Of a stretch of DNA of 64,000 nt, positions 1 through 64,000 are shown piece by piece. Location: assembly GCA_959608885.1 (NCBI GenBank), contig CAUHSG010000010.1, positions 2,441-66,440 of the forward strand. The letters are read 5' to 3'. Positions within the stretch are counted from its first letter, which is position 1. Each line of letters opens with the position of its first letter. Under the pieces are notes generated by a model that worked only from the letters and a program-made list of their open reading frames with translations, searched no databases and had not been told where the DNA came from. A program made the translations under genes and the position numbers. The stretch comes from an uncultured Coriobacteriia bacterium. Its GTDB lineage: Bacteria; Actinomycetota; Coriobacteriia; Coriobacteriales; QAMH01.

Positions 1-585
1 CTCTGCGGGGACTACGCGCTTGTCCCCGATGCTCCACGCGGATTTCTTCCCCGCAGCTCCATCAGCACACCGGAGGGCCTTGCCACCTTCGCGGAAAGTG
101 CCCATAACTTCACGGGAGCCAAGGCGGCTCGCAAGGCGGCCCGACAAATCCTGCAAGGATCGCGTTCGCCCAGGGAAACGAAGGTCTGCATGCTCGCGCA
201 TCTTCCCCGACTGCAGGGAGGAATGGGGTGCAAGGCCCCTCTGCTCGGCCAGAAAATCGAGGCGCCCGATCCCGCCGCTCGCATTCTTGGCACGCGCACC
301 TTCAAACCCGACCTCTATTGGCCCGAATACCGCATGGCCGTCGAGTACAGCAGCCATACGTGGCCATCGGCACATGAGCGCCTGAATTACGACAAGCTCG
401 TGCGCAATGCATATCGCATGCTCGGAATCACCGCTATCTCGCTTGGTAAAGACGACCTGTCCGACGATGCAGGACTGCGAAAGCGATTCGAGCTCGTCAA
501 TCGCAAATGCGGACGGCGCTTGCAGGCGCCGAACGATCGGCATTTGGCTCGGCAGCTCGAATTACTCAGCTGGATGAGCAGCTAG
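1..585 (+). CDS. DUF559/Vsr-like endonuclease-fold protein, 5' partial (runs off window start)
   Basis: Frame 1 is open from base 1 to the stop at 583-585. The C-terminal half reads PDLYWPEYRMAVEYSSHTW..NYDKLVRNAYRMLGI, which resembles DUF559 proteins. Confidence 0.5.
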   Translation, partial: LCGDYALVPDAPRGFLPRSSISTPEGLATFAESAHNFTGAKAARKAARQILQGSRSPRETKVCMLAHLPRLQGGMGCKAPLLGQKIEAPDPAARILGTRTFKPDLYWPEYRMAVEYSSHTWPSAHERLNYDKLVRNAYRMLGITAISLGKDDLSDDAGLRKRFELVNRKCGRRLQAPNDRHLARQLELLSWMSS

Positions 586-697
586 CTCTTCCGGACGGTC
601 AGCCGCACCGCATTCGCTCTTTCGAGCTTCCCGTCTGGCTGTCTGTTCGCACATGCGCTACTATCGCTTGCAGTAACAACACGCGAAAGGATGCCCC

Positions 698-1054
698 ATG
701 GCCTCAGCATACGATGTCATCGTCGATACCCCCAAGTACCACCTCCAGGGAAAGGCAAAGCTTGAGCTCTTGGGCGAGACGGCGCGTGCGCATCTCGACA
801 TCACCGATGTGGGCTCGCTTGACGGAGAGGGAACCCGCAACGGCAAGGAATTCGACGTCTCTGGCATCGCGCACATTGACGGCAAGGACATCGAGTTTAC
901 CGCCCATGGCGCGACCTGGGCAAATAGCATCGATGTCAAGGCGCAGACGAGCATCGGCGAGGTCGTCATCTACGGAACGATGACCGGTTACTCCGCAGGT
1001 GACGTCGTTGGCAACGACGCCGGCTTTGCGGGCCGCTGGGCTGACGTGCAATAA
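698..1054 (+). CDS. hypothetical small protein
   Basis: 118-codon ATG ORF with GC-rich third positions. It is followed 6 nt later by palindromic repeat 1060-1090. I recognise no family. Confidence 0.35.
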   Translation: MASAYDVIVDTPKYHLQGKAKLELLGETARAHLDITDVGSLDGEGTRNGKEFDVSGIAHIDGKDIEFTAHGATWANSIDVKAQTSIGEVVIYGTMTGYSAGDVVGNDAGFAGRWADVQ

Positions 1055-1059
1055 ACGGC

Positions 1060-1090
1060 GTGACAAAAGGCGCCGGGGACGTTTTGTCAC
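1060..1090. repeat. REP-like palindromic element type 1 (GTGACA arm variant, orientation B)
   Basis: GTGACAAAAGGCGCCGGGGACGTTTTGTCAC: inverted arms GTGACAAAA/TTTTGTCAC around a CGCCGGGG core. Confidence 0.8.
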
Positions 1091-1200
1091 GTTATAGTTC
1101 CCGTAAGTTTTCCTCGTGTGCAAAAACGCGTGTTTTTCTTGCATAGCGCATGGTCGCGGTATATCCTCAACGACAATTCCACTCCAGAGAAAGGTCGATC

Positions 1201-1752
1201 ATGTCAACTGATTTCATCGCCATTGGCGAACGCATCCGCGGCATTCGCGAGGCCTGCGACGTCACGGTCGAGGACATGGCCGCCGACCTCGATGTCGATC
1301 TGGAAACCTATATCCAATGGGAGGAGACGGGTGCCGACGTACCCATCTCGGCCATCTATCACATGGCGAACCGCTTTGGCATCGAATTCACCGAAATCCT
1401 GACAGGCAAGTCCGGGCACCTCGACACCTTCCACCTCATCAAGGCGGGCGAAGGCCGCGAGGTCGACCGCCTTCCGGGCTATCACTTCGAGGACCTTGCC
1501 TGGCGCTTCACCCGGAAGGACTTCCAGCCCCTGCTCGTCACACTTGATCCCCATGACGAGCCCGCGGAGCTCGTCGACCACCGAGGCCAGGAGTTCAATT
1601 ACATCCTCGAGGGCTCTATCGTCTTCACCTTCGGTGACCGCGAGATAGTCCTCGATGCTGGAGACTCCATCTTCTTCAACCCGGAACACAGGCACGGGCA
1701 GCGCTGCAACGGTAACGTACCGGCCAAGTTCCTCACCATCATTAGCGAATAA
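1201..1752 (+). CDS. XRE-family HTH regulator with C-terminal cupin domain
   Basis: N-terminal HTH (IGERIRGIREACDVTVEDMAADLDVDLETYIQWE) and a cupin-like C-terminus (GQEFNYILEGSIVFTFGD..AGDSIFFNPEHRH). ATG 1201 is preceded by GAGAAAGG. Confidence 0.8.
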   Translation: MSTDFIAIGERIRGIREACDVTVEDMAADLDVDLETYIQWEETGADVPISAIYHMANRFGIEFTEILTGKSGHLDTFHLIKAGEGREVDRLPGYHFEDLAWRFTRKDFQPLLVTLDPHDEPAELVDHRGQEFNYILEGSIVFTFGDREIVLDAGDSIFFNPEHRHGQRCNGNVPAKFLTIISE

Positions 1753-1781
1753 GACAAAAGTGCCCCGGCGATTTTTGTCAC
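1751..1781. repeat. REP-like palindromic element type 1 (orientation A)
   Basis: AAGACAAAAGTGCCCCGGCGATTTTTGTCAC overlaps the stop codon of the XRE-cupin gene. Confidence 0.75.
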
Positions 1782-1804
1782 GTTATTAAGGAAAGCATAG
1801 AACC

Positions 1805-3478
1805 GTGGATTACATACTCAGCAAATATTGCCCCCGCATCGAATTCGACTCGTACGAGGATTTCTACGACAACTTCAAGATCGACGTGCCCGAGAACTTC
1901 AACTTCGCCTACGACGTCGTAGACGAGTGGGCGCGTGTCGAGCCCGAGAAGAAGGCTCTCGTGTGGATCAACGACGCTGGCGAAGAGCGCGAGTTTACCT
2001 TCACGGACATTTCGCTGCTCTCCAACCGCGCCGCCAACGCCTTTTGGAAGCTCGGCATCCGCAAGGGCGACGTCGTGATGATAATGCTGCGTCGTCGCTG
2101 GGAATACTGGGTGTGCGCCATGGCGTTGTGCAAGATCGGCGCCTCGATCATCCCGGCGACCATCCAGCTCACCTCGAAGGACATCGCGTACCGCGCAAAC
2201 TCCGCAGCCGTCAAGATGCTCATCTGCGTCGATGACGACTACGTGGTCGAGCAGGTGGAGGGCGCCCTTCCCAACTCGCCCAGCATCAAGGAGAAGGTGC
2301 TCGTCGCGGGCAAACGCGACGGCTGGCTGTCTTTCGACGAGCTCATCGAGGACGAGAGCGACCAGTGGGAGCGCCCCACGGGCGATGATGCCACGCAAAT
2401 CGACGACATCATGCTCATCTACTTCACGAGCGGCACCACGGGTAACGCCAAGGCCGTGGAGCACAGCTTCAAGCACCCGCTCGGACACATCCTCACCGCC
2501 AAGTACTGGCAGCAGGTGCGCGAGAACCGCCTGCACATGAGCGTCACCGACAGCGGCTGGGCCAAGTTCGGTTGGGGCAAGATCTACGGTCAGTGGATTG
2601 CCGGCGCCGCGATCTTCGCCTACGACATGGACAAGTTCGTACCCGCTAAGCTGCTGCAGGTTATGCAAGACTACGACCTCGCGACCTTCTGCGCGCCGCC
2701 GACCATGTACCGCTTCATGCTGCAAGAGGACGTCGCTGCCTACGACCTCTCGTCCATCGAGAACTTCGCGACTGCGGGCGAGCCGCTCAACGGCGAGGTG
2801 ACCATCCAGTGGGAGAAACTCACCGGCAAGAAGATTCGCGAGGGCTTTGGCCAGACCGAAGGCCCCGTGCTGCTGGCGACCTATCCGTGGATCGAGCCGC
2901 GTCCCGGTTCCATGGGAAAGCCAAGCCCGCTGCTCAACATCAAGCTGCTCGATGACGACGGCTACGAGGTAGACGACGGTAGCGAGGGTGCTATCTGCGT
3001 TACCAGCCTCAAGGAGGCCTATCCGCCGGGTCTGTTCGTCGGCTACTACAACGACCCCGAACGCACGGCCGAAGCCGTAGGTGGCGAGTATTACAACCTG
3101 CACGACATGGCCTGGCGCGACACGGAAGGGTACTGCTACTTCGTCGGCCGTAACGACGACGTCATCAAGTGCTCGGGCTACCGCATCGGGCCCTTCGAGG
3201 TGGAAAGTGCGCTTGTGGCGCATCCGGCCGTCGTCGAGTGCGCGGTGACCGCCGCTCCCGACCCCGTGCGTGGCAAGGTCGTGAAGGCCTCCATCATCCT
3301 GGCCAAGGGCTACGAGCCGAGCGACGAACTCACGAAGGAGCTGCAGGACCACGTCAAGCACACGACGGCGCCGTACAAGTACCCGCGCATCGTGGAGTAC
3401 GTCGATGATCTACCCAAGACCATCGGCGGCAAGATCAAGCGCAAGATGATCCGTAACGCTGACGGGGTCAACGACTAG
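1805..3478 (+). CDS. AMP-forming acyl-CoA synthetase (medium-chain/ACSM-like)
   Basis: AMP-binding motifs LIYFTSGTTGNAKAV, GYRIGPFEVESAL and PKTIGGKIKRK. GTG start; 557 aa. Confidence 0.9.
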   Translation: MDYILSKYCPRIEFDSYEDFYDNFKIDVPENFNFAYDVVDEWARVEPEKKALVWINDAGEEREFTFTDISLLSNRAANAFWKLGIRKGDVVMIMLRRRWEYWVCAMALCKIGASIIPATIQLTSKDIAYRANSAAVKMLICVDDDYVVEQVEGALPNSPSIKEKVLVAGKRDGWLSFDELIEDESDQWERPTGDDATQIDDIMLIYFTSGTTGNAKAVEHSFKHPLGHILTAKYWQQVRENRLHMSVTDSGWAKFGWGKIYGQWIAGAAIFAYDMDKFVPAKLLQVMQDYDLATFCAPPTMYRFMLQEDVAAYDLSSIENFATAGEPLNGEVTIQWEKLTGKKIREGFGQTEGPVLLATYPWIEPRPGSMGKPSPLLNIKLLDDDGYEVDDGSEGAICVTSLKEAYPPGLFVGYYNDPERTAEAVGGEYYNLHDMAWRDTEGYCYFVGRNDDVIKCSGYRIGPFEVESALVAHPAVVECAVTAAPDPVRGKVVKASIILAKGYEPSDELTKELQDHVKHTTAPYKYPRIVEYVDDLPKTIGGKIKRKMIRNADGVND

Positions 3479-3504
3479 CACCTAGCATCCGTGCAAAATC
3501 GCAG

Positions 3505-3978
3505 CTAGTCAGTTGCTAGCGCGACCTTGCCGGTACGAATCATTTCCCTGATGCCGTAGGGGCCAAGTAACGCCTCAAACGCCTCGATCCTCTCGGCGGT
3601 GTCCGTGAGCTCGATGATGAGCGAATCGGTTGCCCCGCCGTCGACGCGTGCGCCGAAGAGTCCCGCAAGCTCGATGATCTCGCCGCGCTTCTCGGGCTCG
3701 GCACTCACCTTGAAGAGCACGAGCTCGCGCTCGATGTGGTCCTTATCGGTGAGATCGGTCACCTTGTACACGTTGATGAGCTTGTGAAGCTGCTTGGTCA
3801 CCTGCTCGACGATGCGCTCGTCGGCATCGACCACCATCGTCACACGGCTGCGCACGTCCTCCTCGGTGATGCTGACGGCGAGGGACTCGATGTTGAAGCC
3901 GCGGCGCGCGATGAGGCCGGCGATGCGGGCGAGCACGCCCGGTTTGTTGTCCACCCATACGGAAAGAATGCGCGACAT
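3505..3978 (-). CDS. ilvN: acetolactate synthase small (regulatory) subunit
   Basis: ACT-domain start MSRILSVWVDNKPGVLARIAGLIARRGFNIESLAV. ATG at 3978 lies directly after the ilvB stop (3981-3983). Confidence 0.9.
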   Translation of the reverse strand: MSRILSVWVDNKPGVLARIAGLIARRGFNIESLAVSITEEDVRSRVTMVVDADERIVEQVTKQLHKLINVYKVTDLTDKDHIERELVLFKVSAEPEKRGEIIELAGLFGARVDGGATDSLIIELTDTAERIEAFEALLGPYGIREMIRTGKVALATD

Positions 3979-3980
3979 GG

Positions 3981-5699
3981 CTACTCCTCGTCTCGCAGGT
4001 CTGACACGCCCTTGGCCGAGCCATCGCATGCGTCCTTGGGGTATACGTCCTCGTCACTCGCAATGGGAATCCACAGCAGCGCCGGCCCCTCGCTTGCAAG
4101 CCACTGCCGCATTGCTGCCTCAAGCTCCGACGGGCTCTCGACCTTGCTTGCGCTCCACCCGTAGGCACGGGCGAGCGCGACGAAATCGGGATTCCCGGTG
4201 AATAGGGTCTGGCTGTATCGCCTGTCATGGAACTGCTCTTGCATCTGGCGCACCATTCCCAAACAGTTGTTGTCGAGAAGCAGCACCTTGACCGGTAGCC
4301 CGTTCTCGTGAATCGTCGCCATCTCCTGAATGTTCATCTGAATCGAACCGTCGCCCGTGATGCAGATGACGCGGCTGTCGGGCATGCCGAGCTGAGCGCC
4401 CATTGCCGCCGGTAACCCGAATCCCATCGTCCCCGCACCACCGCTCGACACGAAGGTGCGTGGCCTTGTGGTGTGAAAGAGCTGGCTTGCCCACATCTGG
4501 TGCTGGCCCACGTCGGTGGTGAGGATGGTGTCGTGGTCCTTTGTGAGCTCATCCAGGAGCATCATCACCTGCTCGGGGCGAATCGTGCCCTCCCCACGCA
4601 TGTTGCGGTGGGGCCTTTCCTGCTTCCACTGTGCGATATCCTCGAGCCATGCGGAGGTCTGCGGACGTGCATCGTTCTTGTGCAGTTCCTCGACGAGAGC
4701 GGCGAGCACCGTCTTCACGTCACCCACGATGGGAATGTCGGCATGGTGGTTCTTGCCGATCTCGGCGGGGTCGATGTCGATATGTATCACGCGCGCGTGC
4801 GGTGCGAATCCCTGCGCGTCACCCGTCGAGCGGTTCGCGAAGCGCGTGCCCACGGCAAGCACGAGGTCGCTCTCATGCATCGCCTCGTTTGCCGCCGGAA
4901 GACCGTACATTCCCAGCATTCCCAGGTTGAGTGGGCTGTCCTCGGGGAAACCCCCCTTGCCGGTGAGCGTCGTCGCAACGGAAATCTGCATCGACTCGGC
5001 AAGTTGCGTGAGCTCGGCCGTCGCACCCGAGGCGATGACACCGCCTCCCGCGTAGATGACGGGACGCTTCGCCTTCTCGATTGCGCGCGCCGCCTGCTTC
5101 ACCTGCTTGCTATTGCCCTTGTACGTGGGCTTGTACGACTGGAGCTTGACCTCGGCGGGATAGTCGTACGCAACGTCGAGCTCGCGCGCGAGGTTGCTCG
5201 GAATGTCGATGACCACGGGGCCCGGACGTCCGGTCGAGGCGATGTGATATGCCTGGGCGATGGTCGCGGGGATGTCGGCCGCATTCTTGACGAGATAGCT
5301 GTGCTTCACGATGGGAAGCGTGATACCCGTCATGTCCGACTCCTGAAACGCATCACTACCCAGCGCGTCGGTGGGAACCTGACCGGTGATGATGATGAGT
5401 GGGATGGAGTCCATGTACGCCGTGGCGATGCCCGTAACCGTGTTGGTGGCACCGGGGCCGCTCGTGACGATGACGGTGCCGACCTTGCCGGTTGCACGCG
5501 CGTAGCCATCAGCGGCATGCACCGCGCCTTGCTCGTGACGCACGAGGACGTGGTTGAGTTGCGAGCTATCGTAGAGCGCATCGTAGATGTCGAGGGCATG
5601 GCCACCGGGATAGCCGAAGACGGTTTCGACGCCGGCATCCTCGAGCGCCTGTATGAGGCATTGTGCGCCGTTCATCTTCGTTTCGTTGTGTTTGCTCAT
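3981..5699 (-). CDS. ilvB: acetolactate synthase large subunit (ThDP enzyme)
   Basis: GAQCLIQALEDAGVETVFGYPGG at the N-terminus and the ThDP motif GGAGTMGFGLPAAMGA..ITGDGSIQMNIQE. I chose start ATG 5699 (MSKHNETKMNGAQ); the longer ORF reads through REP 5729-5763. Confidence 0.9.
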   Translation of the reverse strand: MSKHNETKMNGAQCLIQALEDAGVETVFGYPGGHALDIYDALYDSSQLNHVLVRHEQGAVHAADGYARATGKVGTVIVTSGPGATNTVTGIATAYMDSIPLIIITGQVPTDALGSDAFQESDMTGITLPIVKHSYLVKNAADIPATIAQAYHIASTGRPGPVVIDIPSNLARELDVAYDYPAEVKLQSYKPTYKGNSKQVKQAARAIEKAKRPVIYAGGGVIASGATAELTQLAESMQISVATTLTGKGGFPEDSPLNLGMLGMYGLPAANEAMHESDLVLAVGTRFANRSTGDAQGFAPHARVIHIDIDPAEIGKNHHADIPIVGDVKTVLAALVEELHKNDARPQTSAWLEDIAQWKQERPHRNMRGEGTIRPEQVMMLLDELTKDHDTILTTDVGQHQMWASQLFHTTRPRTFVSSGGAGTMGFGLPAAMGAQLGMPDSRVICITGDGSIQMNIQEMATIHENGLPVKVLLLDNNCLGMVRQMQEQFHDRRYSQTLFTGNPDFVALARAYGWSASKVESPSELEAAMRQWLASEGPALLWIPIASDEDVYPKDACDGSAKGVSDLRDEE

Positions 5700-5728
5700 C
5701 GTGGTTTCGTCGTTTCCCTCGTCATTAA

Positions 5729-5763
5729 ACCAGACAAAAGTTGCCGGGGCGCTTTTGTCTGGT
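5729..5763. repeat. REP-like palindromic element type 1 (orientation B)
   Basis: ACCAGACAAAAGTTGCCGGGGCGCTTTTGTCTGGT lies between the TauE-like gene and ilvB. Confidence 0.85.
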
Positions 5764-5786
5764 TTTGATTCATGCATTATACGCAT

Positions 5787-6626
5787 TTACAGCAAGGCAA
5801 ACTCGTTTACCACGAGCATAACGGCAGCGATGGCAAGCAGGCCGGCGAAGATGAAGCGCAAAGTGCGCTCGGGGACACGTGGCACAAGCCAGGCACCGAG
5901 CACGGCGCCGGGAATGGCCCCCACACACAGCATGATGCCCGCAAGGTAATCGATATGACCGAGGAAAGCCTGCTGGATGACACCGGGGATGGCGAGGATG
6001 ATGATGGCGATGAGCGAAGTGCCCGAGGTGCGCTTCATGGGAATGCCGAGCCATGCCGTCATGAGCGGCACCATGATGAAACCACCGCCCACGCCCACGT
6101 AGCCCGAGGCGAAGCCGGCTATCAGGCCGATGATCACCGCAAGCACGACGTTTCTACGCGTGAAGCCGAAGGCGCAGGGCTCGGCGTCCGAAGAGGCAAC
6201 CGGGGCGTTTGCCCGCACGTTGCCGGATTCCGAAGAAGCGGGCTTCTTCCCCATTCGCAACGCTTTGCTCAGCATGGTAAATGCCGAGTAGGCGATGACG
6301 ATGGCAGCCACCACCATGATGAGCCACGTCGGAGAAACCGAACCCAGGTACACGCCCGCCGATGAGGTTGTGGCTCCGGCGACACCGAGGAGAATGCCTA
6401 GCTTGGGAAGGCAGCTACGTGCGCGAATATGCGCGATGGCTCCGGTAAGCGAGATGGGAATAATGGCGAAGAGCGAGGTCGCCGTGGACATGAAGGCGTT
6501 AAGGCCATATCCCAAGCGCAGGACGGGAATCATGATGGTTCCGCCGCCGATGCCGAGCATTCCGGAAAACACGCCGATACCGACGCCAACGAGCACGAGC
6601 CCTACAGATGTGATGATGATTTCCAT
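5787..6626 (-). CDS. TauE/SafE (DUF81) family anion exporter permease
   Basis: Polytopic membrane protein with duplicated motifs GMLGIGGGTIMIPVL and VGVGGGFIMVPLM. Confidence 0.8.
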   Translation of the reverse strand: MEIIITSVGLVLVGVGIGVFSGMLGIGGGTIMIPVLRLGYGLNAFMSTATSLFAIIPISLTGAIAHIRARSCLPKLGILLGVAGATTSSAGVYLGSVSPTWLIMVVAAIVIAYSAFTMLSKALRMGKKPASSESGNVRANAPVASSDAEPCAFGFTRRNVVLAVIIGLIAGFASGYVGVGGGFIMVPLMTAWLGIPMKRTSGTSLIAIIILAIPGVIQQAFLGHIDYLAGIMLCVGAIPGAVLGAWLVPRVPERTLRFIFAGLLAIAAVMLVVNEFALL

Positions 6627-6676
6627 GGACTACATGATAGGGGGAATATCTGCGGGGCAAGATGTCCCATCCGCTG

Positions 6677-7738
6677 CTAGATCATCGCCATTTGGGCGGC
6701 ACAGCTGTTGTACCAGTGATCCGCGTTGGAGGGGCAATAGGTAGCAGCAGCCTCGCGAGTCAGGTAGCCGCCGTATAGCGAGCCTCCGAGCGCACCAACG
6801 ACCCTGTTGATGCCTTCTTCCCACGAGCCGAAACTGTAACCTCCGTAGCCCCATGCGTTATAGGAGCGATAGCAGACAGCGCCCTTGCTGCTTTCGACGT
6901 ACGAGATTGCCGGAGCCCAACGCGGGTCGACGCCGTTGTCCCAGGCGGCCGCCGCATAAGCGACGCCCGTTCCGGACATGGGAGACCCCGAGAGATACGC
7001 GTTGATACGCGGTGCCCATTCGTTCACGAACTGCGACTTATCGGACGACCACCCGACGTTGGATGCATTTGCAGATGAGGCCGAGTTGTTTGCCTCGCTC
7101 GCAGCCTGCTTCTCCTCGGCGCTCGCCAAGGAGGAGTTGAGAATGTACTGGTTTGCCTGTTGCTCGGCAGCCTGAGCTGCGGCGGCGCGTGCCGCCATGC
7201 GCTCGCGGGCCTCACGAGCCTGCTGCAGGGAACTCAGCGCATCCTGTGCGGCCTTATCCACATCCGCCTTATTGGTCTCGAGCTGCTGTTTCGCACTCTT
7301 GAGCTCGTTCTCCATCTTGATGGCGCTTTGAATCTCGGCCGTGTTGTATTCGATGATCCAGTTGTAGGAGTCGACAATCGCGAGCATGTCGGTGACGCTC
7401 GTGGATTCGAGCAGCATCATGAGAACGCTCGATGAGTCGTACTCGTACTTGTAGAGCGCACGGATGCTCTCGTCGGAGCGCTCGCGCTGTGCCGGAAGCT
7501 TGGCCTCAAGCTCGGCGATGCGAGCATCGAGCTCGGCTATCTCGGCCGCAAGCTCCTCCTGTCGTGTAACGGCATCGTTATAGGCGTCAGCGCTTGATTT
7601 GACCTGAGCTTCGAGCTGATCTGCTTCCTCGTCGGCAAGAGATATCTGCACGAATCCGCCACCCGCGAGGAAAACCGTCAGCGCGAAGAAGAGCGCTAGC
7701 GTCGTGATGATGCCTCGGTTGAGTGCATGTTGTAGCAA
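6677..7738 (-). CDS. secreted coiled-coil protein with C-terminal putative peptidoglycan hydrolase (glucosaminidase/GH73-like) domain
   Basis: N-terminal TM/signal segment and a long heptad-like region (AELDARIAELEAKL). The C-terminus AISYVESSKGAVCYRSYNAWGYGG resembles the E-S..G..N.(F/W)G glucosaminidase pattern. The overall architecture is PcsB-like. Confidence 0.6.
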   Translation of the reverse strand: MLQHALNRGIITTLALFFALTVFLAGGGFVQISLADEEADQLEAQVKSSADAYNDAVTRQEELAAEIAELDARIAELEAKLPAQRERSDESIRALYKYEYDSSSVLMMLLESTSVTDMLAIVDSYNWIIEYNTAEIQSAIKMENELKSAKQQLETNKADVDKAAQDALSSLQQAREARERMAARAAAAQAAEQQANQYILNSSLASAEEKQAASEANNSASSANASNVGWSSDKSQFVNEWAPRINAYLSGSPMSGTGVAYAAAAWDNGVDPRWAPAISYVESSKGAVCYRSYNAWGYGGYSFGSWEEGINRVVGALGGSLYGGYLTREAAATYCPSNADHWYNSCAAQMAMI

Positions 7739-7940
7739 AAGCTAACCTCGTTTACGCTTCGTTTCGCGTGCATGTGGGGAAATACTTTAGCGTAAGGCCG
7801 CAACATGCTCAAAATCCATCACATTCCCTACATATCCCCTTCACAACTGCTGTTAAGGTGTTCACGAACATTCCCGTCCCATCAAATGGAGATGTGGCGC
7901 CGCGAAAATGAAGTCGCCAGGACATGACAAACGTTGCAGT

Positions 7941-8059
7941 GATGGGAAGTTTCGCGGACTATGGCAGATTGCAACGACCATAAGCCGCAAAACGTAGCGA
8001 TGGCGGGAAGTCTTGCGAGCTATGGCAGATTACAGCAGCCAGAAGCCGCAAAACGCAGC
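7941..8059. repeat. imperfect about 60-bp tandem duplication in the intergenic region
   Basis: GATGGGAAGTTTCGCGGACTATGGCAGATTGCAACGACCATAAGCCGCAAAACGTAGC is followed by GATGGCGGGAAGTCTTGCGAGCTATGGCAGATTACAGCAGCCAGAAGCCGCAAAACGCAGC. Confidence 0.7.
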
Positions 8060-8090
8060 AAGGGCATAGACCGTTGCTCGCACTGTCCAA

Positions 8091-8122
8091 ACAAAAAGGG
8101 CATCCGCCTATCGCGAATGCCC
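8091..8122 (-). terminator. intrinsic terminator downstream of serC
   Basis: The minus strand reads GGGCATTCGCGATAGGCGGATGCCC followed by TTTTTTG. Confidence 0.7.
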
Positions 8123-8144
8123 CAATGCGTGATACCTGGCCCGA

Positions 8145-8181
8145 AACCAGACAAAAGTGCCCCGGCAGCAATTGTCTGGTT
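8145..8181. repeat. REP-like palindromic element type 1 (orientation A)
   Basis: AACCAGACAAAAGTGCCCCGGCAGCAATTGTCTGGTT overlaps the serC stop codon. Confidence 0.85.
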
Positions 8182-9259
8182 ACTTGTTGTTGGCCTCGAA
8201 CTCGCCCATGAAGTCGACGAGTGCCCGCACACCCTCGATGGGCATGGCGTTGTAGATGCTCGCACGCATGCCACCCACGCTGCGATGGCCCTTGATGTTA
8301 GCCAGACCAGCGGCAGTCGCCTCGGCGATGAACTTCTTGTCGAGGTCTTCGTCGCCCGTAATGAACGGAACATTCATGATGGAGCGATCCTTGGGGTTGA
8401 CCGTGCTCGAGAACATGTCGCTCGCGTCAAGGAAGTCGTACAGGAGCTTGGCCTTGGCCTCGTTGCGCTCCTTCATGACCTCAAGACCGCCCAGCTCCTT
8501 GATCCACTTGAACACGAGACCGCACACGTAGATGCCGTAGCTCGGCGGCGTGTTGTAGAGGCTACCGCTATCGGCATGCGTCTTGAAGCGCAGCATGGTG
8601 GGCACGCCGGGAAGGTCGTCGGGAATAAGATCCTCGCGCACGATGACGATCTGGACGCCGGCCGGGCCGCAGTTCTTCTGCACGCCAGCGTGGATGAGAC
8701 CGTACTTGCTCACGTCAACCGGCTCGGAGAGGAACATGGAGCTCTGGTCGGACACGAGCACGTGACCCTTGGTGTTGGGCAGCGTGTAGATGCGGTTGCC
8801 GTAGACGGTCTCGTTCTCGCAGATGTAGACGAAGGACGCATCATCGCGAATGTCGAGGTCGGAGAGGTCGGGAATCCACGAGAAGTTGTCGCCCTCGCCG
8901 TTGACCAGCAACTTGGGATCACCGAGAATCTGGGCCTCCTTGTACGCCTTCTTGGACCAACCGCCGGTGACGATGTAATCGGCCTTGCCATTGGTGGCGA
9001 GGTTCATGAACACCGACGCGAAGAGCAGCGAGTCGCCACCCTGCAGGAAGAGCACCCTGTAGTTGTCCGGGATGGACAGCAGCTCGCGCAAATCCTGCTC
9101 GGCCTCGGTGATGATCTTCGTGAACGCAGCCGAACGATGGCTCATCTCCATGACGGACATGCCGGTGCCCTCGTAGTCGAGCATCTCGCCCGCCGTCTGC
9201 TTAAGGACCTCCTCGGGAAGAACCGCCGGACCGGCGGAGAAGTTGTACACGCGTGTCAT
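8180..9259 (-). CDS. serC: phosphoserine aminotransferase
   Basis: MTRVYNFSAGPAVLPEEVLKQ..MSVMEMSHRS is the typical SerC N-terminus; 359 aa. Confidence 0.95.
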   Translation of the reverse strand: MTRVYNFSAGPAVLPEEVLKQTAGEMLDYEGTGMSVMEMSHRSAAFTKIITEAEQDLRELLSIPDNYRVLFLQGGDSLLFASVFMNLATNGKADYIVTGGWSKKAYKEAQILGDPKLLVNGEGDNFSWIPDLSDLDIRDDASFVYICENETVYGNRIYTLPNTKGHVLVSDQSSMFLSEPVDVSKYGLIHAGVQKNCGPAGVQIVIVREDLIPDDLPGVPTMLRFKTHADSGSLYNTPPSYGIYVCGLVFKWIKELGGLEVMKERNEAKAKLLYDFLDASDMFSSTVNPKDRSIMNVPFITGDEDLDKKFIAEATAAGLANIKGHRSVGGMRASIYNAMPIEGVRALVDFMGEFEANNK

Positions 9260-9365
9260 GGTCTAATGTTCCTTTCGTCCTGCTACGACTGACAATCTGC
9301 ACATACTAGCACTTCAGCACATCCGGAAACGTGCAAAACACACGGAGTGGACAATGCGACATGAA

Positions 9366-9394
9366 AGAGGGGCCAGGCAGTGCCCGGCCCCTCT
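9366..9394 (-). terminator. hairpin downstream of hpf
   Basis: AGAGGGGCC..GGCCCCTCT is a 9-bp GC-rich stem. The U-tract is weak. Confidence 0.45.
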
Positions 9395-9423
9395 TGTTGG
9401 AAAGCGATGGCGTATCGCGATTA

Positions 9424-9999
9424 CTAGGCGTTGATAATCGGCCTGATGATGCCGTAGCCGCCATTCTTGCGATGGTAGATGACCTGAATCTGGTGTGCGT
9501 CCTGGTCGAAGTAGACGAAGAAGTCGTGGCCGAGCAGGTCGGTCTGCACGAGCGCATGCTCCTCGGTCATCGGCTCCATCTCGACTTCCTTCAAACGCAC
9601 AAGCAAATCGTCGTCCTCTTCGGGCTCGGTCGGGATGACATCGGGGATATCGAGCTCATCGGGCTGGAGATGGCGAATGCTACCCCTGCCACCACGACGC
9701 TCCACGATCCTCGTCTTGTACTTGCGCAGCTGACGGGCGACCTTGTCGGACGCCAGGTCGATGGCCGCGTACATGTCCTCCGCGGACTCGGCCACGCGAA
9801 TGACGGCACCCTTGGCGTTGACCGTGACCTCGCAAATGGCGTTGAGCGAAATCGCCGGGTTCTTCTCGGTGCGCAGCACAACCTCTGCGTCCATGGCGGC
9901 GCTGTCGAAGACCTCGAGCGAGCGGCCAATCTTCTCGTCGACATAATCCCTGATGGCGGGCGTAACGTTCATCTTACGTCCCGAAACTGTGATAGCCAT
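9424..9999 (-). CDS. hpf: ribosome hibernation promoting factor (long HPF)
   Basis: MAITVSGRKMNVTPAIRDYVDEKI start, long-form C-terminal domain, and a GGAGG RBS upstream. Confidence 0.9.
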   Translation of the reverse strand: MAITVSGRKMNVTPAIRDYVDEKIGRSLEVFDSAAMDAEVVLRTEKNPAISLNAICEVTVNAKGAVIRVAESAEDMYAAIDLASDKVARQLRKYKTRIVERRGGRGSIRHLQPDELDIPDVIPTEPEEDDDLLVRLKEVEMEPMTEEHALVQTDLLGHDFFVYFDQDAHQIQVIYHRKNGGYGIIRPIINA

Positions 10000-10032
10000 G
10001 ATGAAACCTCCTTGATCGTGGGCTGATACGTC

Positions 10033-11034
10033 TTATTCGTCGCCGGCTTGCTGACCCGCATCCTCCTCACCTGAGTCTTCCGGCGTGTCGGAATTCGGTT
10101 CGTCCGGGTTTGCCTGACCCTGCTGATCGCCGGCACCAAACGCCTTTGCCGGCAATGTTGCCAGGTCGGTCTTGCCCGCAAGCAGCGTATCCCCATCGGA
10201 ACCAAGCCACTTGGTCGCGATAACGCGCATGACACCATTCGCGTTAATCGTCTTGACGGCGGCATTGACCCCGCTGGAAAGCGCGGAGTTTTGCGTGAGG
10301 GTTACGGCGTAGATGGGCGTGACGCAATCGGCACCCAGAAAGCCCATGCGGATGATGTTCTCGTAGTTGCGTGCGAAGTAGTCACCGAGAACCGCATCGG
10401 TGACGAGGAACTTCTGCTCGCCATCGTTGAGCGCGTCGAACGCATCCTGCATAGTGGGCATGGCAACGACCTTATCGATGCCGAGAAGCTCCTGCACCTT
10501 GCTCGCCGCGGTCGTGTCTGCCTGCACGAGCACCTTGGCAGTGCCGGCATTGGCCTGTGCGGCAACGTCCTCGATGGAAACGGGCTTGTTGGTGCTCAGG
10601 CAGAAGAGCGAGAGACCATCAGTAAGGTAGGAGTCGCTATAGGAGACAAGGTCGCCCGTACCGGACTTGGTGAGCCCGAGCGCGACATCGACCTGCTTGT
10701 TGCTGAGGGCGAAGCGACCACTCGACCCCACATCGACGATCTGCATGCGCAGTCCAAGTTCCTGGGCGATGGCCGCGGCGACATCGACATCGATGCCAAC
10801 GGTCTGGTTGCTCGAATTGGTGCCACCGTACGGCGAGTTGCTCGCGTTGATGCCAACGGTGAGCACTCCCTCGGTGATGGTCGCCGAAGCATCGAGCTTG
10901 GGCGACAGATTGCTCTCAACCTGGGTATTGGTTTGGAGCTGGCATGCCGACAGGCCCATCACGGCAAACATGCAGGCAACGAGCGCCACGACGACTGCGG
11001 ATATTCCCTTGTGTTTGATTTGCTTTGCGAACAT
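10033..11034 (-). CDS. ABC transporter substrate-binding lipoprotein (amino-acid/SBP_bac_3-like) with acidic C-terminal tail
   Basis: I chose start MFAKQIKHKG. Lipobox-like GLSAC, then LTVGINASNSPYGG..QIVDVGSSGRF. The tail is D/E/Q-rich. Confidence 0.75.
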   Translation of the reverse strand: MFAKQIKHKGISAVVVALVACMFAVMGLSACQLQTNTQVESNLSPKLDASATITEGVLTVGINASNSPYGGTNSSNQTVGIDVDVAAAIAQELGLRMQIVDVGSSGRFALSNKQVDVALGLTKSGTGDLVSYSDSYLTDGLSLFCLSTNKPVSIEDVAAQANAGTAKVLVQADTTAASKVQELLGIDKVVAMPTMQDAFDALNDGEQKFLVTDAVLGDYFARNYENIIRMGFLGADCVTPIYAVTLTQNSALSSGVNAAVKTINANGVMRVIATKWLGSDGDTLLAGKTDLATLPAKAFGAGDQQGQANPDEPNSDTPEDSGEEDAGQQAGDE

Positions 11035-11347
11035 CTTGCTCCGTTTGTCATGTGCCAGTGGAAGCGCTCCTCCCAACTGACCTGGTTTTTGACCCCACAC
11101 TCGCATACAGAAACTTTTGCCTGATACTATCTCACTACTCATTTTCTCGCCCGGGACACCGTATGTGACCTTAACGGACGGTACGTCTTACCCCTAAGAT
11201 GCGCCATGCTCGCGACCAGGAAACCCTGCCCGTTTACGTGGATCCTTTCGACCGCATCTGCCTTGGACTAGAACTGTTTTACCAGCTCGCAACCACAGAC
11301 TTGGGAGGAGCGAGTCTAGTGTATCACGCGGCAGATAATCGCGTGCG

Positions 11348-13636
11348 CTAGATTCTCCTCAAAACGAAGCAATGGTGGACCTTGGCATGTCGCTCGAAAT
11401 CCAAGGGTATGGTCTTGTCGGTGATGTTCACGACCTGCACGCCCGCACGTTCGATCGTCTCGCGGTCGAGCTTGAATCCACGTAGATTACACGAGAACAC
11501 CGCAGCACCCCCACGTGTCAGCAAGCGGCTCACGCCGATGAGCAGCTCGGCGTGGTCGCGCTGGACATCCCAGCCACGTTGGCGCATCTTCGCGGAGTTC
11601 GAGAAGGTGGGCGGATCGACGAAGATGAGGTCCCAGCGCATCTTCGTATGACGCGTCTGCTGGACCCACTCGACGCAATCGGCGCGCACGAACTCCTGAT
11701 GCCCGTTCATGAGACCGTTGAGTTCCATGTTGCGCTCGCCCCATTGCAGGTAGGTGTTCGAGAGGTCCACGCTCGTCGTGAACTTCGCCCCGCGCGCAGC
11801 GGCGTAGACGCTCGCCGTGCAGGTGTAGGCGAAGAGGTTGAGGAAGCTCTTGCCCGCGGCAAGCTTGCCGACGAGCTCGCGCGTATCACGATGGTCGAGG
11901 AAGAGCCCTGTGTCGAGATAGCTCGCGAGGTCGACTTCGAACAGCAGGCCGTTCTCCTGCGTGACGAGATGCCCGACCGGGCTGGATGAGTCAGACTGGT
12001 CAGCCCAGAAATCTGTCGCCGGGGCTGTTTTGTCGGGTGTTTTGACAGGCATCTTGGAACCAGACAAAACTGCCCCGGCGACTTTTGTCTGGTTCGCGTA
12101 TTGCGAGCCACCTTTGGCGCGCACGCGGCGCTTCACGAAGACGTCGTCTGCGGAAACGCCGAGTACGACGCTTGCGATGTTGAGGGCATCGGTCATGCGA
12201 CGAGCAGCCTTGCCGGCATCGATGCTCTTGGGAGGCGCGTACTCGGCGACATGCACGAGCCACCTGCCCGCATCCTTGCCCGCCCCTTCATAGAGGTCGA
12301 TGGCCATGTTGTAATCGGGCAAATCGGCATCGTATACACGGTAGGCCGAGACCTTGTTCTTGGCGGCCCATTTACGACGCTGCTTGTAGACCTTGTTGAG
12401 ACGGTCGGCGAATTGCTGGGAACCCGCATCGTAAACGGCGATGTCGCAATCTCGCACGTTCACCTGCGCGCGACGCCCCGCATCACCATGCAGGTCGAAG
12501 AGCGCGATTTCGCAAGAAGCGGAACCGTTCATGCATGCGAAGCCCTCGCTGCGCTCCATGCCCAGGTACGCATCGGCATCTTTGCCACCCACAAGCATGA
12601 CAGCGCAATCGAGCTGCTCGCATCCGAGAAGCTGTCGCGCAAGCTGCGCATAGCTTGCGGGCAAGATCGCCTCGGGGACCTCCGTGCCAACAAAAAGACA
12701 GCTCGCAAACATACCGCGTGTATCGGCGTGACGAGCAAGAGCGTCATCCAGGGCATCCTGGCTCGGCGCGAACTCGATGAGCGAAGCAACGGCAGCGGCC
12801 CTAGCACGCGCTTGCGCACAGGCTATCTCGCGATCGCGATCATCCGTTGCGTATATCACGACCTCTTTCGAACCTTCCTGGGCTCGCATGTCAGCCGCAT
12901 CGAGCACGTCGGTCCACAGCTTCTCGTCATGCCCAGACCAGCTGGTGAATCCCCAGCTAGAACGCATGATACCAGGTGCCCTATCACCGGCTATCAGCGC
13001 CGCCTCGATGGCAAGCGTACCCGCGGCGCACATGCTATCTACGAGCAGCTCGCCATGGCGCGCACGCTCGGGCCAACCCGCCGCAAGCAACATGGCCGCC
13101 GCAAGCGTCTCGTGTATGAAGGGAGAGGTGCTCCGCATGGCATCACGATACCCGCGGTCCTCGAGCGAGGTACCCGAGAGGTCGATGTAGATGGTTGCGC
13201 GCCTGGCATGCAGGTTCACCTGGATGCGCAGATCGGGATGCTGCGTATCAACATCGGGGCGTACGCCACGAAGCTCGCGCAAGCGGTCGCAGACGGCGTC
13301 CTTCACGCGTAGCGCTGTAAAGCGCGTGTCTCGAAGCTCGTCATTCGCCCCTCGGGCGCTTACGGCGATGGTCGCGTCCGGGGCGACATGCTCTTCCCAG
13401 GCGATGCCACGCACGCCAACATAGAGGCTGTCGGAATCCCTCGCCTCGACACGCCCGACTACCAACAGGATGCGGCTCGCAACGCGTGACCACAACAGCG
13501 CCGTGTACGCCTGCTCTAACCCAGCCTTAAACGCGACGCCGCCGGTCAGAGGACGAACCTCGTCCATCCCCAGCTCGCGCAGCTCCTGGCCAAGAACCGC
13601 CTCGAGCCCCGTGCCACATGTCGCAAAGAGCTCCAT
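11348..13636 (-). CDS. rlmL: fused 23S rRNA methyltransferase RlmKL-like (THUMP + two SAM-MTase modules)
   Basis: N-terminus MELFATCGTGLEAVLGQELRELG..(THUMP), DSMCAAGTLAIEAAL, and C-terminal MTase motif IFVDPPTFSNS. The inter-domain linker is encoded by REP doublet 12004-12094. Confidence 0.85.
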   Translation of the reverse strand: MELFATCGTGLEAVLGQELRELGMDEVRPLTGGVAFKAGLEQAYTALLWSRVASRILLVVGRVEARDSDSLYVGVRGIAWEEHVAPDATIAVSARGANDELRDTRFTALRVKDAVCDRLRELRGVRPDVDTQHPDLRIQVNLHARRATIYIDLSGTSLEDRGYRDAMRSTSPFIHETLAAAMLLAAGWPERARHGELLVDSMCAAGTLAIEAALIAGDRAPGIMRSSWGFTSWSGHDEKLWTDVLDAADMRAQEGSKEVVIYATDDRDREIACAQARARAAAVASLIEFAPSQDALDDALARHADTRGMFASCLFVGTEVPEAILPASYAQLARQLLGCEQLDCAVMLVGGKDADAYLGMERSEGFACMNGSASCEIALFDLHGDAGRRAQVNVRDCDIAVYDAGSQQFADRLNKVYKQRRKWAAKNKVSAYRVYDADLPDYNMAIDLYEGAGKDAGRWLVHVAEYAPPKSIDAGKAARRMTDALNIASVVLGVSADDVFVKRRVRAKGGSQYANQTKVAGAVLSGSKMPVKTPDKTAPATDFWADQSDSSSPVGHLVTQENGLLFEVDLASYLDTGLFLDHRDTRELVGKLAAGKSFLNLFAYTCTASVYAAARGAKFTTSVDLSNTYLQWGERNMELNGLMNGHQEFVRADCVEWVQQTRHTKMRWDLIFVDPPTFSNSAKMRQRGWDVQRDHAELLIGVSRLLTRGGAAVFSCNLRGFKLDRETIERAGVQVVNITDKTIPLDFERHAKVHHCFVLRRI
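12004..12094. repeat. REP doublet (REPIN-like; copy B 12004-12037 degenerate, copy A 12058-12094) inside the rlmKL ORF
   Basis: CCCAGAAATCTGTCGCCGGGGCTGTTTTGTCGGG, a 20-nt spacer, then AACCAGACAAAACTGCCCCGGCGACTTTTGTCTGGTT. It is translated as QTKVAGAVLSGSKMPVKTPDKTAPATDFW. Confidence 0.85.
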
Positions 13637-13651
13637 GACAATCCGCTCCGC

Positions 13652-14707
13652 TTAGTTTTTCGAGAAGAAGCCGTCGATGGGCGGCGGACTTCCGTGCGAA
13701 CGGCCGGATGAACCCGGCGCGTCGTTATCATCGAAATAGTCCGAAGCGCCGAAGAATTCGTCGAGTCGCTCGCAGCGCTCGTTGAAACCGTCAGCTAACG
13801 CCCAGTCCAGGCCGTAATCGGCGCACGTCTGCTCGTCTTCGTAGAGCAGGGCGAGCGCCTGGATGTTCATTTCCTCCCCGCCAACGGCCTGCAACAGCTC
13901 ATAAAGCTGGTAAGCGGTCTCGGTCATGGGGATGGTCACCTCAAGCTCCTCGGCAGTATCGAGCGCCACGTCGAGCATGTCGAGAAAGGCAGCGATGTTG
14001 ATGCGTCCCGTGTAATCGTGCCCGAGCACCTGCGGGATGTAGTCGACAAGCGCTCGCGAGCCACCCGAGGTCGATGCGAGCACGTTGAGCGCGTTCTTCT
14101 CGGGAAAACCCGCGATGTGCGCAAGCGAAATCGCCTCGATGGCGCCCATGAGCGAGCCGGCGAGCGCGATGATGCTGACCATCGCCGCGAACTGCCCGTC
14201 ACCCGCCGTCTCCTGCGGCATGACGATGGGCGCGAGAAACGGGAACAGCGGCGAGAGCGTGTTCTTCGTCTGTGGATCCCCGCCCACGAATACGACGGCG
14301 CCCTCGCGCTCGCCCACGCAGACAATGGGAGCGTCGAGCACCTCGATGTCGGAGACGGCGGCAACCGCCTGAATCTCGCGCGCGAGACGCGGGCTCGATA
14401 CGCTCAGATCGATGCAGAACGTGCCAGGATCCATGAGCTCGAGCAGTCCCTCGTCACCCAAGTACAGGTTCTCGACATCGGCGGTGGTGTGCAGCGAGGT
14501 GATGACAACCTGGCTGCCGAGCAAGGCCTCCATGCGATCGTCGATGAAGGTCGCGCCCACTTCGCGCAGGGCCGGAGCTTCGCGCGGATCGTGACTTGCA
14601 ACGACGACATCGAAGCCGGTAATCTTGAGCTTGGCAATCGCCTCGATGACGGCGGGCTGCGCCGCTCCGCCAAAGAACGCGATGCGTGTGTCGAGCGGGC
14701 TGATCAT
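13652..14707 (-). CDS. beta-hydroxyacid dehydrogenase (HIBADH/6PGDH-like) family protein with degenerate NAD motif and C-terminal extension
   Basis: Overall NAD_binding_2-like layout (..VVITSLHTTADVENLY.., ..LDAPI..GG..). The N-terminal glycine motif reads IAFFGGAAQPAV rather than GxGxxG. Confidence 0.55.
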   Translation of the reverse strand: MISPLDTRIAFFGGAAQPAVIEAIAKLKITGFDVVVASHDPREAPALREVGATFIDDRMEALLGSQVVITSLHTTADVENLYLGDEGLLELMDPGTFCIDLSVSSPRLAREIQAVAAVSDIEVLDAPIVCVGEREGAVVFVGGDPQTKNTLSPLFPFLAPIVMPQETAGDGQFAAMVSIIALAGSLMGAIEAISLAHIAGFPEKNALNVLASTSGGSRALVDYIPQVLGHDYTGRINIAAFLDMLDVALDTAEELEVTIPMTETAYQLYELLQAVGGEEMNIQALALLYEDEQTCADYGLDWALADGFNERCERLDEFFGASDYFDDNDAPGSSGRSHGSPPPIDGFFSKN

Positions 14708-14710
14708 CGA

Positions 14711-15652
14711 CTACTCCCCACTGTTGATCTTGTTGGCGATACGGTCGGCAATGGAGATCTTCTCGCGACGATCGTCGCCCCAGAACACGACGGCGACCAT
14801 GCCCGGGCCGACATGCGATCCGATGACGGGGCCAATCTGGCTGCGGATGGCGGGGATGGCGCCCTCGGGACGATCGAGATGCTCCTCGACCCACTTGACG
14901 TCACCTTCCGCATCTGCGGAAGCCGTGAGCACGACGCCGTTTGACCCGTGGTCATCGGCATGGTTTTCGTCATAGCACTTCACCAACGCCTTGAGGGACT
15001 TCTTGCGACCACGGGCGACACCGGTGAGGGAAAGGGCACCATCGAGGTCGAAGTCGAGTAGCGGCTTGATGTTGAGCTTAGCGCCGATGGTCGCCGCAGC
15101 CGCGGGAATGCGGCCACCGCGACGCAGGTATTCGAGCTCGTCAACCGTGAACAGGCAGTTCACGAACCAACGGGCCTCCTCGGCCCACGCCGCGAGCTGC
15201 TTGGCCGTAAGACCGCGATTGCGCTGGTTGATGGCTTCGTAGGCAAGCAGGCCCTCAGCAATCGAGGCAAGCTTGGTATCGATCACGTATATCTCGAAGT
15301 CGGGATATTGCTCCCTGATATCACCGACGACCTGCTCGACAAGGCCGAAGGTACCCGAAAGCGCGGAGCTAAAGCCGAGGTACACCGTCGGGGTGCCCTC
15401 CTTGGCGTAGGCTTCGAAGCGCTCGGTGATCTCTGAGACGGGAACCTGAGCCGTTCCCGAGACCTCGCCCTTGCGCATGCGGTCGTAGAACTCCTTGGCG
15501 GTCATGCTCTTCCACATGTCGTCGAAGTGCTCGCCATCGTTCATGTTGAACGGGAACTCGAGGAGGTCGACCTTGGCGTTATCGATAACCTCGGCGGGAA
15601 GGTCGCAGCACGAGTCGAGAACCAGGCGGCATTGAATCTTGTCTTCTGTCAT
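14711..15652 (-). CDS. DegV family fatty-acid-binding protein
   Basis: LVLDSCCDLPAEV start region and IGPVIGSHVGPG near the C-terminus are typical of DegV. Confidence 0.85.
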   Translation of the reverse strand: MTEDKIQCRLVLDSCCDLPAEVIDNAKVDLLEFPFNMNDGEHFDDMWKSMTAKEFYDRMRKGEVSGTAQVPVSEITERFEAYAKEGTPTVYLGFSSALSGTFGLVEQVVGDIREQYPDFEIYVIDTKLASIAEGLLAYEAINQRNRGLTAKQLAAWAEEARWFVNCLFTVDELEYLRRGGRIPAAAATIGAKLNIKPLLDFDLDGALSLTGVARGRKKSLKALVKCYDENHADDHGSNGVVLTASADAEGDVKWVEEHLDRPEGAIPAIRSQIGPVIGSHVGPGMVAVVFWGDDRREKISIADRIANKINSGE

Positions 15653-15698
15653 CGGATGTCTCCTTATCGTCTACGGACGCATCTTCACGTGCCGTGTC

Positions 15699-17159
15699 CT
15701 AATCATACAGCGAGCTGTTCTTACCCGTCATGATTACGAGATCATCACGCTTCTTGAATAGCGTGCGCTCGATACCGCACGGATACTCATGCGGGTTCAT
15801 GAAGCGCTTGATCGAGTCATCCAGGCAGGCGAGCTGTTGGGTGCATCGCGCGCGGGCGGTGCGTGCGGAAAGATCGACATCCTCCAACTTGCCGGCCTTG
15901 ACCAGGGGCTTGAGAAGCGTCTCGAACTCGCCTTCCATCTTCCTACGTCGCATCGCGTCGAGTGGGTCGACGATGACGGCATCGGCGGGCACGTCGTCGT
16001 TCACGTCGAATATGAGGTCCCCGACGAGCATGCCGTCCCCATTGCGATAGCGACGCACGTCGAGCACGCCGGGAATGGTGCGCTTGTAGAGTTGCTCGGA
16101 TATCTTGAGGCGCGGCGTCCAATCCTCCTGACCCGGCTCGCGAATGGCCGAGAGCTTGTAGACGCCTCCGAGCGCGGGCTGCCCGTAGGCCGCGGCCAGA
16201 TGCGTGCCCACGCCCAGGGCCGTGTACTGGGCACGCTGCTCGTTGAGCGACGTGATCGTGTATTCGTCAAGGTCATTGGAGAGTACGATTCCCACGTCAT
16301 CGAAGCCAGCTTGATTGAGCATTGCACGGGTCATCTTCGAGAGCCATGCCAAGTCACCGGAATCGATGCGAACGGCCTTGAGCTGGTGGCCGTCGCGCTT
16401 GAGTTCCCGCGCAACGGTGATGGCGTTGCTCACACCTTGCTTCACATCATAGGTATCCACGAGCAGAATACAGTTGTCGGGCATGGCCCGGGCATAGGCG
16501 CGGAAAGCCGTCAGCTCATCGGGAAACGACATGACCCACGAATGGGCGTGCGTGCCGCTCACGGGGATATCGTAGAGCTTGCCCGCGAGCACGTTGGCAA
16601 CTGATGCACATCCACCAACATAGGCGGCCCGCGACGAGGAGAGCGCGCCATCTGGTCCCTGAGCGCGGCGCAACCCGAACTCAGAGACGGGACGGCCCTC
16701 GGCCGCCTGACATACGCGAGATGCCTTGGTCGCGATGAGCGTCTGGAAGTTGACGCCGTTGAGGATGGCGGGCTCGAGAAGCTGGCATTGCAGCAGGGGG
16801 CCCGTCACGCGCACGAGCGGTTCACGTGGAAACACGGGAGAGCCTTCGGGAACGATGCAGATGTCGACGGAGAGCTCGACTTCGCGCAGCCACGCGAGAA
16901 AGGCCGGATCGAACAACGGGGCCCCGCCCGGCGATTGCAGCGAGGCAAGGTACTCGATGTCATCATCGGTGAAGCCGAAGCCATCGACGAGCTCGGCAAT
17001 CTGGTTGGCACCGCAGAAGACGCCGTAACCTCCGCCAAAGGGATTGTCGCGATAGAACGAGTAGAAGCACGCCTCAGTATCGAGCTTGCCCTGCGACCAG
17101 TAGCCTTGGGCCATCGTGATCTCGTAGAGATCGGTCAACAACGTCATGTTGCGCGCCAT
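15699..17159 (-). CDS. pncB: nicotinate phosphoribosyltransferase
   Basis: LLTDLYEITMAQGYW N-terminal motif; 486 aa. Confidence 0.9.
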   Translation of the reverse strand: MARNMTLLTDLYEITMAQGYWSQGKLDTEACFYSFYRDNPFGGGYGVFCGANQIAELVDGFGFTDDDIEYLASLQSPGGAPLFDPAFLAWLREVELSVDICIVPEGSPVFPREPLVRVTGPLLQCQLLEPAILNGVNFQTLIATKASRVCQAAEGRPVSEFGLRRAQGPDGALSSSRAAYVGGCASVANVLAGKLYDIPVSGTHAHSWVMSFPDELTAFRAYARAMPDNCILLVDTYDVKQGVSNAITVARELKRDGHQLKAVRIDSGDLAWLSKMTRAMLNQAGFDDVGIVLSNDLDEYTITSLNEQRAQYTALGVGTHLAAAYGQPALGGVYKLSAIREPGQEDWTPRLKISEQLYKRTIPGVLDVRRYRNGDGMLVGDLIFDVNDDVPADAVIVDPLDAMRRRKMEGEFETLLKPLVKAGKLEDVDLSARTARARCTQQLACLDDSIKRFMNPHEYPCGIERTLFKKRDDLVIMTGKNSSLYD

Positions 17160-17182
17160 GTGCCTCTCCCGCCCCGTGCGAA

Positions 17183-18664
17183 TTACTCGCCGGCTTTGCC
17201 CTCGCTCGACTTGCCTGAGCCGTTACCTCCGCCGCCACGATGCCTACGACGACGCGGTTTGCTGCCCGAACCGTTCGAACCACCGTCATGGGACGCGTTT
17301 CCGCTGACTGTCGAGGAATGCTGGCCGGGACGCGGGCGTGATGAGGACTGGCCCTTGCCCTGCGATCCGTCCTTCGACGTGGCATTCTGGCTGCCCTGGC
17401 GACCCTTGTTGCCACCACTGCCGCCGCGACGGCGACGGCTGCGCGAGCGATTGCCGTTATTGCCGCCGGCAGACTGTCCATCCTTGGAATCCGGCGTATC
17501 CTTACGTGCGGAATCGTCATGCTTTATCTCGGTGCCGTCGGTTGCCGACACGGAACGGCGTCGTTTGCGCTCATCGCGCGGCTTGGGAGCCGATGACGAC
17601 GAGGAGCCCCGCTTGCGCGGCTTGCGTCCCGACTCACCCGACTGCTTGCTGCGCGACGTGTCACCCGATGAGTTGCGCCTACGACGGTGCACGCGCTCGA
17701 TGGAGCCTCCTTCGACCGTGGTGTCGGCAAGGTTGGGGTCATCGGAGAAGAGCTTCTCGCCCATCATCGCGAGATTGCTGTCGTTGCTCAGCTCCTCCAT
17801 GATCTTGTCGAAGTTCTCCTGCGAGATATGACAGGGACGTATGCGTTCGCCCTCGCGCGGCACCTTGTCACCCGTGTCGAGCGCCGAGACGGGAAGCGTC
17901 AGGCTCGAGCCGTCTTCCATACGCAGGCGCACGGTTTCGCGCGGGGTGTCGAACTCGACGACCTTGCCCATGCCCGCAGGCGTGTCGATGAGGGCGTTCT
18001 TCTTGGGTGCGCGACCCTTGAAGTCCTTGTACGCCTCGTACTCGTAGCGCAGGCAGCACATGAGCCTGCCGCACAGGCCCGAGATCTTCGTGGGGTTAAG
18101 CGGAAGGTCCTGCTCCTTGGCCATGCGAATGCTCACCGGCTGGAACTCTCCACCCAGACGCGCACAGCACAGCTCCTCGCCGCAGTGACCCAGACCACCG
18201 AGCATGCGCGCCTCATCACGCGGCCCAACCTGGCGCATGTCGACACGCGTATGGAACTCGGATGCCAGATCGCGGACAAGCCCGCGGAAATCGACGCGCT
18301 CCTCCGAGGTGAAGTAGAAGGTCGCATGGGACTCGTCGAACGAGAACTCGACTGCCGACGGACTCATGTCGAGGTGATTCTTCTCGACGAGGTCATGAAA
18401 AACCGCGAGCGCCTCCTGAGCGCGCGTGGCAAGCTCATCCCCCTTCGCGAGGTCTTCCTCGGTCGCGATGCGTATGACGGGCTTGAGCGGCTTGGTGACC
18501 TCGGATTCGTCGACCTCTTCGACATCGTGAGTGCACAGGCCGATCTCGCTACCCTTGCTCGTTTCGACCAGAACATGGTCGCCGACCTTTACGTCGAGGC
18601 CGGCGGGATCGAACCAATAGTCCTGGGACGCGTAGCGAAGTCGAACGGACGCTACTAGTGGCAT
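17183..18664 (-). CDS. PSP1 domain protein (YaaT/RicT-like) with about 200-aa basic low-complexity C-terminal tail
   Basis: PSP1 core (GLGHCGEELCCARLGGEFQPVSIRMAKEQDL, LCGRLMCCLRYE). The tail is rich in R, S, G and N (RRRGGSGGNKGRQGS..RRRRHRGGGGNG). Confidence 0.8.
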   Translation of the reverse strand: MPLVASVRLRYASQDYWFDPAGLDVKVGDHVLVETSKGSEIGLCTHDVEEVDESEVTKPLKPVIRIATEEDLAKGDELATRAQEALAVFHDLVEKNHLDMSPSAVEFSFDESHATFYFTSEERVDFRGLVRDLASEFHTRVDMRQVGPRDEARMLGGLGHCGEELCCARLGGEFQPVSIRMAKEQDLPLNPTKISGLCGRLMCCLRYEYEAYKDFKGRAPKKNALIDTPAGMGKVVEFDTPRETVRLRMEDGSSLTLPVSALDTGDKVPREGERIRPCHISQENFDKIMEELSNDSNLAMMGEKLFSDDPNLADTTVEGGSIERVHRRRRNSSGDTSRSKQSGESGRKPRKRGSSSSSAPKPRDERKRRRSVSATDGTEIKHDDSARKDTPDSKDGQSAGGNNGNRSRSRRRRGGSGGNKGRQGSQNATSKDGSQGKGQSSSRPRPGQHSSTVSGNASHDGGSNGSGSKPRRRRHRGGGGNGSGKSSEGKAGE

Positions 18665-19650
18665 AAAGCCTCCCTGATTTCTAAGAACATTGCGTCAATC
18701 GCAAGTTGCGGTGTCACATTATACGAGATGCGCGCCGCGGCCCTCTTGGCGGCATCGAGCGCGCTCAGCAAGCCTGCACTGCCCGTCGTCTGTGCGACAT
18801 ACGCGGTCTGACCGGCGCATTCGGGATATGCGAGCAGCTCGGAGCCCCCCTCACGCGTGACGAGGCAATCGCGCAGCCACGCACGCGTGAGCGCGCAGAA
18901 CTCGAATAGCGCCGCACGTTCATGTGCGGTTGCCTCGCGCTTGCCCGCGAGTTCGATTTGCTTCTTGGCACCTTGCGAGAGGTAATCGTCGTACTTCTCG
19001 ATATATGCCTCGACATCGAGGTCATCGTCGCCCATCTCCGCGGCTTTCTCACGCGCAAGCTCGACGAAGCGCTTGGAATTGCCGAGTAGCGTGCGATTGT
19101 TGCAATCGCGCGCAAGGGCGTAGAGCATGTCGAAGACCTGAGCGTTTCCGGCGCGTACGCCCGAAGCGGCATTGAGCACGAGTACCTCGCAGCGGCTGCG
19201 CAGCGTCTCGAGCACGGCAGATTCGCTGTTGGCGACGAGAATGCAGGTGACATCGTGCGGCGGCTCCTCAAGCGTCTTGAGGAAGGCGTTTGCCGGTGCC
19301 CCCGCCAGACGGTGGGCGTCCTGGATGATGTAGACCTTGTTCGCAGCACGGATGGGAGCAAGCTCGGCATCGTGCGTGAGCTCGCGGATCTGCTCGACGA
19401 GATAGCCATCCGCACCACCGGGCGTGCAAATGTGCAGGTCTGGATGGACGCGTCGCAGGGTCTCGTCTTGCGCCTGCGCATCACCGACCGCGATAAGCCC
19501 GGCGGCAAAGCGCAGCGCGATATCGGTGCCCAGCCTGTCGTCACCCCCGGCGATGAGATAGGCGTGCGTGGCGCTGCCCGTATCGTGCACGTGCTGCAGG
19601 TACGACGTCACCTGATCCTGCCCGACGATTCCCTCGAAGAGATCGCTCAT
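18655..19650 (-). CDS. holB: DNA polymerase III delta-prime subunit
   Basis: AYLIAGGD.. and FLKTLEEPPHDV motifs. ATG 19650 overlaps the tmk stop as ATGA. Confidence 0.8.
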   Translation of the reverse strand: MSDLFEGIVGQDQVTSYLQHVHDTGSATHAYLIAGGDDRLGTDIALRFAAGLIAVGDAQAQDETLRRVHPDLHICTPGGADGYLVEQIRELTHDAELAPIRAANKVYIIQDAHRLAGAPANAFLKTLEEPPHDVTCILVANSESAVLETLRSRCEVLVLNAASGVRAGNAQVFDMLYALARDCNNRTLLGNSKRFVELAREKAAEMGDDDLDVEAYIEKYDDYLSQGAKKQIELAGKREATAHERAALFEFCALTRAWLRDCLVTREGGSELLAYPECAGQTAYVAQTTGSAGLLSALDAAKRAAARISYNVTPQLAIDAMFLEIREALCH

Positions 19651-20375
19651 GAGCGCTCCTCCGCCCCGGAATCCGCCGAACAAGACAAATGTCGCCGGGG
19701 CAGTTTTGTCTGGTTTCGCAGGTTCAGGTCAAGCAAATCGACGATGCCATCGCGAATGCGCTCGTGCACCTGCTCGACGCTTCCGTTTGCGTCGACGATG
19801 CGCACACGCTCGGGCTCGGCGGCGGCGATCTCATCAAAGCCCGCGCGCAGACGTGTGCGAAACGCATCGCCGGCAGACTCCATGCGATCACCCGTGCCAT
19901 CGGCAGAGCGGCTCTCGACGCGCTCGCGCGCGACATCGTCATCGAGCACGAGCAACAGCGTGCGATCCGGATAGCGACCGCCGCAGGCAAGATCGTTCGT
20001 GGAGCGCACGAGGTTCGCGCCAAGCTCGCGGCCGTAGCCCTGGTAAGCGAGCGTGGAGTCGGTGAAGCGATCGCAGACGACGACCTCGCCGCGTGCAAGG
20101 GCGGGCTCGATGACCTCGTCCATCACCTGGGCGCGCGCCGCTTCGAAGAGCAGGAGCTCGGCGAGCGGTGTCATCGCGTCATCTTCCTTATCGAGGAGTA
20201 GCGCGCGGATCTTCTCGCCTAGGCGCGTACCGCCCGGCTCGTGCACGCGCAGCACCGTGCGACCCTGCTGCTCGAGCCAGCTGGCGAGAAGGTCGGCCTG
20301 CGTCGACTTGCCAACGCCGTCGTCGCCTTCGAGCGTGAGGAATATGCCCTCGGTGCTATCTGGTTTGCTATCCAT
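19647..20375 (-). CDS. tmk: thymidylate (dTMP) kinase with REP-encoded C-terminal extension
   Basis: P-loop LEGDDGVGKSTQ. The last ~26 residues (RNQTKLPRRHLSCSADSGAEERS) are read through REP 19681-19715. Confidence 0.9.
   Translation of the reverse strand: MDSKPDSTEGIFLTLEGDDGVGKSTQADLLASWLEQQGRTVLRVHEPGGTRLGEKIRALLLDKEDDAMTPLAELLLFEAARAQVMDEVIEPALARGEVVVCDRFTDSTLAYQGYGRELGANLVRSTNDLACGGRYPDRTLLLVLDDDVARERVESRSADGTGDRMESAGDAFRTRLRAGFDEIAAAEPERVRIVDANGSVEQVHERIRDGIVDLLDLNLRNQTKLPRRHLSCSADSGAEERS
19681..19715. repeat. REP-like palindromic element type 1 (orientation B) inside the tmk 3' end
   Basis: CAAGACAAATGTCGCCGGGGCAGTTTTGTCTGGTT. Confidence 0.85.
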
Positions 20376-20393
20376 GCGGATACGATGCTCCGT

Positions 20394-22943
20394 CTACTTC
20401 TTGGCGGTCTTCTTCTTGGCGGTCTTCTTCTTGGCCGTCGTCTTCTTTTTGGCCCCGCCGCTCGACTTCTTGGCCTTGTCGGCCTTCTCCTTTTCGCGCT
20501 TGGGGCAGTTCATGTTCACGCAGATACGCCACGGACCGCGTGCCGTCGACACGACGACCTCGGGCGCACCGCACTCGTCGCAGACCTCACCCGTGGCGGT
20601 GATATCGCCGCGCTGCGGCAGCGGGTAGCTCACGTCGCACTGCTCAAAGTTCTCGCAGCGGATAAAGCGCTTGAGCGTACGCGGGTTCTTCTGCGCGATG
20701 AGCTTGCCCTCGCGACCGGCCTCTTTGCAGACCGCGCACTCGCCGACGACAATTTCCTCCATCTTGTTGGTGGGGCACTCGGGGTCGAGACAGTGGTTGT
20801 ACGGCTTCTGCCTGAACGGCGTAACCTTGATCTGTGGGCCGCCGCAGGTGGAACACGGCTCCTCGAGCGCCTCGTAGCGGCCCTGCGGTAGCGGGTAGGT
20901 CACGTCACAATCCGGCCAGTTGTTGCAGCCGACGAAGCTCGAACGCGTCTTGGCCGAGGTCTTCACGCACAGGTCACCGCCGCACTTGGGGCAGACGCCC
21001 ACACGACTGTCGGCCGTGACCGCGTCGGAAATCATGTCGGCGATCGCGTCCTTCTCGGGGATGAGGGCGTCGATGATGCCGCCGAGCAGCTCGCGCGAGT
21101 GCAGCACAACCTCGTCACGCTGGCGCTTGCCATCGGCGACCTGCGTCATCTCGCCTTCGAGCTCGGCGGTCATGTCGGGCGTCGTGATGGTCTTGGCGAA
21201 CTTCTCGAGCGCGTCGATGATGGCGATGCCAAGCTGGGTGGGCTCGATGGGGTCATTCACGATGTAATGACGGCTGTAGAGGCGCTCGATCATGTCGTGG
21301 CGCGTGGCCTTCGTGCCCAGGCCCTTTGCTTCCATCTCCTGCACGAGCTTGCCCGACGAGAAGCGCGCGGGAGGCTCGGTCTGCTTGTGGGCGCAATCGG
21401 CATCCCAGAAGTCGAGCGTCTGGCCCTCAATGAGAGGCGGCATCTGCTCGTCCTTCTTGAGGCCGTACGGATACACGCTGCGATAACCCGGCTCGACGAG
21501 CACGTCACCGCGAGCGGTGAAGGGCTCGCCCTCGACATCGAGCGTAACCTTGGTGGATTCGAGGACGGCAGCCTCGGACAGCGTCGCCATGAAACGGCGG
21601 CAGATGAGGCTGTAGAGCTTCCACTCCTCAGGACGCAGCTTGTCGGGATCGGCAGCGCCCGTGGGATAGATGGGCGGGTGGTCGGTCGTCTCCTGCTTGC
21701 CGCGCGTGGCCGTGAGCTTGCCCTTGGCAAGCAGCATCTCGGCGCCCTCGCGGAAGTCGGGGACCTTGGCGAGGATGTTGAGCACCTCGCGCAAATCGAG
21801 GTTGTCGGGGTACACGGTGTTGTCAACGCGCGGATACGAGGTGTAGCCGTTCATGTAGAGCGACTCGGCGATGCGCATGGTGCGCGCCGGCTTGATGCCG
21901 ATGGAGCTTGCCGCCGCCATGAGCGAGGTGGTGTTGAACGGAGCCGGCGGGTTGGACTTGCGGCGCTTCTTCTCGATGGTGCCGACCGTCGCCTCGCTCG
22001 CGTTGGCGATGCGAGCCATGACGCCGTCCGCCTCGTCCTTATCCTTGAAACGCGCGGTGGCATGCGTGGCGGTGAAGGCATCGTCATGCTCGCCCTTGAG
22101 TGCGGCGGTGCCGGTGATGACCCAGTAGTCCTCGGGAATGAAGGCATCGCGCTCCTTCTCGCGCTCGACCACGAGGGCCAGCGTCGGGGTCTGGACGCGA
22201 CCGGCGGAGCGTGTGTTGCCGATGCCGCTGTACTTCACGCAGGTGAGGTAGCGCGTGAGCACGGCACCCCAGATGAGGTCAATGTACTGGCGTGTCTCGC
22301 CGGCATGCGCGAGGTCATAGTCGAGCGTCTGCAGCTTGGCGGGAGAGAACGCATCCTCGATCTCCTTCTTCACGAAGGCCGAGTAGCGGGCGCGCGTGAT
22401 GGGGGCGGTCTCGTTCACCTCGCGTACCACGGAGATGGCGTCGAGGCCGATGAGTTCGCCCTCGCGGTCGAAGTCGGTGGCGATGACGATATCGTCGGCC
22501 TTCTTCGCGAGGTTCTTGAGCGAGCGGATGATGTCCTTCTCGGCCGGAAGCTTGACGATGGGCGCGTAGGTGAGATAGGGCAACGAAGGAATCTTCCAGC
22601 CCTTGAGATTGATGCCCTCGGGAATGTAGGGACGACGTTTCGACTTCCACGGCGGCGTGGGAAGCGACTTGGGGACGTCCGGCGCGTCGATGACCTCGCC
22701 GTCTTCTTCGAGACCGACCCAGCCGTTCTTCTTCTTGTAGATGAGCTCCTGCGGGAAGTCGAGACCGAGGATGTGACCCTTGAGTCCGATGGCGACGCAC
22801 TCGTGACCATCGCGATTGAAGCGATATACAGGCGTGTTGTAGACCTTGTCGTCAACGGGCTTGCCGCCCTGGGCAAGGAGACGCGAGATCTGCTGCGCTG
22901 CGATGTTCTTCTCGGTAATGATCAGTTCCATGTTGTCCATCAC
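20394..22943 (-). CDS. topA: type IA DNA topoisomerase (TopA) with four C-terminal zinc ribbons and a Lys-rich tail
   Basis: TOPRIM (ELIITEK.., ATDFDREGELIG). Four Cys4 modules (CPKCGG..CNNWPDC, CSTCGG..CLDPEC, CAVC..CENFEQC, CDECG..CVNMNC). The tail is KKKTTAKKKTAKKKTAKK. Sits in the topA-tmk-holB neighbourhood. Confidence 0.9.
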   Translation of the reverse strand: MMDNMELIITEKNIAAQQISRLLAQGGKPVDDKVYNTPVYRFNRDGHECVAIGLKGHILGLDFPQELIYKKKNGWVGLEEDGEVIDAPDVPKSLPTPPWKSKRRPYIPEGINLKGWKIPSLPYLTYAPIVKLPAEKDIIRSLKNLAKKADDIVIATDFDREGELIGLDAISVVREVNETAPITRARYSAFVKKEIEDAFSPAKLQTLDYDLAHAGETRQYIDLIWGAVLTRYLTCVKYSGIGNTRSAGRVQTPTLALVVEREKERDAFIPEDYWVITGTAALKGEHDDAFTATHATARFKDKDEADGVMARIANASEATVGTIEKKRRKSNPPAPFNTTSLMAAASSIGIKPARTMRIAESLYMNGYTSYPRVDNTVYPDNLDLREVLNILAKVPDFREGAEMLLAKGKLTATRGKQETTDHPPIYPTGAADPDKLRPEEWKLYSLICRRFMATLSEAAVLESTKVTLDVEGEPFTARGDVLVEPGYRSVYPYGLKKDEQMPPLIEGQTLDFWDADCAHKQTEPPARFSSGKLVQEMEAKGLGTKATRHDMIERLYSRHYIVNDPIEPTQLGIAIIDALEKFAKTITTPDMTAELEGEMTQVADGKRQRDEVVLHSRELLGGIIDALIPEKDAIADMISDAVTADSRVGVCPKCGGDLCVKTSAKTRSSFVGCNNWPDCDVTYPLPQGRYEALEEPCSTCGGPQIKVTPFRQKPYNHCLDPECPTNKMEEIVVGECAVCKEAGREGKLIAQKNPRTLKRFIRCENFEQCDVSYPLPQRGDITATGEVCDECGAPEVVVSTARGPWRICVNMNCPKREKEKADKAKKSSGGAKKKTTAKKKTAKKKTAKK

Positions 22944-22976
22944 TCACTCGTTTTTGCTGCGTACTTGTAGACAGCT

Positions 22977-23957
22977 ATGGCTTACAATTACCCGCGGATA
23001 CAGGCGGGCGGGGCCGAAAGGCCTCAGTTGCTCGATTTTAACCATATATATAAGGTTCTGGCTACCTCCATTTTGGAAACGATTAGCCCCACGCGCTGTG
23101 TCGTATGCGACGAGCCCGGCGATGTCCTCTGCGCACGCTGCGCCGCCTCCCTCCCCTTCATCGACCTCGCGCTTGCGTGCTCGCGTTGCGGCGCACCCTA
23201 TGGGCATGCGCTGTGCACCGAGTGCCCCATGCCCGGCAGCGAGGCTGCGCTGCAGCATCCCGAAGAGGCGTTCCCGTTCACGCGCGCGCGGGCGGCACTT
23301 TCGTTCGAAGAAGGCGCGAAGAAGGTCATCCGTACCTACAAGGACGGTGACGAGCTGCGACTCGACGCAGTCATCGCGTCGATCATCTGCTCCGCGATCC
23401 GCATGAGACAAATGGACAGGTCACTTGTCTCACTATCGACAGGTACCAGTAATTTTTGGGACAAATGGACAGGTCATTTGTCTCAAAGCTTCAGCGAGGC
23501 AGAGCAGAGTCAAGAAATCGCCTCGCCCCCTCTTCGCGACTGGTCACAATGGGCAGGTGCGCTCGTGTACGTCCCGGCTTCGCCCGAAGCGTTGTTGAGA
23601 CGCGGGTTCGACCACATGGAGCGCGTGGCACGGATTGTTGCGCAACGCACGGGGCTGCCACTCGTGCGGGCACTCGAAAGCGGCAAGGGCGCGCAGGATC
23701 AACGCAATCTGGGGCGCAGCGAGCGATTGGCAAATCGCAGCGAAAGCTTTTCGCTGGCGGATAGCATGCGACCGGGAGCGCGGAGGACGGCTGACACGGG
23801 CAATCAGGCGGTGATGAGCGCGGATGTGGTGCCGCGGCGCATCATCCTCATCGATGACGTCTTCACGACAGGCGCGACGCTCTCGGCAGCAACGCGGGTG
23901 CTCCTCGGCGGTGGCGCTCACGAGGTCCGTGTCGTCACTTGCTGCCGCGTGTGGTGA
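22977..23957 (+). CDS. comF: ComF family protein (PRTase-like), start uncertain
   Basis: N-terminal CVVCDEPGDVLCARC..CSRCGAPYGHALCTEC and C-terminal PRT motif ILIDDVFTTGATL. The middle contains two type-2 hairpin repeats read in frame. Confidence 0.75.
   Translation: MAYNYPRIQAGGAERPQLLDFNHIYKVLATSILETISPTRCVVCDEPGDVLCARCAASLPFIDLALACSRCGAPYGHALCTECPMPGSEAALQHPEEAFPFTRARAALSFEEGAKKVIRTYKDGDELRLDAVIASIICSAIRMRQMDRSLVSLSTGTSNFWDKWTGHLSQSFSEAEQSQEIASPPLRDWSQWAGALVYVPASPEALLRRGFDHMERVARIVAQRTGLPLVRALESGKGAQDQRNLGRSERLANRSESFSLADSMRPGARRTADTGNQAVMSADVVPRRIILIDDVFTTGATLSAATRVLLGGGAHEVRVVTCCRVW
23404..23485. repeat. two type-2 hairpin repeats (23404-23432 and 23458-23485) inside comF
   Basis: TGAGACAAATGGACAGGTCACTTGTCTCA and GGGACAAATGGACAGGTCATTTGTCTCA. 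Confidence 0.8.
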
Positions 23958-23991
23958 CCAGACAATTGTCGCCGGGGCACTTTTGTCTTAT
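23957..23991. repeat. REP-like palindromic element type 1 (orientation B)
   Basis: ACCAGACAATTGTCGCCGGGGCACTTTTGTCTTAT starts at the last base of the comF stop codon. Confidence 0.85.
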
Positions 23992-24146
23992 TCGCCCGGT
24001 TACGAACCACTTGTCACATCAAGAAGAGCTTGGAACTCAGGGCAAGTCCGATATTGCTCGGTTATCAGTCTGCTATCAATCGGCTTTCATTCCATAATCG
24101 TCCAGATTGCTGGGGTAGATGTCTCGGCGCTCTCCCACATAGCATG

Positions 24147-24180
24147 GGACAAATGTCGCCGGGGCACTTTTGTCTGGTTT
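24147..24180. repeat. REP-like palindromic element type 1 (orientation B)
   Basis: GGGACAAATGTCGCCGGGGCACTTTTGTCTGGTT, 39 nt upstream of the RAYT ATG. Confidence 0.85.
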
Positions 24181-24218
24181 CGAGACATTTGCCACATTAC
24201 GATGAGATGGGAGTCCGC

Positions 24219-24971
24219 ATGTCCAAACATCGAATAAAAAGTGAGGGAGATATCTATCATGTAACCTCACGAGGAACAGGAAAACAGCTGATCTTTGAAG
24301 ATGACGATGACCGCCGGTTTTTTCTCCGCCTGCTTCACGAGACCCTTTCGAGTCACGCCGTCGATCTGTACGCCTGGTGCTTGATGGACAATCATTTTCA
24401 TTTGCTTCTTCATGGCGCGCTCGAAACCGTATCACTATGCATGCGTCATCTTTGCAGCAGCTATGCACGCCGATTCAACGAAAGAGCCGGTCGCACGGGA
24501 CATCTCTTTCAGGGGCGTTTCGGAAGTGAGGCAATCGATACCGACGCCTATTTGCTAATTGTCGTCAGGTACATTCACAAGAATCCCGAGAAGGCGGGGC
24601 TCGCGCACACTTCAGCGTATCGCTGGTCAAGCTACCGAGAGTATCTCGGGCATCCGACACTCTGTAAAACGCAGTTCGTCCTTGATGTATTTGGTGACAA
24701 GCAGGCGTTCGCAAGTTTTCATGCGCAGAATGACGAAGAGGCCGGATGTCTGGATGTTGACATGTCCAGAATGGCAAAGAGAAAAGCAATTGACGCACGG
24801 GCACTTCGCAAGGCGCAGAGAGTCATGGCTGGTATGAAATTGACCGACCTCAAGACGCTCCCGAAGAAAACCCGCGATGCACATCTTCGTGACATGAAAC
24901 GGTCCGGCCTTTCCATTCGCCAGATAGAGCGACTCACCGGAATAGGGCGCAATGTAGTCGCCAACGCATAA
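24219..24971 (+). CDS. rayT: REP-associated tyrosine transposase (RAYT; IS200/IS605-like Y1 HUH enzyme) with C-terminal DnaA_C-like HTH
   Basis: HUH motif CLMDNHFHLLLHG and Tyr motif VRYIHKNPEKAGL. The C-terminus SGLSIRQIERLTGIGRNVVANA is HTH-like. ATG 24219 is preceded by GATGGGAG. Confidence 0.85.
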   Translation: MSKHRIKSEGDIYHVTSRGTGKQLIFEDDDDRRFFLRLLHETLSSHAVDLYAWCLMDNHFHLLLHGALETVSLCMRHLCSSYARRFNERAGRTGHLFQGRFGSEAIDTDAYLLIVVRYIHKNPEKAGLAHTSAYRWSSYREYLGHPTLCKTQFVLDVFGDKQAFASFHAQNDEEAGCLDVDMSRMAKRKAIDARALRKAQRVMAGMKLTDLKTLPKKTRDAHLRDMKRSGLSIRQIERLTGIGRNVVANA

Positions 24972-25005
24972 TCAGACAAAACTGCTCCGGCGACTTTTGT
25001 CTCAT
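24971..25005. repeat. REP-like palindromic element type 1 (orientation A)
   Basis: ATCAGACAAAACTGCTCCGGCGACTTTTGTCTCAT overlaps the stop codons of both the RAYT gene and the convergent NhaC gene. Confidence 0.85.
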
Positions 25006-26300
25006 TTGCGGTTGAGGGCGATGCTGATGAGCACGCAGGCAAGCAACAGGAACTGGTAGAACAAGAACGGCATGATCTCGATGCTCGCGATGCCGGCGAG
25101 ACTCGCTGCGACGAGAAGCTGCGCGCCGTAGGGGATGATGCCCTGCCCGATGCAGCTGAAGATGTCGATGAGGCTCGCGACGCGCACGGGCTCGATACCG
25201 TACTCCTCGCCGATGTGCTTGGCGATGGGACCGGAAACCACGATGGCTACCGTATTGTTCGCGCAGGCTACGTCGAGCAGCAGCGTGAGCAGGCCACAGC
25301 CGAGCTCGCCACCGCGCTTGCCGGTGAAATGCCGCTTGATGAAGGCCAAAATGGACGCGAAGCCCCCGTGCTCCCGCATGAGCGCGCTGATCGATGCCAC
25401 CAGAATCGTGACGATCATCGTCTCGAACATGCCCGCCGTTCCCGTGCCCATGGCCGAGAACGCGCTCGCGAAATCGAGCGATCCCGTCACCGTGCCCACG
25501 ATGGCGAACAGCACGATGCCGCCGCCAAGCACGAGAAAGACGTTGATGCCGCACAACGCAGCGATGAGCACGACGAAGTACGGAATCGCCTGCCAGATGT
25601 TGTACTCGAAATCGTCGAGCGAGGGCGTGCCGGCCATAATCGCCATCACGATGAGAATGCCGAGCGTGATGAGCGCCGCCGGCAAGGCGATGTGGAAGTT
25701 GTTGAAGAACTTATCCTTCATGTTGACGCCCTGCGTGCGGGTCGCCGCGATCGTGGTATCCGAGATGAACGAGAGGTTGTCGCCGAACATCGCGCCGCCC
25801 ACGACGGTTCCCACGCACAGCGGCAGGTTGAAGCCCGCGCTGGCTGCGACCGTCACCGCAATGGGCGTGAGCACCGTGATAGTTCCCACGCTCGTGCCCA
25901 TGGCGAGCGAGATGATGCAGGCGATGACGAAGAGGCCGGGGATGGCCGCCTGGGCGGGCAGGATGTCGAGCAGCAGGTTCGCCGTGCTCTCGGCCCCGCC
26001 GGCCGCGCTCGCGATGCCGGAAAACGCACCGGCCATCAGGAAGATGAAGAGCATGATGACGATGTTGTCGTCACCGATGCCGCGTGCGCACACGTGAATC
26101 TTCTCGTCGAAGGACAGCGAACGGTTCTGCAGGAACGCGACGACGAGCGCGATAACGAAGGCCACGACGACGCTCACCACGTAGAAGCCCATCTGTCCTT
26201 CGGCGGGAGCGATGTACTCGAAATAGATGCCGCACCCGAGGTATAGCACCAGGAAGACGACGATGGGCAGCAATGCCTTTGCGTTTGGTTTCTTATCCAT
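25002..26300 (-). CDS. Na+/H+ antiporter NhaC family
   Basis: Polytopic membrane protein with NhaC-like segments (GDNLSFISDTTI, FSCIGQGIIPYGAQLL). I chose start MDKKPNAK; 26318 is an alternative. Confidence 0.8.
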   Translation of the reverse strand: MDKKPNAKALLPIVVFLVLYLGCGIYFEYIAPAEGQMGFYVVSVVVAFVIALVVAFLQNRSLSFDEKIHVCARGIGDDNIVIMLFIFLMAGAFSGIASAAGGAESTANLLLDILPAQAAIPGLFVIACIISLAMGTSVGTITVLTPIAVTVAASAGFNLPLCVGTVVGGAMFGDNLSFISDTTIAATRTQGVNMKDKFFNNFHIALPAALITLGILIVMAIMAGTPSLDDFEYNIWQAIPYFVVLIAALCGINVFLVLGGGIVLFAIVGTVTGSLDFASAFSAMGTGTAGMFETMIVTILVASISALMREHGGFASILAFIKRHFTGKRGGELGCGLLTLLLDVACANNTVAIVVSGPIAKHIGEEYGIEPVRVASLIDIFSCIGQGIIPYGAQLLVAASLAGIASIEIMPFLFYQFLLLACVLISIALNRK

Positions 26301-26405
26301 GTCGCACATAATAGCCAAAGTCTCATGCGGCGTGAACCCGCCGCATGCGGGCGCTTGGTGGTATCATCCGCCTAAGTGTTTTTAAGCGAAGGCGGTGCAA
26401 ACAGC

Positions 26406-27569
26406 ATGGTGGGAGAGAATCTTCCGCGTTCCCTGAAATGGCAGCCAGCGCTCGAGGGATGGGTTCCCAGCGCGTTGACCACGGCAAATCTTGATGATGC
26501 GGCAGCGCGGCTGACGGTGCTCGACCAGCGTCTCCTGCCACATTCGATTGATTACATCGACTGCTTCACCTCCAAGCAGGTGTGCGACGCAATCGAGGAG
26601 CTTGCGGTGCGCGGCGCCCCGGCTATCGGCATTGCCGGCGCGTTTGCCCTCGTGTTGTGGGCGAAGAACGAGTGGCCTGTCATCCGCGAGGCGAAGCGTC
26701 AGGCTAATCCCAAGAGCGATGTCGATTCCGTCACCGTGTTTGCGAGCAAGCTCGAGCAGCGTGGTCGAGAGATTGCGGCGGTGCGCCCGACGGCTGTCAA
26801 TCTCGCCTGGGCAATCAACGAGCTCGTGGCACCCGCGCGCATGGCGGCTTACCGAGGCGAAAGTGCTGACAGAATCACCGATGACCTCGAAGAGCATGCC
26901 TGCCAGCTCATGGAAGACGAGATCTACTCCTGCAAGCTCATCGGCGAGAACGGTGCCGTGATCATCTCCACGCTCGCCCAGCGCCTGGGCCGCCCTCTGC
27001 GCATCGAAACGCATTGCAATGCCGGTGCGCTCGCGACGGCTGCTTGGGGCACGGCGACGTCCATCATCTACCATGCTTTCGAGAACGGCGATGTAGAGAA
27101 GGTTTGGGTCGACGAGACCCGTCCCATTGAGCAAGGCGCGCGTCTTACCGCATGGGAGCTCGAGCAAGCCGGCGTGCCCTACACGCTCATCAGCGACAAC
27201 ATGGCCGGCTCCATCATGGGCCAGGGGCTCGTGGATGCCGTCATCGTTGGTGCCGACCGCGTCTGTGCCAACGGCGATGTGGCGAACAAGATCGGCACGT
27301 ATCCGCTGGCCATCGTGGCGAGCTATCATGGCGTGCCGTTCTTCGTGGCAGCTCCGCACTCGACCTTCGACAAGTCGCTCGTCACGGGCGATGAAGTCGT
27401 CATCGAGCAACGCGATGCCACCGAGGTGCGCTGCATGCCCTACGGTCACCAATGGCTTCCCATAGCGCCGACCGAGTGCGACGTGTTCAATCCCGCATTC
27501 GACATCACGCCGAACGAGCTCATCACCGGTGTCATCACCGAAACCGGCATCGAATTTGCCGGCGAGTAA
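26406..27569 (+). CDS. mtnA: S-methyl-5-thioribose-1-phosphate isomerase
   Basis: LDQRLLP, VRGAPAIGIAGAFAL, HCNAGALAT and VGADRVCANGDVANKIGTY motifs. Confidence 0.9.
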   Translation: MVGENLPRSLKWQPALEGWVPSALTTANLDDAAARLTVLDQRLLPHSIDYIDCFTSKQVCDAIEELAVRGAPAIGIAGAFALVLWAKNEWPVIREAKRQANPKSDVDSVTVFASKLEQRGREIAAVRPTAVNLAWAINELVAPARMAAYRGESADRITDDLEEHACQLMEDEIYSCKLIGENGAVIISTLAQRLGRPLRIETHCNAGALATAAWGTATSIIYHAFENGDVEKVWVDETRPIEQGARLTAWELEQAGVPYTLISDNMAGSIMGQGLVDAVIVGADRVCANGDVANKIGTYPLAIVASYHGVPFFVAAPHSTFDKSLVTGDEVVIEQRDATEVRCMPYGHQWLPIAPTECDVFNPAFDITPNELITGVITETGIEFAGE

Positions 27570-27571
27570 AC

Positions 27572-27602
27572 TGAGACAAAGTGGTCTGACCAACCTGTCT
27601 CA
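27572..27602. repeat. type-2 hairpin repeat
   Basis: TGAGACAAAGTGGTCTGACCAACCTGTCTCA, 3 nt after the mtnA stop. Confidence 0.8.
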
Positions 27603-27709
27603 TCGAGCCACTTGCCCGCAGGTACGAGCGGGCGCATCCTCCCCGCCCTGCATGTGGTAAAGTAGCGAGCTTGCAGGGAATCGAACGTAGGCATGCAAAG
27701 GACGTTTTC

Positions 27710-28264
27710 GTGTTCGGAATAAGTGGCACGGAACTGGTGATTATCCTGTTCTTCGGTTTCCTCATCTTCGGGCCGGAGAAGCTGCCCCAGATGGGGCGCA
27801 CCGTAGGACGGGCAATCAGGCAGTTCAGAAACGCCTCGGAGGCGGCGAACAAGAAATTCAAGGAAGAGGTCGCCGACCCCTTCCAGGAGGCCATTGCTCC
27901 CTACAAGGACCAGGTCGAAGAGTCGACCAAGCCCATTCAAGAAGACATCTCCGCCATCAACGACACGCTCAACGAGACGAAGAGCATGTTCACCGACCCA
28001 TTCAAGGACATGTTCGGCAGCTCAACGAGCGCTCCCGCGAGCAAGCCCGGTGCGGCGATTTCCGGTGGCGTTGCAAGCGAAGCGACCGCTCCCACGCCGG
28101 CAGCCAACGAGTCGGCATCCGATGACCCATTCGCGTCGGTTCTCGATAACGCGTCCGCCGAAAAGCCCGAGGGCAAACCCATCCCCGAAGCGGGTGGCAC
28201 CGTCAAGAAGAAGAGCATGGCGGCGAGTCTCTACGATCTCGATGACGAGAAGGGCGGTGAGTGA
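27710..28264 (+). CDS. tatA: twin-arginine translocase TatA/TatB-type subunit with long C-terminal tail
   Basis: GTG start gives (M)FGISGTELVIILFFGFLIFGPEKLPQMGR. Confidence 0.75.
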   Translation: MFGISGTELVIILFFGFLIFGPEKLPQMGRTVGRAIRQFRNASEAANKKFKEEVADPFQEAIAPYKDQVEESTKPIQEDISAINDTLNETKSMFTDPFKDMFGSSTSAPASKPGAAISGGVASEATAPTPAANESASDDPFASVLDNASAEKPEGKPIPEAGGTVKKKSMAASLYDLDDEKGGE

Positions 28265-28286
28265 CGTGCCCATCGGTCCCGCACGT

Positions 28287-29027
28287 ATGCCGCTCATGGA
28301 CCATATCGGCGAACTGCGCCGTCGCATCGTCATCATCGTCGTCGCGATCGCGGTTACGGTCTGTTTCATGTACCTGCTCGCGCCCTACCTCATCGACTTT
28401 CTCATCCTTCCCGTGAGCGACTACGTGACCGATGTTTACGTGACCGGCGCGTTCGAGGGTTTCTCTCTGAAGTTCCGCGTAGCGCTCTTCATGTCGGTTC
28501 TCGTCTGCAGCCCGCTCATCTTCTGGGAGCTACTCGCATTCTTCCTGCCCGCGCTGCGTCCCAACGAGCGCCGTTACGTGCTGCCCACGTTCTTCGTGGC
28601 CGTCGCGCTCTACGTGCTGGGCATGGTGTTCTGCTATTGCTTCTGCCTCAACCCCGCGTTCCAGTTCCTCACGACCGAGAGCATGTCCATCGGCCAGATT
28701 CTTCCGCAGGCAACCGACTACCTGCACTACATCATCCTGTTCGAGCTAGCTTTCGGCCTGGCCTTCGAGCTGCCTCTCGTGGTGTTCTTCCTCATCTTGT
28801 TCAACATCGTTCCCTATAAGAAGATGCGCGCCAGCTGGCGTGGCATTTACGTGGGGCTGCTCGTGCTCGCCGCTGTCGTGACACCGGATGCGTCGCCTGT
28901 GACGATGGGCATCATGTTCGCCGCGCTGCTCGCACTCTACGAGGTATCGCTCGCGGCTGCACGCATCGCGCTCGCGCGCAAGATCAAGCGCCAGCGCGAG
29001 GAAGAGGAAGCGGAGATGGCCGCATAA
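28287..29027 (+). CDS. tatC: twin-arginine translocase subunit TatC
   Basis: MPLMDHIGELRRRIV start and six predicted TM segments. The stop overlaps the hypA ATG (TAATG). Confidence 0.85.
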   Translation: MPLMDHIGELRRRIVIIVVAIAVTVCFMYLLAPYLIDFLILPVSDYVTDVYVTGAFEGFSLKFRVALFMSVLVCSPLIFWELLAFFLPALRPNERRYVLPTFFVAVALYVLGMVFCYCFCLNPAFQFLTTESMSIGQILPQATDYLHYIILFELAFGLAFELPLVVFFLILFNIVPYKKMRASWRGIYVGLLVLAAVVTPDASPVTMGIMFAALLALYEVSLAAARIALARKIKRQREEEEAEMAA

Positions 29028-29398
29028 TGCACGAGTTATCGCTGGTACAGGGCATCTTCGACTCGGTCGTTCCCGTTGCGCGGCAAAACGGCGCGACCAA
29101 GATCACGGGCATCAGGCTCACCATCGGCGAGATGACGATGGTCGTACCCGAGGCAATGGAGTTTGCGTTCGAGGCGCTTTCCGAGGATGATCCGCTGCTT
29201 GCTGGCTGCGTGCTCGAGATGGACTTCGTGGCGCCGAAATCGCGCTGCCTGGACTGCGGCAACGAGTTCGAGCATGATCGCTTCCATAGCCACTGCCCCG
29301 CGTGTGATTCGGCTGCGACCGTCCTGATTGCGGGACGCGAGCTCGACATCGCTTCCATGGAGATCGAAACGCCCGATGACGAGGATGAGCCTGCGTAG
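29027..29398 (+). CDS. hypA: hydrogenase nickel-insertion protein HypA
   Basis: MHELSLVQGI start and CLDCG..CPACDS zinc site. Confidence 0.9.
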   Translation: MHELSLVQGIFDSVVPVARQNGATKITGIRLTIGEMTMVVPEAMEFAFEALSEDDPLLAGCVLEMDFVAPKSRCLDCGNEFEHDRFHSHCPACDSAATVLIAGRELDIASMEIETPDDEDEPA

Positions 29399-29460
29399 GG
29401 CTCAACGTATGGTGCGCCATGGGGCCGATTCCCTCTGGCGCATCGAGAGAGAAGGACGAC

Positions 29461-30111
29461 ATGGCTCACATCGACCTGGAAACCAAGATTCTGAACAAGA
29501 ATGACGAAGGCGCTGCGGCAAATCGCGCCCTGCTCGACGAGAAGGGCATCTACATGGTCAACGTGCTGGCGAGCCCCGGGTCGGGCAAGACCTCGACCAT
29601 CGTGGCGACCATCAATGCGCTGCGCGACAAATACAACATTGCCGTCATCGAGGGCGATATCGCGAGCGACGTCGATTCGCAGACCATCAAGGCCCTGGGT
29701 ATTCCCGCGGTGCAGATCAACACTGCCGGTGCCTGTCATCTCGAGAGCGACATGCTGCGTCGCGCCCTTGACGTGCTCGACTTGGACGACATCGACCTCA
29801 TCTTCATCGAAAACGTGGGGAACCTCGTATGCCCGGCGGACTTCTACCTGGGCGAGAATATCAAGATGATGATCCTGTCGGTGCCCGAAGGCGATGACAA
29901 GCCACTCAAGTACCCCGGCATGTTCCAGGTGGCCGATGCCATCATCCTCAACAAGGTCGACGTGATGCCGGCCTTCACCTTTGACAAGGCGCTTTTCGAC
30001 GAGCACATCGAGCGCCTCAACCCTGGCGCGCCGAGCTTTGCCATCGCCGCAACCAAGGGTGACGGCGTTGACGAGTGGGCCGACTGGCACTCTGCCCAGA
30101 TCCACAAATGA
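29461..30111 (+). CDS. hypB: hydrogenase nickel-incorporation GTPase HypB
   Basis: ASPGSGKTS P-loop, IEGDIAS and IENVGNLVCP motifs. ATG 29461 follows GAGAGAGAAGGA. Confidence 0.9.
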   Translation: MAHIDLETKILNKNDEGAAANRALLDEKGIYMVNVLASPGSGKTSTIVATINALRDKYNIAVIEGDIASDVDSQTIKALGIPAVQINTAGACHLESDMLRRALDVLDLDDIDLIFIENVGNLVCPADFYLGENIKMMILSVPEGDDKPLKYPGMFQVADAIILNKVDVMPAFTFDKALFDEHIERLNPGAPSFAIAATKGDGVDEWADWHSAQIHK

Positions 30112-30198
30112 GACAAAGGCCGCCGGGGCGCTTTTGTCTGGTTGTGGGACCGGCGTCTCGAAACCAGACAAAAGCGCCCCGGCGGCATTTGTCTGGTT
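30109..30198. repeat. REP doublet (REPIN-like; B copy 30109-30143, A copy 30162-30198)
   Basis: TGAGACAAAGGCCGCCGGGGCGCTTTTGTCTGGTT, an 18-nt spacer, then AACCAGACAAAAGCGCCCCGGCGGCATTTGTCTGGTT. It lies between convergent hypB and ahcY. Confidence 0.9.
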
Positions 30199-30218
30199 TC
30201 CCCTTATTGCGGCCCGGC

Positions 30219-31478
<1,260 letters not shown>

Positions 31479-31541
31479 GGGTTCCTCCTCGATGAAATGA
31501 CACGCTGCACATACTATCACGGGTGGAGATACCAGCAGCAA

Positions 31542-31577
31542 ATAAGACAAAGTTGCCCCGGCGATATTTGTCTGGTT
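31542..31577. repeat. REP-like palindromic element type 1 (orientation A)
   Basis: ATAAGACAAAGTTGCCCCGGCGATATTTGTCTGGTT. Confidence 0.85.
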
Positions 31578-31602
31578 TGTTAGAATATGCTAACATTTGG
31601 GT

Positions 31603-31863
31603 ATGAACATAGCGAGTTGGATCATACTCATCATCGTTGCCGTATGGATTGGCGTCGCCATCAAGGTCGCCTTCTTCGGCGGCTTTGGCAAGAAGGGGCG
31701 CTCATGCCACGGCGCACGCCACGATGCCAGCCTGCCGAGCGACGAAGACCTCAGGCTTCCGAGCGCCTGTATTGGTTGCAACAAGGGAAGCTGCGCGGAC
31801 TGTGCAAGCGCATCCGGCAAACGCGACATCCCCACACCCACCGTCCGCGAATCGCGAGGATAA
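31603..31863 (+). CDS. small membrane protein with Cys-rich tail (possibly FeoB-associated Cys-rich type)
   Basis: MNIASWIILIIVAVWIGVAIKVAFF TM segment, then KKGRSCHG..CIGCNKGSCADC. An extended -10 (TGTTAGAAT) sits at 31578-31586. It lies in the feo/dtxR neighbourhood. Confidence 0.4.
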   Translation: MNIASWIILIIVAVWIGVAIKVAFFGGFGKKGRSCHGARHDASLPSDEDLRLPSACIGCNKGSCADCASASGKRDIPTPTVRESRG

Positions 31864-31938
31864 ATGTGGGGCAGGGACACTATGCTGCGTCCCCGGTGTT
31901 CCCGTCTTTGCCTCATTACCGAATGGTCCCTTTCGGTA

Positions 31939-31969
31939 ATGAGGCAAATGACCTGTCCATTTGTCTCAT
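31939..31969. repeat. type-2 hairpin repeat (inner loop is the reverse complement of the comF copies)
   Basis: ATGAGGCAAATGACCTGTCCATTTGTCTCAT. Confidence 0.8.
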
Positions 31970-32086
31970 GTCTCGCGCATGATTGCATCGTCTGCATTAT
32001 CCACAAATCAAGATAAAGAGGCGCATGTTTATTCGCACGTAGTATAATGAGCTCACTTTCATTCCCCAAAGCGAGCGGAGCTGCGC

Positions 32087-32506
32087 GTGGCAATCGGCGA
32101 TCTTACCCCCTCATACGAGGACTACATCGAGGCCATCTACGACCTCGCCCTGCACGGCGATGGGTCGGTGCGCTCTACCGACGTGGCCGATGCCCTCGGC
32201 TTTTCGAAGGCGAGCGTCGCCCGTGCAACCAAGAATCTGCGCGAGATGGGCTACATCGAACAGGAGCGCTACGGGGAAATCACGCTTACGCCTGCAGGCA
32301 AGGAATACGGCGAGCACATCCTCATGCGCCATCGCGTGCTGCGCGCCTTCCTCATCGATGCCCTCGGCGTGGACGAAGAAGCGGCCAATCGCGAGGCGTG
32401 CATGATGGAACACGCCATCAGCGAGGACACGATGGATAAGTGGATCGCCTGGTACGAGGAAAACTACGGCCCTGTCTCCGAGACGCCCGCAAGCACAAGA
32501 ATGTAG
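32087..32506 (+). CDS. DtxR/IdeR/MntR-family metal-dependent transcriptional repressor
   Basis: YEDYIEAIYDL..VRSTDVADALGFSKASVARATKNLREMGYI..LTPAGKEYGEHILMRHRVLRAFL. GTG start. TATAAT at 32043-32048. Confidence 0.85.
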   Translation: MAIGDLTPSYEDYIEAIYDLALHGDGSVRSTDVADALGFSKASVARATKNLREMGYIEQERYGEITLTPAGKEYGEHILMRHRVLRAFLIDALGVDEEAANREACMMEHAISEDTMDKWIAWYEENYGPVSETPASTRM

Positions 32507-32524
32507 ACTCCCAAACGCAGGAAA

Positions 32525-32540
32525 CGCCCCGTGAGGGGCG
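32525..32540 (+). terminator. short GC hairpin after the dtxR-like gene
   Basis: CGCCCC-GTGA-GGGGCG with no clear U-tract. Confidence 0.35.
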
Positions 32541-32574
32541 CTTCCCGGAGAGAGGGAGGGCATGTTTGAGATGG

Positions 32575-32611
32575 AACCAGACAAAAGTCGCCGGGGCAGT
32601 TTTGTCTGGTT
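32575..32611. repeat. REP-like palindromic element type 1 (orientation B)
   Basis: AACCAGACAAAAGTCGCCGGGGCAGTTTTGTCTGGTT abuts the feoB stop. Confidence 0.9.
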
Positions 32612-35301
32612 TACGTGGCTACCTTTACGGCCGTGTCCACATGGGCGGGCGCGGCGGGCTTGCTGGCCGGGCGGAAGAGCGCCCATAGCAGCGCCGCGAC
32701 AAACACGATGGCAACGATGGTTCCCAGACTGAAGACACCGGTGACGACCCATGCGCCAACCTGGAAGATGATGAGCGAAATCACGTAGGCAAATCCGCAC
32801 TCCCAGCCGATGGCAGCCCAGAACCACTTGTTGAAGCCACCCATCTCGCGCTTGATGGCGCCCATGGCCGCGAAGCACGGCGCGCAGAGCAGCTGGAAGG
32901 TCATGAAGGCGAAGGCCGCGACCGGCACGAGCAGGGCAGAACCAGTCGTCGCCGCGAGCGACGCCATGTAGGCACTGGTCCACGCGACGTTGGGATCGCC
33001 ACCGTACACCACGGCCATGGTCGAGATGACGTTCTCCTTTGCGATGAGACCGGTGATGACGGTGGACGCGCATTCCCAGTTGTTGAAGCCGAGCGGCGCG
33101 AATATCCACGCGAAGGCATTGCCGAAGTAGGCGAGGAACGAGTAATCCATCAGATCCTCGCCGACCCACATGAACTGGCCCTCGTAGATACCGTAACCTG
33201 ACAGGAACCAGACCACGATGGTGGCGAGCAGGATGATGGTGCCCGCCTTCTTGATGAAGGCCCAGGCGCGATCCCACATACTGCGCAACAGGTCGACGAA
33301 GCGCGGCAGGCGGTATTCAGGCAGCTCCATGACATAGGGGGTGACCTTGCCCATGAAGGGCCTGGTCTTGCGCAGGATGATGCCCGAGATAATGATGGCG
33401 GCGATGCCCATGAAGTACGCCAGCGGGGCGACCCACCACACGCCACCGAAAATGGCTGTCGCGATGAGGGCGATAATCGGTAGCTTGGCCGAGCACGGCA
33501 TGAAGGTCGTGGTCATGACCGTAAGGCGACGGGCACTCTCGGACTCGATGGTACGCGAGGCCATGATACCCGGCACACCGCAACCGGTGCCGACGATCAT
33601 GGGCACGAAGGTCTTGCCCGACAGGCCGAAGCGGCGGAAGAGGCGGTCGAGGATGAAGGTGACGCGGGCCATGTAGCCGCAGGCTTCGAGAATCGCCAGC
33701 AGGAAGAACAGGATCATGATCTGCGGCACGAAGCCGAGCACGGCCCCCACGCCGGCGACGACGCCGTCCATGATTAGGTCGTAGAGCCAGCCGGCGCATC
33801 CGACGGCCTCGAGCGCTGTGCCGATGAGAACGGGGATGCCGGGAATCCAGATGCCGTAGGCGCTCGGATCCTCGGGCGCGGGCACGCCGACGCCCTGGGT
33901 GATGACCTCACTGGTCTCCTCATCGGCGGATTCGCTGTCAAAGCTGTAGACGACGGCCTCGGCCGATCCCTCGCGACCCTCGGCGGCGATTTGCTCGTTA
34001 CGCGCATCGGCGAGGGCCTGCGCCTGTGCCTCACCCGCTTCGCCGTAGTACACGAAGTAGTCGGTCTCCATGGCGGATTCCTCGTCAACCGAGGTGTATT
34101 CGGCCACGAAGCCGGAGCTGGCAGCGTCTTGCTCGAACTCGGCAAGGGCAGCCCGGAATTCCGGAGACTCGAGGTCAGCGCCCTCTTCGGCTTCCTCACC
34201 GATGAACGCCGCTATCGTATCAGTGTTGACGCCCGCCTCGCCGGCTTGCGTCAGGTACTCGCTGATGGCAGTTTGCGCCTCGTCATAAGGCTCGGTCGCG
34301 GCATCAAGGGCAGATTGTGCTGTGCCCTCGGTTGACACGATTGCCACCGGGTCGAGGTACCACCCGTCACCGAAGACGCCGTCGTTGGCCCAGTCGGTCG
34401 CGTAGGTACCGACGGTGCTGATGGAGATGTAGTAGATGAACGTGATGATCACGACGAAAATCGGCAGCGCGAGGATGCGGTTGGTGAGCACGCTGTCGAC
34501 CTTCTCGGAGATGGTCGCACCGGAAACAGCGCGCTTGTGGACGCGCTTGATGAAGCCCTCGATATAGCGATAGCGCTCATTGGTGATGATGGCATCCGAC
34601 GAGTCGTCGAAGAGCACCTCGGCCTCAAGGATGATGTCATCGCAGTTGACCTTCGTGCCGATTTCCTCGACAGCTTCCTTGTCGCGCTCGAAGAGCTTGA
34701 TGGCGTAGTAGCGGCGCATGTTGTTGGGCATGACGCTGGGAAGCTTGTTCTCGATCTTGGTGAGGGCGGCTTCGAGCTCGGGAGTGAAACGGACGGACTG
34801 CGGGACAACGCCCTCGCGCGCCGCCTTCACGGCAGTGGTGACCAGGTCTTCGAGACCGTCGCCCTTGAGTGCCGAAATCTCGACGACCGGCACCTGAAGC
34901 TGCTCGGAGAGCTCCTTGGACTTGATGGTATAGCCGCGCTTCTTCACGATATCCATCTGGTTGAGCGCGACCACCACGGGCACGCCGAATTCCATGAGCT
35001 GCGTGGTCAGGTAGAGATTACGCTCGAGGTTGGACGCATCGACGATGTCGATGATGACGTCGGGGCGGCCGTCGACCAGATAATTGCGCGAGATGACCTC
35101 CTCGCTCGAGTACGGGGATAGCGAGTAGATGCCCGGCAGGTCGACGAACTGGACGTTCTTGTCGCTCTTGAGATGGCCGGTCTTTCGTTCCACCGTCACG
35201 CCGGGCCAGTTGCCCACGTATTGATGGTTGCCGGTAAGTTGGTTGAACAGCGTCGTCTTACCTGAGTTGGGGTTGCCCACCAGCGCAATGGTCGTTTCCA
35301 T
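32611..35301 (-). CDS. feoB: ferrous iron transporter FeoB with a large acidic insertion
   Basis: G-domain GNPNSGKTTLFN and DLPGIYSL, followed by the polytopic membrane domain. An about 180-aa D/E/A-rich insert (GDGWYLDP..PEDPSAYGIW) follows the first TM region. Confidence 0.95.
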   Translation of the reverse strand: METTIALVGNPNSGKTTLFNQLTGNHQYVGNWPGVTVERKTGHLKSDKNVQFVDLPGIYSLSPYSSEEVISRNYLVDGRPDVIIDIVDASNLERNLYLTTQLMEFGVPVVVALNQMDIVKKRGYTIKSKELSEQLQVPVVEISALKGDGLEDLVTTAVKAAREGVVPQSVRFTPELEAALTKIENKLPSVMPNNMRRYYAIKLFERDKEAVEEIGTKVNCDDIILEAEVLFDDSSDAIITNERYRYIEGFIKRVHKRAVSGATISEKVDSVLTNRILALPIFVVIITFIYYISISTVGTYATDWANDGVFGDGWYLDPVAIVSTEGTAQSALDAATEPYDEAQTAISEYLTQAGEAGVNTDTIAAFIGEEAEEGADLESPEFRAALAEFEQDAASSGFVAEYTSVDEESAMETDYFVYYGEAGEAQAQALADARNEQIAAEGREGSAEAVVYSFDSESADEETSEVITQGVGVPAPEDPSAYGIWIPGIPVLIGTALEAVGCAGWLYDLIMDGVVAGVGAVLGFVPQIMILFFLLAILEACGYMARVTFILDRLFRRFGLSGKTFVPMIVGTGCGVPGIMASRTIESESARRLTVMTTTFMPCSAKLPIIALIATAIFGGVWWVAPLAYFMGIAAIIISGIILRKTRPFMGKVTPYVMELPEYRLPRFVDLLRSMWDRAWAFIKKAGTIILLATIVVWFLSGYGIYEGQFMWVGEDLMDYSFLAYFGNAFAWIFAPLGFNNWECASTVITGLIAKENVISTMAVVYGGDPNVAWTSAYMASLAATTGSALLVPVAAFAFMTFQLLCAPCFAAMGAIKREMGGFNKWFWAAIGWECGFAYVISLIIFQVGAWVVTGVFSLGTIVAIVFVAALLWALFRPASKPAAPAHVDTAVKVAT

Positions 35302-35337
35302 GTCGTGCTTTCTTCCTCTCCGCGCCTTTGATTCCGA

Positions 35338-35368
35338 ATGAGACAGATGCTCTGAGCAGCTGTCTCAT
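35338..35368. repeat. type-2 hairpin repeat between feoA and feoB
   Basis: ATGAGACAGATGCTCTGAGCAGCTGTCTCAT. Confidence 0.8.
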
Positions 35369-35446
35369 TTGTTAGCAACAACTAACAGCAGTGCAAAAAG
35401 ATGGCCTGGCATAAGGGGGTAGCCAGCCCATCGTCTTACCGAGTGG

Positions 35447-35671
35447 TTAGACCGCCTGGACCTCGATCTTTTCGAGGTCGGACTTGCGTAGCGACAGGTG
35501 ATAGCCGCGCACGGTCAAGTCGACGGGATCTCCCAACGGGGCGACCTTATCCACCCTGATTTGCGCGCCCTTGGTAATGCCCATGTCCATGATGCGACGA
35601 CGGGTGGCGCCCTCGTCGCGCAAACGCACAACCGTACACGTTGACCCGGGCTCGATATCAGACAGCGTCAT
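35447..35671 (-). CDS. feoA: FeoA family protein
   Basis: MTLSDIEPGSTCTVVRL..RRRIMDMGITKGAQI..(SH3-like FeoA). ATG 35671 lies 7 nt after GGAGG. Confidence 0.85.
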   Translation of the reverse strand: MTLSDIEPGSTCTVVRLRDEGATRRRIMDMGITKGAQIRVDKVAPLGDPVDLTVRGYHLSLRKSDLEKIEVQAV

Positions 35672-35682
35672 AACAACCTCCA

Positions 35683-35726
35683 TAGTTAGCAAATGTTAAC
35701 TATATATTAGACTTAGCTAACTTATT
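35683..35726. promoter_or_regulatory. palindromic operator-like sites upstream of feoA
   Basis: TAGTTAGCAAATGTTAACTA has inverted arms TAGTTA/TAACTA. TTAGACTTAGCTAACTTATT contains the perfect palindrome TTAGCTAA and resembles the TTAGG..CCTAA-type DtxR/IdeR box. Confidence 0.35.
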
Positions 35727-35844
35727 GTCAATGCACATTTTGGGATTATTTTGCGGAGTGGGACAGACGGCCTATCCATTTGCTCCGCTTTGTCCCCCCC
35801 TGTCCCGGCCCATTAATCCGCATGTGGCCGAACACATGCACGAT

Positions 35845-36054
35845 TTACACGGCGACTTCGAGAACAACCTCATTCTCGCCGCTGTCGAGACAAGCAAGGC
35901 CGATTATTTCGGCACTGACGGCGATGAAGGAACCGGCAGCCTGGGCGCACTGCGCGAGTTCGCGGAAAGTAATCTCGTCACGCTCGTTTGCGAACGCGAC
36001 CTTGTCCGGCATCTCGCAGACCTTAGCCTCGAGCCATTCGAGTACGTTAGTCAT
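35845..36054 (-). pseudogene. possible remnant of an AMP-dependent ligase N-terminus
   Basis: The 69-aa ORF MTNVLEWLEAKVCEMPDKVAFANERDEITFRELAQCAQAAGSFI resembles the first ~45 aa of adenylate-forming enzymes and then ends. REP 36081-36114 lies immediately upstream. Confidence 0.3.
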
Positions 36055-36080
36055 GCCAGCTCTCCCCTGGCCGCCGCGGG

Positions 36081-36114
36081 ACCAGACAATTCCGCCCCGG
36101 CGGCTTTTGTCTGG
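36081..36114. repeat. REP-like palindromic element type 1 (orientation A)
   Basis: ACCAGACAATTCCGCCCCGGCGGCTTTTGTCTGG. Confidence 0.85.
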
Positions 36115-36144
36115 CCGCTGTTTCGTTGCGCGACGGCATCTGTC

Positions 36145-37701
36145 TTATTCGGTGACGCGCTTGCCAGCGGTCTTGCGCAGGACGAAGAGCGCGGCAACCA
36201 CCAGCACGATGCCGATGATCAGGCAAATAACCCAGTTCTGCACGAAACCGGCGATGACGAAGCACACGAACGAGATGACCGCGACTGTGAGCACGTAGGG
36301 CAGCTGCGTCTGCACGTGCACGATGTGGTTCACGTTCGCGCCGGCAGACGCCATGATCGTCGTGTCCGAGATGGGCGAGCAGTGATCGCCGCAAACGGCA
36401 CCAGCCAGACACGCCGAAATGCCAATCGTGAGCAGCTCGGGCTGGGACGCGAAGATTGGGATGACGATTGGAATGAGAATGCCGAAGGTGCCCCAACTCG
36501 TACCCGTCGCAAACGCCAGGCCCAGCGCGACGAGGAAGATGATCGCCGGCAGCATGCTATACAGGCCGGCAGCGGCACCTTCCATGAGACCGGCAACGAA
36601 GACGTCGGCGCCAAGCGCGCTCGTCGCGAGCTTGAGCGTGAGCGCGAAGGTAAGGATGAGCAGTGCCGGAACCATCGCCCTGAAACCGTCGACGATGCAG
36701 ACGGCCGCATCGCCGAAGCTGATGACGCGACGGCACAGCAGGTAGACGAAGGTAAAGACAAGCGCGATGATCGAACCCCATGGCAAGCCAACCGACGCAT
36801 CGGTATTGCCAAACGCCAGGGCAAGGTCGCCGTAACCCTCGGCTTCCGGATCCCAGAACCCGCCAACGAACATCATGCCGATGACGCAGCAGATGATGAG
36901 GATGACGATGGGGATGAGCATGTCAATGAGCTTGGCGCGCGGGTTATCGAGCTTCTCCTCGTTACCCAACGAGCCGAGCATGCCATCGCGATACGCCTCG
37001 AGCTCGGCGCGAGCCATGGGGCCGTAATCGAAGCCCATGACCACGATGACGATGATGAACACAATCGTGAGCAGCGAGTAGAAGTTGTAGGGAATCGCCT
37101 GGATGAAGAGCTGGATGCCCGTGACGCCGGAGTCCAGGTCGGCCGCCGTGGCCGAGACAGCCGCAGCCCACGACGAGATGGGGGCGATCATGCAGATGGG
37201 CGCCGCCGTCGCATCGATGATGTAGGACAGCTTGGCACGCGAAATCTTCTGCTCGTCGGTCACGGGACGCATGACCGCGCCAACCGTGAGACAGTTGAAG
37301 TAGTCGTCGATGAAGATGAGCACGCCAAGGGCGAAGGTGGCGAGCTGCGCGCCGACGCGCGTCTTGATGTGCTTGGCCGCCCAGGCGCCGAAAGCCGCCG
37401 AGCCGCCCGCTTTGTTGACGAGCGCAACCATGATGCCGAGCATCACGAGGAAGACGAAGATACCCGCGTTCCACGGGTCACTTATGGCGTTGAGGAAGCC
37501 GACCGCCATGGCGTCCTCCCCTTCGCCGATCTCGCCGACGATGATGTAGTTGATAGTGTTAATCGGGTCGAAGCCCGCAAGCAACAACGCGCCCACGACA
37601 ATGCCGACGAACAGCGACGTATAGGTTTCCTTGGTAATGAGCGCCAGCACGATGGCGACGATGGGCGGCACGAGCGCCCAGAAGGTTCCGACAAACTCCA
37701 T
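36145..37701 (-). CDS. Na+/H+ antiporter NhaC-family membrane transporter
   Basis: I chose start MEFVGTFWALVPPIVAIVLALITKE. Polytopic, with DDYFNCLTVGAVMRPV and GDHCSPISDTTI motifs. Confidence 0.8.
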   Translation of the reverse strand: MEFVGTFWALVPPIVAIVLALITKETYTSLFVGIVVGALLLAGFDPINTINYIIVGEIGEGEDAMAVGFLNAISDPWNAGIFVFLVMLGIMVALVNKAGGSAAFGAWAAKHIKTRVGAQLATFALGVLIFIDDYFNCLTVGAVMRPVTDEQKISRAKLSYIIDATAAPICMIAPISSWAAAVSATAADLDSGVTGIQLFIQAIPYNFYSLLTIVFIIVIVVMGFDYGPMARAELEAYRDGMLGSLGNEEKLDNPRAKLIDMLIPIVILIICCVIGMMFVGGFWDPEAEGYGDLALAFGNTDASVGLPWGSIIALVFTFVYLLCRRVISFGDAAVCIVDGFRAMVPALLILTFALTLKLATSALGADVFVAGLMEGAAAGLYSMLPAIIFLVALGLAFATGTSWGTFGILIPIVIPIFASQPELLTIGISACLAGAVCGDHCSPISDTTIMASAGANVNHIVHVQTQLPYVLTVAVISFVCFVIAGFVQNWVICLIIGIVLVVAALFVLRKTAGKRVTE

Positions 37702-37833
37702 GATCTCCCCAATGCATGTCAACGTGACAATCGCGCATATTATAGGCATCTTTGCGCGAAATTCGCGGCGCAAAGCCCATGATAGAATTGAGAGGCAGTA
37801 TACGAACCGCCGATTAACCTCGGGAGAGATGCC

Positions 37834-39351
37834 ATGTTCGAACAAGACCACATCTGGGTTGGACAGGGCGAAGTCCCCTGTAACCTGCTCCTCAACCAGG
37901 CAAACCGCCATGGAATCATCGCCGGAGCATCCGGCACCGGCAAGACCGTGACCCTCAAGGTGCTCGCCGAAGGCTTCTCGAAAGCCGGCGTCCCCGTCTT
38001 CATGGCCGACGTAAAGGGCGACGTCACCGGCATCGCACAACCGGGAGACGATACCGAGAACATCGCCAAGCGCGTCGAGAAGTTCGGCATCGAGAACTGG
38101 CAGCTCGAGGGTTGCCCCACGCGTCTATGGGATATGCTAGGCGACCGCGGCGCGGTCGTGCGCATCACCATCTCGGACATAGGCCCCACCATGCTCGCAC
38201 GCCTGTTGGGCCTGACCGACGTGCAGGAAGGCGTGCTGGACATCGTCTTCCGCGTTGCAGACGACCAGCAAATGCTGCTCATCGACCTCAAGGACCTGCG
38301 CGCCATGCTCAACTACGTCTCCGAGCACGCCAAGGAGTTCGAGACCACCTATGGCAAGGTCTCGTCACAGTCGGTCGGCGCGATCCTACGCTCCCTCATC
38401 TCCATCGAGGACCAAGGTGGCGACATCTTCTTCGGCGAGCCCGACCTCGACCTCAACGACTGGTTCGCAACCGACGAGAACGGCCAGGGGTATGTCAACG
38501 TGCTCAACGCGGCGCGCCTCATCAACAGCCCGCAAATCTACGCGATGTTCCTGCTGTGGATGCTCAGCGAGCTGTTCGAGACGCTGCCCGAGGTGGGTGA
38601 TGCCGACAAGCCCAAGTTCGTCTTCTTCTTCGACGAGGCTCACCTGCTGTTCAGCGGCATGCCGAAGGAGCTGCTCGACAAGATCGTGCAGGTCGTGAAG
38701 CTCATCCGCTCCAAAGGCGTGGGCGTGTACTTCATCACGCAGTCACCGTCTGATATCCCCGACGAGGTGCTCGCGCAACTCTCGAACCGCATCCAGCACG
38801 GACTGCGCGCATACACCCCAGCCGAGCAGAAAGCCGTGAAGGCCGCCGCGCAATCCTTCCGCGAGAACCCGGCGTTCAACGCGAAGGACAAGATTCTCGA
38901 GCTTGGCACGGGCGAAGCGCTCGTCTCGTTTCTGGATGAAGAAGGCAAGCCCTCCATCGTCGAGTACGCAAAGATATTGCCGCCGCAGTGCCGCATGGCT
39001 GCCGCCGACCCCGAAGTCATCGACCGGATGCTTGCCGCACAGGAAGCGCTCATGAGCAAGTACGGCGAGGCAATCGACCGTGAATCAGCTTATGAGCTCA
39101 TCGGCAAGCAGGCCGAAGCGCTCGATGAGGAAGCCAGGCAAGCAGCCGAGCAGGCGCAAGCCGACATAGAGGCTGCCGAGGCCGAGAAACGGAAGGCGAA
39201 GGAGGCCGAAAAGGCCGCCGCAGCCGAGGAGAAGCGCGCCCAGAAAGCACAGCAAGAGGCCGTCAAGCAGGTGGGAAGCGTGCTCGGGCAGATTGGTCGC
39301 GAGGCGTCACGGCAGATCATCCGCGGCATCTTCGGCGCGCTCAAGAAGTGA
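37834..39351 (+). CDS. HerA-like/DUF853 (YjgR-type) P-loop ATPase with Lys/Ala/Glu-rich C-terminal coiled coil
   Basis: Walker A GASGTGKT and Walker B-like FVFFFDEAHLLF. The tail is AEAEKRKAKEAEKAAAAEEKRAQKAQQE. Confidence 0.8.
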   Translation: MFEQDHIWVGQGEVPCNLLLNQANRHGIIAGASGTGKTVTLKVLAEGFSKAGVPVFMADVKGDVTGIAQPGDDTENIAKRVEKFGIENWQLEGCPTRLWDMLGDRGAVVRITISDIGPTMLARLLGLTDVQEGVLDIVFRVADDQQMLLIDLKDLRAMLNYVSEHAKEFETTYGKVSSQSVGAILRSLISIEDQGGDIFFGEPDLDLNDWFATDENGQGYVNVLNAARLINSPQIYAMFLLWMLSELFETLPEVGDADKPKFVFFFDEAHLLFSGMPKELLDKIVQVVKLIRSKGVGVYFITQSPSDIPDEVLAQLSNRIQHGLRAYTPAEQKAVKAAAQSFRENPAFNAKDKILELGTGEALVSFLDEEGKPSIVEYAKILPPQCRMAAADPEVIDRMLAAQEALMSKYGEAIDRESAYELIGKQAEALDEEARQAAEQAQADIEAAEAEKRKAKEAEKAAAAEEKRAQKAQQEAVKQVGSVLGQIGREASRQIIRGIFGALKK

Positions 39352-39353
39352 GC

Positions 39354-40256
39354 ATGCGCCAACATCGCAAGAATGAGACAAATGCCCTGGGCAAATGTCT
39401 CATTTTGCTGCTCGTCGCAGCGCTCGCGCTGTTGCCGGGATGCTCATCGGCGCTGTCATCGCTGCCAACGACGGGACTCCCCTCGGGCGTCGAGTACACC
39501 GATCTTGGCACCCCCAACTTTGGCGAGCTTGCCGGACAAACCGAATCCTTCGAGGAGTACAGCCCGCTTGACGCGCTGGGGCGCTGTGGTGCGGCGACCG
39601 CGTGCATCGGTCGTGACCTCATGCCCACCAAGGAGCGGGGGCAGATCAGCTCCATCAAGCCCACGGGCTGGCAGCGCGCCGAGTACGACTTCATCGACGG
39701 CGGCCTGCTCTACAATCGCTGCCACCTCATCGCCTACAGCCTCACCGCCGAAGACCTCAACGAGCGAAACCTCATCACTGGCACGCGGCAGATGAACCTC
39801 GCGATGACCGAGTTCGAGAAACTCGTGTGCGACTACGTGGAAGACACCGGCAATCACGTGCTATACCGGGTCACGCCCGTATTCGAGGGCGTCGAGCTCG
39901 TCGCGCGGGGCGTGCAGATGGAGGCACTTTCCATGGAGGATAACGGCGAGGCTATCTGCTTCAACGTCTTCATCCCCAACGAACAAGACGGCGTTGGCAT
40001 TGACTATCTAACAGGGTATAGCTGGCTAGCTGGAGAGAGTGGAGGCACGGGCTCGAAGAACGGCGAAGGCGCTGCCGGGAGAAGTGGCGACGAGACCACG
40101 TGCGTCTACGTGCTCAACACGAGCAGTAAGCGCTTCCACCTCCCCACCTGCGATTCCGTCCCCACCATCAGCGCGAAGAACAAAGCCGAAAGTGATAAGT
40201 CCCGTGACGAATTGATAGCCGAGAGCTACAAGCCCTGCGGCAGCTGCAAGCCGTAG
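39354..40256 (+). CDS. secreted lipoprotein DNA/RNA nuclease (EndA/DNA-entry-nuclease-like) with C-terminal Cys motif domain
   Basis: Lipobox LLPGC, nuclease core YNRCHLIAYSL..ITGTRQMN, and C-terminus RFHLPTCDS..YKPCGSCKP. The signal n-region is encoded by type-2 repeat 39373-39403. Confidence 0.8.
   Translation: MRQHRKNETNALGKCLILLLVAALALLPGCSSALSSLPTTGLPSGVEYTDLGTPNFGELAGQTESFEEYSPLDALGRCGAATACIGRDLMPTKERGQISSIKPTGWQRAEYDFIDGGLLYNRCHLIAYSLTAEDLNERNLITGTRQMNLAMTEFEKLVCDYVEDTGNHVLYRVTPVFEGVELVARGVQMEALSMEDNGEAICFNVFIPNEQDGVGIDYLTGYSWLAGESGGTGSKNGEGAAGRSGDETTCVYVLNTSSKRFHLPTCDSVPTISAKNKAESDKSRDELIAESYKPCGSCKP
39373..39403. repeat. type-2 hairpin repeat inside the nuclease signal-peptide coding region
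   Basis: ATGAGACAAATGCCCTGGGCAAATGTCTCAT, translated as NETNALGKCLI. Confidence 0.8.
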
Positions 40257-40446
40257 GCGGGGCGCTGCCCCAGGAGCAAGCTTCCTCCCGATATCCCATA
40301 TATGACCAAATTAATACGGGACTTTCTCGGTTTTCTGTCGCAAGTATCTCGAAATTTGCCCGATTTCAGTCGGCGAAACTGTTGGATTCGCTCGTTAGCA
40401 TAGCTAGGGAGTGAAGACGAGTGCCGCATCCTTATCGTTTCGCATA

Positions 40447-40476
40447 TTGCTAGTAGATACCTATTGGACTTATAAT
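40447..40476 (+). promoter_or_regulatory. sigma-70-like promoter of brnTA-1
   Basis: TTGCTA, 18 nt, TATAAT, followed by GAAAGGTGG and ATG 40499. Confidence 0.5.
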
Positions 40477-40498
40477 AGACACTTGAAAGGTGGTTCGT

Positions 40499-40774
40499 AT
40501 GGAGTTCGAATACGATCCAGCTAAGAGCACGACAAACCTCCTCAAGCATGGCATTGATTTCGAGGAGGCGCAGTCGCTATGGGAGGACCCAAACCTAGTT
40601 CGATTTCCCATTGATTGTGGCGGAGAAAAACGCTGGGGTGTTATATCGCACTACTCTGGGAGCCGATGGGTTGCGGTCTGCACAACACGGGGCAACAACA
40701 CGCGAATCATTTCAGTACGTCGGGCAACCAGAAAAGAGGCTGCATTTTATGACAAGAAAAACAATGACCGATGA
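40499..40774 (+). CDS. brnT: BrnT-family (DUF497) toxin
   Basis: MEFEYDPAKSTTNLLKHGIDFEEA..RIISVRRATRKE is the typical DUF497 pattern. Confidence 0.8.
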   Translation: MEFEYDPAKSTTNLLKHGIDFEEAQSLWEDPNLVRFPIDCGGEKRWGVISHYSGSRWVAVCTTRGNNTRIISVRRATRKEAAFYDKKNNDR

Positions 40775-41009
40775 GGAGTTTGACGAGTACTTCGACAATG
40801 GTGGCGACATTACTCCCTTTATCGTCGAGGATTCTGTCGAATTTCCCAATCGCGATGACAGGGCCCGCAAGGTAAACATCAGCATGCCGGAGTGGATGAT
40901 TGAAGAGCTTGACGCCACGGCACGTCACTTCGCGACCACACGACAAGGCGTCATTAACATGTGGATTGGCGAACGCCTGGAGAACGAGCGCCGCAAAACC
41001 ATGACCTAG
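40749..41009 (+). CDS. brnA: BrnA-type antitoxin (RHH/CopG-like C-terminus)
   Basis: Overlaps the brnT 3' end. KVNISMPEWMIEELDATARHFATTRQGVINMWIGERL is RHH-like. ATG 40764 is an alternative start. Confidence 0.65.
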   Translation: MTRKTMTDEEFDEYFDNGGDITPFIVEDSVEFPNRDDRARKVNISMPEWMIEELDATARHFATTRQGVINMWIGERLENERRKTMT

Positions 41010-41012
41010 TAA

Positions 41013-41048
41013 AACCAGACAAAAGTGCCCCGGCGACAACTGTCTGGG
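41013..41048. repeat. REP-like palindromic element type 1 (orientation A)
   Basis: AACCAGACAAAAGTGCCCCGGCGACAACTGTCTGGG. Confidence 0.85.
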
Positions 41049-41125
41049 CACAATGAAAAGCGGGGCGGTTGCTCGAGGCAACCGTCCCGCTCGTTTTTGC
41101 TACTAAGCTGCCGCGCTTTGGGATG

Positions 41126-41674
41126 CTACACGGCCTGGGAGGAAAGGATCTTAGAAAGCTCCTGGGCGCTATTGAAGGGAAGCGAGTCGCGCGGACCGCT
41201 CACCTGGACCACGTCGCCTTCCCACACCCTGCCTTCATCGGAGAACTTGGGAGAATGCACGATGTAGCTGAAGCGCAGGCGCTTCTGGCTTGCATCGGGG
41301 CTCACGTTAGGGTCGTAGTTGAGATTGTCCAGCAGCTCGCGCATGCCGTCGACATAGGCCTGCGGATCGTTGGAGTCGAGACGCACCACGCCGACCTCGG
41401 GGTTGTAGAGCACGCCGTCGGAAATGAATATGGTGCGCATGCGCTCGCGGCGCCTCTTCTCGGCGATGTGAATGGCGATGCACAGGCCAATGGTTATGAT
41501 CCACCAAAGAATAGTGATGACCAGGTCGCGCATGTCAATGAGGTGGAAACCGAGGTAGTTCCAGAGCCACAGGAAGGCAACCGAGGCTACCATCAGAATC
41601 GCGATAATGATTACGTTGCTTTTTCGCACCGCTTCACCTTCTTCCTGCATCGCGTTCCCATCCAGCGGAATCAT
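41126..41674 (-). CDS. hypothetical membrane protein (two N-terminal TM segments plus a soluble domain)
   Basis: NVIIIAILMVASVAFLWLW and ITILWWIITIGLCIAIHI TM segments. I recognise no family. Confidence 0.5.
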   Translation of the reverse strand: MIPLDGNAMQEEGEAVRKSNVIIIAILMVASVAFLWLWNYLGFHLIDMRDLVITILWWIITIGLCIAIHIAEKRRRERMRTIFISDGVLYNPEVGVVRLDSNDPQAYVDGMRELLDNLNYDPNVSPDASQKRLRFSYIVHSPKFSDEGRVWEGDVVQVSGPRDSLPFNSAQELSKILSSQAV

Positions 41675-41744
41675 ATAACATTCAAACGAATAATTACCCT
41701 GTCAAACTGCTAAACGTAATGACGTGCAAGGGAACAGGATGCGC

Positions 41745-41780
41745 AAAAACGAGGAGGGTGGTTCATGAACCACCCTCCTC
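41745..41780 (-). terminator. intrinsic terminator after surface gene S1
   Basis: The minus strand reads GAGGAGGGTGGTT-CATG-AACCACCCTCCTC followed by GTTTTTG. Confidence 0.7.
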
Positions 41781-41806
41781 TTGTTGTCTGCCTGCGAATA
41801 TCTAGA

Positions 41807-44278
41807 TTACATCGCCTGGAAGGCGCCGTTGCTCACGCGGGATTCCGCCACCTGCTCATCGCGCTTCCTTCCCATGATGTGGTCCTCGAAGTCGTCCATG
41901 TCGCGGGCGCTGTGGCGACGGGCGTACAGAACGCCCAGGCCGTAGACGATGGTGACGAGCGCGCCGAAGATCATCAGCCAGTGCGTCCAGCAGTGGATCT
42001 CCTCGAAGGCGGCCAGCGCGTTGGCGTCATCGTCGATGGTGGTGATGTCGGCCAGCGGGTTCTCGGCATCGCCGATGGCCTCGACGGCCGCAACAGCAGC
42101 TGCGGCTGCCGCAGGAGCGACGGCGTCAGCGGGGGTCGCAACTGCGGGAGCAACTGCGGGACCGGCGGGAGTATCGGTCGTGGCGGTGCCATCACCCGGC
42201 GTAGTCGGGGTCACGGGGTTGGTGGGGTCGGTCGGATTCGTCGGGTCGGTCGGAACGACCGGCACGGTCGGATTGTCGGGTTGCACGGCCGTCCACAGAG
42301 CCGTGAAGGTGATGTTGCCGGCCTCGTCGACGGCAGGCTCGCTCCAACCGGCAAAGTCATAGCCCTCGCGGGTGGGGTTGGCCGGGTTGCCGCCGGTATA
42401 GCCATTCACCTTGTAAGCAGTGGTGGAGTCAATCACGGGATCCGTGCCGTCGTCGTAGCCCTTGAGCCAGGTCACGGTAATCATCTTGGGGACGGGGGTG
42501 TACTCGGCCCTGTAGGTGACATCACCGTCTTCAACAGACTTAGTCCAGCTGTTGAAGGCATAGGTGAAATTGTCATCTTCGGGTCGTGTCGGATCATTTT
42601 GAGTATCTGCTGCAGGAATATTCTCTTCGCCAACAGCAATGGTCGTATGGAGTTCATCGCCATTCCAATTAACCCATGTTACGGTGTACTTGGGAATTGC
42701 TGTATAGGTTGCCTTGTAGGTTATATCGCCGGCATCAGTCTTGCTGTCAACAACCCATCCGGCAAACTTGTAGGTGTTGTCGTCGTCCTCGGCCTTTGTC
42801 GGAACAGCGCCAGGGTATTCGGGCTCGCTAGCAGTCAGGCCATCGTCGCTCAGCTTGAAATCCGCCTTGGCGAGCACGGTGGCACCGTCTTCGTCTATCC
42901 AGCAAGCGGTGAGAAGCCTCCACGCGGCGGTGATGGTAACGCTGTCCTTATCGTAGACGGGCAGTCCCCATCCAAGGAACTCGTAGCCAGCGCGCGACGG
43001 GTTGGCGGGATTTGCCAAGGCCTTCGCGTTATCTTCGGTATCACTGGACGTACCGCCCTTCAGGACCTTGCCCTTTTGAAGCACCTGGGAAGTATAGCCA
43101 TCGAACCAGTAGACAGGGCAGCTGGGAAGCATGGGGATGGGCCTCTTTTGCACATAACCGCAATCAACGCAGCTACGCGACTCGAGACCTTCGGAATCGA
43201 TCGTGGGCTCGGTCACGACTTTCCACCCGGTGAAATCGTGTGCGGCATATTCAACACCGCCCTCCTCTTCGCCATTGCACCACTCGCACGCTTTCTTGTG
43301 CTGCGCATCGTCAGCAAAGATCCACTCGACCTTTTCAAAACTGTGTCCATGGGCCGGAGTCTCGGTCTTCGAAATGATCGTTTTGCAAACCGGGCAGCTC
43401 TTCGTGTAGGCACCGGGTTTCGTGCAGGTGGCAGTGGCAACATCCTCGTACACCCAGTGACCGTCGTTTTCCGCCCAGTCCTCATGCTCGCAGTAGACCG
43501 TCAGGATGCCAAACTCTTCATTAACAACTCGATAGTCGTTCTCGATGAAAGACGACTTATAGGCGACCGTGTATTCCATATTGGCTGACGTTCCAACCTC
43601 CGTTTGGGATGAAGTGGTCGTCACTGTTACAGTCCCGGTGTCATCAGAATCATGGTTCATGAGCAGGCCCTCAACGTGACCAGGCGCCGTGAGTGGAGTG
43701 CCATCGTATTTCTTCTTGGCAGAATCGGTCACAACAGTGAGAGGAGCGGGGGAGATGTTGTATTCGAGACTCGCGATTTCCTTGCCGTCGACAAAAACAT
43801 GGCAATTGTATTTTCCGGCGTGGAACCATAGCTTGTCGTGCCCGTCTTCGGAAGACCATGTGTATGTGTAGTCCTTCGATTCGAGTTGCTGGCCGTTCTT
43901 GGTGACGATAACTTCAGGTTCCTGCTGAAGAGCGTTATAGGTTGCGGAACTTGACGAAAGCCTCGCCGCGAATCCCGTAACAGGATCCTCTTGACCTTCG
44001 TTTTGCTTCTGCTGCTCGTCCTTCTCGTTCTCGAGTGCGAGCGTGGTGATTTCGGCCTTCTCTATGACCTTGGCGCTATCCTCCTGGCCGGAAGACTTCT
44101 CCTTCTTCTCCTTCTCCGCCTCCTGCATCAACTCGGAGTCGGTGCTCGAACCGAGCGCGGCGCTCGCAATGGGAATGATAGTGAGAGTCGACACGGCAAA
44201 CACGATGGCGATAAAGCCCGAGAGGCACTTGCCCCATACCGTATCCTTTGGCTCCCTGTACTTTCTCTGTTGCTTCAT
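41807..44278 (-). CDS. giant surface protein S1 (824 aa): shared signal region, MBG-like and Cys/His modules, Listeria-Bacteroides (Flg_new)-type repeats, Pro/Thr stalk, shared C-terminal TM tail
   Basis: I chose start ATG 44278 (MKQQRKYREPKDTVWGKCL..PIASA) by analogy with S2 and S3. Repeats include SRAGYEFLGWG, YKFAGWVV..YKATYTA and REGYDFAGWSE..FTALWTA. The tail is ENPLADITTIDDDANALAAFEEIHCWTHWLMIFGALVTIVYGLGVLYARRH..DMDDFE..NGAFQAM. Confidence 0.85.
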   Translation of the reverse strand: MKQQRKYREPKDTVWGKCLSGFIAIVFAVSTLTIIPIASAALGSSTDSELMQEAEKEKKEKSSGQEDSAKVIEKAEITTLALENEKDEQQKQNEGQEDPVTGFAARLSSSSATYNALQQEPEVIVTKNGQQLESKDYTYTWSSEDGHDKLWFHAGKYNCHVFVDGKEIASLEYNISPAPLTVVTDSAKKKYDGTPLTAPGHVEGLLMNHDSDDTGTVTVTTTSSQTEVGTSANMEYTVAYKSSFIENDYRVVNEEFGILTVYCEHEDWAENDGHWVYEDVATATCTKPGAYTKSCPVCKTIISKTETPAHGHSFEKVEWIFADDAQHKKACEWCNGEEEGGVEYAAHDFTGWKVVTEPTIDSEGLESRSCVDCGYVQKRPIPMLPSCPVYWFDGYTSQVLQKGKVLKGGTSSDTEDNAKALANPANPSRAGYEFLGWGLPVYDKDSVTITAAWRLLTACWIDEDGATVLAKADFKLSDDGLTASEPEYPGAVPTKAEDDDNTYKFAGWVVDSKTDAGDITYKATYTAIPKYTVTWVNWNGDELHTTIAVGEENIPAADTQNDPTRPEDDNFTYAFNSWTKSVEDGDVTYRAEYTPVPKMITVTWLKGYDDGTDPVIDSTTAYKVNGYTGGNPANPTREGYDFAGWSEPAVDEAGNITFTALWTAVQPDNPTVPVVPTDPTNPTDPTNPVTPTTPGDGTATTDTPAGPAVAPAVATPADAVAPAAAAAAVAAVEAIGDAENPLADITTIDDDANALAAFEEIHCWTHWLMIFGALVTIVYGLGVLYARRHSARDMDDFEDHIMGRKRDEQVAESRVSNGAFQAM

Positions 44279-44382
44279 GTGCTTCACCGGCCTTCCCTCG
44301 GTCCCCTGCTTCTCTCCTCGCGCCAACGGCATTGCGGAGCATGCGCCCACGCGTACGACGCGTATGTAAACGGGATGGCCGT

Positions 44383-44388
44383 AGTATA
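44383..44388 (-). promoter_or_regulatory. candidate -10 (TATACT) of the S1 promoter
   Basis: The minus strand reads GGAAATTGCCCCGTCAATATACT, 105 nt upstream of the S1 ATG. The same arrangement sits 106 nt upstream of S2. Confidence 0.45.
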
Positions 44389-44657
44389 TTGACGGGGCAA
44401 TTTCCGCGCTGAGCTGGGATTTCTCCGAAAGACGCCAATATGGCTCCAGGGTTATGACAGGGTAAATGACCCCTGCTCTGACCTGCGAATTTCGGTAACT
44501 GGCCAGATAATCAGTGATGGGCACATTCACTAAATGAACGTCATTTGACATTGTATTGATTGTGTATTGAGAGGAAAAAGGGCGTACTATTGACCGTGTT
44601 CCTCTCCCGGGCACCCGTGGAGACAGGGAAAGGCACCGGACAGCAAGGACGGCGCAC

Positions 44658-46155
44658 ATGCAGACGCAAAGCTCACCCATAGTAGCGTATCGCGACCACT
44701 GGACTTCCGAGTGCATTGCGCTCATCTGCGGAATCGCCAATGCGGGCGGCGGAACCCTTGTCATAGAGTCGAGTGAGAAAGCCTACACGACCGGTCGGCG
44801 CAAGCTGAGGCGTCCGTTCGAGCAGATCCCCAAGCTTGTCGAAAAGGAGCTGGGCCTGCAATGCACAACCGAACCCGTGCTCGACGGCACGGCGCTGTGC
44901 CTGGAAACGACCGTTCCGGCAGCGGCAAAACCCCTCGCCTATGACGGCACGTACTGGCTCTACGCCGGCAACGCGAACATTCGCTCGACCCGCAAGACAA
45001 TCGAAGGGGTCCTGTCAAACGCCCCTGGCGACACCGAATCATTCGATACGCCCTGGGAGATGCGACCCCAGGCCGGAGTCAAGCTCGAGGATCTGAACGC
45101 CCGGGTGTTCCTCACGGTCGCGGCGCTGAAGACCGAAACATCTGACTTGCCCATGGACCCACTGGGAGCCGTGTTCGAGCATCGCCTGGCCCACCTGAAC
45201 CTGGAAAACCCACAGACCCAGGCCATAACGAACGCCGGCGTTCTGCTCCTGCACAACCAGCCCGATGCGATCATACCCGGTGCCCTGGTGCAGTTGCGAC
45301 TCCTCGCGCAGGACGAGCGGGTCGTGTTGCACGACGAGGTGAGCGGCCCCCTGCTCCGTCAAATCAAGGAGACGTCGCGTCTGCTCTTCGAGCAGTACCT
45401 GCCCATGGCGATCGCCGCCTCCGGATCGATGAACGATCCCGCCGCGGGTCTGAACTTTCCATCCCGCGAAGCCGTGCGCGAGGCCCTGTTGGGGGCACTG
45501 GCGCACAAGGACTACGCATGCGGCCAGCCGGTAAGCGTCGACGTCTTTCCCAGCCGCATGATCATACGAAATCCCACGGAGGCAGGCGTGCCCAGCCTTG
45601 CAGCTGGCGAGGATTCCGAAGTCCCGGCCATTGTCGCAAATCCCGTTCTCACCAGGGCCATGCGTCTCGTCGGCATCATGGATGACCGGGACGTCGATTA
45701 CGAGCGAATCAGCCAGAAGAACCTCGAGGTCGGACTCGATGCTCCCCTTCTCGAACAGGATGACGGCGAGACGTCAATCACCTTTCCCTTGGATTCGGAG
45801 AAAAGGCGGCAAATGAGCACCCCCCCCCCCTGCGCATGATTTTGACTCCGAATCCCCGGCACCTGCTAGCCGCGTGACCAACGTTTCCAATATCGAGAAC
45901 CCCGAATCCAAACCCAGGTACACGCCCTTCTCGGCACGCTCCATCGCGGCTGCCAACGAGCTCGATCTCACCTCGACCGACGAGTACGTCTTGCGCGTGC
46001 TGCACACCAACGGCCGTGCGACGGCGGTGCGCATAGCAAACGTGCTGGGCGTGAGCGAGAGCACCGTGCGACGGGCGTTCAGGAAGCTGAAGAAGCACGG
46101 CCTCATCGACCGCATAGGGTCGGACAAGGCCGGCTACTGGCACGTGAACGTGTAG
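44658..46155 (+). pseudogene. regulator R1 (COG2865-type AlbA_2 / HATPase_c_4 / wHTH) split by a +1 frameshift in a C11 tract
   Basis: ORF 44658-45839 (393 aa) ends MSTPPPCA* and ORF 45874-46155 carries the wHTH. Removing one C from 45819-45829 fuses them into a 498-aa protein colinear with R2 (491 aa). Confidence 0.75.
45819..45829 (+). repeat. homopolymeric C11 tract in the R1 linker
   Basis: Counted directly: gcaCCCCCCCCCCCtgcgca. Confidence 0.95.
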
Positions 46156-46319
46156 GAGGCGAGGGTCAGCCCCCTTGCCGCCTGCTAGAGCAAGGGGTGC
46201 TGGGAGAACGCGGGCGCGATTACGTCGGATTCAAGCTCCTCGTGTTCCGTGAGTGTCTTATCGAGCGGCTATAGCAGGCGCTGGCGCGTAAGCATATAAG
46301 AGCGTGGTATACTACACAG

Positions 46320-46412
46320 CCAGCGGATGCCCGCGACTGTTGCGTCGGGCAACGCCGTTTTCAGAATTGACCGCTTCCGCGCCTACGGGCGCGGGCGGTC
46401 ATCCTTTTTCCG
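46320..46412 (+). ncRNA. candidate small RNA, copy A (own extended -10 promoter and intrinsic terminator)
   Basis: TGGTATACT at 46306-46314. Stem-loop GCCCGCGAC..GTCGGGC. Terminator GACCGCTTCCGCGCC-TACG-GGCGCGGGCGGTC followed by ATCCTTTTTCC. A near-identical unit lies at 52211-52300, with an indel that breaks any shared ORF. Confidence 0.5.
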
Positions 46413-46466
46413 AGCGCCGCTCGGAGTCTTGATCACCAGTCTGATTCTGTCCCCCTATAACGCGAG

Positions 46467-46492
46467 GGAGGCGGCCCGAAGGCCGCCTCCCG
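46467..46492. terminator. strong GC hairpin after S2 (shared with the S3 downstream region)
   Basis: GGGAGGCGGCC-CGAA-GGCCGCCTCCC. The same sequence occurs at 52951-52976. Confidence 0.6.
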
Positions 46493-46531
46493 GTGGAGCT
46501 ATGTCGCTTGCGCGTCGCTAATTAGCTTGCG

Positions 46532-49500
46532 CTACATCGCCTGGAAGGCGTTGCCGGCTGCGGGGTTCTTCTCCGCGGCGGCGTCGTACTTCCTGCCACC
46601 CATGATGTCGCCCTCGAAGTCGTCCATGTCACGGATACCATGGCGGCGGCGGTAGAGCACCGCGAGGCCGTAGACGATGGTGACCAGGGCGCCGAAGATC
46701 ATCAGCCAGTGGGTCCAGCAGTGGATCTCCTCGAAGGCGGCGAGGGCGTTCTCGTCGTCATCGATGGTCGCCAGAGGCACACCGTCGTCGAGGATGGTGG
46801 CGGCGGCAGCTGCGGCAGCCGCGGGAGCGGCGGCGGCAACCGGCGCCAGCGGGGCAGCGGCGGCAGGTGCAGGCGTGGCATCAGGCGTAGCCGTGGGGAG
46901 CGCGGTGAAGGCAATGACGAAGGCCGTGTCATCGGTGAGCTCCATGTTGGCGAGCGGCTCGTTGTTCCACATGCCGTTGCCGTAACCGTCGTCGGCGGTC
47001 GCGCCGGGGATCTGAGCCGCGGTCAGGACGGCCACGCCGTCCTCGGCCAGGTTGCCGGCGGCGTCGTACTTGTTGAGCACGTAGCGGGCAGGACCGTCGA
47101 TGGTGCCAGCGATGGCCGCATAGGTCACGACGAGCTGGTACTTGTCAGCAATGCCATCGGGGACGTTGTTGCCGGGGTCGGTCGGATCCGTTCCGATGAC
47201 ATCCAGCGCCCAGTTGGCGGTGAAGGTGTACTCGGTGTTGCCCTGGAGCTCGCGAGTCAGGTTGGAGGCAACTGCGTTGCCGTCCTCGGTCCATCCGTCG
47301 AAGACAAAGCCGGCAGTCGGGTTAGTGGCCACACCGTCGAAGATGTTAACGGTGCCAGAGGTCGCGTTGTTGGCGAAGGTGACAACCTTCTGCGCAAGGT
47401 TAACGGTGCCCTGAGCGTTGTTAGCCGAGACATAGTTGACGACGGCCTGGTACTTGTCGGGGATGCCGTCACCAGGGTTCTCGCCATTGCCATCGTTGTT
47501 GGGGTCGGTGATGACGTCAACAGCGTAGGTCAGGGTGATAACGTTATCGTCCGCATTGGCCCCAATGGTTAGCTGCTCCGTGTTAGCACGCTCGAAGATA
47601 TATCCCTCGATGGCAATAACCTCGTCGGAGGAGCTAATGACGCTCTCAAACTCCTGGGGAGCACCGGTCTTGGGATCGAGCAGGGTGTTTCCATCCTCGT
47701 CAACATAGTTAACGGTGTAGGGGAAAGAGTCCTTGACGTAGGTGACGGTGACCTCGGCGCCGTTGGCGACCTGGGTGCCCGCCGTCACGTCCGTGCCGTC
47801 TGCGAGCTTGACGGTGGAGAGCTTGTAGCCGGCGTACTTCTGGTCGGCCACGTCGGCGGCCTTGAGCTCGAGGGTCTGCGGGTCGTTGACCCACACGCCC
47901 TTGGCCTCGCCGGTGAAGGTCGCGCGGGGGGCGTCCTCGCCGTCGACCACGTGCTTGACGGTGTAGGCCAGGTCGTTTGCCTGGGAGTCGTCCTTGACGT
48001 AGGTGACGGTGACCTCGGCGCCGTTGGCGACCTGGGTGCCCGCCGTCACGTCCGTGCCGTCTGCGAGCTTGACGGTGGAGAGCTTGTAGCCGGCGTACTT
48101 CTGGTCGGCCACGTCGGCGGCCTTGAGCTCGAGGGTCTGCGGGTCGTTGACCCACACGCCCTTGGCCTCGCCGGTGAAGGTCGCGCGGGGGGCGTCCTCG
48201 CCGTCGACCACGTGCTTGACGGTGTAGGCCAGGTCGTTTGCCTGGGAGTCGTCCTTGACGTAGGTCAGCGTGATGGTGGTGCCGCTCTCGACCTTGGTGG
48301 TGCCCTCGGCGACCGAGATGGAGTCGAACTTGTAGCCGGGATAAGTATTCTGGTCGAGGCTACCTGTAACGATGGCAATCATCGCTGGGATATCGGTAGA
48401 AGTGGAAGTGTAGGTCTTGGTATCGGCGGTCTGCTCGACGCCGGCGACCACGTGCTTGACGGTGTAGCTGGTTTCTGTGGCAATGGGCTTCCACTGGGCG
48501 ACATAGATGACATCATCAGTCACAGTCTCTGCAACTGCCGGATTCCAGCCAGTAAACTCATATCCAGTTCGTTCTGGAGTGCCTTTAAAAGCAGGCGTGA
48601 ACTTACCAGCTTCCACGGTATACGATTGGTCCGCAAAGACTTCCTCTCCATCTACGCCATCGACGTACTGAATAGTGTAATCTTTCACTTTTTCAACAAT
48701 TGACACGACAAAGATATCGCAGATTCCAGAAGGAGCCATATGAAGCACATATGTTGTTGCTCCGATAGCTTCACTTGCGGTGATAGTGTTTTTAGCATTA
48801 GTATTATCTTCAATTTGGACATTCGAATTGGTTGAACGCCATACATGATCGTTCTTCGAGTCGTCTGTGCCCTCTAATCTGATCTTTCCTCCACTTTTTA
48901 CAGCAGTTTCATGAATTACGGCGTTGGGATACTCTTTCGTCAGCCGCTCTAGCGTCCAACCTGTGATATTGATATCGGTAGCATAGCTTCCTGTTCCAGA
49001 GTTATTTCCATTCCCGTTGCCGACGGCAGCAAACGTCGTGGCGCCACCAAGCTTCTCGATGAAGTTGCTGATAGCATTCTTCACCTTGTTGGCTTTTTCA
49101 CCCAGCTCGGTGGAGGGAGCGGGGGTGGAAGGCTCGGCAGCGTCAGTATTGGCGGAACCCGTGGCGGCCTCGGCGGTCACGACGATGGTGGCACCGTCCG
49201 CGACCCTATCGGCAGCGACAGTGTACTCGCCGGCGTTGGGGGTGAGCGTCGTCTCGCCCTTGGCATCAGCTAGCTTGACGGCAGCCGCGCCCAGCGTAAA
49301 GCCATCGGCGGCCTTTACCGTGAACTTCATATCCTTGCCAGCCGGAACGACGAGCTCGGTCGCGGCATCCTTGCCGTTGTAGGTGACCGTGGCGTTCTGT
49401 GCCTTCACCTTGAGCGTCACATCGGCCGGAGTGGCGTCATCGGCATCGTCTTCGTCCTCGACGCTGGCAATGCTGAGCAGCTCGACGGGCTCGAGCTTCT

Positions 49501-49723
49501 GCTCGTCGGCAGCGGGCTCGGCGGCCTTCTCGTCCTTGCCGGAGGTCTGGTCGGCCAGCTCCTCCTGCTGCTGAACCTGCGCCTCGTTGGGCTCACCGTT
49601 GATCGCGCTCGCGATCGGAATGAGGGTGAGAGTCGACATGGCGAACACCACCGCCATGAAACCCGACAGGAACTTACCCCAGAGGGTATCCTGTGGCTCC
49701 TTATACCTACGTTGTTGCTTCAT
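46532..49723 (-). CDS. giant surface protein S2 (1063 aa): shared signal region, Ig-like/MucBP-like repeats, Flg_new-type repeat, shared C-terminal TM tail
   Basis: MKQQRRYKEPQDTLWGKFLSGFMAVVFAMSTLTLIPIASA start, RTGYEFTGWNPAV..VIYVAQWKP, and YTVKHVV..VTVTYVKD modules. The tail is VPLATIDDDENALAAFEEIHCWTHWLMIFGALVTIVYGLAVLYRRRH..DMDDFE..GNAFQAM. Confidence 0.9.
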   Translation of the reverse strand: MKQQRRYKEPQDTLWGKFLSGFMAVVFAMSTLTLIPIASAINGEPNEAQVQQQEELADQTSGKDEKAAEPAADEQKLEPVELLSIASVEDEDDADDATPADVTLKVKAQNATVTYNGKDAATELVVPAGKDMKFTVKAADGFTLGAAAVKLADAKGETTLTPNAGEYTVAADRVADGATIVVTAEAATGSANTDAAEPSTPAPSTELGEKANKVKNAISNFIEKLGGATTFAAVGNGNGNNSGTGSYATDINITGWTLERLTKEYPNAVIHETAVKSGGKIRLEGTDDSKNDHVWRSTNSNVQIEDNTNAKNTITASEAIGATTYVLHMAPSGICDIFVVSIVEKVKDYTIQYVDGVDGEEVFADQSYTVEAGKFTPAFKGTPERTGYEFTGWNPAVAETVTDDVIYVAQWKPIATETSYTVKHVVAGVEQTADTKTYTSTSTDIPAMIAIVTGSLDQNTYPGYKFDSISVAEGTTKVESGTTITLTYVKDDSQANDLAYTVKHVVDGEDAPRATFTGEAKGVWVNDPQTLELKAADVADQKYAGYKLSTVKLADGTDVTAGTQVANGAEVTVTYVKDDSQANDLAYTVKHVVDGEDAPRATFTGEAKGVWVNDPQTLELKAADVADQKYAGYKLSTVKLADGTDVTAGTQVANGAEVTVTYVKDSFPYTVNYVDEDGNTLLDPKTGAPQEFESVISSSDEVIAIEGYIFERANTEQLTIGANADDNVITLTYAVDVITDPNNDGNGENPGDGIPDKYQAVVNYVSANNAQGTVNLAQKVVTFANNATSGTVNIFDGVATNPTAGFVFDGWTEDGNAVASNLTRELQGNTEYTFTANWALDVIGTDPTDPGNNVPDGIADKYQLVVTYAAIAGTIDGPARYVLNKYDAAGNLAEDGVAVLTAAQIPGATADDGYGNGMWNNEPLANMELTDDTAFVIAFTALPTATPDATPAPAAAAPLAPVAAAAPAAAAAAAATILDDGVPLATIDDDENALAAFEEIHCWTHWLMIFGALVTIVYGLAVLYRRRHGIRDMDDFEGDIMGGRKYDAAAEKNPAAGNAFQAM
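47730..48265. repeat. perfect 261-bp tandem duplication (about 2.05 copies) inside S2
   Basis: 47730-47990 and 47991-48251 are identical by direct comparison. Each encodes the 87-aa unit DSQANDLAYTVKHVVDGEDAPRATFTGEAKGVWVNDPQTLELKAADVADQKYAGYKLSTVKLADGTDVTAGTQVANGAEVTVTYVKD. Confidence 0.9.
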
Positions 49724-49828
49724 GTGACTCCACCAACCTTCCCTTTGCCCTACTCACAGCTACACATGTTGCGTCACCCGCGCGAACGGCTTACGCGCGC
49801 ATGACATGTATAAAAATGGAATGGCAGA

Positions 49829-49834
49829 AGTATA
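49829..49834 (-). promoter_or_regulatory. candidate -10 (TATACT) of the S2 promoter
   Basis: The minus strand reads GGAAATTCGCACATTTATATACT, 106 nt upstream of the S2 ATG. Confidence 0.45.
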
Positions 49835-50099
49835 TAAATGTGCGAATTTCCTTGCTGACCTTGGGTTTTAGATATCTTAGTCACTCTGGGAAGATAATGC
49901 GGAGATGCCGGTAAGCGAGTGCTTTGACCGGGGGCTTCGCGTTACCCCATCAAGGCCCCATTCATAACATGCTGCGGCAAATGCTAGGTATATGCTAGGG
50001 CATTAGGTGGGTATCGAGCGGATAAGGGGCGGTATCCTGCAAACGCTCTCGCATCACCCGCGAGGATAATACGATTCCGAGGACGAAGGCGCTAAGCCC

Positions 50100-51575
50100 A
50101 TGGACACGCAGGAAACACCCCTGGTGGTCTATCGCGACCACTGGACCCCCGAGTACATCACCCTCATCTGCGGAATTGCCAATGCTGGCGGCGGTACGCT
50201 GGTCATAGAGTCAAACGACAACATATACACCACCGGACACCGCAAGATGCGGCGCCCCTTCGAGCAGATTCCCCGTATCATCGAGCGCGACCTGGGGATT
50301 CAGTGCACCACCGAGCCGGTGCTCGATGGAATCAATCTGTACCTGGAGATTCTCGTTCCGGCTGTTGCCGAGCCGCTGACCTACGAGGGCGAGTACTGGC
50401 TGTACTCGGAAGGCCACAACACGCGCTCGACCCGCGAGACCGTCTGGGCCTCCCTCAACGGCGCCGCCTCCCAACAGGATACGGAGGCAGGCGACACCCT
50501 TTCCTGGGAGATGCGCCCCCAACCCTACGTCGAGCAAGGGCAGTTGAACGCCCGCCAGTTCCTGGCACTCGGACTGCTCAAGATCGATGCGCCCGACCCA
50601 CCCACGAGCAGCGTCGAGACGGCGATCTTGCGACGTCTCGACTACCTGAACCTACGTGGCACGCGGGGCGACGGCATAACGAACGCCGCCATCGTGCTCC
50701 TGCACAACCATCCCGAAAGCATCATCCCCGGAGCGACGGTGCAATTGGAACTCGTAGCCCAGGACGATCACGCATTGCTGCGCAACGAGATAGGCGGCGG
50801 CATAAGCTGTCAGGTGGAGGAGTCGCTGCGCCTGCTCTTCGAGCAATACCTGCCCATGGCGGTGGCAACGTCCACCACCACGGAAAACCCTGTCATCGCA
50901 CTCAACTTCCCACCACAGGAGGCCGTCCACGACGTGCTGCTCGATGCCATTGTGGGCAAGAACTACGAAACCGGTCAGCCCGTGCGTGTGAGCGTGCACC
51001 CGGACAAGCTCATCATCTCGATGCCGTGTGGCGGCGTCGAAGCACCCGGCGGGGCAAACCCCGTCCTCGCGCGGGCGTTGCACCTCATGGGCTACCTGGA
51101 CAGCCAGAACGTGAACTTCGAGCGCGCCGTGCTGCGCTGTGGCGACATGGGGGCGGCACTGCCGGTCATCGAGCATGGTTCCCGTGAGACAACGGTGACA
51201 TTCTCGTTGGATTCGCAGAAAACGTGGCAAATGAGCACCCCCCCCCCTGCGCAAAATTTGGCCCGCAAGCCGCTGCCGGGCAACTTCTCGTCGACGCCGG
51301 AAAGCGGAATCGTCGGACTTGGCGAGGCGGCGCCCAAGGACGCCCCCTTCTCGGCACGATCCATCGCCGCGGCAAACAATCTGGACTTCACGTCGACCGA
51401 CGAGTACGTGCTGCGCGTGCTGCACACCAACGGCCGCGCGACGGCGGTGCGCATTGCCGGCGTGCTCGGCGTGAGCGAGAGCACGATACGTCGCTCGTTC
51501 CGCAAGCTGCGCGAGTACGGGCTCATCGAACGCGTGGGGTCAGACAAGGCCGGCTACTGGCGCGTGAATTCGTGA
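50100..51575 (+). CDS. regulator R2 (COG2865-type: AlbA_2-like N-terminus, HATPase_c_4-like middle, C-terminal wHTH), intact
   Basis: YRDHWTPEYITLICGIANAGGGTLVIES, AVHDVLLDAIVGKNYETGQPVRV, and TDEYVLRVLHTNGRATAVRIAGVLGVSESTIRRSFRKLREYGLIERVGSDKAGYW. It contains an in-frame C10 tract. Confidence 0.85.
   Translation: MDTQETPLVVYRDHWTPEYITLICGIANAGGGTLVIESNDNIYTTGHRKMRRPFEQIPRIIERDLGIQCTTEPVLDGINLYLEILVPAVAEPLTYEGEYWLYSEGHNTRSTRETVWASLNGAASQQDTEAGDTLSWEMRPQPYVEQGQLNARQFLALGLLKIDAPDPPTSSVETAILRRLDYLNLRGTRGDGITNAAIVLLHNHPESIIPGATVQLELVAQDDHALLRNEIGGGISCQVEESLRLLFEQYLPMAVATSTTTENPVIALNFPPQEAVHDVLLDAIVGKNYETGQPVRVSVHPDKLIISMPCGGVEAPGGANPVLARALHLMGYLDSQNVNFERAVLRCGDMGAALPVIEHGSRETTVTFSLDSQKTWQMSTPPPAQNLARKPLPGNFSSTPESGIVGLGEAAPKDAPFSARSIAAANNLDFTSTDEYVLRVLHTNGRATAVRIAGVLGVSESTIRRSFRKLREYGLIERVGSDKAGYWRVNS
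51238..51247 (+). repeat. homopolymeric C10 tract in the R2 linker (in frame)
   Basis: Counted directly: gcaCCCCCCCCCCtgcgca, encoding TPPP. Confidence 0.95.
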
Positions 51576-51596
51576 GGGTTGGGTTGTTCGCGGTGC

Positions 51597-52016
51597 CTAG
51601 CGGCCGCTGATGTGGCTTTCGAAGCAGTCGAGCCTGCGAACCTCGTCACGACGACGCTTGACCACGGTCAGGCCGCATGCGGCGACCACGGCGAGCACGG
51701 CGACGAGAACCGCCCCCTGCGCCCAGCTAAACTGGCTTTCCTCCTTGGCGAAGGAGGCGAGCGGGGTCTCCTCGTCGGCTATCGCCTCTGCGGCCGACGT
51801 GCTAGCGGACACGGTCATGTTCTCGATGGGCACGGCCGGGCCCGTTGGCGTGCTAGCGGTCTGGATTGGCGCGACGGTGCCCTCGACGGCATGTGCGCTC
51901 GGGATGATGGCGATGACGAACGTCAGAGTGAGCGCCATGACCAGCGCGAGAATCACCGTGACGAATTGGTTGTACGTCGTGGGGCGTGCTTGTGCCGCGT
52001 TTTCCGTTTTCTTCAT
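51597..52016 (-). CDS. small secreted/anchored protein (139 aa) with signal peptide and the same type of C-terminal tail as S1-S3
   Basis: MKKTENAAQARPTTYNQFVTVILALVMALTLTFVIAIIPSAHA signal. The tail is DEETPLASFAKEESQFSWAQGAVLVAVLAVVAACGLTVVKRRRDEVRRLDCFESHISGR. Confidence 0.6.
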   Translation of the reverse strand: MKKTENAAQARPTTYNQFVTVILALVMALTLTFVIAIIPSAHAVEGTVAPIQTASTPTGPAVPIENMTVSASTSAAEAIADEETPLASFAKEESQFSWAQGAVLVAVLAVVAACGLTVVKRRRDEVRRLDCFESHISGR

Positions 52017-52131
52017 GGCTTCCCCTGCCCTTCCTGGTCAACCTGCGTTGCGAGAAAGCGACTCGCAAACAGGACATTCGCAAGATGACGAGCACATTGT
52101 ACTTGCCGACGACCGGAATGTCATCATTTAC

Positions 52132-52162
52132 GTGACAAAAGTCGCCGGGGCAGTTTTGTCAC
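52132..52162. repeat. REP-like palindromic element type 1 (GTGACA arm variant, orientation B)
   Basis: GTGACAAAAGTCGCCGGGGCAGTTTTGTCAC. Confidence 0.85.
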
Positions 52163-52210
52163 GCTTGGGACGATGATGTATGGCCGAATATGGTGCATGG
52201 TATACTACAG

Positions 52211-52300
52211 CCAGCGGATGCCCGCGACGTGGATGTCGGGCAACGCCGTTGGTTTGAATGACCGCCTAACGCCTACGGGCGCTGGCGGTCATCCTTTTTC
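52211..52300 (+). ncRNA. candidate small RNA, copy B
   Basis: TGGTATACT at 52198-52206. Stem-loop GCCCGCGAC..GTCGGGC has a different loop from copy A. Terminator GACCGCCTAACGCC-TACG-GGCGCTGGCGGTC followed by ATCCTTTTTCC. Confidence 0.5.
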
Positions 52301-52341
52301 CGAGCGTCGCTCGGAGTCTTGGACAGTGGGCAAGCGCTTCG

Positions 52342-52572
52342 TTACGTAAACGCGAGATGCTTCTCTTGATCGCGGCATTCCGCAAGGTACATGTTGATAA
52401 TGTTTTGATAGGGCACGCCAGTACGAAGCGCCTCGGCCTTGAAATAGTCGATCGTCTCGCTGTCGATGTTAATCGTCACACGGCGACGCGTCTTGCCGAC
52501 ATAGGGGTTCGGAAGGCTGTCCGAAAAATCCACCTCGGCAGGCATGTCCATGATTTCCGCAACGTCACTCAT
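52342..52572 (-). CDS. brnA: BrnA-type antitoxin (second copy)
   Basis: SLPNPYVGKTRRRVTINIDSETIDYFKAEALRTGVPYQNIINMYL is the typical BrnA/CopG-like pattern. It overlaps the brnT-2 3' end by 8 nt. Confidence 0.75.
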   Translation of the reverse strand: MSDVAEIMDMPAEVDFSDSLPNPYVGKTRRRVTINIDSETIDYFKAEALRTGVPYQNIINMYLAECRDQEKHLAFT

Positions 52573-52864
52573 TCCGATACCTCCAATACTGTCGTTCTTC
52601 CGTCTTCGTCGACTTCCTAGCCGAAATTATCCTAATCTTTGAACCGTCAGCCCTTTCGCAATGGCATACCGTAAGCACCCGTGCCTTGAGATCCATTCTC
52701 ATGAGAAAGAACCTCTCCTCTTGATCCGAGTGCTTTTTGTCTGGAACGATGCGCGCATAAGGGTCTGAGAACGCATCCGCTGCCGATTCGAAGCTCACGC
52801 CATGCTTGTCGAGATTGATGACGGCCTTCTGGTCATCCCACTCGAAATCTATGCAGTCTTCCAT
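52565..52864 (-). CDS. brnT: BrnT-family (DUF497) toxin (second copy)
   Basis: MEDCIDFEWDDQKAVINLDKHGVSFESAADAF..IRIISARKSTKTE. The minus strand has TATAAT 4 nt before this ATG, so the mRNA may be leaderless. ATG 52870 is an alternative start. Confidence 0.75.
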   Translation of the reverse strand: MEDCIDFEWDDQKAVINLDKHGVSFESAADAFSDPYARIVPDKKHSDQEERFFLMRMDLKARVLTVCHCERADGSKIRIISARKSTKTEERQYWRYRNE

Positions 52865-52950
52865 ACTCATTATATGCATATGATACATATATAATGCATA
52901 TACATCAAGGAGCAACGCATCATCGAGTGGGATTTGTCCCCATGACGCGA

Positions 52951-52976
52951 GGGAGGCGGCCCGAAGGCCGCCTCCC
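52951..52976. terminator. strong GC hairpin after S3
   Basis: GGGAGGCGGCC-CGAA-GGCCGCCTCCC, identical to 46467-46492. Confidence 0.6.
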
Positions 52977-53015
52977 GGTGGAGCTATGCCGCTTGCCGTC
53001 GCTAGCTAGCTAGCG

Positions 53016-56000
53016 CTACATCGCCTGGAAGGCTCCGTTTGCGGCAGAATCGGATGCCTGGCGGGTACTGTAGCGCCTGCTGCCATCCATGATGTCGCCC
53101 TCGAAATCGTCCATATCGCGCACATCGTGACGGCGTCGGTACAGCACGCCGAGGCCGTAGACGATGGTAACGAGTGCGCCGAAGATCATCAGCCAGTGCG
53201 TCCAGCAGTGGATCTCCTCGAAGGCGGCCAGCGCGTTGGCGTCATCGTCGATGGTGGTGATGTCGGCCAGCGGGTTCTCGGCATCGCCGATGGCCTCGAC
53301 GGCCGCAACAGCAGCTGCGGCTGCCGCAGGAGCGACGGCGTCAGCGGGTGTCGTAACAGCGGGCGTGGGGCCAGGTATCGGTGTCGGTGTCGGGGTCGGG
53401 GTCGGAGTCGGCGGAATCACCGGAGCGGGAACGTAGGTAACCACGATGGTGTGTCCCCTGGTCACGGCATTGAAGGTGAAGGTGCCGTCAGCCGACAGCG
53501 CCACGGGATTGCCATCAACCGTCACGCTCTCGAGGACGTAGCCGTCATTGGGGGTGAAGGTGTAGGTGGCGTCACCACCATAGTTCACCGTAGTGCCCGC
53601 AGTGGCTGCGTCGCTCGTGCCGTTGACGACCTGCACGTCGATGTCGAAGGTGACCGGCGTCCACTGTGCGACGTAGGTAACGTCACCAGTCACGGTATCA
53701 GTGACCTCGGGGGTCCAACCGGCAAAGATATAGCCGGCGCGAGCCGGGTCATCGATGGTCGGCGTGGTGTCGCCGTGCCTGATACCCTCGAACTGCGTCT
53801 GGACATCCTCGCCGACCGTACCGCCATTGAGGTCGTAGCTCACCGTGTAGGTATTGCGATCGTAGTAGACACTCAGGACCGTGCTGCCATTACCGGCAAC
53901 GGTAGCCGAGAGGAGCGTGCCCTCGACGGCGGGATTGTGGGTGAATCCCTCGTACTGCTTAACGCTGGCATTCACGGTGCTATCAGTCGCCCCGGTCAGG
54001 TTCTCGGTCTCGGCGAGCACATACGTGCCATCAAGCTGCTGCTGGTAGTGATGAACCGTATATGCGGTGTCGCCGTTTGCATTCCACGTAGCTGTGTACT
54101 CGCGGTTACCCGTGCTGCCCTTGGCGATGGTAACGGGGTTGGTGGCACCCGTCAGCCCCGTGCCCGTCCAGCCGGCGAAGGTGTAGCCCTCGCGGGCCGG
54201 GTTGGTGAGCGTAATGTCATCGCTCTCCACGGTATAGATGACGGGGTTAGTGCCGTCCACGGTTCCACCGTCGAGATCGTAGGTGATGGCGTACGTGATC
54301 AGCTTGTAGGTGTACGTGTACTCGGCATCGCTCGAAATCGTAGTATCCGAGGCAGGCGTCTCGTTCCAACTGCCAGCCTCGTATCCGGCTGCAGGCTTGT
54401 CACCCACAGCGGGGATGGTGTCGCCCAGAGTGGCGATGCCACCGGCAGCCATAGTGCCATTCGTGTACTTTTCAAGATACGTCACCACATCGGTGGTGGA
54501 TTCATTGTTCCAAGCACCGTTAACAACCTGATAAGTCACCTTGACCTGATACTTATCAGGAATGCCATCAAAGGTATCGGTACCATCCGGGTTGATGGTG
54601 CCCTTCGTATCCAGAGAGTAGATGATGTCGGCAACGATGTCGGCTGTGATGTTCTGCGCGGCAGCGAGCTTCGCAAGACCCTCGGCACTGGCAACCTCAT
54701 CGAGAACGTACTCGTTGTTTGCGCCCAGGCGCTGGGGAATCACGACGGCGTTAACATCGGAGCCCGTTGTACTCGCGGCACGGACCATGCGAGCAGCCGT
54801 CTGCCCCATGCTGTAATTGAAGTCAGCGCCTTCATCGACCGTAGTCTTGCTGGGATCTTGCAGAACTGCACCACCATCAGTCGTGAAATTGATGATGACG
54901 TTGTACTGCTTCTTGGCACCAGCCTCACCAGATGCTTCGCCATTGTCGGGGCCGGTGGTGTTGTTATCGTTGCTCTCGAGCGTGGCGTTGTTGACAAGCT
55001 TGCCGTTGGCAACGTCACCCTTGGTGAAAGTCTTGGTCACGTAGATGACGGCCTCGGTCTTACCATCGGCGATGGTGCCCACCAGCGGATCACCGCCGAC
55101 CCACGTTGCGTTCTCGTCAGTCACCTTGTATGCAGCACCCTCGGTACCAGTAACGGTAAGTTTGTAGAGCAAGGTCACGTTGGAGGCGTTGTCACCCACG
55201 AAAACAACGGTGTTGTCGTAATTTATGCCCTCGGGAACCGTCATGCCATCGGGAGCTTCAGTCAGACGCTGCTTCTGCAGGCTGGAGAGACTGGGCGTGA
55301 CGGGCGGGGTCACATTACGATCATATCGCAGGACGATGATATTACCGTCTTTCCCCAGGGTCAGCTCGGTGATCACATCGCCGATCGTGTAGCCATTCGG
55401 GCTGTTGTTGGCGGTGCCTTTATTGGCCTGGGTGTAGGCGTAGGTGTTCTCTACACCGTTCTTCGTGTACTTGAGGATCTTGTCGATATCATCAACCTTA
55501 ACAACGTCGCCCACATTCTTGCCAGAAATGTTCTCTTGCTTGGTGAAGCCATCCCGCTCTCCGTTAGTGTAGTACTCGTGAATCACTGTATAGGTGGTGG
55601 AGACAGGGTCAGGATTCTTCGCCGTCACGGTAGTGTTACCACTGGTCGTGTTGATTTCACATTCAATCTTGGCCTCGTTGTAGATTTTGCCGGCCGCGTT
55701 GGCCTTGACGGTGACTTTCACGTACTTGCTGCCGTTGGCGGGGACATAGACATTGTCCCAGGTCACGGTGCGGGTGTCCTCGTTGTATCTGCCACCGTCG
55801 CTGATTCCGTACATTTCATATTCGGCGTCCCACACAACGTCAAGCATCTCGTTCAGCACATCGGTGACCTTCACATAAATCCCATCGCTGTTGGGATTAG
55901 TCACCGTAATGGTGTAGGAGAACTCCTCGCCCACAACAGGGTACTCTTCACTGGGGCTCTTGCTGACAGTCAAATCCTTCAGGTTCTTTTTCCAAGTGGC

Positions 56001-57599
56001 GGTGTAGACGATTTCTCCATTTTCGTCTGCATCATCCGCGCTCACAACGGGGTTGACCGCAGGGCTCCAGCCTTGGAAGGTGTAGCCTTCGCGGCTTGGG
56101 GTACCCACAAAAGCGGGGGTATTGTCCCCCTCCTTGAGACCCTCGTAGCCTTGGTCGGGAAAGACGGTGGCGCCCGCAACACCATCGGTGTAGGTGACGG
56201 TATAGGTTTTGTTAGGCGTCCACTTTGCATAGAGAGTCTTGGAGACAGGATTGGCGGTGCTTCCATAGCCCTCAGACCAGTTCAGCGTGTAGCTGGTCTT
56301 CGCTGGGTTTGTGCATTCCTGATCCTCATACCAACCGGCAAAAGTGTATCCTTCGCGAGTGGGAACGTTTCCGGTAACAGAAAGGGCGGCCGACGTGTCA
56401 GCCTTATCCTCAACAGTCGGGAAAACAATGGAACCGCCGTTTGAGTTGTAATTCAACTCATAGCGAGCGTTAACGGTGATGTTGAGGGTTTCCTTGTCTT
56501 CAACCCAACCGCTGAAGGAAACACTCTGACCGAGGTATGCATCGCAATCGGGGCAAGTGTAACCGTAGGAGCTGAAGAAGTTGTAGTAGTACTCTTGCCA
56601 CGTGCTGAATTTGAGGGTCGTATTGCCGGGAGTTTTTCCGGTAAATCCGATATTCAGGGCTGGATAGCCACCATACCCGGCATCTGAGTAATCTTCTTCA
56701 ACATAACCTTTCAGACTCCAGGTCATATCCTTCACAGTGTTGGGATTGGAATCTTTAAAATAGGCAGATTTGTTGGGTTCTACAGCAATCCATTCAGGAG
56801 TCTCCTCGTGAACAATATGACCGTATGTGCATGAATGTGAATGGGTGTAAAGTCTTTGCGTGCTCTCGCTTTCTCCTACCCAAACAGTCAGATACTCGGC
56901 GGGATTCGTCCAGGACTCTTTAGGGCTGTTGGGGTGAATGTTGAGGTAGAGATAGCACTCTGGAGAACCGTTGGAATAAAACGTGCTCGCCGCATCATAT
57001 CCATCCAGGGGTTCGGTGTAATAAACCTCTGCATCCTCCACGTTCTCAACCGCGAGCACGGCCTCGAGCACCGCATATGCCTCCTCGAGCGCGGCGTTCA
57101 CATCTTCACGCTCGCCGTTCTCGACGCTCATGGCATCCCACATGTCCAGTACGGCGTTCACCTGCTCGCCGATCCCTTCGGCGTTTTCCGCCGTCACGGT
57201 ATCAACAGCAGGGAGCTTCTTGACTGCATCCAGGAAGGCTTGCACCTCAGCGGGAACAGCCTCCGTAGCGTCGTTTTCGCCGCTCGATTGAACACCGAGA
57301 ACGTTCTCCACGGTATCGAGGGTCTCGCCCTTCTTATTCTCGTTGATGAGATTCTCGATAGGCTTGGGCGTCTCTTCAGTGAGTGTCGCACCCGTCTTGC
57401 CTTCTGCCTCATTGGCCGCTTCCTTCGCGGCAGCGGCTGCAGCAGCATCAGCCTGCTCATTGGCGGGATTATCCAATGCTCCCGCAAGAGGAATGATGGT
57501 GAGAGTCGACATGGCAAACACGATGGCGATAAACGTCGTCAGACATTTACCCCATAGCGTGTCTTTCGGTTCTCTGTACTTCTTTCTTTGTTGGTCCAT
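53016..57599 (-). CDS. giant surface protein S3 (1527 aa): shared signal region, multiple Flg_new-type repeats, PT stalk, shared C-terminal TM tail
   Basis: I chose start ATG 57599 (MDQQRKKYREPKDTLWGKCLTTFIAIVFAMSTLTIIPLAGA). Repeats include REGYTFAGWYEDQ..TLYAKWTP, REGYTFQGWSP..YTATWKK, REGYTFAGWTG..YTATWNA and RAGYIFAGWTP..YVAQWTP. PPTPTPTPTPTPIPGPTP stalk. The tail is nearly identical to that of S1. Confidence 0.9.
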   Translation of the reverse strand: MDQQRKKYREPKDTLWGKCLTTFIAIVFAMSTLTIIPLAGALDNPANEQADAAAAAAAKEAANEAEGKTGATLTEETPKPIENLINENKKGETLDTVENVLGVQSSGENDATEAVPAEVQAFLDAVKKLPAVDTVTAENAEGIGEQVNAVLDMWDAMSVENGEREDVNAALEEAYAVLEAVLAVENVEDAEVYYTEPLDGYDAASTFYSNGSPECYLYLNIHPNSPKESWTNPAEYLTVWVGESESTQRLYTHSHSCTYGHIVHEETPEWIAVEPNKSAYFKDSNPNTVKDMTWSLKGYVEEDYSDAGYGGYPALNIGFTGKTPGNTTLKFSTWQEYYYNFFSSYGYTCPDCDAYLGQSVSFSGWVEDKETLNITVNARYELNYNSNGGSIVFPTVEDKADTSAALSVTGNVPTREGYTFAGWYEDQECTNPAKTSYTLNWSEGYGSTANPVSKTLYAKWTPNKTYTVTYTDGVAGATVFPDQGYEGLKEGDNTPAFVGTPSREGYTFQGWSPAVNPVVSADDADENGEIVYTATWKKNLKDLTVSKSPSEEYPVVGEEFSYTITVTNPNSDGIYVKVTDVLNEMLDVVWDAEYEMYGISDGGRYNEDTRTVTWDNVYVPANGSKYVKVTVKANAAGKIYNEAKIECEINTTSGNTTVTAKNPDPVSTTYTVIHEYYTNGERDGFTKQENISGKNVGDVVKVDDIDKILKYTKNGVENTYAYTQANKGTANNSPNGYTIGDVITELTLGKDGNIIVLRYDRNVTPPVTPSLSSLQKQRLTEAPDGMTVPEGINYDNTVVFVGDNASNVTLLYKLTVTGTEGAAYKVTDENATWVGGDPLVGTIADGKTEAVIYVTKTFTKGDVANGKLVNNATLESNDNNTTGPDNGEASGEAGAKKQYNVIINFTTDGGAVLQDPSKTTVDEGADFNYSMGQTAARMVRAASTTGSDVNAVVIPQRLGANNEYVLDEVASAEGLAKLAAAQNITADIVADIIYSLDTKGTINPDGTDTFDGIPDKYQVKVTYQVVNGAWNNESTTDVVTYLEKYTNGTMAAGGIATLGDTIPAVGDKPAAGYEAGSWNETPASDTTISSDAEYTYTYKLITYAITYDLDGGTVDGTNPVIYTVESDDITLTNPAREGYTFAGWTGTGLTGATNPVTIAKGSTGNREYTATWNANGDTAYTVHHYQQQLDGTYVLAETENLTGATDSTVNASVKQYEGFTHNPAVEGTLLSATVAGNGSTVLSVYYDRNTYTVSYDLNGGTVGEDVQTQFEGIRHGDTTPTIDDPARAGYIFAGWTPEVTDTVTGDVTYVAQWTPVTFDIDVQVVNGTSDAATAGTTVNYGGDATYTFTPNDGYVLESVTVDGNPVALSADGTFTFNAVTRGHTIVVTYVPAPVIPPTPTPTPTPTPIPGPTPAVTTPADAVAPAAAAAAVAAVEAIGDAENPLADITTIDDDANALAAFEEIHCWTHWLMIFGALVTIVYGLGVLYRRRHDVRDMDDFEGDIMDGSRRYSTRQASDSAANGAFQAM

Positions 57600-57687
57600 G
57601 CGCCTCCACCAGCCTTTCCTCGTACTCATTTGCGGCGACGCCACTATATAAGAAGGTTTGACTGGGTAAAAATCGGCGTTTGCGCTC

Positions 57688-57693
57688 GATATA
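57688..57693 (-). promoter_or_regulatory. candidate -10 (TATATC) of the S3 promoter
   Basis: The minus strand reads GCATATATCGAGCGCAAACGCCGATTTTTAC, which parallels the S2 arrangement TATACT..TTTTTA. It lies 89 nt upstream of the ATG. Confidence 0.3.
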
Positions 57694-57910
57694 TGCTCTG
57701 ACCGTGTATTATTCGCAAAATTAACCTCCTGACCAGTGGTTTTTTATGGCACTTGTCCTGTCATATCTGCATACCTATCCGAAAATTGTCCTTCATTTGT
57801 CGTGCTTTTGACATGGTAACGCCATGCTATTAAAATGAACGCGCTGGTTGCTGAAGGAACCTTCTGAATAGAAAAAACAAACAGGTACCGTACGCACTAC
57901 GGAGGTCGCC

Positions 57911-59290
57911 ATGGAGAGCAAGAGCATCACCGTGAATACCCCCCGATGGGAAGCGGACTCCCTGGAGCTGGTCTGCGGCATCGCGAATGCCGGCGGCGGG
58001 TATATGCTCCTCCCTGTCTCTCAGAAGGACTATTCCTCGGGCCTGCGACGTACCAGGCGCAAGTTCGACAGCATCCCCGACTCCATAACGCAGGAGCTTG
58101 GCCTCATGTGTCCCATCACCCCCGTGATGGAGGGTAACGAGTTCTTCCTCGAGATAGACATCCCGGCCGCGCAGGAACCTCTGGGGCTACACGGCGTTTA
58201 CTGGCTCTACGAAGATGGCGTCAACACGCGCCAAACCTACGAGTCGATATCGCGCAGCTGGCGTGACGAGGCAACCACGCCGTGGGAGCTCAAGACGCTG
58301 CCCTACGTCGAGGACGAGGACCTGTCCGGCGAGGCGCTGGTTGCCATCGCGGGCATACCGCTCTCGAACATAGACGAGACGAGCGGATCCCTGACGGACA
58401 CCGTCAAGAGCAGGCTCGACCATCTGGGGCTCACGCATCCGCGTACGGGAAAGGTCAACAATGCCGCCGCGGCCCTGCTCTGCGCGAATCCCGCCCGCTT
58501 CGTGCCGGGCGCCACGGTGCACATCGAGTCCTTTAAGGCCGATGGGTCGCCGGTAGGGCTCGAAGACGAGGTAATCGGACCGCTCCCGCAGCAGATAGAC
58601 GACACGGTGCGGCTCATCATGGACAAGTACCTGCCGTCCATCTCGGTGGCACGGGCGTTCGCCAGCGGCGTGCCCGTGCGCATCACGGTCTCGCCCCAGC
58701 GAATCGTCATACAGAACGTCGGTGCCGTCCCCGCCGGTTGGACCGAAGACGATTTCGTGCGCGAGCATGCCCCGCGGTTTCGCAATCCGGTGCTCGCGAC
58801 CGCGGCGCGCTTGCTGGAAATCACCCCGGGTTGGGGAGAGGGCGTGAGGACAATGCGCGAGGGGTGTATCCAGGCGGGAGCCGAGCTCCCCAGCTTCGAT
58901 CTATCGCCTGAACACACCGCCGTGGTGTTTCCGCTACCTGCGACGAAGCGCGGTGTGGGCGCCGTGCGCGCGGGAACGGGGAGTAAGGCAAGGGATGAAG
59001 GCGGTCGTGGCCATAAGGCAGCGGCTCCGCAGTCTGCTGGCGATGGAACACGGCGGGCGACGTTCGCCGAGCGCTCCCTGGCGGCGGCGTACAAGCTCGA
59101 CATGACGCAGACCGACGAGTACGTGCTGCAGGTGCTCACTACCAACGGTCGCGCGACGGCCGTGCGTATCGCGCAGGCCCTCGGGGTGAGCGAGCGCACG
59201 GTGAGACGATCCTTCAAGAAGCTGCGCGAGTACGGGTTCATCGAGCGCATCGGATCCGACAAGGCCGGCTACTGGAGCGTCACCGGGTAG
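57911..59290 (+). CDS. regulator R3 (COG2865-type AlbA_2 / HATPase_c_4-like / wHTH), divergent paralog without a poly-C tract
   Basis: WEADSLELVCGIANAGGGYMLLPVS, GVYWLYEDGVNTRQT, and TDEYVLQVLTTNGRATAVRIAQALGVSERTVRRSFKKLREYGFIERIGSDKAGYW. Confidence 0.85.
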   Translation: MESKSITVNTPRWEADSLELVCGIANAGGGYMLLPVSQKDYSSGLRRTRRKFDSIPDSITQELGLMCPITPVMEGNEFFLEIDIPAAQEPLGLHGVYWLYEDGVNTRQTYESISRSWRDEATTPWELKTLPYVEDEDLSGEALVAIAGIPLSNIDETSGSLTDTVKSRLDHLGLTHPRTGKVNNAAAALLCANPARFVPGATVHIESFKADGSPVGLEDEVIGPLPQQIDDTVRLIMDKYLPSISVARAFASGVPVRITVSPQRIVIQNVGAVPAGWTEDDFVREHAPRFRNPVLATAARLLEITPGWGEGVRTMREGCIQAGAELPSFDLSPEHTAVVFPLPATKRGVGAVRAGTGSKARDEGGRGHKAAAPQSAGDGTRRATFAERSLAAAYKLDMTQTDEYVLQVLTTNGRATAVRIAQALGVSERTVRRSFKKLREYGFIERIGSDKAGYWSVTG

Positions 59291-59304
59291 TGGGCAAAAG
59301 AAAA

Positions 59305-59321
59305 GGGGCCATGAAGGCCCC
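59305..59321 (+). terminator. hairpin after R3
   Basis: GGGGCC-ATGAA-GGCCCC. Confidence 0.4.
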
Positions 59322-59330
59322 GGTTAGTCT

Positions 59331-59406
<76 letters not shown>

Positions 59407-59428
59407 GTTTTCAAAACACGTGTCACGT

Positions 59429-59464
59429 AACCAGACAAAAGCGCTCCGGCGACATTTGTCTGGT
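59429..59464. repeat. REP-like palindromic element type 1 (orientation A) between the two tRNAs
   Basis: AACCAGACAAAAGCGCTCCGGCGACATTTGTCTGGT. Confidence 0.85.
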
Positions 59465-59488
59465 GCGCATTTGCCTCCAAGTATCAAT

Positions 59489-59527
59489 AAACGCCCCGGC
59501 GGCGACTCGGCCCACGCCGGGGCGTTT
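59489..59527 (-). terminator. long GC hairpin downstream of tRNA-Ile
   Basis: AAACGCCCCGGCG..CGCCGGGGCGTTT, followed on the minus strand by ATTGAT. Confidence 0.55.
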
Positions 59528-59538
59528 ATTACCTAGAA

Positions 59539-59615
59539 TGGTGGGCCTTACAAGATTCGAACTTGTGACCTCACGATTATCAGTCGTGCGCTCTAGCCAA
59601 CTGAGCTAAAGGCCC
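59539..59615 (-). tRNA. tRNA-Ile (anticodon GAU)
   Basis: The reverse complement is GGGCCTTTAGCTCAGTTGGCTAGAGCGCACGACTGATAATCGTGAGGTCACAAGTTCGAATCTTGTAAGGCCCACCA. Acceptor stem GGGCCTT/AAGGCCC, anticodon loop CT-GAT-AA, and an encoded CCA. Confidence 0.9.
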
Positions 59616-59729
59616 GCGCAAATACGCGAGCATGTATGTTGCCACAATCTTAGTGCCTTGGGAAGCGTTTATTCGAGAAAGTTTGCTTCGTTTCCGTGGA
59701 AGTGCCCCGCAAACAACACGAGTGGCCCG

Positions 59730-59762
59730 ATGAGACAGCTTGGTCAGACCAAACTGTCTCAT
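59730..59762. repeat. type-2 hairpin repeat downstream of gyrA
   Basis: ATGAGACAGCTTGGTCAGACCAAACTGTCTCAT is a nearly perfect 15-bp hairpin. Confidence 0.85.
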
Positions 59763-59783
59763 CCATTTGCTTCTACCGTCCGT

Positions 59784-62495
59784 CTAGTCGGTGGTGTCGA
59801 TCTCGTCTTCCTCGATGTCATCCTCGACGTCGGCAGGGACCTCGGTCTTCATCTGGCCGGATATCTCCTCGGTCAGAAGCTCGGTCTGTCCCTCGATGAT
59901 CTCCTTCTTCTTTTTCTTGCCGGCGGCAACACGCGCCACGGCAACGACTCGGTCATCGGCAGAGACATTCATGACCTTGACGCCCTGGGTCGCACGTGAG
60001 AGCAGGGCGATGTCGCTCGCCTTCACGCGAATCACGACACCTTCCTCGGACACAATCATCATCTCGTGCTTCTCGTTGATGATCTTCATGGCGGCGATCA
60101 TGCCCTTTTTCTCGGTCATCTTGATCGTCGACATGCCGCCACCGCCACGATGGTGCTCGGTGTACTCGGTAACCTTGGTGCGCTTGCCGTAACCACGCTC
60201 GGTGATGACGAACAGGTCGCTGTCATCGGGCGCGATCTCCATGCCGAGCACGCGATCGCCGCCCGCGACGTCGATGCGGATGCCGTGGACACCCGTCGTG
60301 TCGCGGCCCATCGGACGTGCCTCGGCCTCGTCGAATCGGATGGCCTTGCCGGCGCTGCTCACCATCATGACCTTCATGCCGGGAGCCACACGACGCACGG
60401 CGATGAGTTCGTCGGCATCGCGCAGATTGATGGCGATGAGGCCGTTGGATCGCACGTTCTTGTACGCGTCGAACGCCGTCTTCTTGACCATGCCATGCGC
60501 AGTCGCGAACAGCAGGTACTCGTCAGCCGGAAAATCGCGCGTGTTGATGACGGTCGCAACCTTCTCGTCGTCCTCGATGGGAAGCAGGTTGACCACGGGC
60601 GTGCCCTTGGCCTGGCGGCTGCCGAGCGGAATCTGGTGCACCTTCTGGCGATAGACCTTGCCCTTGTTCGTGAAGAAGAGCATGTAATCATGCGTCGAGG
60701 CAATGAAGAGCTGCTCGACAAAGTCGTTTTCCTTGAGCTTCACGCCGCTCATGCCCTTACCGCCGCGCTTCTGCTGGCGGTACGTGGCCACGGGCAGGCG
60801 CTTGATGTAGCCGCTGCGCGTGATCGTGACGACCATGTCCTCGTCGGCAATGAGATCCTCGATGTCAAGGTCACGCGCCTCGTCGGCGATCTCGGTACGG
60901 CGCTTGTCAGCGTAACGGCGCTTGATCTCGAGCATCTCGTCGCGGATGATCTCCTTGACGAGGTTCTCATCGTCCAGGACACGCTTGTAGTAGGCAATCT
61001 TCTCGCGCAACTCGGCGAGCTCGGTCTCGATCTTCTCGCGCTCGAGGCCGGTCAGGCGGCGCAGGCGCATCTCGAGGATGTGGTTGGACTGGACCTCGGA
61101 AAGCCCGAAGCGCTCGATGAGTCGCGCACGCGCCTCCGCATCGTCGCGCGAGGAGCGGATGATGGAAATGACCTCGTCGATATTGTCGAGGGCGATGACG
61201 AGACCCTCGAGGATGTGAGCGCGTTCCTCGGCCTTGCGCAGCTCGTAGCGCGTGCGGCGCTGGATGACGTCGACCTGGTGGTCGATGTAGTTGTAGAGCA
61301 TGTCCTTGAGGCCCAGGACGTGCGGCACGCCGTTGACCAGCGCAAGGTTGTTGATGCCGAAACCCGTCTGCAGCTGTGTGTGCTTGTAGAGCTTGTTGAG
61401 CACGACCTGCGGCTCCTCGCCGCGCTTGAGGTCGATGACGATGCGCATGCCCTTGCGGTCGGACTCGTCGTTGAGGCCGGAGATCTCGGTGACTGTCTTC
61501 TGCTTGACCAGGTCGGCAATCTTCTCGATGAGCTTTGCCTTGTTGACCTGATATGGAATCTCGGTCACGACGATGCGGTTGCGGCCAGACGTGCTCTTTT
61601 CCACGTGCGCCTTGGCGCGAATGGTGATGGAGCCGCGACCGGTCTCGTAGGCCTCGCGGATGCCGCTGCGACCCATGATGGTCGCACCGGTCGGGAAGTC
61701 CGGGCCGGGAATGATCTGCAGCAACTCGTCGAGCGAGATGTCCGGGTTCTCCATGATGGCAATTGTCGCGTCGATGGCCTCGGCGAGGTTGTGCGGCGGA
61801 ATGTTCGTCGCCATGCCGACGGCGATGCCGGCAGAGCCGTTGACGAGCAGATTGGGGAAGCGCGCGGGCAGTACCTTGGGCTCCTGCATCGACTCGTCGT
61901 AGTTGGGCTGCCAGTCGACGGTCTCCTTCTCGAGGTCGGCGAGCAGCTCCATGGCCGGCTTGTTGAGGCGGGCCTCGGTGTAACGCATAGCGGCAGCCGA
62001 GTCGCCGTCGATGGAACCGAAGTTGCCGTGGCCGTCGATGAGCGGGACGCGCATGGAGAAGTCCTGCGCGAGACGCACGAGCGTGTCGTAGATGGCGGCG
62101 TCGCCGTGCGGGTGATACTTACCCATGCAATCGCCGACGGGACGCGCCGACTTGACATGCGGCTTGTTCGGCGTGATGCCGCTCTCGCTCATCGCGTAGA
62201 GAATGCGGCGATGGACGGGTTTGAGGCCGTCGCGCACGTCAGGCAGCGCGCGAGCCACGATGACGGACATCGAGTACTCGAGGAACGAGGTGCGCATCTC
62301 GCGCGCGAAGTCGGTCTCGGAGACCTTGCCGACGTTGATGTCGAGCGTGCCGATGCCATGGTTGATCTTGGCCTCGAGACTCTCCTCCTGCTCGCCTTCG
62401 TCGCCTTCCTCAATCACGGTCGCCTCGACCTCGGTGAATTCGTCGTCACCCATGAGGGATTCCTGGTTATCGTTGTTGAAGGTATCGTCTGCCAT
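59784..62495 (-). CDS. gyrA: DNA gyrase subunit A with acidic N- and C-terminal extensions
   Basis: [22 protein letters not shown] and the active-site region [10 protein letters not shown]. The first ~55 aa and last ~40 aa are D/E-rich. Confidence 0.97.
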
Positions 62496-62508
62496 TGTTC
62501 ATCCCTCC

Positions 62509-64000
<1,492 letters not shown>

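Follow-up and report, generated by a model that had tools for sequence, protein, structure and literature searches.

A REPIN-like palindromic doublet carried in frame within rlmKL of a gut Coriobacteriaceae bacterium

REPs are extragenic by definition, and the capture of palindromes in frame by housekeeping genes has, to our knowledge, been treated so far as a Rickettsia curiosity. The closest precedent for the element described here is the Rickettsia palindromic elements (RPEs; Ogata et al. 2000, 2002, via PMC10969869), which, as outlined in that source, are short mobile palindromes of about 150 bp that lie in frame in unrelated housekeeping genes, are translated as extra peptides at positions compatible with the fold, and recur across several genes of one genome in an obligate intracellular alphaproteobacterium. 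The same source mentions intragenic ERIC/MITE in-frame fusions (Delihas 2007, via PMC10969869), in which small non-autonomous repeats with open frames lie inside genes. Previous studies of REPINs (Bertels & Rainey 2011, PMC3116915; PMC3337134) described inverted REPs that are separated by a short spacer and form one long hairpin, in an overwhelmingly extragenic family accompanied by a REP-flanked gene for an IS200-like Y1 transposase, and also reported excision events in Pseudomonas fluorescens SBW25. As far as PMC3733652 outlines them, most REPs carry at one of their ends a conserved tetranucleotide, GTAG or CGTC.

We analysed a 64-kb stretch of DNA (the window) from an uncultured Coriobacteriia bacterium, in which the gene rlmKL carries a 93-bp insert (Table 1). 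This insert is very probably a REPIN-like REP doublet that lies in frame within rlmKL, is translated as a disordered stretch that lengthens a surface loop, has been lost in one sub-lineage, and occupies a loop that is permissive across the clade. The rlmKL doublet belongs to the already known phenomenon of in-frame palindromic repeats. It shares with RPEs, as PMC10969869 outlines them, the short mobile palindrome, the in-frame position in unrelated housekeeping genes, the translation into extra peptides at fold-compatible positions and the recurrence in one genome (here in RlmKL, a ComF-like protein and probably the Tmk tail); this likeness is one of behaviour only, and a sequence relationship to RPE families is not expected. 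Unlike RPEs, the insert consists of two REP hairpins of about 37 nt and occurs in a gut actinobacterium (Coriobacteriaceae) that is free-living, a candidate REP-associated tyrosine transposase (RAYT) is present, and one loop has many subfamilies across species together with presence/absence polymorphism within a species. The inverted REPs, the short spacer and the single long hairpin are as in REPINs, a candidate for the REP-flanked transposase gene exists, and the doublet would have been lost as a unit, comparable to the SBW25 excisions. In contrast with REPINs, the rlmKL doublet is intragenic and in frame, the taxon is Coriobacteriia, the RAYT candidate falls just below the NCBIfam cutoff, neither GTAG/CGTC nor a complement is present in the REP consensus AACCAGACAAATGTCGCCGGGGCACTTTTGTCTGGTTT, and the exact doublet was found only at rlmKL, since a metagenome scan with its own spacer gave 1 match, which was another rlmKL contig. 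ERIC and MITE elements, within the account of PMC10969869, are likewise small repeats with open frames inside genes but belong to different families, and rlmKL shows no clear terminal inverted repeats or true target-site duplication.

Table 1. Coordinates of the rlmKL locus, its REP doublet and related features in the window.
Feature	Position	Strand	Remarks
rlmKL	11348..13636	minus	uninterrupted ORF, 762 aa; product, by sequence, a homolog of the bifunctional 23S rRNA m7G2069/m2G2445 methyltransferase
In-frame insert, 93 bp	11995..12087	minus	residues ~516-546; missing from 731-aa alleles
REP copy a	12057..12095	minus	5' in mRNA; perfect family consensus AACCAGACAAAA-GTCGCCGGGGCAG-TTTTGTCTGGTT
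Spacer between copies a and b, 18 nt	12039..12056	minus	
REP copy b, inverted	12005..12038	plus	3' in mRNA; decayed in window allele
Direct repeat, left member, 7 bp	12087..12093	minus	ACCAGAC on coding strand
Direct repeat, right member	11994..12000	minus	ACCAGTC in window, perfect ACCAGAC in strain L023
Candidate RAYT, 250 aa	24219..24971	plus	ORF open from 24030
REP copy	24140..24182	plus	just upstream of RAYT candidate
REP copy, inverted	24967..25009	minus	overlaps stop codons of RAYT candidate and convergent gene
Second REP doublet	30111..30194		37 + 18 + 37 nt; 33-nt arms; intergenic, between convergent genes

With up to 3 mismatches allowed, the repeat core GTCGCCGGGGCAGTTTTGTC had 17 copies in the window as against 0 in 100 shuffles, which bore out the dispersed palindromic family proposed in the initial annotation. 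Stem pairing was 81.5%, with 4 pairs altered on both sides, while slid controls gave 34-50%, and only 3 of the 17 copies lay in ORF interiors (14 outside) in a window that is about 90% coding (P = 4.5e-12). The repeat is a REP, that is, a short imperfect palindrome that occurs many times and mostly outside genes, and it is made up of an A/T-rich stem, which starts with ACCAGAC in every dispersed copy, and a G+C-rich conserved 'loop' GCCGGGGC. No Rfam family was found for it at gathering thresholds, the matches being one raiA RNA and two tRNAs. REPs in Coriobacteriia or Collinsella did not come up in our literature search.

The RAYT candidate lies 12 kb from the rlmKL doublet and is flanked by the same repeats. 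Its product scored 44.2 bits against Pfam Y1_Tnp (cutoff 23) and 71.9 bits against NCBIfam NF047646 REP_Tyr_transpos (positions 2-145 of 146), which is under the cutoff of 80, and the motifs YHVTSRG, NHFHLLL (HUH) and YIHKNPEKAGL were recognized by eye. The GC3 of the candidate was 0.53 versus about 0.75-0.85 in the neighbouring genes, and neither a PDB sequence search nor PHROGs gave a match. The rlmKL doublet may have been mobilised by this candidate RAYT.

The two inverted copies of the main REP hairpin of this genome, together with the 18-nt spacer, would constitute a REPIN-like unit of 93 bp. REP copy a, which was aligned to the 16 remaining copies, has a stem of 13-15 bp and encodes NQTKVAGAVLSG; core matches within the doublet were located at 12015-12034 (plus, 1 mismatch) and 12063-12082 (minus, 0 mismatches), and the arms 12005-12038 and 12059-12092 showed 82% complementarity. 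The mRNA-sense strand of the doublet folded at -57.3 kcal/mol (z = -5.8), the canonical allele, in which both copies are perfect consensus, at -83 kcal/mol, and the empty linker at -7.4 kcal/mol. Copy b of the window allele differs from strains L022 and L023 by about 10 substitutions within the copy, where other strains have the perfect consensus. Moreover, the second doublet, which lies between a CobW-like gene and AdoHcyase and has no flanking duplication, gave a gap-free colinear alignment with that of rlmKL (12005-12095 and 30111-30194) and had identical geometry, the two 18-nt spacers being equal in length and identical at 12 of 18 positions. We also considered a MITE with target-site duplication but did not adopt it, because the 7-mer coincides with the stem of the REP and no duplication flanks the second doublet. 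Stop codons are absent from all 6 frames of the REP unit and from 5 of the 6 frames of the doublet; the reading frame of rlmKL survives because of this stop-free REP unit and because the net length is divisible by three.

As the initial annotation had stated, the 762-aa ORF is uninterrupted across both REP copies, and the peptide quoted there was correct. The ORF scored 734.8 bits against the curated equivalog model NCBIfam PRK11783 (NF008748; cutoff 466 bits) over model positions 4-702 of 704 and contained the Pfam domains RlmL_1st, THUMP, UPF0020 and Methyltrans_SAM. The PDB sequence match was 3v97 (E = 3.7e-144), the top Foldseek match of the AF2 model (mean pLDDT 89.4) was 3v97_A (E = 6.6e-72), and all 77 of the 77 invariant columns in an alignment of 76 homologs were retained. 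Pfam, AF2 secondary structure and Foldseek gave the domain order FLD/THUMP - MTase I - EEHEE - beta-hairpin - MTase II, which is common to E. coli RlmKL/YcbY (PDB 3V97, 3V8V; PMC3367195, PMC3351187) with a full-length match, the domain scheme and boundaries of YcbY being taken from PMC3367195. Judged by its sequence, the product of 11348-13636 is full-length RlmKL; methylation of m7G2069 and m2G2445 is a putative activity from homology, and the 762-aa protein is presumably produced full-length and active.

In the alignment to E. coli, query residues 407-515 corresponded to 393-493 and 558-759 to 503-699; the loop at the insert site has 43 residues here, 31 of them REP-encoded, versus 10 in E. 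coli. That these residues are additional compared with orthologs was borne out, the near-identical allele without the insert lacking exactly 31 aa. Residues 514-551 were the only segment of the AF2 model with pLDDT below 50, which fits the 'tolerated linker insertion' that was one of the two earlier proposals. In this model, the insert lengthens a surface loop by 31 disordered residues and does not lie at the RlmL/RlmK junction; the doublet would be translated as these residues. All catalytic and fold-defining regions of RlmKL are left intact, and the insert is probably neutral for the enzyme. The hinge of E. coli YcbY is at residues 383-392 (PMC3367195), which map to about 397-406 in the 762-aa protein, about 120 residues upstream of the insert; the placement of the linker between a THUMP/MTase half and a C-terminal half was therefore wrong. 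The other earlier proposal, in which the RlmL and RlmK halves were joined or spaced by the insertion, has in its favour only that the insert occupies an inter-domain loop, and it is refuted, with next to no probability left to it, by the distant hinge and by insert-free fused proteins in the same species (P0002 and P0136), in E. coli, in all relatives and in over 100 homologs.

Within the species, the filled allele was represented by six 762-aa variants, which were found in independent assemblies on no fewer than 12 contigs, and the empty allele by two 731-aa variants, P0002 and P0136. Compared with a 97%-identical allele without it, the insert adds exactly 93 bp (31 aa); the gap was exactly 93 columns against L001 and L003, again so against L001 in a four-way alignment, and 31 aa in the protein alignment. 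The direct repeat at its flanks allows the insert to be shifted by up to 8 nt; the members of this repeat are exactly 93 bp apart, and its left ACCAGAC also begins the stem of REP copy a. Palindromes break assemblies, and contig L027 stops inside the doublet; nevertheless, an assembly or sequencing artefact is contradicted by the six variants from independent assemblies, and a palindrome that arose by chance in a linker of low complexity by the core, which was matched in 0 of 100 window shuffles. Copy a is, moreover, identical to the consensus of the 17-copy family, and we regard an origin by artefact or chance as practically nil.

P0002 (empty) and P0128 (filled) had no aa difference in their 721 shared columns and differed at 8 nt across the gene, whereas filled alleles were up to 24 aa apart from one another. 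Apart from the indel, the P0002 protein equals that of a filled allele, so that the empty form most likely arose by a deletion that was recent and precise, and the allele sequences point most likely to a doublet that was ancestral in the species and that one sub-lineage then lost. It would have disappeared by a precise 93-bp deletion between the 7-bp ACCAGAC direct repeats that bracket the long hairpin, with replication slippage as the probable route and RAYT-type excision as a less likely one; slippage at the 7 bp explains the precise presence/absence between near-identical alleles equally well without a transposase. The reverse polarity, in which the 731-aa form is ancestral and the doublet was transposed in recently, duplicated a 7-bp ACCAGAC target and spread by recombination, seems unlikely to us. 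It would agree with the perfect 7-bp direct repeat around the insert in L023 and with the perfect consensus of both copies in most strains, as a young insertion would have; further, the left REP half of the outgroup L004 is identical at 23 of 23 nt but the codons beside it differ (4 of 24 nt, counted by hand), a pattern more in keeping with repeated new insertions than with a long stay. However, the empty alleles nest in one filled sub-lineage, a pattern that inter-strain homologous recombination could mimic, and ACCAGAC starts the stem of every dispersed copy and therefore belongs to the element rather than to the target. The absence of a flanking duplication at the 30111 doublet and the REP-arm-like AACCAGAC and TGTCTCAT that the 'empty' site still retains also speak against a recent insertion.

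Relatives with 75-85% aa identity carried other hairpin subfamilies in frame at the same RlmKL loop, as singlets, doublets and remnants, and every relative of at least 75% aa identity whose DNA was read had a hairpin or remnant there, with at least 7 sequence types among them. This variety of subfamilies argues that the loop acts as a permissive landing pad, which would be long-lived and in which REPs would have been inserted, nested, swapped and deleted. Hairpins in ortholog linkers matched dispersed copies in the window, and 0 of 200 shuffles scored as high. In a sliding 60-nt fold of each ortholog gene, the gene minimum was in the linker for L023, L024, L025 and L008 and outside the linker for L004, L005, L012 and L019, which have single hairpins or remnants and whose hairpins rest on similarity to dispersed copies, not on energy.

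The persistence of hairpins or remnants at this exact loop in all those relatives, and of loop doublets of -64 to -100 kcal/mol in four lineages, might also be read as retention for a function, such as a translational pause, an RNase or terminator site, or a spacer that tunes RlmK. We consider this improbable, more so than the reverse polarity, because the loop peptide has no conservation at all between lineages, natural hairpin-free alleles encode an otherwise identical protein, and distant relatives (linker of 45-54 nt) and E. coli have a hairpin-free linker of 10-15 aa. Besides, a terminator/promoter scan of 11000-14000 made no call at the doublet and so lent no backing to an internal intrinsic terminator. 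A variable hairpin insert of the same kind occurred in an unrelated ComF-like protein (ORF 22977-23957, hairpins at 23404-23487, in a loop missing from distant ComFs), which points to permissiveness and not to a role peculiar to RlmKL, and the C-terminal tail of Tmk, which reads through the REP at 19679-19715, is probably a further in-frame palindrome. Tentatively, and with somewhat less than even confidence, we suggest that gut Coriobacteriaceae host a second, independent 'protein-coding palindrome' case, in which REP/REPIN hairpins of many subfamilies time and again enter certain surface loops of housekeeping proteins in frame (RlmKL, ComF and the Tmk tail), nest in them, replace one another and precisely depart.

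If this is true, the 'protein-coding palindrome' is no longer peculiar to Rickettsia and results in natural protein-length polymorphism, and the RlmKL loop naturally records, for an actinobacterial lineage, how REPINs are gained and lost and whether RAYTs are active. What stands out is a REPIN-like doublet in a conserved rRNA methyltransferase with a filled/empty pair of otherwise identical protein, and a loop with differing hairpin subfamilies in every related species examined; the locus thus offers a natural system for REP movement and deletion, for the tolerance of enzyme loops and for mobile hairpins as raw material of protein linkers. In practice, the doublet breaks assemblies, and the length variation of RlmKL could pass for annotation error. 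Reads in which GCGAACCAGAC is directly joined to TGTCTCATCC would be the signature of ongoing excision or slippage, and junction peptides of the canonical allele include VAGAVLSGSK and a tryptic peptide beginning TAPATFVWSDQTVSSSPFGHLVTQENGLLFEVDL.

The window allele had 30 differences from its closest allele, 13 of which clustered in copy b and the right flank. We also noted paired changes in the window allele, AGACTGTCT to AGTCTGACT, for which inversion or template switch was weighed by eye.

The minus-strand rlmKL ORF (Table) encodes, by its matches, a full-length RlmKL, with 734.8 bits against the NCBIfam equivalog PRK11783 (cutoff 466; model positions 4-702 of 704), the Pfam order RlmL_1st, THUMP, UPF0020, and Methyltrans_SAM as expected, and E = 3.7e-144 against the crystal-structure chains of E. 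coli YcbY/RlmKL. Query residues 407-515 aligned to E. coli 393-493 and residues 558-759 to 503-699, with a loop of 43 residues in the window protein versus ten in E. coli. Previous work placed the flexible hinge that links the RlmL half of YcbY to its RlmK half at residues 383-392, and a short beta-hairpin between its EEHEE domain and MTase II (PMC3367195). The REP doublet maps to E. coli 493-503, which places it within the RlmK half, after the EEHEE domain and before the beta-hairpin, with the L/K hinge about 120 residues upstream. The initial annotation had regarded the doublet as a linker between the two halves, or as the event that joined or spaced them, and neither view is supported. Its other proposal, a tolerated insertion, is supported and fits the AlphaFold2 model built on 76 homologs (mean pLDDT 89.4; top structural match 3v97_A), in which residues 514-551 were the sole segment below 50 and the beta-hairpin was formed by strands 556-561 and 564-569.

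The inverted-repeat arms inside the ORF (12005-12038 and 12059-12092) were 82% complementary, and both were copies of one hairpin, whose consensus reads AACCAGACAAAA-GTCGCCGGGGCAG-TTTTGTCTGGTT. The doublet was predicted to fold on the mRNA-sense strand into one long hairpin (-57.3 kcal/mol, z = -5.8). None of the six frames of the REP unit contained a stop codon, the doublet was open in five of six, and the net insert length was 93 = 31 x 3; the reading frame survives because of the stop-free unit together with this length. The REP core had 17 copies in the 64-kb window (G+C 60%) at up to three mismatches, versus none in 100 shuffles, and the proposed stem was 81.5% paired over these copies, with four pairs changed on both sides, versus 34-50% when the partner was slid by 1-3 columns. 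The uninterrupted frame, the repeat family, the stem pairing, and the fold thus confirm the observation that a REP doublet lies in frame within the gene of the 762-aa RlmKL. The feature is genuine, and its sequence is well characterised. Moreover, a second doublet at 30111-30194 aligned with it gap-free over 37 + 18 + 37 nt (spacers 12/18 identical, counted from the alignment), so the doublet architecture is itself a repeated unit; the exact rlmKL spacer was not found outside rlmKL in the metagenome scan.

Only three of the 17 copies fell within ORFs (both rlmKL copies and one at the tmk tail), although a crude gene call put the coding share at about 90% (P = 4.5e-12), and numerous copies adjoined or supplied stop codons. 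Stems gave or overlapped the stops of neighbouring genes at 8180-8182, 24969-24971, and 25002-25004 (TAA in TAACCAGAC, TGA in AATGAGACA), and one REP between convergent genes overlapped the stops of both. Further intergenic hairpins (35337-35369, 36070-36104, 39370-39406, and 59729-59763) had the GAGACA/TGTCTC stem in common with the main family and different interiors, a pattern suggestive of a superfamily with five or more subfamilies in these 64 kb. Between the tRNA genes at 59334-59406 and 59542-59615 (-) were a REP (59430-59464) and a strong hairpin (59486-59530).

Among 45 homologs, P0002 (731 aa) lacked exactly 31 residues and was otherwise near-identical to the window RlmKL; with the ten-residue E. 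coli loop, this identified the ~30 aa as an insertion, as the initial annotation had supposed. In DNA, this indel was a single 93-column gap. Clustering at 90% identity grouped the window RlmKL with five further 762-aa variants, and the P0002 cluster added a second 731-aa variant. The former cluster, that of P0001, also listed 45-48-aa 'hypothetical proteins' (MVETGGIGEGGRATAG...) unlike RlmKL (P0121-P0125, P0130, P0131, P0134), probably a clustering artefact of the collection. Outside the indel, P0002 and the filled P0128 had no amino acid differences in 721 shared columns and 8 nt differences over the gene, whereas filled alleles differed from each other by up to 24 residues, so the empty alleles nest within the variation seen among filled alleles. 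Most simply, the doublet was present in the species ancestor and recently underwent precise loss, a direction that we hold with fair rather than full confidence because recombination could blur the nesting. The competing explanation, that the doublet is a recent insertion, takes its main evidence from the outgroup locus L004, where the left REP half matches that of the window at 23/23 nt while the adjoining codons differ; this pattern argues for refreshment or re-insertion over passive inheritance.

Two strains with the canonical insert, L022 and L023, had a perfect consensus in both REP copies, an 18-nt spacer between them, and a perfect 7-bp direct repeat, ACCAGAC, bracketing the insert. We rejected ACCAGAC as a transposon target-site duplication, because in all dispersed copies the REP stem starts with the left 7-mer, and no flanking duplication was found at the doublet 30111-30194. 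Strong hairpins flanked by short direct repeats are the classic substrate of replication-slippage deletion. The linker fold was -83 kcal/mol in the L022/L023 allele versus -7.4 in the empty one. Excision as units has been reported for REPIN doublets (PMC3116915), and either route could account for the 93-bp loss, slippage deletion being probable. The window allele differed from L022, the nearest allele, at 30 positions, of which 13 were packed in copy b (the 3' copy in the mRNA) and the right flank (11994-12040), among them the paired change AGACTGTCT to AGTCTGACT; this cluster weakens hairpin folding from -83 to -61 kcal/mol and possibly reflects gene conversion, template switching, or counter-selection of a perfect palindrome. 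Metagenome contig L027 (1-60) terminates inside the doublet, apparently because the palindrome disrupts short-read assembly.

The closest loci came from metagenome-assembled uncultured Coriobacteriia/Coriobacteriaceae of gut samples. In the compared linker region (about nt 1539-1680 of each gene), all relatives with at least 75% amino acid identity whose linker DNA was read held an in-frame hairpin, doublet, or remnant that differed by species (Table), and no such hairpin was found in the 45-54-nt linkers of relatives at 53-57% identity. These hairpins matched dispersed intergenic hairpins of the window (for example 29/33 to 59729-59763, 29/32 to 35337-35369) and the hairpin at 23455-23487 (25/29), scores reached by 0/200 shuffles, and in L005 the type of its linker hairpin recurred between genes at 924-958. 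The RlmKL loop is therefore either repeatedly targeted or has long been occupied and is refreshed from the repeat pool of each genome. In L019 (4548-4594) and L010 (1039-1119) the palindrome ran past the end of the consensus and reached into the conserved LITQ codons (CTC ATC ACG CAG), as if the left flank were an inverted complement copied from native coding sequence.

Features in the window and RlmKL linkers of related loci
Feature	Coordinates	Strand	Description
rlmKL ORF	11348-13636	minus	single open frame, 762 codons
Thymidylate kinase (tmk) ORF	19647-20375	-	REP 19679-19715 read through in last ~25 codons (..RNQTKLPRRHLSCS..)
ComF-like ORF	22977-23957	+	two direct GACAGGT-type hairpins in frame, 23404-23432 and 23455-23487
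Candidate RAYT ORF	24030-24971, likely start 24219	+	Pfam Y1_Tnp, IS200-like, 44.2 bits (cutoff 23)
REP flanking candidate RAYT	23953-23995		
REP flanking candidate RAYT	24140-24182	+	
REP flanking candidate RAYT	24967-25009	-	
L004 linker			left half of main REP and 20-nt tandem repeat
L005, L006 linker			single hairpin, GGTCAGAC type
L008 linker			single hairpin, 18-bp stem
L007, L012 linker			single hairpin, 3-nt deletion in one arm
L019 linker			single hairpin, CTCTGAG type
L010 linker			CTCTGAG-type doublet after left part of L025-type element (nested), -64 kcal/mol
L025 linker			doublet, another type, -71 kcal/mol
L024 linker			doublet, yet another type, -100 kcal/mol

The ComF-like hairpins, of a subfamily other than the main REP, lay between the zinc-ribbon and phosphoribosyltransferase parts, in a loop that was hypervariable in close relatives and missing from distant ComFs (alignment of 26 homologs). 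Ortholog loops showed the stem-derived peptides NET.. (AATGAGACA) and CLI (TGTCTCATT), as did RlmKL linkers, for example DNETDWSDTSVSSS in the ComF homolog P0170 versus RNETVWSDTSVSF in RlmKL of L005. The tmk stop codon overlaps the start of holB as ATGA, and the tmk REP probably extended the reading frame. Together, the ComF-like hairpins and the tmk read-through make in-frame hairpins a recurrent feature of the clade, for which Rickettsia palindromic elements are the closest described behaviour (review PMC10969869). Mechanistically, the components of the rlmKL feature (REP doublet, permissive loop, probable slippage deletion) are ordinary; its setting is unusual, and a wider phenomenon behind it is credible.

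The candidate RAYT ORF likely encodes the transposase of the REP family. Its best NCBIfam match was the REP-associated tyrosine transposase (REP_Tyr_transpos, 71.9 bits, just below the cutoff of 80), the motifs YHVTSRG, NHFHLLL, and YIHKNPEKAGL were visible, and its GC3 of 0.53 was far below that of neighbouring genes. RAYT genes have been described as Y1 transposase genes with flanking REPs (PMC3116915, PMC3337134), and the candidate is likewise flanked by REPs of the window family. However, the main consensus has neither the GTAG nor the CGTC tag described for most REPs (PMC3733652), and a sequence search of the PDB gave no match to the protein; both count against full membership.

Rfam matched a raiA RNA motif (RF03072, 155 bits) at 11068-11309 (-). 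It lies between rlmKL and a solute-binding-protein gene located downstream, after which comes a ribosome hibernation factor gene (9424-9999). Because the longest solute-binding-protein ORF (10033-11142) overlaps this RNA, the true start of the gene is probably farther downstream; its annotated orthologs are 333 aa long.

Follow-up and report, generated by a model that had tools for sequence, protein, structure and literature searches.

Strongly REP-associated tyrosine transposases (RAYTs) belong to groups 2 and 3 only, both gammaproteobacterial (Bertels et al. 2017, PMC5581495). The E. coli system requires an unpaired 5' GTAG (PMC8266576), and REP types without GTAG are known from other subclasses. 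The RAYTs of the Pseudomonas REPIN-RAYT systems are reported to evolve like housekeeping genes (Bertels and Rainey 2011; Bertels et al. 2017, PMC5581495). TIRYTs and TIRtrons were described by Di Nocera et al. (2013, PMC3733652) and equated with TnpA_REP subclass 2.1 by Quentin et al. (2018, PMC6006769). In the latter work, 20 of the 26 TIRYTs fall in subclass 2.1, no REPs were found flanking this subclass, and the tails of subclass 2.1.2 are HTH_23, HTH_28 or Bac_DnaA_C-like. Work on REPs and RAYTs is almost confined to Proteobacteria, and the large surveys consulted list no Actinobacteria. No REPs in Actinobacteria/Actinomycetota are reported in Di Nocera et al. (2013, PMC3733652) or in the other surveys consulted for our literature comparison, in agreement with an earlier reading of the present DNA from its letters (hereafter the sequence-only reading), which knew of no REP/RAYT system characterized in this kind of organism.

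The DNA analyzed here is a 64-kb stretch (the window) from an uncultured Coriobacteriia bacterium. It probably carries a REPtron-like system of gut Coriobacteriaceae, in which a single-copy HUH/Y1 nuclease with a TIRYT-type core and a small helix-turn-helix (HTH) domain is encoded between inverted copies of a cognate, dispersed 37-nt repeat. The nuclease gene, of RAYT/TIRYT type, lies at 24219-24971 on the forward strand and encodes 250 residues. An alternative in-frame ATG is present at 24207, and an exact protein match was found with this start only (on a 1.6-kb contig) and none with the 24219 start. The HUH motif NHFHLLLH (residues 58-65, nt 24390-24413) and the catalytic tyrosine motif RYIHKNPEKAGL (residues 117-128, nt 24567-24602, with the Tyr118 codon at 24570-24572), both pointed out by the sequence-only reading, are followed by a WSSY motif (residues 136-139). 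The profile search that this reading had called for matched Pfam Y1_Tnp (PF01797) over residues 13-122 well above the cutoff (44.9 versus 23 bits, E 1.5e-11), and all 31 homologues of the enzyme matched it as well. His59, His61, Tyr118 and W136-S137-S138-Y139 are invariant across the 31 homologues. So are N122 and P123 of the segment Y118-I-H-K-N122-P123, which corresponds to the Y---NP tyrosine motif, a signature of class 2 TnpA_REP-like enzymes (Quentin et al. 2018, PMC6006769). The dN/dS ratio of the enzyme against its closest allele is 0.15, and purifying selection keeps the catalytic His, His and Tyr unchanged.

Among NCBIfam models, the only substantial match was REP_Tyr_transpos (NF047646), covered from position 2 to 145 of 146 with an E-value of 2.7e-20. 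The score of 72.7 bits narrowly misses the curated cutoff of 80, so that the enzyme is not filed as an NF047646 equivalog. No IS200 NCBIfam model matched at E<=1. A fold search was needed because a single-sequence phmmer search of the PDB found no Y1 enzyme and a profile search reached 4ER8, the E. coli RAYT with its REP hairpin, at an E-value of 0.14 only. The AF2 model (pLDDT 86.5) retrieved 4ER8 as the first Foldseek match in the PDB (E 1.8e-6, TM 0.72, rmsd 2.9 Å), and the best 28 matches were all Y1 enzymes. The TnpA proteins of IS608 and ISDra2 were weaker matches (E 3e-4 and above, rmsd 5-13 Å). With 4ER8 ahead of these and no IS200 model matched, the enzyme does not group with ordinary IS200 transposases having IS ends, an outcome that the sequence-only reading had held out against its own proposal.

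The window enzyme was compared by blastp with the TIRYTs and RAYTs of Additional file 5 of PMC3733652. All 16 long TIRYTs were matched with E-values from 2e-34 to 5e-22, and canonical RAYTs with E-values from 6e-12 to 0.016. The best TIRYT was Smlt4509 (48% identity over 128 aa, E 2e-34); Smlt1152 was 36% identical over 211 aa. On sequence similarity, the enzyme is thus best described as TIRYT-type (Quentin subclass 2.1-like) and not as a canonical gammaproteobacterial RAYT, the subclass 2.1 assignment being drawn from similarity to TIRYTs and from the 20/26 TIRYTs in this subclass. The RAYT locus that had been proposed is accordingly upheld as a REP-flanked Y1/HUH gene, but not as one of canonical RAYT type, given the blastp result and the score below 80 bits.

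The C-terminal HTH domain (GLSIRQIERLTGIGRN, nt 24831-24968, forward strand, about residues 205-250) is highly conserved among the 31 homologues, and its model reached a pLDDT of 91.6. HTH_7 was matched by 11 of the 31 homologues (best E 4.5e-5) and HTH_23 by seven of them. These matches bear out the extra C-terminal HTH seen in the sequence-only reading; its proposed likeness to DnaA domain IV was not reproduced, four approaches being negative. The Bac_DnaA_C profile did not match the enzyme or its homologues, a PDB profile search returned no DnaA, nothing was obtained with hhalign against E. coli DnaA domain IV (an approximate sequence), and DnaA was absent from the best 50 Foldseek matches of the C-terminal model. 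The best matches of that PDB profile search were protein A repeats, which were discarded as a short-motif artefact. From its sequence matches and model, the domain appears to be a generic small HTH.

Three copies of the repeat, here called type-1 REP, surround the gene, their orientation being judged from the asymmetric loop. The distal upstream copy (23956-23992, core 23961-23987, forward) has a foot that abuts or overlaps the stop TGA (23955-23957) of a comF-like gene. The proximal upstream copy (24143-24179, core 24148-24174, forward) ends 40 nt before the start codon and is enclosed by a further, outer inverted repeat (24111-24126 / 24181-24196). The downstream copy (24970-25006, core 24975-25001, reverse) is inverted relative to the upstream pair, and its feet meet or contain the enzyme's TAA (24969-24971) and the stop of a convergent Na+/H+ antiporter gene (25002-25004). 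The arrangement is the one first read from the sequence, and the repeat itself is far more frequent than by chance (15 cores in the window versus 0.00 expected). Between the upstream REPs, a non-coding leader (24036-24146, forward) ending in CACATAGCATG just before the proximal REP is conserved in a three-way alignment of the window with the relatives' loci L103 and L104. The leader had no match in Rfam, and consensus folding of the three sequences gave no compensatory pairs. The spacer might have encoded additional N-terminal residues of the enzyme (ORF from TTG 24030), a reading that was rejected because indels in L103 break the frame. No sigma-70-like promoter was found by a scan of the enzyme gene's forward strand. 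Further upstream, two in-frame REP-like hairpins of the class found in L094 (23405-23431 and 23458-23484, together 23405-23484, reverse) lie inside the comF-like ORF.

The type-1 REP is a palindromic element of 37 nt with a 27-nt core and conserved feet. Allowing up to three mismatches, the window contains 15 matches to the core, where shuffled sequences gave an expectation of 0.00, and three degenerate copies bring the number of REPs to about 18. The repeat occurs about once per 4 kb, mostly at gene ends. The element was defined from 101 distinct copies (window and related MAG loci), beyond whose limits nothing is conserved, and it occurs in at least 90 further stretches of GTDB genomes. In the position table of the 101 copies, the feet are symmetric, AA(C/T)(C/G)A ... 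T(G/C)(G/A)TT, and no unpaired GTAG or GT[AG]G tag is present beside the hairpin. A perfect 14-bp stem is found in one copy of 101. An orientation bias was considered and rejected (seven copies on the forward strand, eight on the reverse). Rfam has no family for these REPs. The stability of isolated hairpins is no more than moderate, at -5.3 kcal/mol (z -1.3) for the proximal upstream REP and, for the downstream REP as single-stranded DNA, at -9.9 and -12 kcal/mol (z -4.3 and -4.7). The REPIN-like doublet 30112+/30167- (30107-30198) folds into one long hairpin of -47.1 kcal/mol (z -10), and singlets resemble decayed doublet halves sharing the 3' extension TGGTTTCGAGAC. A second doublet (12008-12089, 12008+ degenerate and 12063-) is read in frame within the ORF of an RlmKL-like methyltransferase, where it falls in the linker between domains. 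Dispersed singlets include 1753-1779 (reverse) and 19679-19715 (forward, at the tmk/holB junction), and further copies start at 1062, 5733, 8150, 31546, 32580, 36085, 41018, 52134 and 59434. The window holds four REP classes and one enzyme gene only; a REP-like hairpin of another class (AATGA-GACAG...CTGTC-TCATT) is at 35342-35364, with similar hairpins at 39377-39399, 59734-59758 and 31941-31967.

Inverted flanking hairpins were found in every lineage examined (the window, L092, L094, L096, L098/L101, L069, L031, L103, L104 and L105), in all of which a REP lies just upstream of the ribosome-binding site. The enzyme of each relative is flanked by its own REP class, and four of the five genomes checked have further dispersed copies of this class nearby. 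Outside the immediate flanks of the gene, the flanking class numbers 12 copies in the window, seven in L092 and five in L094, and the sampled loci of MGYG-HGUT-02686 contain 13 copies in all of the class flanking the RAYT of that MAG. No further copy of the flanking class turned up within 20 kb in L096 or L098. The REP classes of genomes with 85-99% identical housekeeping proteins exclude one another. The correspondence between enzyme allele and REP class is not one to one, however, since the MGYG-HGUT-02686 loci contain many window-type REPs although the syntenic enzyme there is flanked by another class. This last observation fits the view that REPs are host regulatory or structural elements (mRNA 3'-end stabilisers, stop-codon gene-end modules or protein sites) that spread or persist independently of the enzyme, the gene merely sitting in a repeat-rich spot. 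So do the many REPs placed exactly at gene ends, with stop codons provided or overlapped by their feet (TGA or TAA ahead of GACA, in copies 1753, 8150, 23961, 24975 on both sides, 30112 and 32580), and the several copies tolerated in frame within genes. Such independence from the enzyme is nonetheless quite unlikely. Three copies within 1,050 nt at a density of 18 per 64 kb have a Poisson probability of 0.003, about ten independent lineages share the inverted arrangement but each has a hairpin specific to it, and the REP repertoires of close relatives are completely different and follow the enzyme allele, even if not one to one. A terminator scan detected no terminator-like T-tract on the enzyme gene's strand. 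A host role is moreover compatible with enzyme-driven spread, both being accepted for E. coli REPs.

The enzyme gene occupies the same position between topA and comF in at least seven genomes, where the enzymes are 52-78% identical. Between the relatives compared, neighbouring proteins are 85-99% identical versus 52-62% for the enzyme, whose synonymous sites (dS) are saturated. This pattern suggests that the cassette was replaced in place. It is a hypervariable segment of 1.6 kb (23402-25013) with REPs at both edges, the left edge being marked by the L094-class hairpins, and alignments to six relatives end at 23381-23402. The sequence-only reading had opposed a domesticated RAYT to an active IS. 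The word 'domesticated' should be used with caution: the gene keeps a fixed position, but the history of the cassette differs from that of its neighbours and is older. It is possible, and we propose it only tentatively, that the enzyme allele decides the resident REP class, the 1.6-kb cassette being swapped at a fixed locus among close Coriobacteriaceae and the REP population being replaced afterwards.

The synonymous divergence of the enzyme, far above that of its neighbours, indicates that its gene was moved or exchanged. One may thus ask whether the REP-gene-REP unit is itself mobile, as an IS200/IS605-like IS or a 'TIRtron' ended by inverted hairpins, with the dispersed REPs as MITE-like deletion derivatives. 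The flanking hairpins are indeed inverted like terminal repeats, and homologues occur in other contexts: between opp operons (L098-L101), after a different gene (L031) and between nifU and sufU (C. aerofaciens). The gene is also AT-richer than its surroundings, as had been noticed from the sequence (GC 0.51 versus 0.60 for the window; GC3 0.54 versus 0.71-0.88 for its neighbours), and than the host in every lineage compared. A mobile unit nevertheless remains unlikely. The conserved topA-comF position of such divergent enzymes speaks against it, and the discordant history is accounted for by homologous recombination in the conserved flanks, with no need for the unit to transpose. The many identical copies that an active IS was expected to leave were not encountered: the window has one copy, and about 600 kb of REP-bearing loci of related MAGs yielded two further homologues (54% and 40% identity), none identical. 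No tnpB partner was found among the window ORFs, which agrees with the absence of IS200 matches. Homologues are rare on plasmids (26 of 72,556 records, the sole full-length match being a mislabelled 900-kb chromosome piece) and in viral contigs (eight loci, 30-43% identity).

The favored reading, in which the nuclease maintains the dispersed REPs, was confronted with the comparison of orthologous loci across relatives that had been suggested at the outset. Gain, loss and class replacement were all observed. Depending on the relative, site 19684 (tmk/holB) carries the REP, lacks it or carries one of another class, and site 30112/30167 carries a doublet, a single REP or other classes. This turnover implies ongoing or recent mobilization. 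The window also differs from relatives by a 5.1-kb inversion, both breakpoints of which are exactly at REPs, the right-hand one at the doublet 30107-30198. Together with the REPs at both cassette edges, the strong conservation of the HTH and the constant REP upstream of the ribosome-binding site, the inversion could suggest that the enzyme no longer mobilizes REPs and has become a domesticated DNA-binding or recombination factor that uses them through its HTH for rearrangement or regulation. The invariance of the catalytic His, His and Tyr under purifying selection and the REP turnover make this reading very improbable. In addition, a C. aerofaciens paralogue that lost the HUH and Tyr motifs has no REPs in its 40-kb surroundings (a single example).

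For REP mobilization by the nuclease, a mechanism can be modelled on E. coli TnpA_REP and on the TnpA proteins of IS608 and ISDra2, the binding, cleavage, strand specificity, cleavage site and HTH role being transferred by analogy. In single-stranded DNA, for instance at a replication fork, the REP would fold into an imperfect hairpin, of which the enzyme would recognize the stem-loop, including the loop and the GACA foot. Tyr118, assisted by a metal ion that His59 and His61 coordinate, would then cut next to the hairpin, and the ends would be rejoined. REP singlets and doublets would thereby be excised and inserted, and the repeat family maintained. The probable contribution of the HTH is binding of duplex DNA or of the hairpin foot, or autoregulation through the REP located 10-40 nt before the ribosome-binding site. 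Selection of the cleavage site cannot be copied from the E. coli model since GTAG, essential there, is absent here.

The locus widens the range of both hosts and enzymes known for REP systems. In common human-gut Coriobacteriaceae, the HTH-bearing TIRYT/2.1 subclass, reported without REPs, is here flanked by dense families of short hairpins, to which it is apparently matched. Close genomes with different alleles and REP classes form a specificity panel for a system lacking the GTAG guide. REPs are linked with inversion breakpoints, with insertions that stay in frame in genes of essential type and with both ends of a replaceable cassette, and, with the strain-variable cassettes, they may fragment metagenome assemblies of Coriobacteriaceae. 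If the enzyme allele does decide the REP class, a TIRYT-type enzyme with an HTH would be a highly productive REP mobilizer, against the published view of the subclass, and natural enzyme/hairpin pairs would be available in near-isogenic backgrounds for studies of GTAG-free recognition.

Compared with the described systems, the window enzyme shares with TIRYTs its long protein, the C-terminal extension, the Y---NP signature and a serine motif after the tyrosine, and some TIR families are likewise self-complementary and repeated (S. maltophilia 1152). Published TIRYTs are, however, flanked by long TIRs, whereas the flanks are here complete short hairpins of a family present about once per 4 kb. 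The TIR motif GGGGWSAS matches the window feet TGGGACAA, TGAGACAA, CCAGACAA and TAAGACAA at 4-6 of 8 positions, and one exact GGGGACAG lies upstream of the enzyme in L098. Published TIRYT tails (…GxPLGxxxF…KRGRP) do not align with the HTH of the window enzyme, and Actinomycetota are not among the host phyla in PMC3733652. E. coli TnpA_REP (RAYT group 2, 4ER8) is the best structural match and is likewise encoded by a single-copy gene between inverted REPs of a dispersed family, with imperfect stems and with REP doublets. Its sequence similarity is however marginal (blastp E 0.016, profile E 0.14), it has 165 aa and no HTH whereas the window enzyme has 250 aa with an HTH, and its REPs need the unpaired 5' GTAG that the window REPs lack. 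As in the Pseudomonas REPIN-RAYT systems, doublets form long hairpins and one enzyme gene of fixed position corresponds to each repeat class, but the divergence of the window enzyme (52-62% identity beside neighbours at 85-99%, dS saturated) contrasts with the housekeeping-like evolution reported for the RAYTs of Pseudomonas. With the TnpA proteins of IS608 and ISDra2, the enzyme has in common the HUH/Y1 fold, and the mechanism proposed for it their recognition of subterminal hairpins in single-stranded DNA. Unlike IS200/IS605 elements, it has no tnpB, no multiple identical copies and no IS200 family match, and where those elements have distinct left and right ends, the hairpins flanking the gene are inverted members of one palindromic family.

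The enzyme gene at 24219-24971 (+) codes for a 250-residue protein carrying both motifs that the sequence-only reading had assigned to it, the HUH motif NHFHLLLH (residues 58-65) and the catalytic-tyrosine motif RYIHKNPEKAGL (residues 117-128). An alternative in-frame ATG at 24207 gives the 254-residue version called in the public ENA assembly, on a contig of 1,653 nt identical to the window. Pfam places the protein in Y1_Tnp (E 1.5e-11; 44.9 bits, cutoff 23); in NCBIfam, REP_Tyr_transpos was the sole substantial match (72.7 bits, slightly under the 80-bit cutoff) and no IS200 model matched. The nearest structure to its AlphaFold model (pLDDT 86.5) is 4ER8, the E. coli RAYT with a bound REP hairpin (E 1.8e-6, TM 0.72, rmsd 2.9 A), ahead of the IS608, ISDra2 and IS200 transposases (E >= 3e-4, rmsd much larger), so that the enzyme does not group with ordinary IS200 transposases. 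The gene is AT-richer than the chromosome, as had been noticed: GC and GC3 are 0.51 and 0.54 in the gene, the window as a whole has a GC of 0.60 and the neighbours a GC3 of 0.71-0.88, and the same bias was found in 9 of 9 lineages checked (GC 0.45-0.52 versus 0.55-0.63 for the host).

Homologues numbered 2,188 at E <= 0.001. Nearly all of the best 120 are full length (94-100% query coverage, 47-100% identity), and a few of these are named 'transposase' (Coriobacteriaceae/Atopobiaceae MAGs) or 'REP element-mobilizing transposase RayT'; since automatic annotation uses the latter name, the gene family is not unknown. An exhaustive profile search with a limit of E <= 1e-30 gave 6,377 cluster representatives, and among the best 150 nearly all span the full profile, most with about 245-265 residues. 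Across 31 aligned homologues, H59, H61, Y118, N122, P123 and W136-S137-S138-Y139 never vary, and the C-terminal GLSIRQIERLTGIGRN hardly does. The extra C-terminal HTH held up, the last 60 residues being confidently modelled as a five-helix HTH domain and HTH_7 and HTH_23 profiles matching 11 and 7 of the 31 homologues, respectively; its proposed kinship with DnaA domain IV was unsupported in every test run. Contigs carrying P0001, P0002, P0121, P0150 and other homologues are mostly metagenome pieces of 1-3 kb, which fits assemblies breaking at flanking repeats or at a strain-variable cassette. In Collinsella aerofaciens (L102, NZ_OY725717.1, 219.9-221.8 kb), the locus 19971-20783 codes for a 270-residue paralogue (38% identity, annotated 'transposase') in which HVR replaces HUH, Ser replaces the catalytic Tyr and the HTH is kept; no REPs were found in the surrounding 40 kb. 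Its 900-kb record is labelled a plasmid, yet rho, argS and the suf operon are found on it.

The 27-nt REP core GACAAATGTCGCCGGGGCACTTTTGTC lies twice upstream of the gene in the same orientation, at 23961 (+) and 24148 (+), and once inverted downstream, at 24975 (-), confirming the RAYT-like arrangement first described. The core occurs 15 times at <=3 mismatches in the 64-kb window and never in shuffles, and three additional degenerate copies are found at 1062, 12008 and 36085; at this density (about 18 in 64 kb), the Poisson probability of three REPs within 1,050 nt is 0.003. A consensus from 101 distinct copies (window and related genome loci), oriented by the asymmetric loop, defines a 37-nt REP, aA(c/t)(c/g)A-GACAAAwGTCGCCGGGGCACTTTTGTC-T(g/c)(g/a)TT, with no conservation beyond. 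Its feet are symmetric (AACCA...TGGTT, AATGA...TCATT, AATAA...TTATT), the right arm is near-invariant and the left arm varies at positions 6-8; just one of the 101 copies has a perfect 14-bp stem, and the consensus shows no unpaired GTAG-like tag. Folding energies in single-stranded form are -9.9 and -12 kcal/mol for the downstream REP (z -4.3 and -4.7) and just -5.3 kcal/mol for the proximal upstream one (z -1.3); for the doublet 30107-30198, which makes a single long hairpin, the value is -47.1 kcal/mol (z -10). About half of the singlets bear the 3' extension TGGTTTCGnGAC also present in the doublet spacer, which points to many singlets being half-doublets. Hairpins of other classes sharing the GACA...TGTC foot start at 23405, 23458, 31941, 35342, 39377 and 59734.

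Many REPs lie exactly at gene ends, where their feet provide or overlap stop codons, as for both convergent stops around 24970-25006. Stops of adjacent genes fall within the feet at 1753, 8150, 23961, 24975, 30112 and 32580, as TGA/TAA directly before GACA or TAA/TGA before CCAGACA, and the palindromic feet AATGA/TCATT and AATAA/TTATT carry stops on both strands. The REP at the tmk/holB junction (19679-19715) apparently codes for the end of tmk: the ORF continues through it to an ATGA overlap with holB and is about 20 codons longer than at the empty site of the related locus L092. The doublet 12008-12089 is in frame within ORF 11348-13636 (-), whose product resembles the bifunctional rRNA methyltransferase RlmKL (RlmL, THUMP and UPF0020 in residues 2-290, Methyltrans_SAM in 555-713), and falls in the linker of that protein; at this spot, the related locus L028 carries an insert that is shorter and of a different REP class. 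A raiA RNA motif is found at 11068-11309 (-, 155 bits), and a type-1 REP at 59434 lies between two tRNA genes (59334-59406 and 59542-59615, both -) and is retained at that site in five related loci.

Scanning one genome per GTDB species for the REP pattern gave at least 90 matches, among the matches listed mostly uncultured gut Coriobacteriia/Coriobacteriaceae/Collinsella MAGs. The order topA, comF-like gene, enzyme recurs at the related loci L092, L094 and L096 (homologues 52-62% identical), and L069, L104 and L105 share the topA-comF position; other homologues are located elsewhere. At every locus examined, inverted hairpins stand on both sides of the gene, with an interior that differs per locus: GAGACAAATAC-ACAGG-GTATTTGTCTC in L092, GGGACAAATGACCTGTCCATTTGTCCC in L094, GAGACAAAAGTTCGTCCGACGAACTTTTGTCTC in L096, GAGACAAATGCTCGCACTCGCTGTCTC in L069, GAGACAAATGACCGGGTAACTGTCTC in L098 and GACAAATGTTGCCTGTCATCTTTTGTC in L103. 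The class beside the gene recurs as the locally dispersed one, with 12 further copies in the window, 7 in L092 and 5 in L094, and 13 copies in all in 164 kb of sampled loci of the related MAG MGYG-HGUT-02686. These classes are mutually exclusive between these genomes; L092 has nine copies of its own class and none of the window type, and the orthologous window stretch has window-type REPs and none of the L092 type. At L031 (5723-6611, Coriobacteriales MAG Gx485_bin20), a homologue of just 40% identity in another gene context has flanking hairpins with a nearly window-type loop (GACAAAAGGGGCCGGGGCAAAACTGTC), which puts this loop type further back in time, or in more lineages, than the close alleles alone would indicate.

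We consider a REPtron-like system probable, in which the HUH/Y1 enzyme would recognise single-stranded REP hairpins and cut them, and thereby spread its cognate class. Domains, catalytic residues, fold, gene-repeat arrangement, REP dispersal, the matching of allele and class, and turnover at sites are all directly observed; how the enzyme would bind, cut and choose its strand, and what its HTH would do, is argued by analogy with the E. coli and IS608 systems; with no GTAG-type guide, the choice of cleavage site in E. coli is not transferable to these REPs. A simple one-to-one model is opposed by MGYG-HGUT-02686, where window-type REPs are numerous and the syntenic enzyme has another flanking class, and by the window itself, with four REP classes and one enzyme gene. 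The numerous window-type REPs of that MAG would suit REPs that are host elements unrelated to the enzyme, an improbable reading beside the agreement of flanking and dispersed classes.

The presence of REPs at orthologous sites changes between relatives. Site 19684 is filled in L007 and L028, empty in L092, L093 and L096, and occupied by L094's own class in L094; the doublet site 30112/30167 has a single REP in L057 and another class in L096 and L086; at 31546, each lineage has a different class. When six relatives are aligned to the window, every alignment ends at 23381-23402 and restarts at 24996-25014. The unaligned 1.6-kb cassette comprises the 3' half of comF, REPs and the enzyme gene. Two REP-like hairpins that lie in frame within comF (23405-23431 and 23458-23484) coincide with its left edge, and the downstream REP with its right edge. 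The hairpins in the comF-like ORF (22977-23957) belong to the L094 flanking class, not the window's own; own-class REPs inside comF also occur in L092 (L092:9528) and L094 (L094:9408). Between genomes, neighbour proteins are 85-99% identical, ComF 66-72% and the enzyme 52-62%. Against L104, cobW has a dS of 0.15 and the enzyme a saturated dS with a dN of 0.23; with L103, the nearest allele at 78% identity, the enzyme dN/dS comes to 0.126/0.82 = 0.15. Steady vertical descent of a single gene appears a poor fit to these numbers, the simplest reading being that functional alleles under purifying selection may be exchanged at a fixed locus. A domesticated, non-mobilising DNA-binding or recombination factor is very improbable in view of the invariant catalytic residues, the purifying selection and the site turnover.

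The 5.1-kb block 25013-30117, which spans the Na+/H+ antiporter gene through cobW, runs the opposite way in L092, L093, L094, L095, L104 and L105 and has the window orientation in L096, L097 and L069; in every genome compared, both breakpoints fall exactly at REPs (24970-25006 and 30107-30198). The approximately 110 nt between the upstream REPs (24036-24146) keep many invariant columns though the proteins are just 67-78% identical, and terminate in GGTAGATGTCTCGG...CACATAGCATG; this stretch gave no Rfam match, covariation or sigma-70 match.

The subgroup was assessed against the canonical RAYTs and TIRYTs in Additional file 5 of Di Nocera et al. (2013, PMC3733652), who describe TIRYTs as RAYT-like enzymes bounded by terminal inverted repeats. 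In blastp, all 16 long TIRYTs matched the window enzyme (E 2e-34 to 5e-22), best of all Smlt4509 (48% over 128 residues) and Smlt1152 (36% over 211), both from S. maltophilia; canonical RAYTs were weaker (E 6e-12 to 0.016, the latter for E. coli b228). TIRYTs were equated with subclass 2.1, long proteins with Bac_DnaA_C/HTH_23/HTH_28-like tails and a Y---NP signature (Quentin et al. 2018, PMC6006769), so the core of the enzyme is, by sequence comparison, TIRYT/2.1-like. The RAYT identity originally proposed thus stands for a REP-linked Y1 enzyme with 4ER8 as best fold match, and not for a canonical RAYT by sequence. A self-mobile IS or TIRtron unit would accord with inverted hairpins on both gene sides, but is unlikely given the shared topA-comF position in relatives and the lack of any IS200 model match; the REPtron-like system remains preferred.

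The phyla covered by Di Nocera et al. (2013, PMC3733652) are Proteobacteria, Cyanobacteria, Chloroflexi, PVC, Chlorobi, Bacteroidetes, Spirochaetes and Thermotogae, without Actinobacteria, and a literature search combining repetitive extragenic palindromes with Coriobacteriia returned no relevant report, in line with the impression that such systems are uncharacterised in these organisms. Strong REP association was seen in groups 2 and 3 alone (Bertels et al. 2017, PMC5581495), and REPs were not found for subclass 2.1 (Quentin et al. 2018, PMC6006769). Unlike the TIRYTs of PMC3733652, whose tails are not alignable with that of the window enzyme, the latter is flanked by genuine short REP hairpins. 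The novelty lies in the combination: an enzyme of TIRYT type with an HTH, accompanied by dense REPs that lack the tag, in a member of the Actinomycetota and on a replaceable cassette.

Follow-up and report, generated by a model that had tools for sequence, protein, structure and literature searches.

Palindromic hairpins of an uncultured gut Coriobacteriia genome form a REP-like superfamily probably tied to a RAYT-like transposase

As a rule, a REP family comes with a tnpA_REP gene of its own (Quentin 2018, PMC6006769). Canonical REPs are defined by a 5' GT[AG]G tag, whereas the hairpins found in the 64,000-nt stretch of an uncultured Coriobacteriia genome analysed here (the window) carry no such tag: only 4 of 25 units have the motif (GTAG in canonical REPs) no further than about 12 nt away, and its position is not fixed. 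On sequence grounds, we take seven of these hairpins, called type 2, to belong to a mobile family of palindromic repeats carried by gut Collinsella-like bacteria. We further consider it likely that they belong with the type-1 hairpins of the window to a REP-like superfamily tied to the RAYT/TIRYT-like Y1 HUH transposase encoded in the same window.

The preliminary description of the window had listed seven type-2 copies with constant outer arms and interiors that are each self-complementary. The motif TGAGACA-N15/17-TGTCTCA was found at all seven sites, within 1 nt of the positions listed, as five exact and two one-mismatch copies. Exact TGAGACA-N13-19-TGTCTCA matches lie at 23404-23432, 27572-27602, 35339-35367, 39374-39402 and 59731-59761, and none occurred in 100 dinucleotide-preserving shuffles of the window, chance predicting none. 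The other two have one mismatch each, in the left arms TGGGACA (23457-23485) and TGAGGCA (31940-31968, a reverse complement of the type seen at 23404/23457). The units share a common register, TGAGACA-N2-3-TGNNC-N-GNNCA-N2-3-TGTCTCA, of 29 or 31 nt. Since AA precedes and TT follows the unit in about 84% of copies across all family members, the full unit is 33-35 nt long and reads AATGAGACA-interior-TGTCTCATT. RNA folding of the seven copies gave -10.6 to -21.6 kcal/mol (z -1.95 to -6.5 against shuffles), the 23404 copy having the weakest predicted fold (-10.6 kcal/mol). The claim of self-complementary interiors fails for the AATGGACAGGTCA interior (copies at 23404, 23457 and 31940), only the outer part of which pairs in the fold.

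The 23404-23432 copy (subfamily 2C, interior AATGGACAGGTCACT) is the first unit of a doublet inside comF (22977-23957, plus strand), whose frame is open through it, and the second unit (23457-23485, also 2C; -16.1 kcal/mol, z = -4.8) follows 53 nt later in equal orientation. This doublet (23404-23485) is read through at about amino acids 143-170, between the double zinc-ribbon and phosphoribosyltransferase domains. The 39374-39402 copy (2D, interior AATGCCCTGGGCAAA, namely AATGCCC-T-GGGCAAA, which had not been listed before) is also read through in frame, within the first 50 nt of a lipoprotein/Endonuclea_NS_2 gene (39354-40256), in its N-terminal signal-peptide part, and is kept in one comparison locus (L084). 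The 27572-27602 copy (2B, 31 nt, interior AAGTGGTCTGACCAACC) lies 2 nt past the mtnA stop codon; at this site, locus L030 has two copies and one fragment, and L187 has a 2C copy that provides the mtnA stop codon. The 35339-35367 copy (2A-like, interior GATGCTCTGAGCAGC) occupies the feoA/feoB gap, 37 nt ahead of the start codon of feoB (minus strand), and is kept in UMGS650 (L031) and L036. In a divergent intergenic region, the 31940-31968 copy (2C, reversed) shares its left arm with an upstream 17-bp hairpin (about 31899-31948); UMGS650 has this copy and bin 02074 (L006) lacks it. The last copy, 59731-59761 (2B, interior GCTTGGTCAGACCAAAC), lies 22 nt past the stop codon of gyrA (minus strand) and upstream of tRNA-Ile. 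L045 has the same arms at this gyrA 3' site with a different interior, GTGCCTGGCAC in place of the window's TTGGTCAGACCAAA, both between ATGAGACAGC and CTGTCTCAT, bearing out the earlier suggestion that interiors are swapped under kept outer arms.

Type-1 hairpins are found at 19678-19716 (the reference copy of the family), 36079-36117, 1056-1094 (CGTGACA/TGTCACG arm variant) and 52128-52166 (CGTGACA arm variant), as well as at 41012-41050, common to the window and UMGS650, and between tRNA-Ile and tRNA-Ala at 59428-59466, common to the window and bin 02074. An inverted type-1 doublet (12002-12095, units 12002-12040 and 12057-12095) is read through in frame in an inter-domain linker of an rlmKL-like ORF (11348-13636, minus strand). 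In a second inverted doublet, the first unit (30106-30144) is a hybrid: its interior and right arm are type 1, and its left arm is TGAGACA, in which TGA serves as stop codon for the gene at 29419-30111. A type-1 unit (30161-30199) follows after 55 nt. The type-1 copy at 32574-32612, in the convergent region downstream of feoB, stands where two relatives still have about 57 nt of unrelated sequence, which makes it a recent gain in the window lineage.

At orthologous sites with 93-98% identical flanks, type 1 and type 2 replace each other. The UMGS650 site orthologous to the type-1 copy at 1747-1785 holds a 2A copy, three relatives have a 2C variant (TGGGACA..TGTCCCA) at the 5727-5765 site, a 2A copy adjoins or replaces the 8144-8182 copy in relatives, and bin44 has a 2B-like copy at the 31540-31578 site. 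Replacement breakpoints lie within the common foot, a conserved G(A/G)GACA(A/G) ... (T/C)TGTC(T/C)C with interchangeable apical parts. The set of copies changes by gain, loss, inversion and in-place replacement with other family members: one site is filled in one genome and empty in two others, copy number varies between orthologous sites, the central A/T base is flipped between orthologous copies with near-identical flanks, and one convergent site bears a different hairpin in each of four species. Most of the window type-2 copies checked are common to sister species at orthologous positions and none is a demonstrated recent gain; the type-2 copies in this genome look like older copies.

An intact gene for a RAYT-like Y1 (HUH) transposase of 250 aa lies beside comF in the window (24219-24971, plus strand), and the gene order topA-comF-RAYT is conserved. 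The protein has the HUH motif NHFHLLL, the tyrosine motif RYIHKNP...YRWSS and a helical, HTH-like C-terminal tail, and its catalytic residues and the HUH, Y---NP and WSS positions are invariant among 36 homologues. It matches Pfam Y1_Tnp at 44.9 bits (gathering score 23), and its best NCBIfam match is REP_Tyr_transpos ('REP-associated tyrosine transposase') at 72.7 bits (E = 2.7e-20), which is under the curated cut-off of 80. Both the best PDB profile match and the best fold match of its AlphaFold model (pLDDT 87.5) are to 4ER8, the latter with E = 4e-6, a target-normalised TM of 0.70 and an rmsd of 3.0 Å over 148 columns, compared to 6-13 Å for IS200/IS605 transposases.

Inverted type-1 and hybrid hairpins border the gene on either side, giving it a REPtron arrangement. 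Its left edge is a type-1 hairpin overlapping the comF stop codon (23955-23993); the RAYT-proximal hairpin (24142-24180), which leaves 38 nt before the RAYT start codon, combines a 2C-like left arm TGGGACAAATG with a type-1 interior (CGCCGGGGC) and right arm; and an inverted hybrid overlapping the RAYT stop codon (24969-25007) joins a type-1 left arm and interior to a type-2 right arm TGTCTCATTTG (TGTCTCA). Same-foot hairpins are found upstream of the RAYT gene and inverted at its stop codon in the window and in seven comparison loci, L187 included, and TGAGACAAA..TTTGTCTCA hairpins, again built on this foot, border an Omnitrophota homologue (35% identity), which agrees with the RAYT involvement suggested at the outset. 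Moreover, the asymmetric GGGAC[AG]G-like box of the GGACAGGTC interior, present as GGGAC[AG]G in the window 2C copies, adjoins homologous transposase genes across phyla, its density in 80 metagenomic homologues being 3.07/kb in the flanks versus 0.16/kb in the gene and 0.49/kb further away.

In every related genome examined, the RAYT-flanking hairpins are that genome's dominant variant, type 1 in the window and 2A, 2C, 2D-like or others in relatives. Because these flanks are type 1 here and type-2 variants in sisters, always the dominant hairpin, types 1 and 2 are, as far as sequence can tell, one superfamily sharing the GACA/TGTC foot. The orthologous RAYT of L187 has type-2A flanks and only 56% protein identity to that of the window, compared to about 85% DNA identity for the neighbouring genes, and identity resumes exactly inside the right arm of the downstream hairpin 24969-25007. 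This co-variation of RAYT allele and hairpin type suggests that the hairpin interior may matter for RAYT specificity, and that the window type-2 copies were mostly inherited from an earlier state. That one RAYT acts on both families here, as first suggested from the shared core, is rather doubtful.

The co-variation would also fit type 2 being an independent REP family, currently active and served by a second RAYT gene at another place in the genome, kin to type 1 solely via common descent of both systems. One tnpA_REP gene per REP family is the usual state (Quentin 2018, PMC6006769), and this genome is viewed here over 64 kb only. We nevertheless regard an independent family as rather improbable, since no second Y1 gene was found in the 64-kb window or in 670 kb of type-2-rich related loci, and most checked type-2 copies are shared at orthologous sites with no demonstrated recent gain. 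In addition, the type-2-flanked RAYT of sisters and the type-1-flanked one share a single comF-adjacent locus, indicating that the two are alleles rather than paralogues.

To follow the family beyond the window, a version of the type-2 pattern with 20 specified bases was scanned against 185,579 species genomes. At least 97 stretches were matched, nearly all in a few uncultured gut Coriobacteriia/Collinsella genome bins, an enrichment that does not bear out a reading of unrelated chance palindromes. More than 100 full type-2 units, in several interior subfamilies, were present in a sample of about 670 kb from uncultured Coriobacteriia/Collinsella relatives, most comparison genomes being metagenome bins in which repeats may be mis-assembled; the exact copies counted in the fetched loci amount to 105, nearly all from one Coriobacteriia/Collinsella clade. 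With these copies, the compensatory changes described below, the hybrids and the replacements at orthologous sites, type 2 is well supported, as first claimed, as a genuine second family related to type 1.

Copies lie mostly at gene 3' ends, according to a crude self-trained gene caller and with an ascertainment bias, as the loci were picked for exact type-2 matches. Among 117 copies downstream of a gene, 26 (about 22%) provide the stop codon and a further 17 lie 0-3 nt past it, the median distance being 16 nt; orientation relative to transcription showed no bias. Some copies, subfamily 2C especially, lie in divergent promoter regions, and all 12 of 12 adjacent pairs are doublets spaced 48-58 nt. 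Positions directly past stop codons and in convergent intergenic regions, stable stems between A-rich and T-rich flanks, and the convergent site with a different hairpin in each of four species could point to ordinary, non-mobile intrinsic terminators made alike by convergent selection. This is very unlikely, because near-identical 29-33-mers recur at unrelated loci and across genomes, which contradicts convergence, and because of the fixed doublet spacing and the consistent flanking of the Y1 transposase gene. Furthermore, three copies are in coding sequence and one sits within the feoAB operon, positions at which strong termination would do damage, and a terminator consensus scan found no unit with the U-tract it requires, only 2-4 T following the stem.

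The units start with TG, end with CA and consist of two abutted inverted repeats, as might MITEs dependent on a DDE transposase such as an IS3- or IS21-type enzyme with TG...CA ends. We consider this origin highly improbable: no target-site duplication was seen, the AA...TT flanks being inverted rather than direct and the filled/empty comparison showing none, no cognate DDE insertion sequence ending in this way was found, and the hairpins are specifically associated with the Y1 gene.

Covariation was analysed over 71 distinct units. Both partners vary in nine of 15 pairs; the resulting total of 106 compensatory cells was reached by 0 of 500 shuffles, and 89.8% of cells are paired versus 80% in shuffled data and about 38% with a slid partner. 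The outer triplets covary as TGA/TCA, TGG/CCA, CCA/TGG, TAA/TTA and CGT/ACG, and the pattern of compensatory changes is read as keeping the stem. Operators of a palindrome-binding transcription factor with a large regulon, which the long dyad-symmetric units, the conserved outer half-site and the copies (chiefly 2C) in divergent promoter regions might suggest, are extremely unlikely, given that the substitutions keep pairing and not sequence, interiors are swapped at orthologous sites, gene 3' ends hold most copies, and more than 100 copies in the sampled loci are very many for an operator. Neisseria uptake sequences often form inverted pairs in terminators, and the transposase gene and in-frame copies beside or inside the competence gene comF raised the idea of similar DNA-uptake signals, but this is hardly credible, as 14 of 16 TGAGACA occurrences are hairpin arms, with 2 elsewhere versus 7.6 expected by chance, and single copies in coding sequence show no excess.

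Under the preferred reading of a transposase-linked superfamily, the transposase would bind the folded hairpin on single-stranded DNA and would cut and rejoin at the hairpin foot, spreading or exchanging copies. Type 1 may be the family now expanding in the window lineage, and the window type-2 copies may be mainly a legacy of a time or allele with a type-2 cognate hairpin. The unit is open in two of its three reading frames on either strand, which could explain why copies survive where coding sequence tolerates them (the linkers of comF and rlmKL and a signal-peptide N-region). Settled hairpins may act as orientation-independent mRNA 3'-end structures, that is, weak or bidirectional terminators or exonuclease barriers, with putative roles in transcription termination, to which the consensus scan lends no support, or in RNA stability; mobilisation by the RAYT is likewise putative.

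Together, lacking the canonical GTAG tag and encoding a transposase with a C-terminal HTH-like tail, the hairpin/transposase system of the window has its closest described relatives in the TIRYT/TIRtron systems, and it would extend REP/RAYT-type systems to a new bacterial group, the gut Collinsella-like bacteria.

The preliminary description had placed a second (type-2) hairpin-repeat family at seven sites in the window, and all seven were recovered: exact copies of TGAGACA-N13-19-TGTCTCA begin at 23404, 27572, 35339, 39374 and 59731, and two more copies carry a single mismatch in the left arm, at 23457 (TGGGACA) and 31940 (TGAGGCA). No match to the exact pattern arose in 100 dinucleotide-preserving shuffles of the window. 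The seven copies share the register TGAGACA-N2-3-TGNNC-N-GNNCA-N2-3-TGTCTCA and are 29 or 31 nt long. The claim that every interior is itself self-complementary holds for four distinct interiors (GATGCTC-T-GAGCAGC, AATGCCC-T-GGGCAAA, AAGTGGTC-T-GACCAACC and GCTTGGTC-A-GACCAAAC) but fails for AATGGACAGGTCA(C/T)T, a non-palindromic interior found at 23404 and 23457 and, reversed, at 31940. RNA folds of the seven units reached -10.6 to -21.6 kcal/mol; relative to shuffles, the z-scores ranged from -1.95 to -6.5. The window (G+C ~60%) also contains 18 hairpins of type 1, of the form CCAGACAAAAG-TCGCCGGGGCAG-TTTTGTCTGG and in both orientations, which have the same GACA/TGTC foot (the shared outer arm core), bringing the density to about 25 units per 64 kb. 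Two hybrid hairpins, in which a type-2 arm is joined to a type-1 interior and arm, lie at 24969-25007 and 30106-30144.

Beyond the window, one genome from each of 185,579 species was searched with a 20-base form of the motif, yielding at least 97 matching stretches; among the matches listed, nearly all came from a small number of uncultured gut bins assigned to Coriobacteriia, Coriobacteriaceae or Collinsella. About 670 kb of loci fetched from these and related genomes, picked for exact type-2 matches and coming mostly from metagenome bins, contain 105 exact type-2 units. One contig of the UMGS650 bin is syntenic with the window at 91-93% identity, and the corresponding value for a 'Collinsella sp.' bin is 98-99%. 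We found no description of these repeats in the literature on Collinsella or Coriobacteriia. Four subfamilies differ in their interiors: 2A, the dominant form in the fetched loci (aaaaTGAGACAGTTGCTC[A/T]GAGCAACTGTCTCAtttt); 2B ((N)TTGGTCWGACCAA(N), 31 nt); 2C (AATGGACAGGTCATT, often bearing TGGGACA/TGTCCCA arms); and 2D (AATGCCCTGGGCAAA or AATACACAGGGTATT). Because AA stands just before and TT just after ~84% of the units, the full unit is AATGAGACA...TGTCTCATT. A separate repeated motif, which contains CTTGTCATTTCGACCG and TCGAAATGAC and is frequently close to GAGAAATCTC, occurs in hairpin-bearing intergenic regions of six fetched loci (L046, L067, L076, L053, L005 and L066) and seems to represent a further repeat family of this clade.

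Pairing in the hairpin was analyzed across 71 distinct 33-nt units, in which 89.8% of cells were paired, compared with 80% after shuffling and ~38% when the partner was slid. Both sides had changed in 9 of the 15 pairs, and the number of compensatory cells (106) was reached by none of 500 shuffles. The outermost triplets covary (TGA/TCA, TGG/CCA, CCA/TGG, TAA/TTA and CGT/ACG), and the G-GACA / TGTC-C core is invariant, which is partly due to how the units were selected. The type-2 units form a repeat family constrained to fold as hairpins and are not chance palindromes.

Several known kinds of element were considered for these hairpins. Canonical intrinsic terminators can be rejected, as no unit combines a G+C-rich stem with a T run of 5 or more in 8 nt (the stem is followed by only 2-4 T), and the 13 terminator-like sites between 22.5 and 40.5 kb equal the shuffle expectation and include no hairpin unit. 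A transcription-factor operator is ruled out by the location, copy number and compensatory changes of the units. A DDE-type miniature transposon is contradicted by the absence of target-site duplications and of a cognate insertion sequence, and a DNA-uptake sequence by the lack of enrichment of TGAGACA beyond the hairpins. CRISPR or integron attC sites seem unlikely, as no arrays were seen and adjacent copies occur solely as doublets 48-58 nt apart. When the entire window was searched for Rfam families at gathering thresholds, none coincided with a hairpin, the only matches being raiA and two tRNAs. The raiA motif lies at 11068-11309 (minus strand) and scores 155 bits against a gathering score of 101.

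With regard to neighboring genes, the copy at 27572 begins 2 nt past the mtnA stop codon, that at 59731 is found upstream of tRNA-Ile, 22 nt past the stop of gyrA, and that at 35339 lies between feoA and feoB, 37 nt ahead of the feoB start codon. An exact-protein look-up of the mtnA product gave no match; its start codon probably differs. Read in frame, the copy at 39374 encodes the N-terminal part of the signal peptide of a lipoprotein (MRQHRKNETNALGKCLILLLVAALALLPGC), and those at 23404 and 23457 are in frame in comF (22977-23957), between the double zinc-ribbon and phosphoribosyltransferase domains. Divergent genes border the copy at 31940, the left arm of which doubles as part of a perfect 17-bp hairpin (TTTGCCTCATTACCGAA ... 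TTCGGTAATGAGGCAAA) just upstream, within 31899-31968. Since the segment ATGAGGCAAA is used by both, the two structures are mutually exclusive, an arrangement that resembles an attenuator and is also kept in UMGS650.

Some further features of these regions were recorded. The lipoprotein / Endonuclea_NS_2 gene (39354-40256, plus strand) follows a HerA/DUF87-like ATPase gene, starting 2 nt past the stop codon of the latter, and in the fetched locus L001 a BrnT-like toxin gene is seen downstream of the lipoprotein gene. A long G+C-rich hairpin between tRNA-Ile and tRNA-Ala (59476-59522; ATAAACGCCCCGGCG...CGCCGGGGCGTTTAT) is outside both repeat families, is kept in bin 02074 and looks like a terminator. 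Between 41.8 and 59.3 kb there are three paralogous clusters whose products are very large surface proteins (985, 1063 and 1542 aa) bearing repeats of the Flg_new and CLIPPER types. Within the 1063-aa ORF, a 261-nt stretch is perfectly duplicated in tandem (tandem repeat at 47729-48250), and two accompanying genes carry poly-C (C10-11) tracts at 45820-45830 and 51238-51247, just past ...AAATGAGCA, which could be a phase-variation switch.

Locations were also classed for 152 clade units with at most one mismatch per arm, using a self-trained, crude gene caller and counting after correction of the many apparent 'inside gene' copies that were due to over-extended start codons: 92 were between same-strand genes, 25 between convergent and 18 between divergent genes, 5 inside a called gene and 12 at a locus edge. 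The 117 gene-downstream copies lie at a median distance of 16 nt; 26 of them supply the stop codon through the TGA of TGAGACA, and a further 17 lie 0-3 nt past it. That about one-fifth of the copies provide the stop codon and that some copies add 10-30 residues to proteins is relevant for gene annotation, and the repeats are likely to fragment assemblies and to cause strain-level polymorphism in metagenomes. No orientation bias relative to transcription was detected in the asymmetric families or for the 2A central base, so that an RNA-level role is neither supported nor excluded. All 12 adjacent unit pairs are spaced 48-58 nt apart, indicating a doublet architecture; the doublets are inverted for type 1 at 12002/12057 and 30106/30161 and in one fetched locus (L095), and direct in comF, orientation being undefinable for units that are perfectly palindromic.

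The in-frame copies in comF were compared with those of relatives by aligning ComF homologues. Distant Coriobacteriales proteins have no insert in the linker; in ComF of the Collinsella clade, a single position carries 20-80 inserted residues that are hypervariable. The inserts are translated hairpins of different subfamilies in different reading frames, including GQMDRSFVP and FWDKWTGHLSQ from 2C, MRQFGQTHLSH from 2B, NETNTQGICL from 2D and NETHWTGTSVS from another variant, and the hairpin origin was confirmed at the DNA level in three loci (L100, L101 and L187). An rlmKL-like ORF (11348-13636, minus strand; 762 aa with RlmL_1st, THUMP, UPF0020 and Methyltrans_SAM domains) likewise stays open through an inverted type-1 doublet (12002-12040 / 12057-12095), which corresponds to about residues 514-545 in an inter-domain linker; a type-2 copy occupies this linker spot in UMGS650. 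On either strand, a unit is open in two of its three reading frames, and coding inserts are thereby tolerated.

Comparison of orthologous sites showed how the copies turn over. At the gyrA 3' end, a related genome has the same arms (ATGAGACAGC / CTGTCTCAT) around another palindromic interior, bearing out the earlier suggestion of modular interiors between constant arms. Downstream of mtnA, a single 2B copy in the window contrasts with two copies and a fragment in bin44 and with a stop-supplying 2C copy in L187. The convergent region at 30.1 kb has a different element in each of four species, and every one of them begins at the same TGA stop. Where the window has type-1 copies at 1747, 5727, 8144 and 31540, the intergenic regions of relatives hold 2A, 2C or 2B-like copies, with flank identities of 93% and 98% at 1747. 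A filled and empty site was also found, a 2B copy of UMGS650 being missing in two other genomes. The type-1 copy at 32574 stands in place of an unrelated ~57-nt segment kept by two relatives. The flanks of this copy are 98% identical to UMGS650 and 86-92% identical to bin 02074, and the comparison indicates that this copy is a recent gain. Among the type-2 window copies checked, most have a counterpart at the orthologous position in sister species.

Small hairpin-linked loop inversions are known in chloroplast non-coding DNA, as is quasipalindrome template-switch mutation in bacteria. Local changes of this sort are matched here by concerted arm changes and by the 2A central base, which flips between A and T in orthologous copies with near-identical flanks, equaling inversion of the palindrome. 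However, whole interiors are exchanged here for variants present elsewhere in the genome, which argues for copy replacement beyond local mutation alone.

A candidate enzyme for such replacement is encoded between type-1 hairpins at 24.2-25.0 kb, where an ORF gave a weak local match in a search for Y1 transposases. Using E. coli RAYT, IS200, IS608 and ISDra2 as phmmer queries, only weak matches were obtained (E = 0.03 and 1.1), which were made convincing by profile, family and fold tests. The RAYT-like protein (24219-24971, plus strand; 250 aa), whose gene is beside comF, contains GDIYHV...NHFHLLL...GHLFQGRF...RYIHKNPEKAGL...YRWSSY. It scored 44.9 bits against Pfam Y1_Tnp, exceeding the gathering score of 23, and its top NCBIfam family was 'REP-associated tyrosine transposase' (NF047646; E = 2.7e-20) at 72.7 bits, below the NCBI curated cut-off of 80. 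Across 36 homologues, no variation occurs in the HUH (NHFHLL), tyrosine (RYIHKNP) and WSS residues, and the C-terminal tail motif GLSIRQIERLTGIGRN is conserved. Both the family profile (best PDB match, E = 0.014) and the fold search with an AlphaFold model (pLDDT 87.5; top match, E = 4e-6, rmsd 3.0 Å, target-normalised TM 0.70) pointed to 4ER8, the E. coli RAYT; IS200/IS605 transposases gave rmsd values of 6-13 Å. In addition to the core, the model has a confident helical C-terminal domain (residues 183-249) with an HTH-like motif; Pfam HTH matches were weak and confined to an Omnitrophota homologue (HTH_7 0.0014, HTH_23 0.0088). The family comprises 2187 proteins at E <= 1e-5, some of which are named RayT by JGI.

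Hairpins border the RAYT-like gene at 23955 and 24142 on its upstream side and at 24969, where the hairpin is inverted and overlaps the stop codon. Inverted flanking hairpins also surround the RAYT gene in seven fetched loci (L100, L101, L102, L104, L105, L106 and L187), and the order topA-comF-RAYT is kept in five genomes (window, L100, L101, L106 and L187), a count that omits L105, where only the end of the upstream ORF is covered. In L100, L101, L106 and L187, the dominant hairpin of the respective genome stands upstream of the RAYT gene and, inverted, at its stop. The transposase of L100 (62% protein identity to that of the window) is paired with AATGAGACAAATAC[ACAGG]GTATTTGTCTCATT, present in 8 copies in 20.7 kb, that of L101 (52%) is flanked by 2C, and that of L106 (55%) goes with ATGAGACAAAAGTTCGTCCGACGAACTTTTGTCTCAT and a TAAGACA-armed family. 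Hairpins with type-2 arms and a type-1-like interior accompany the transposase of L105 (67%), type-1-like flanks that of L104 (78%), and imperfect type-2-like hairpins that of L102 (50%), which is at a different locus.

L187 gives the clearest example, its neighbors being ~85% DNA-identical to the window and its RAYT, flanked by type 2A, 56% identical at the protein level. The identity to the window ends right past the comF stop codon and restarts exactly in the right arm of the downstream hairpin (TTGTCTCATTTGCGGT...); the regions compared were 23940-25010 of the window and L187:2330-3260. The restart inside this arm suggests that the hybrid hairpin at 24969 is an exchange junction in the shared foot. 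The RAYT gene and its flanking hairpins look like a replaceable cassette that has been swapped between close relatives.

The 300-nt flanks of 80 metagenomic homologues (30-46% identity) were surveyed for the box GGGAC[AG]G, which occurred at 3.07 per kb in the flanks, 0.16 in the gene and 0.49 further away, an enrichment of ~6-fold over distal sequence and ~19-fold over the gene (55 of 80 loci). In these homologues, the box is often the apex of a hairpin with a variable stem, some with GACA/TGTC feet. The 2C copies carry it as GGGGACAG / GGACAGG, and the RAYT-flanking hairpins of the window carry GGGGCA instead.

The genome scan also matched Omnitrophota, one Chloroflexi bin (L012) and one 'Clostridium sp.' bin (L048, L075). 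These matches in other phyla could be coincidence, since a palindromic family needs only ~10 independent matching bases. The Omnitrophota case speaks for a real link, because in L057 a homologue of the window transposase (35% identity, E = 1e-29) is enclosed by TGAGACAAA...TTTGTCTCA hairpins. Two Omnitrophota bins have a 31-nt family, (c)aaTGAGACAAAsTGTnCnGnACACTTTGTCTCAtt, at L057:1305-2340 and in L017, L038, L050, L055, L065, L080, L083, L085 and L089.

Taken as a whole, the comparative data indicate that type 1 and type 2 belong, as branches, to a single REP-like superfamily tied to a RAYT/TIRYT-like transposase. Because, in the 64 kb analyzed of this genome, type 1 flanks the RAYT gene and shows a recent gain while the type-2 copies checked are mostly shared with sister species, the type-2 window copies are read as older, with the cognate transposase allele now found in relatives such as L187. 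We hypothesize that the RAYT-like enzyme would mobilise hairpin copies, that exchange would occur at the shared foot, and that the hairpins would serve as orientation-independent 3'-end structures. A stronger version, which we regard as rather unlikely, is that the foot is the site of transposase-mediated strand exchange, at which the Y1 enzyme rewrites copies in place, swaps interiors, inverts units and exchanges the transposase-plus-hairpin cassette between lineages, gene 3' ends and the fixed comF position being reusable docking sites. If true, this would mean site-specific, cassette-like REP turnover in an HTH-bearing Y1 subclass once reported without REPs. The sister species amount to natural 'experiments', with transposase alleles at one locus each accompanied by its own hairpin variant, in-place hairpin replacement at gene ends, hybrids and a recurrent comF hotspot, and this natural variant set makes the foot-versus-apex specificity of a REP hairpin testable.

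Among known systems, Rickettsia palindromic elements (RPE, Di Nocera 2013) are similar in being in-frame palindromic inserts that leave genes unbroken, as in the comF linker, the rlmKL linker and the lipoprotein signal peptide here; in-frame intragenic REPs have also been reported (PMC3733652; PMC6006769, inside subclass 2.4 tnpA_REP genes). Different from RPE, which are 100-150 nt long, the units here are 29-35 nt and mostly extragenic, and the comF position is a recurrent hotspot at which subfamily and frame vary by lineage.

The likeness to the REP/REPIN-RAYT systems of E. coli and Pseudomonas (4ER8; Nunvar 2010; PMC3116915; Ton-Hoang 2012) is more extensive. Both have short, high-copy extragenic palindromes, fixed-spacing doublets, a concentration of copies past gene ends, a Y1 HUH gene that keeps its chromosomal site and has inverted repeat copies around it (a REPtron), family-specific pairing of repeat and transposase, and a protein fold nearest to 4ER8. 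In contrast to canonical REPs, the 5' GT[AG]G tag is missing: GT[AG]G or its complement occurs within ~12 nt of only 4 of the 25 window units and at no fixed position, the flanks being AA and TT. Moreover, the hairpins are near-perfect palindromes with a conserved 'double foot' whereas REP stems are bulged, the sequence likeness to E. coli RAYT is remote (phmmer E about 1; profile E = 0.014), the protein has an extra C-terminal helical HTH-like domain, and the host belongs to Coriobacteriia (Actinomycetota). Enzyme class, REPtron and abundance thus agree with a canonical REP/RAYT system, and the GT[AG]G tag and a score above the NCBI cut-off are absent. Abundant REPINs or flanking repeats have been reported only for RAYT groups 2 and 3, in Gammaproteobacteria (PMC5581495). 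Nearly everything established about REP/RAYT systems comes from Proteobacteria, and the Coriobacteriia case fills a gap in their known distribution.

By published descriptions, the closest described kind is TIRYT/TIRtron (PMC3733652). Quentin 2018 equates it with TnpA_Y1 subclass 2.1, which bears a C-terminal HTH and near which 'no REP-like sequences' were found; in the sampled Actinobacteridae only subclass 1.1 was found, and not subclass 2.1 (PMC6006769). These groups probably correspond to Bertels RAYT Group 1. TIRYTs are longer than canonical RAYTs through a C-terminal helix-turn-helix extension (Bac_DnaA_C, HTH_23 or HTH_28-like), to which the HTH-like tail of the protein described here may correspond; as here, TIRtrons have flanking inverted repeats unrelated to GTAG REPs, some published TIR families being self-complementary, moderately abundant and dimeric. 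Their G-rich box, published as GGGGWSAS, has a probable counterpart here in the 2C box and in GGGAC[AG]G near 55 of the 80 homologues. Different from TIRtrons, the repeats on either side of the gene here are whole hairpins belonging in addition to a dense genome-wide family (about 25 units/64 kb). The large HTH-bearing branch (Group 1, subclass 2.1, TIRYT) has so far been described without REPs or with modest terminal-repeat families, and in Collinsella-like Coriobacteriia, an abundant clade of the human gut, a dense hairpin superfamily is clearly paired with a RAYT-like protein that has an HTH-like tail.
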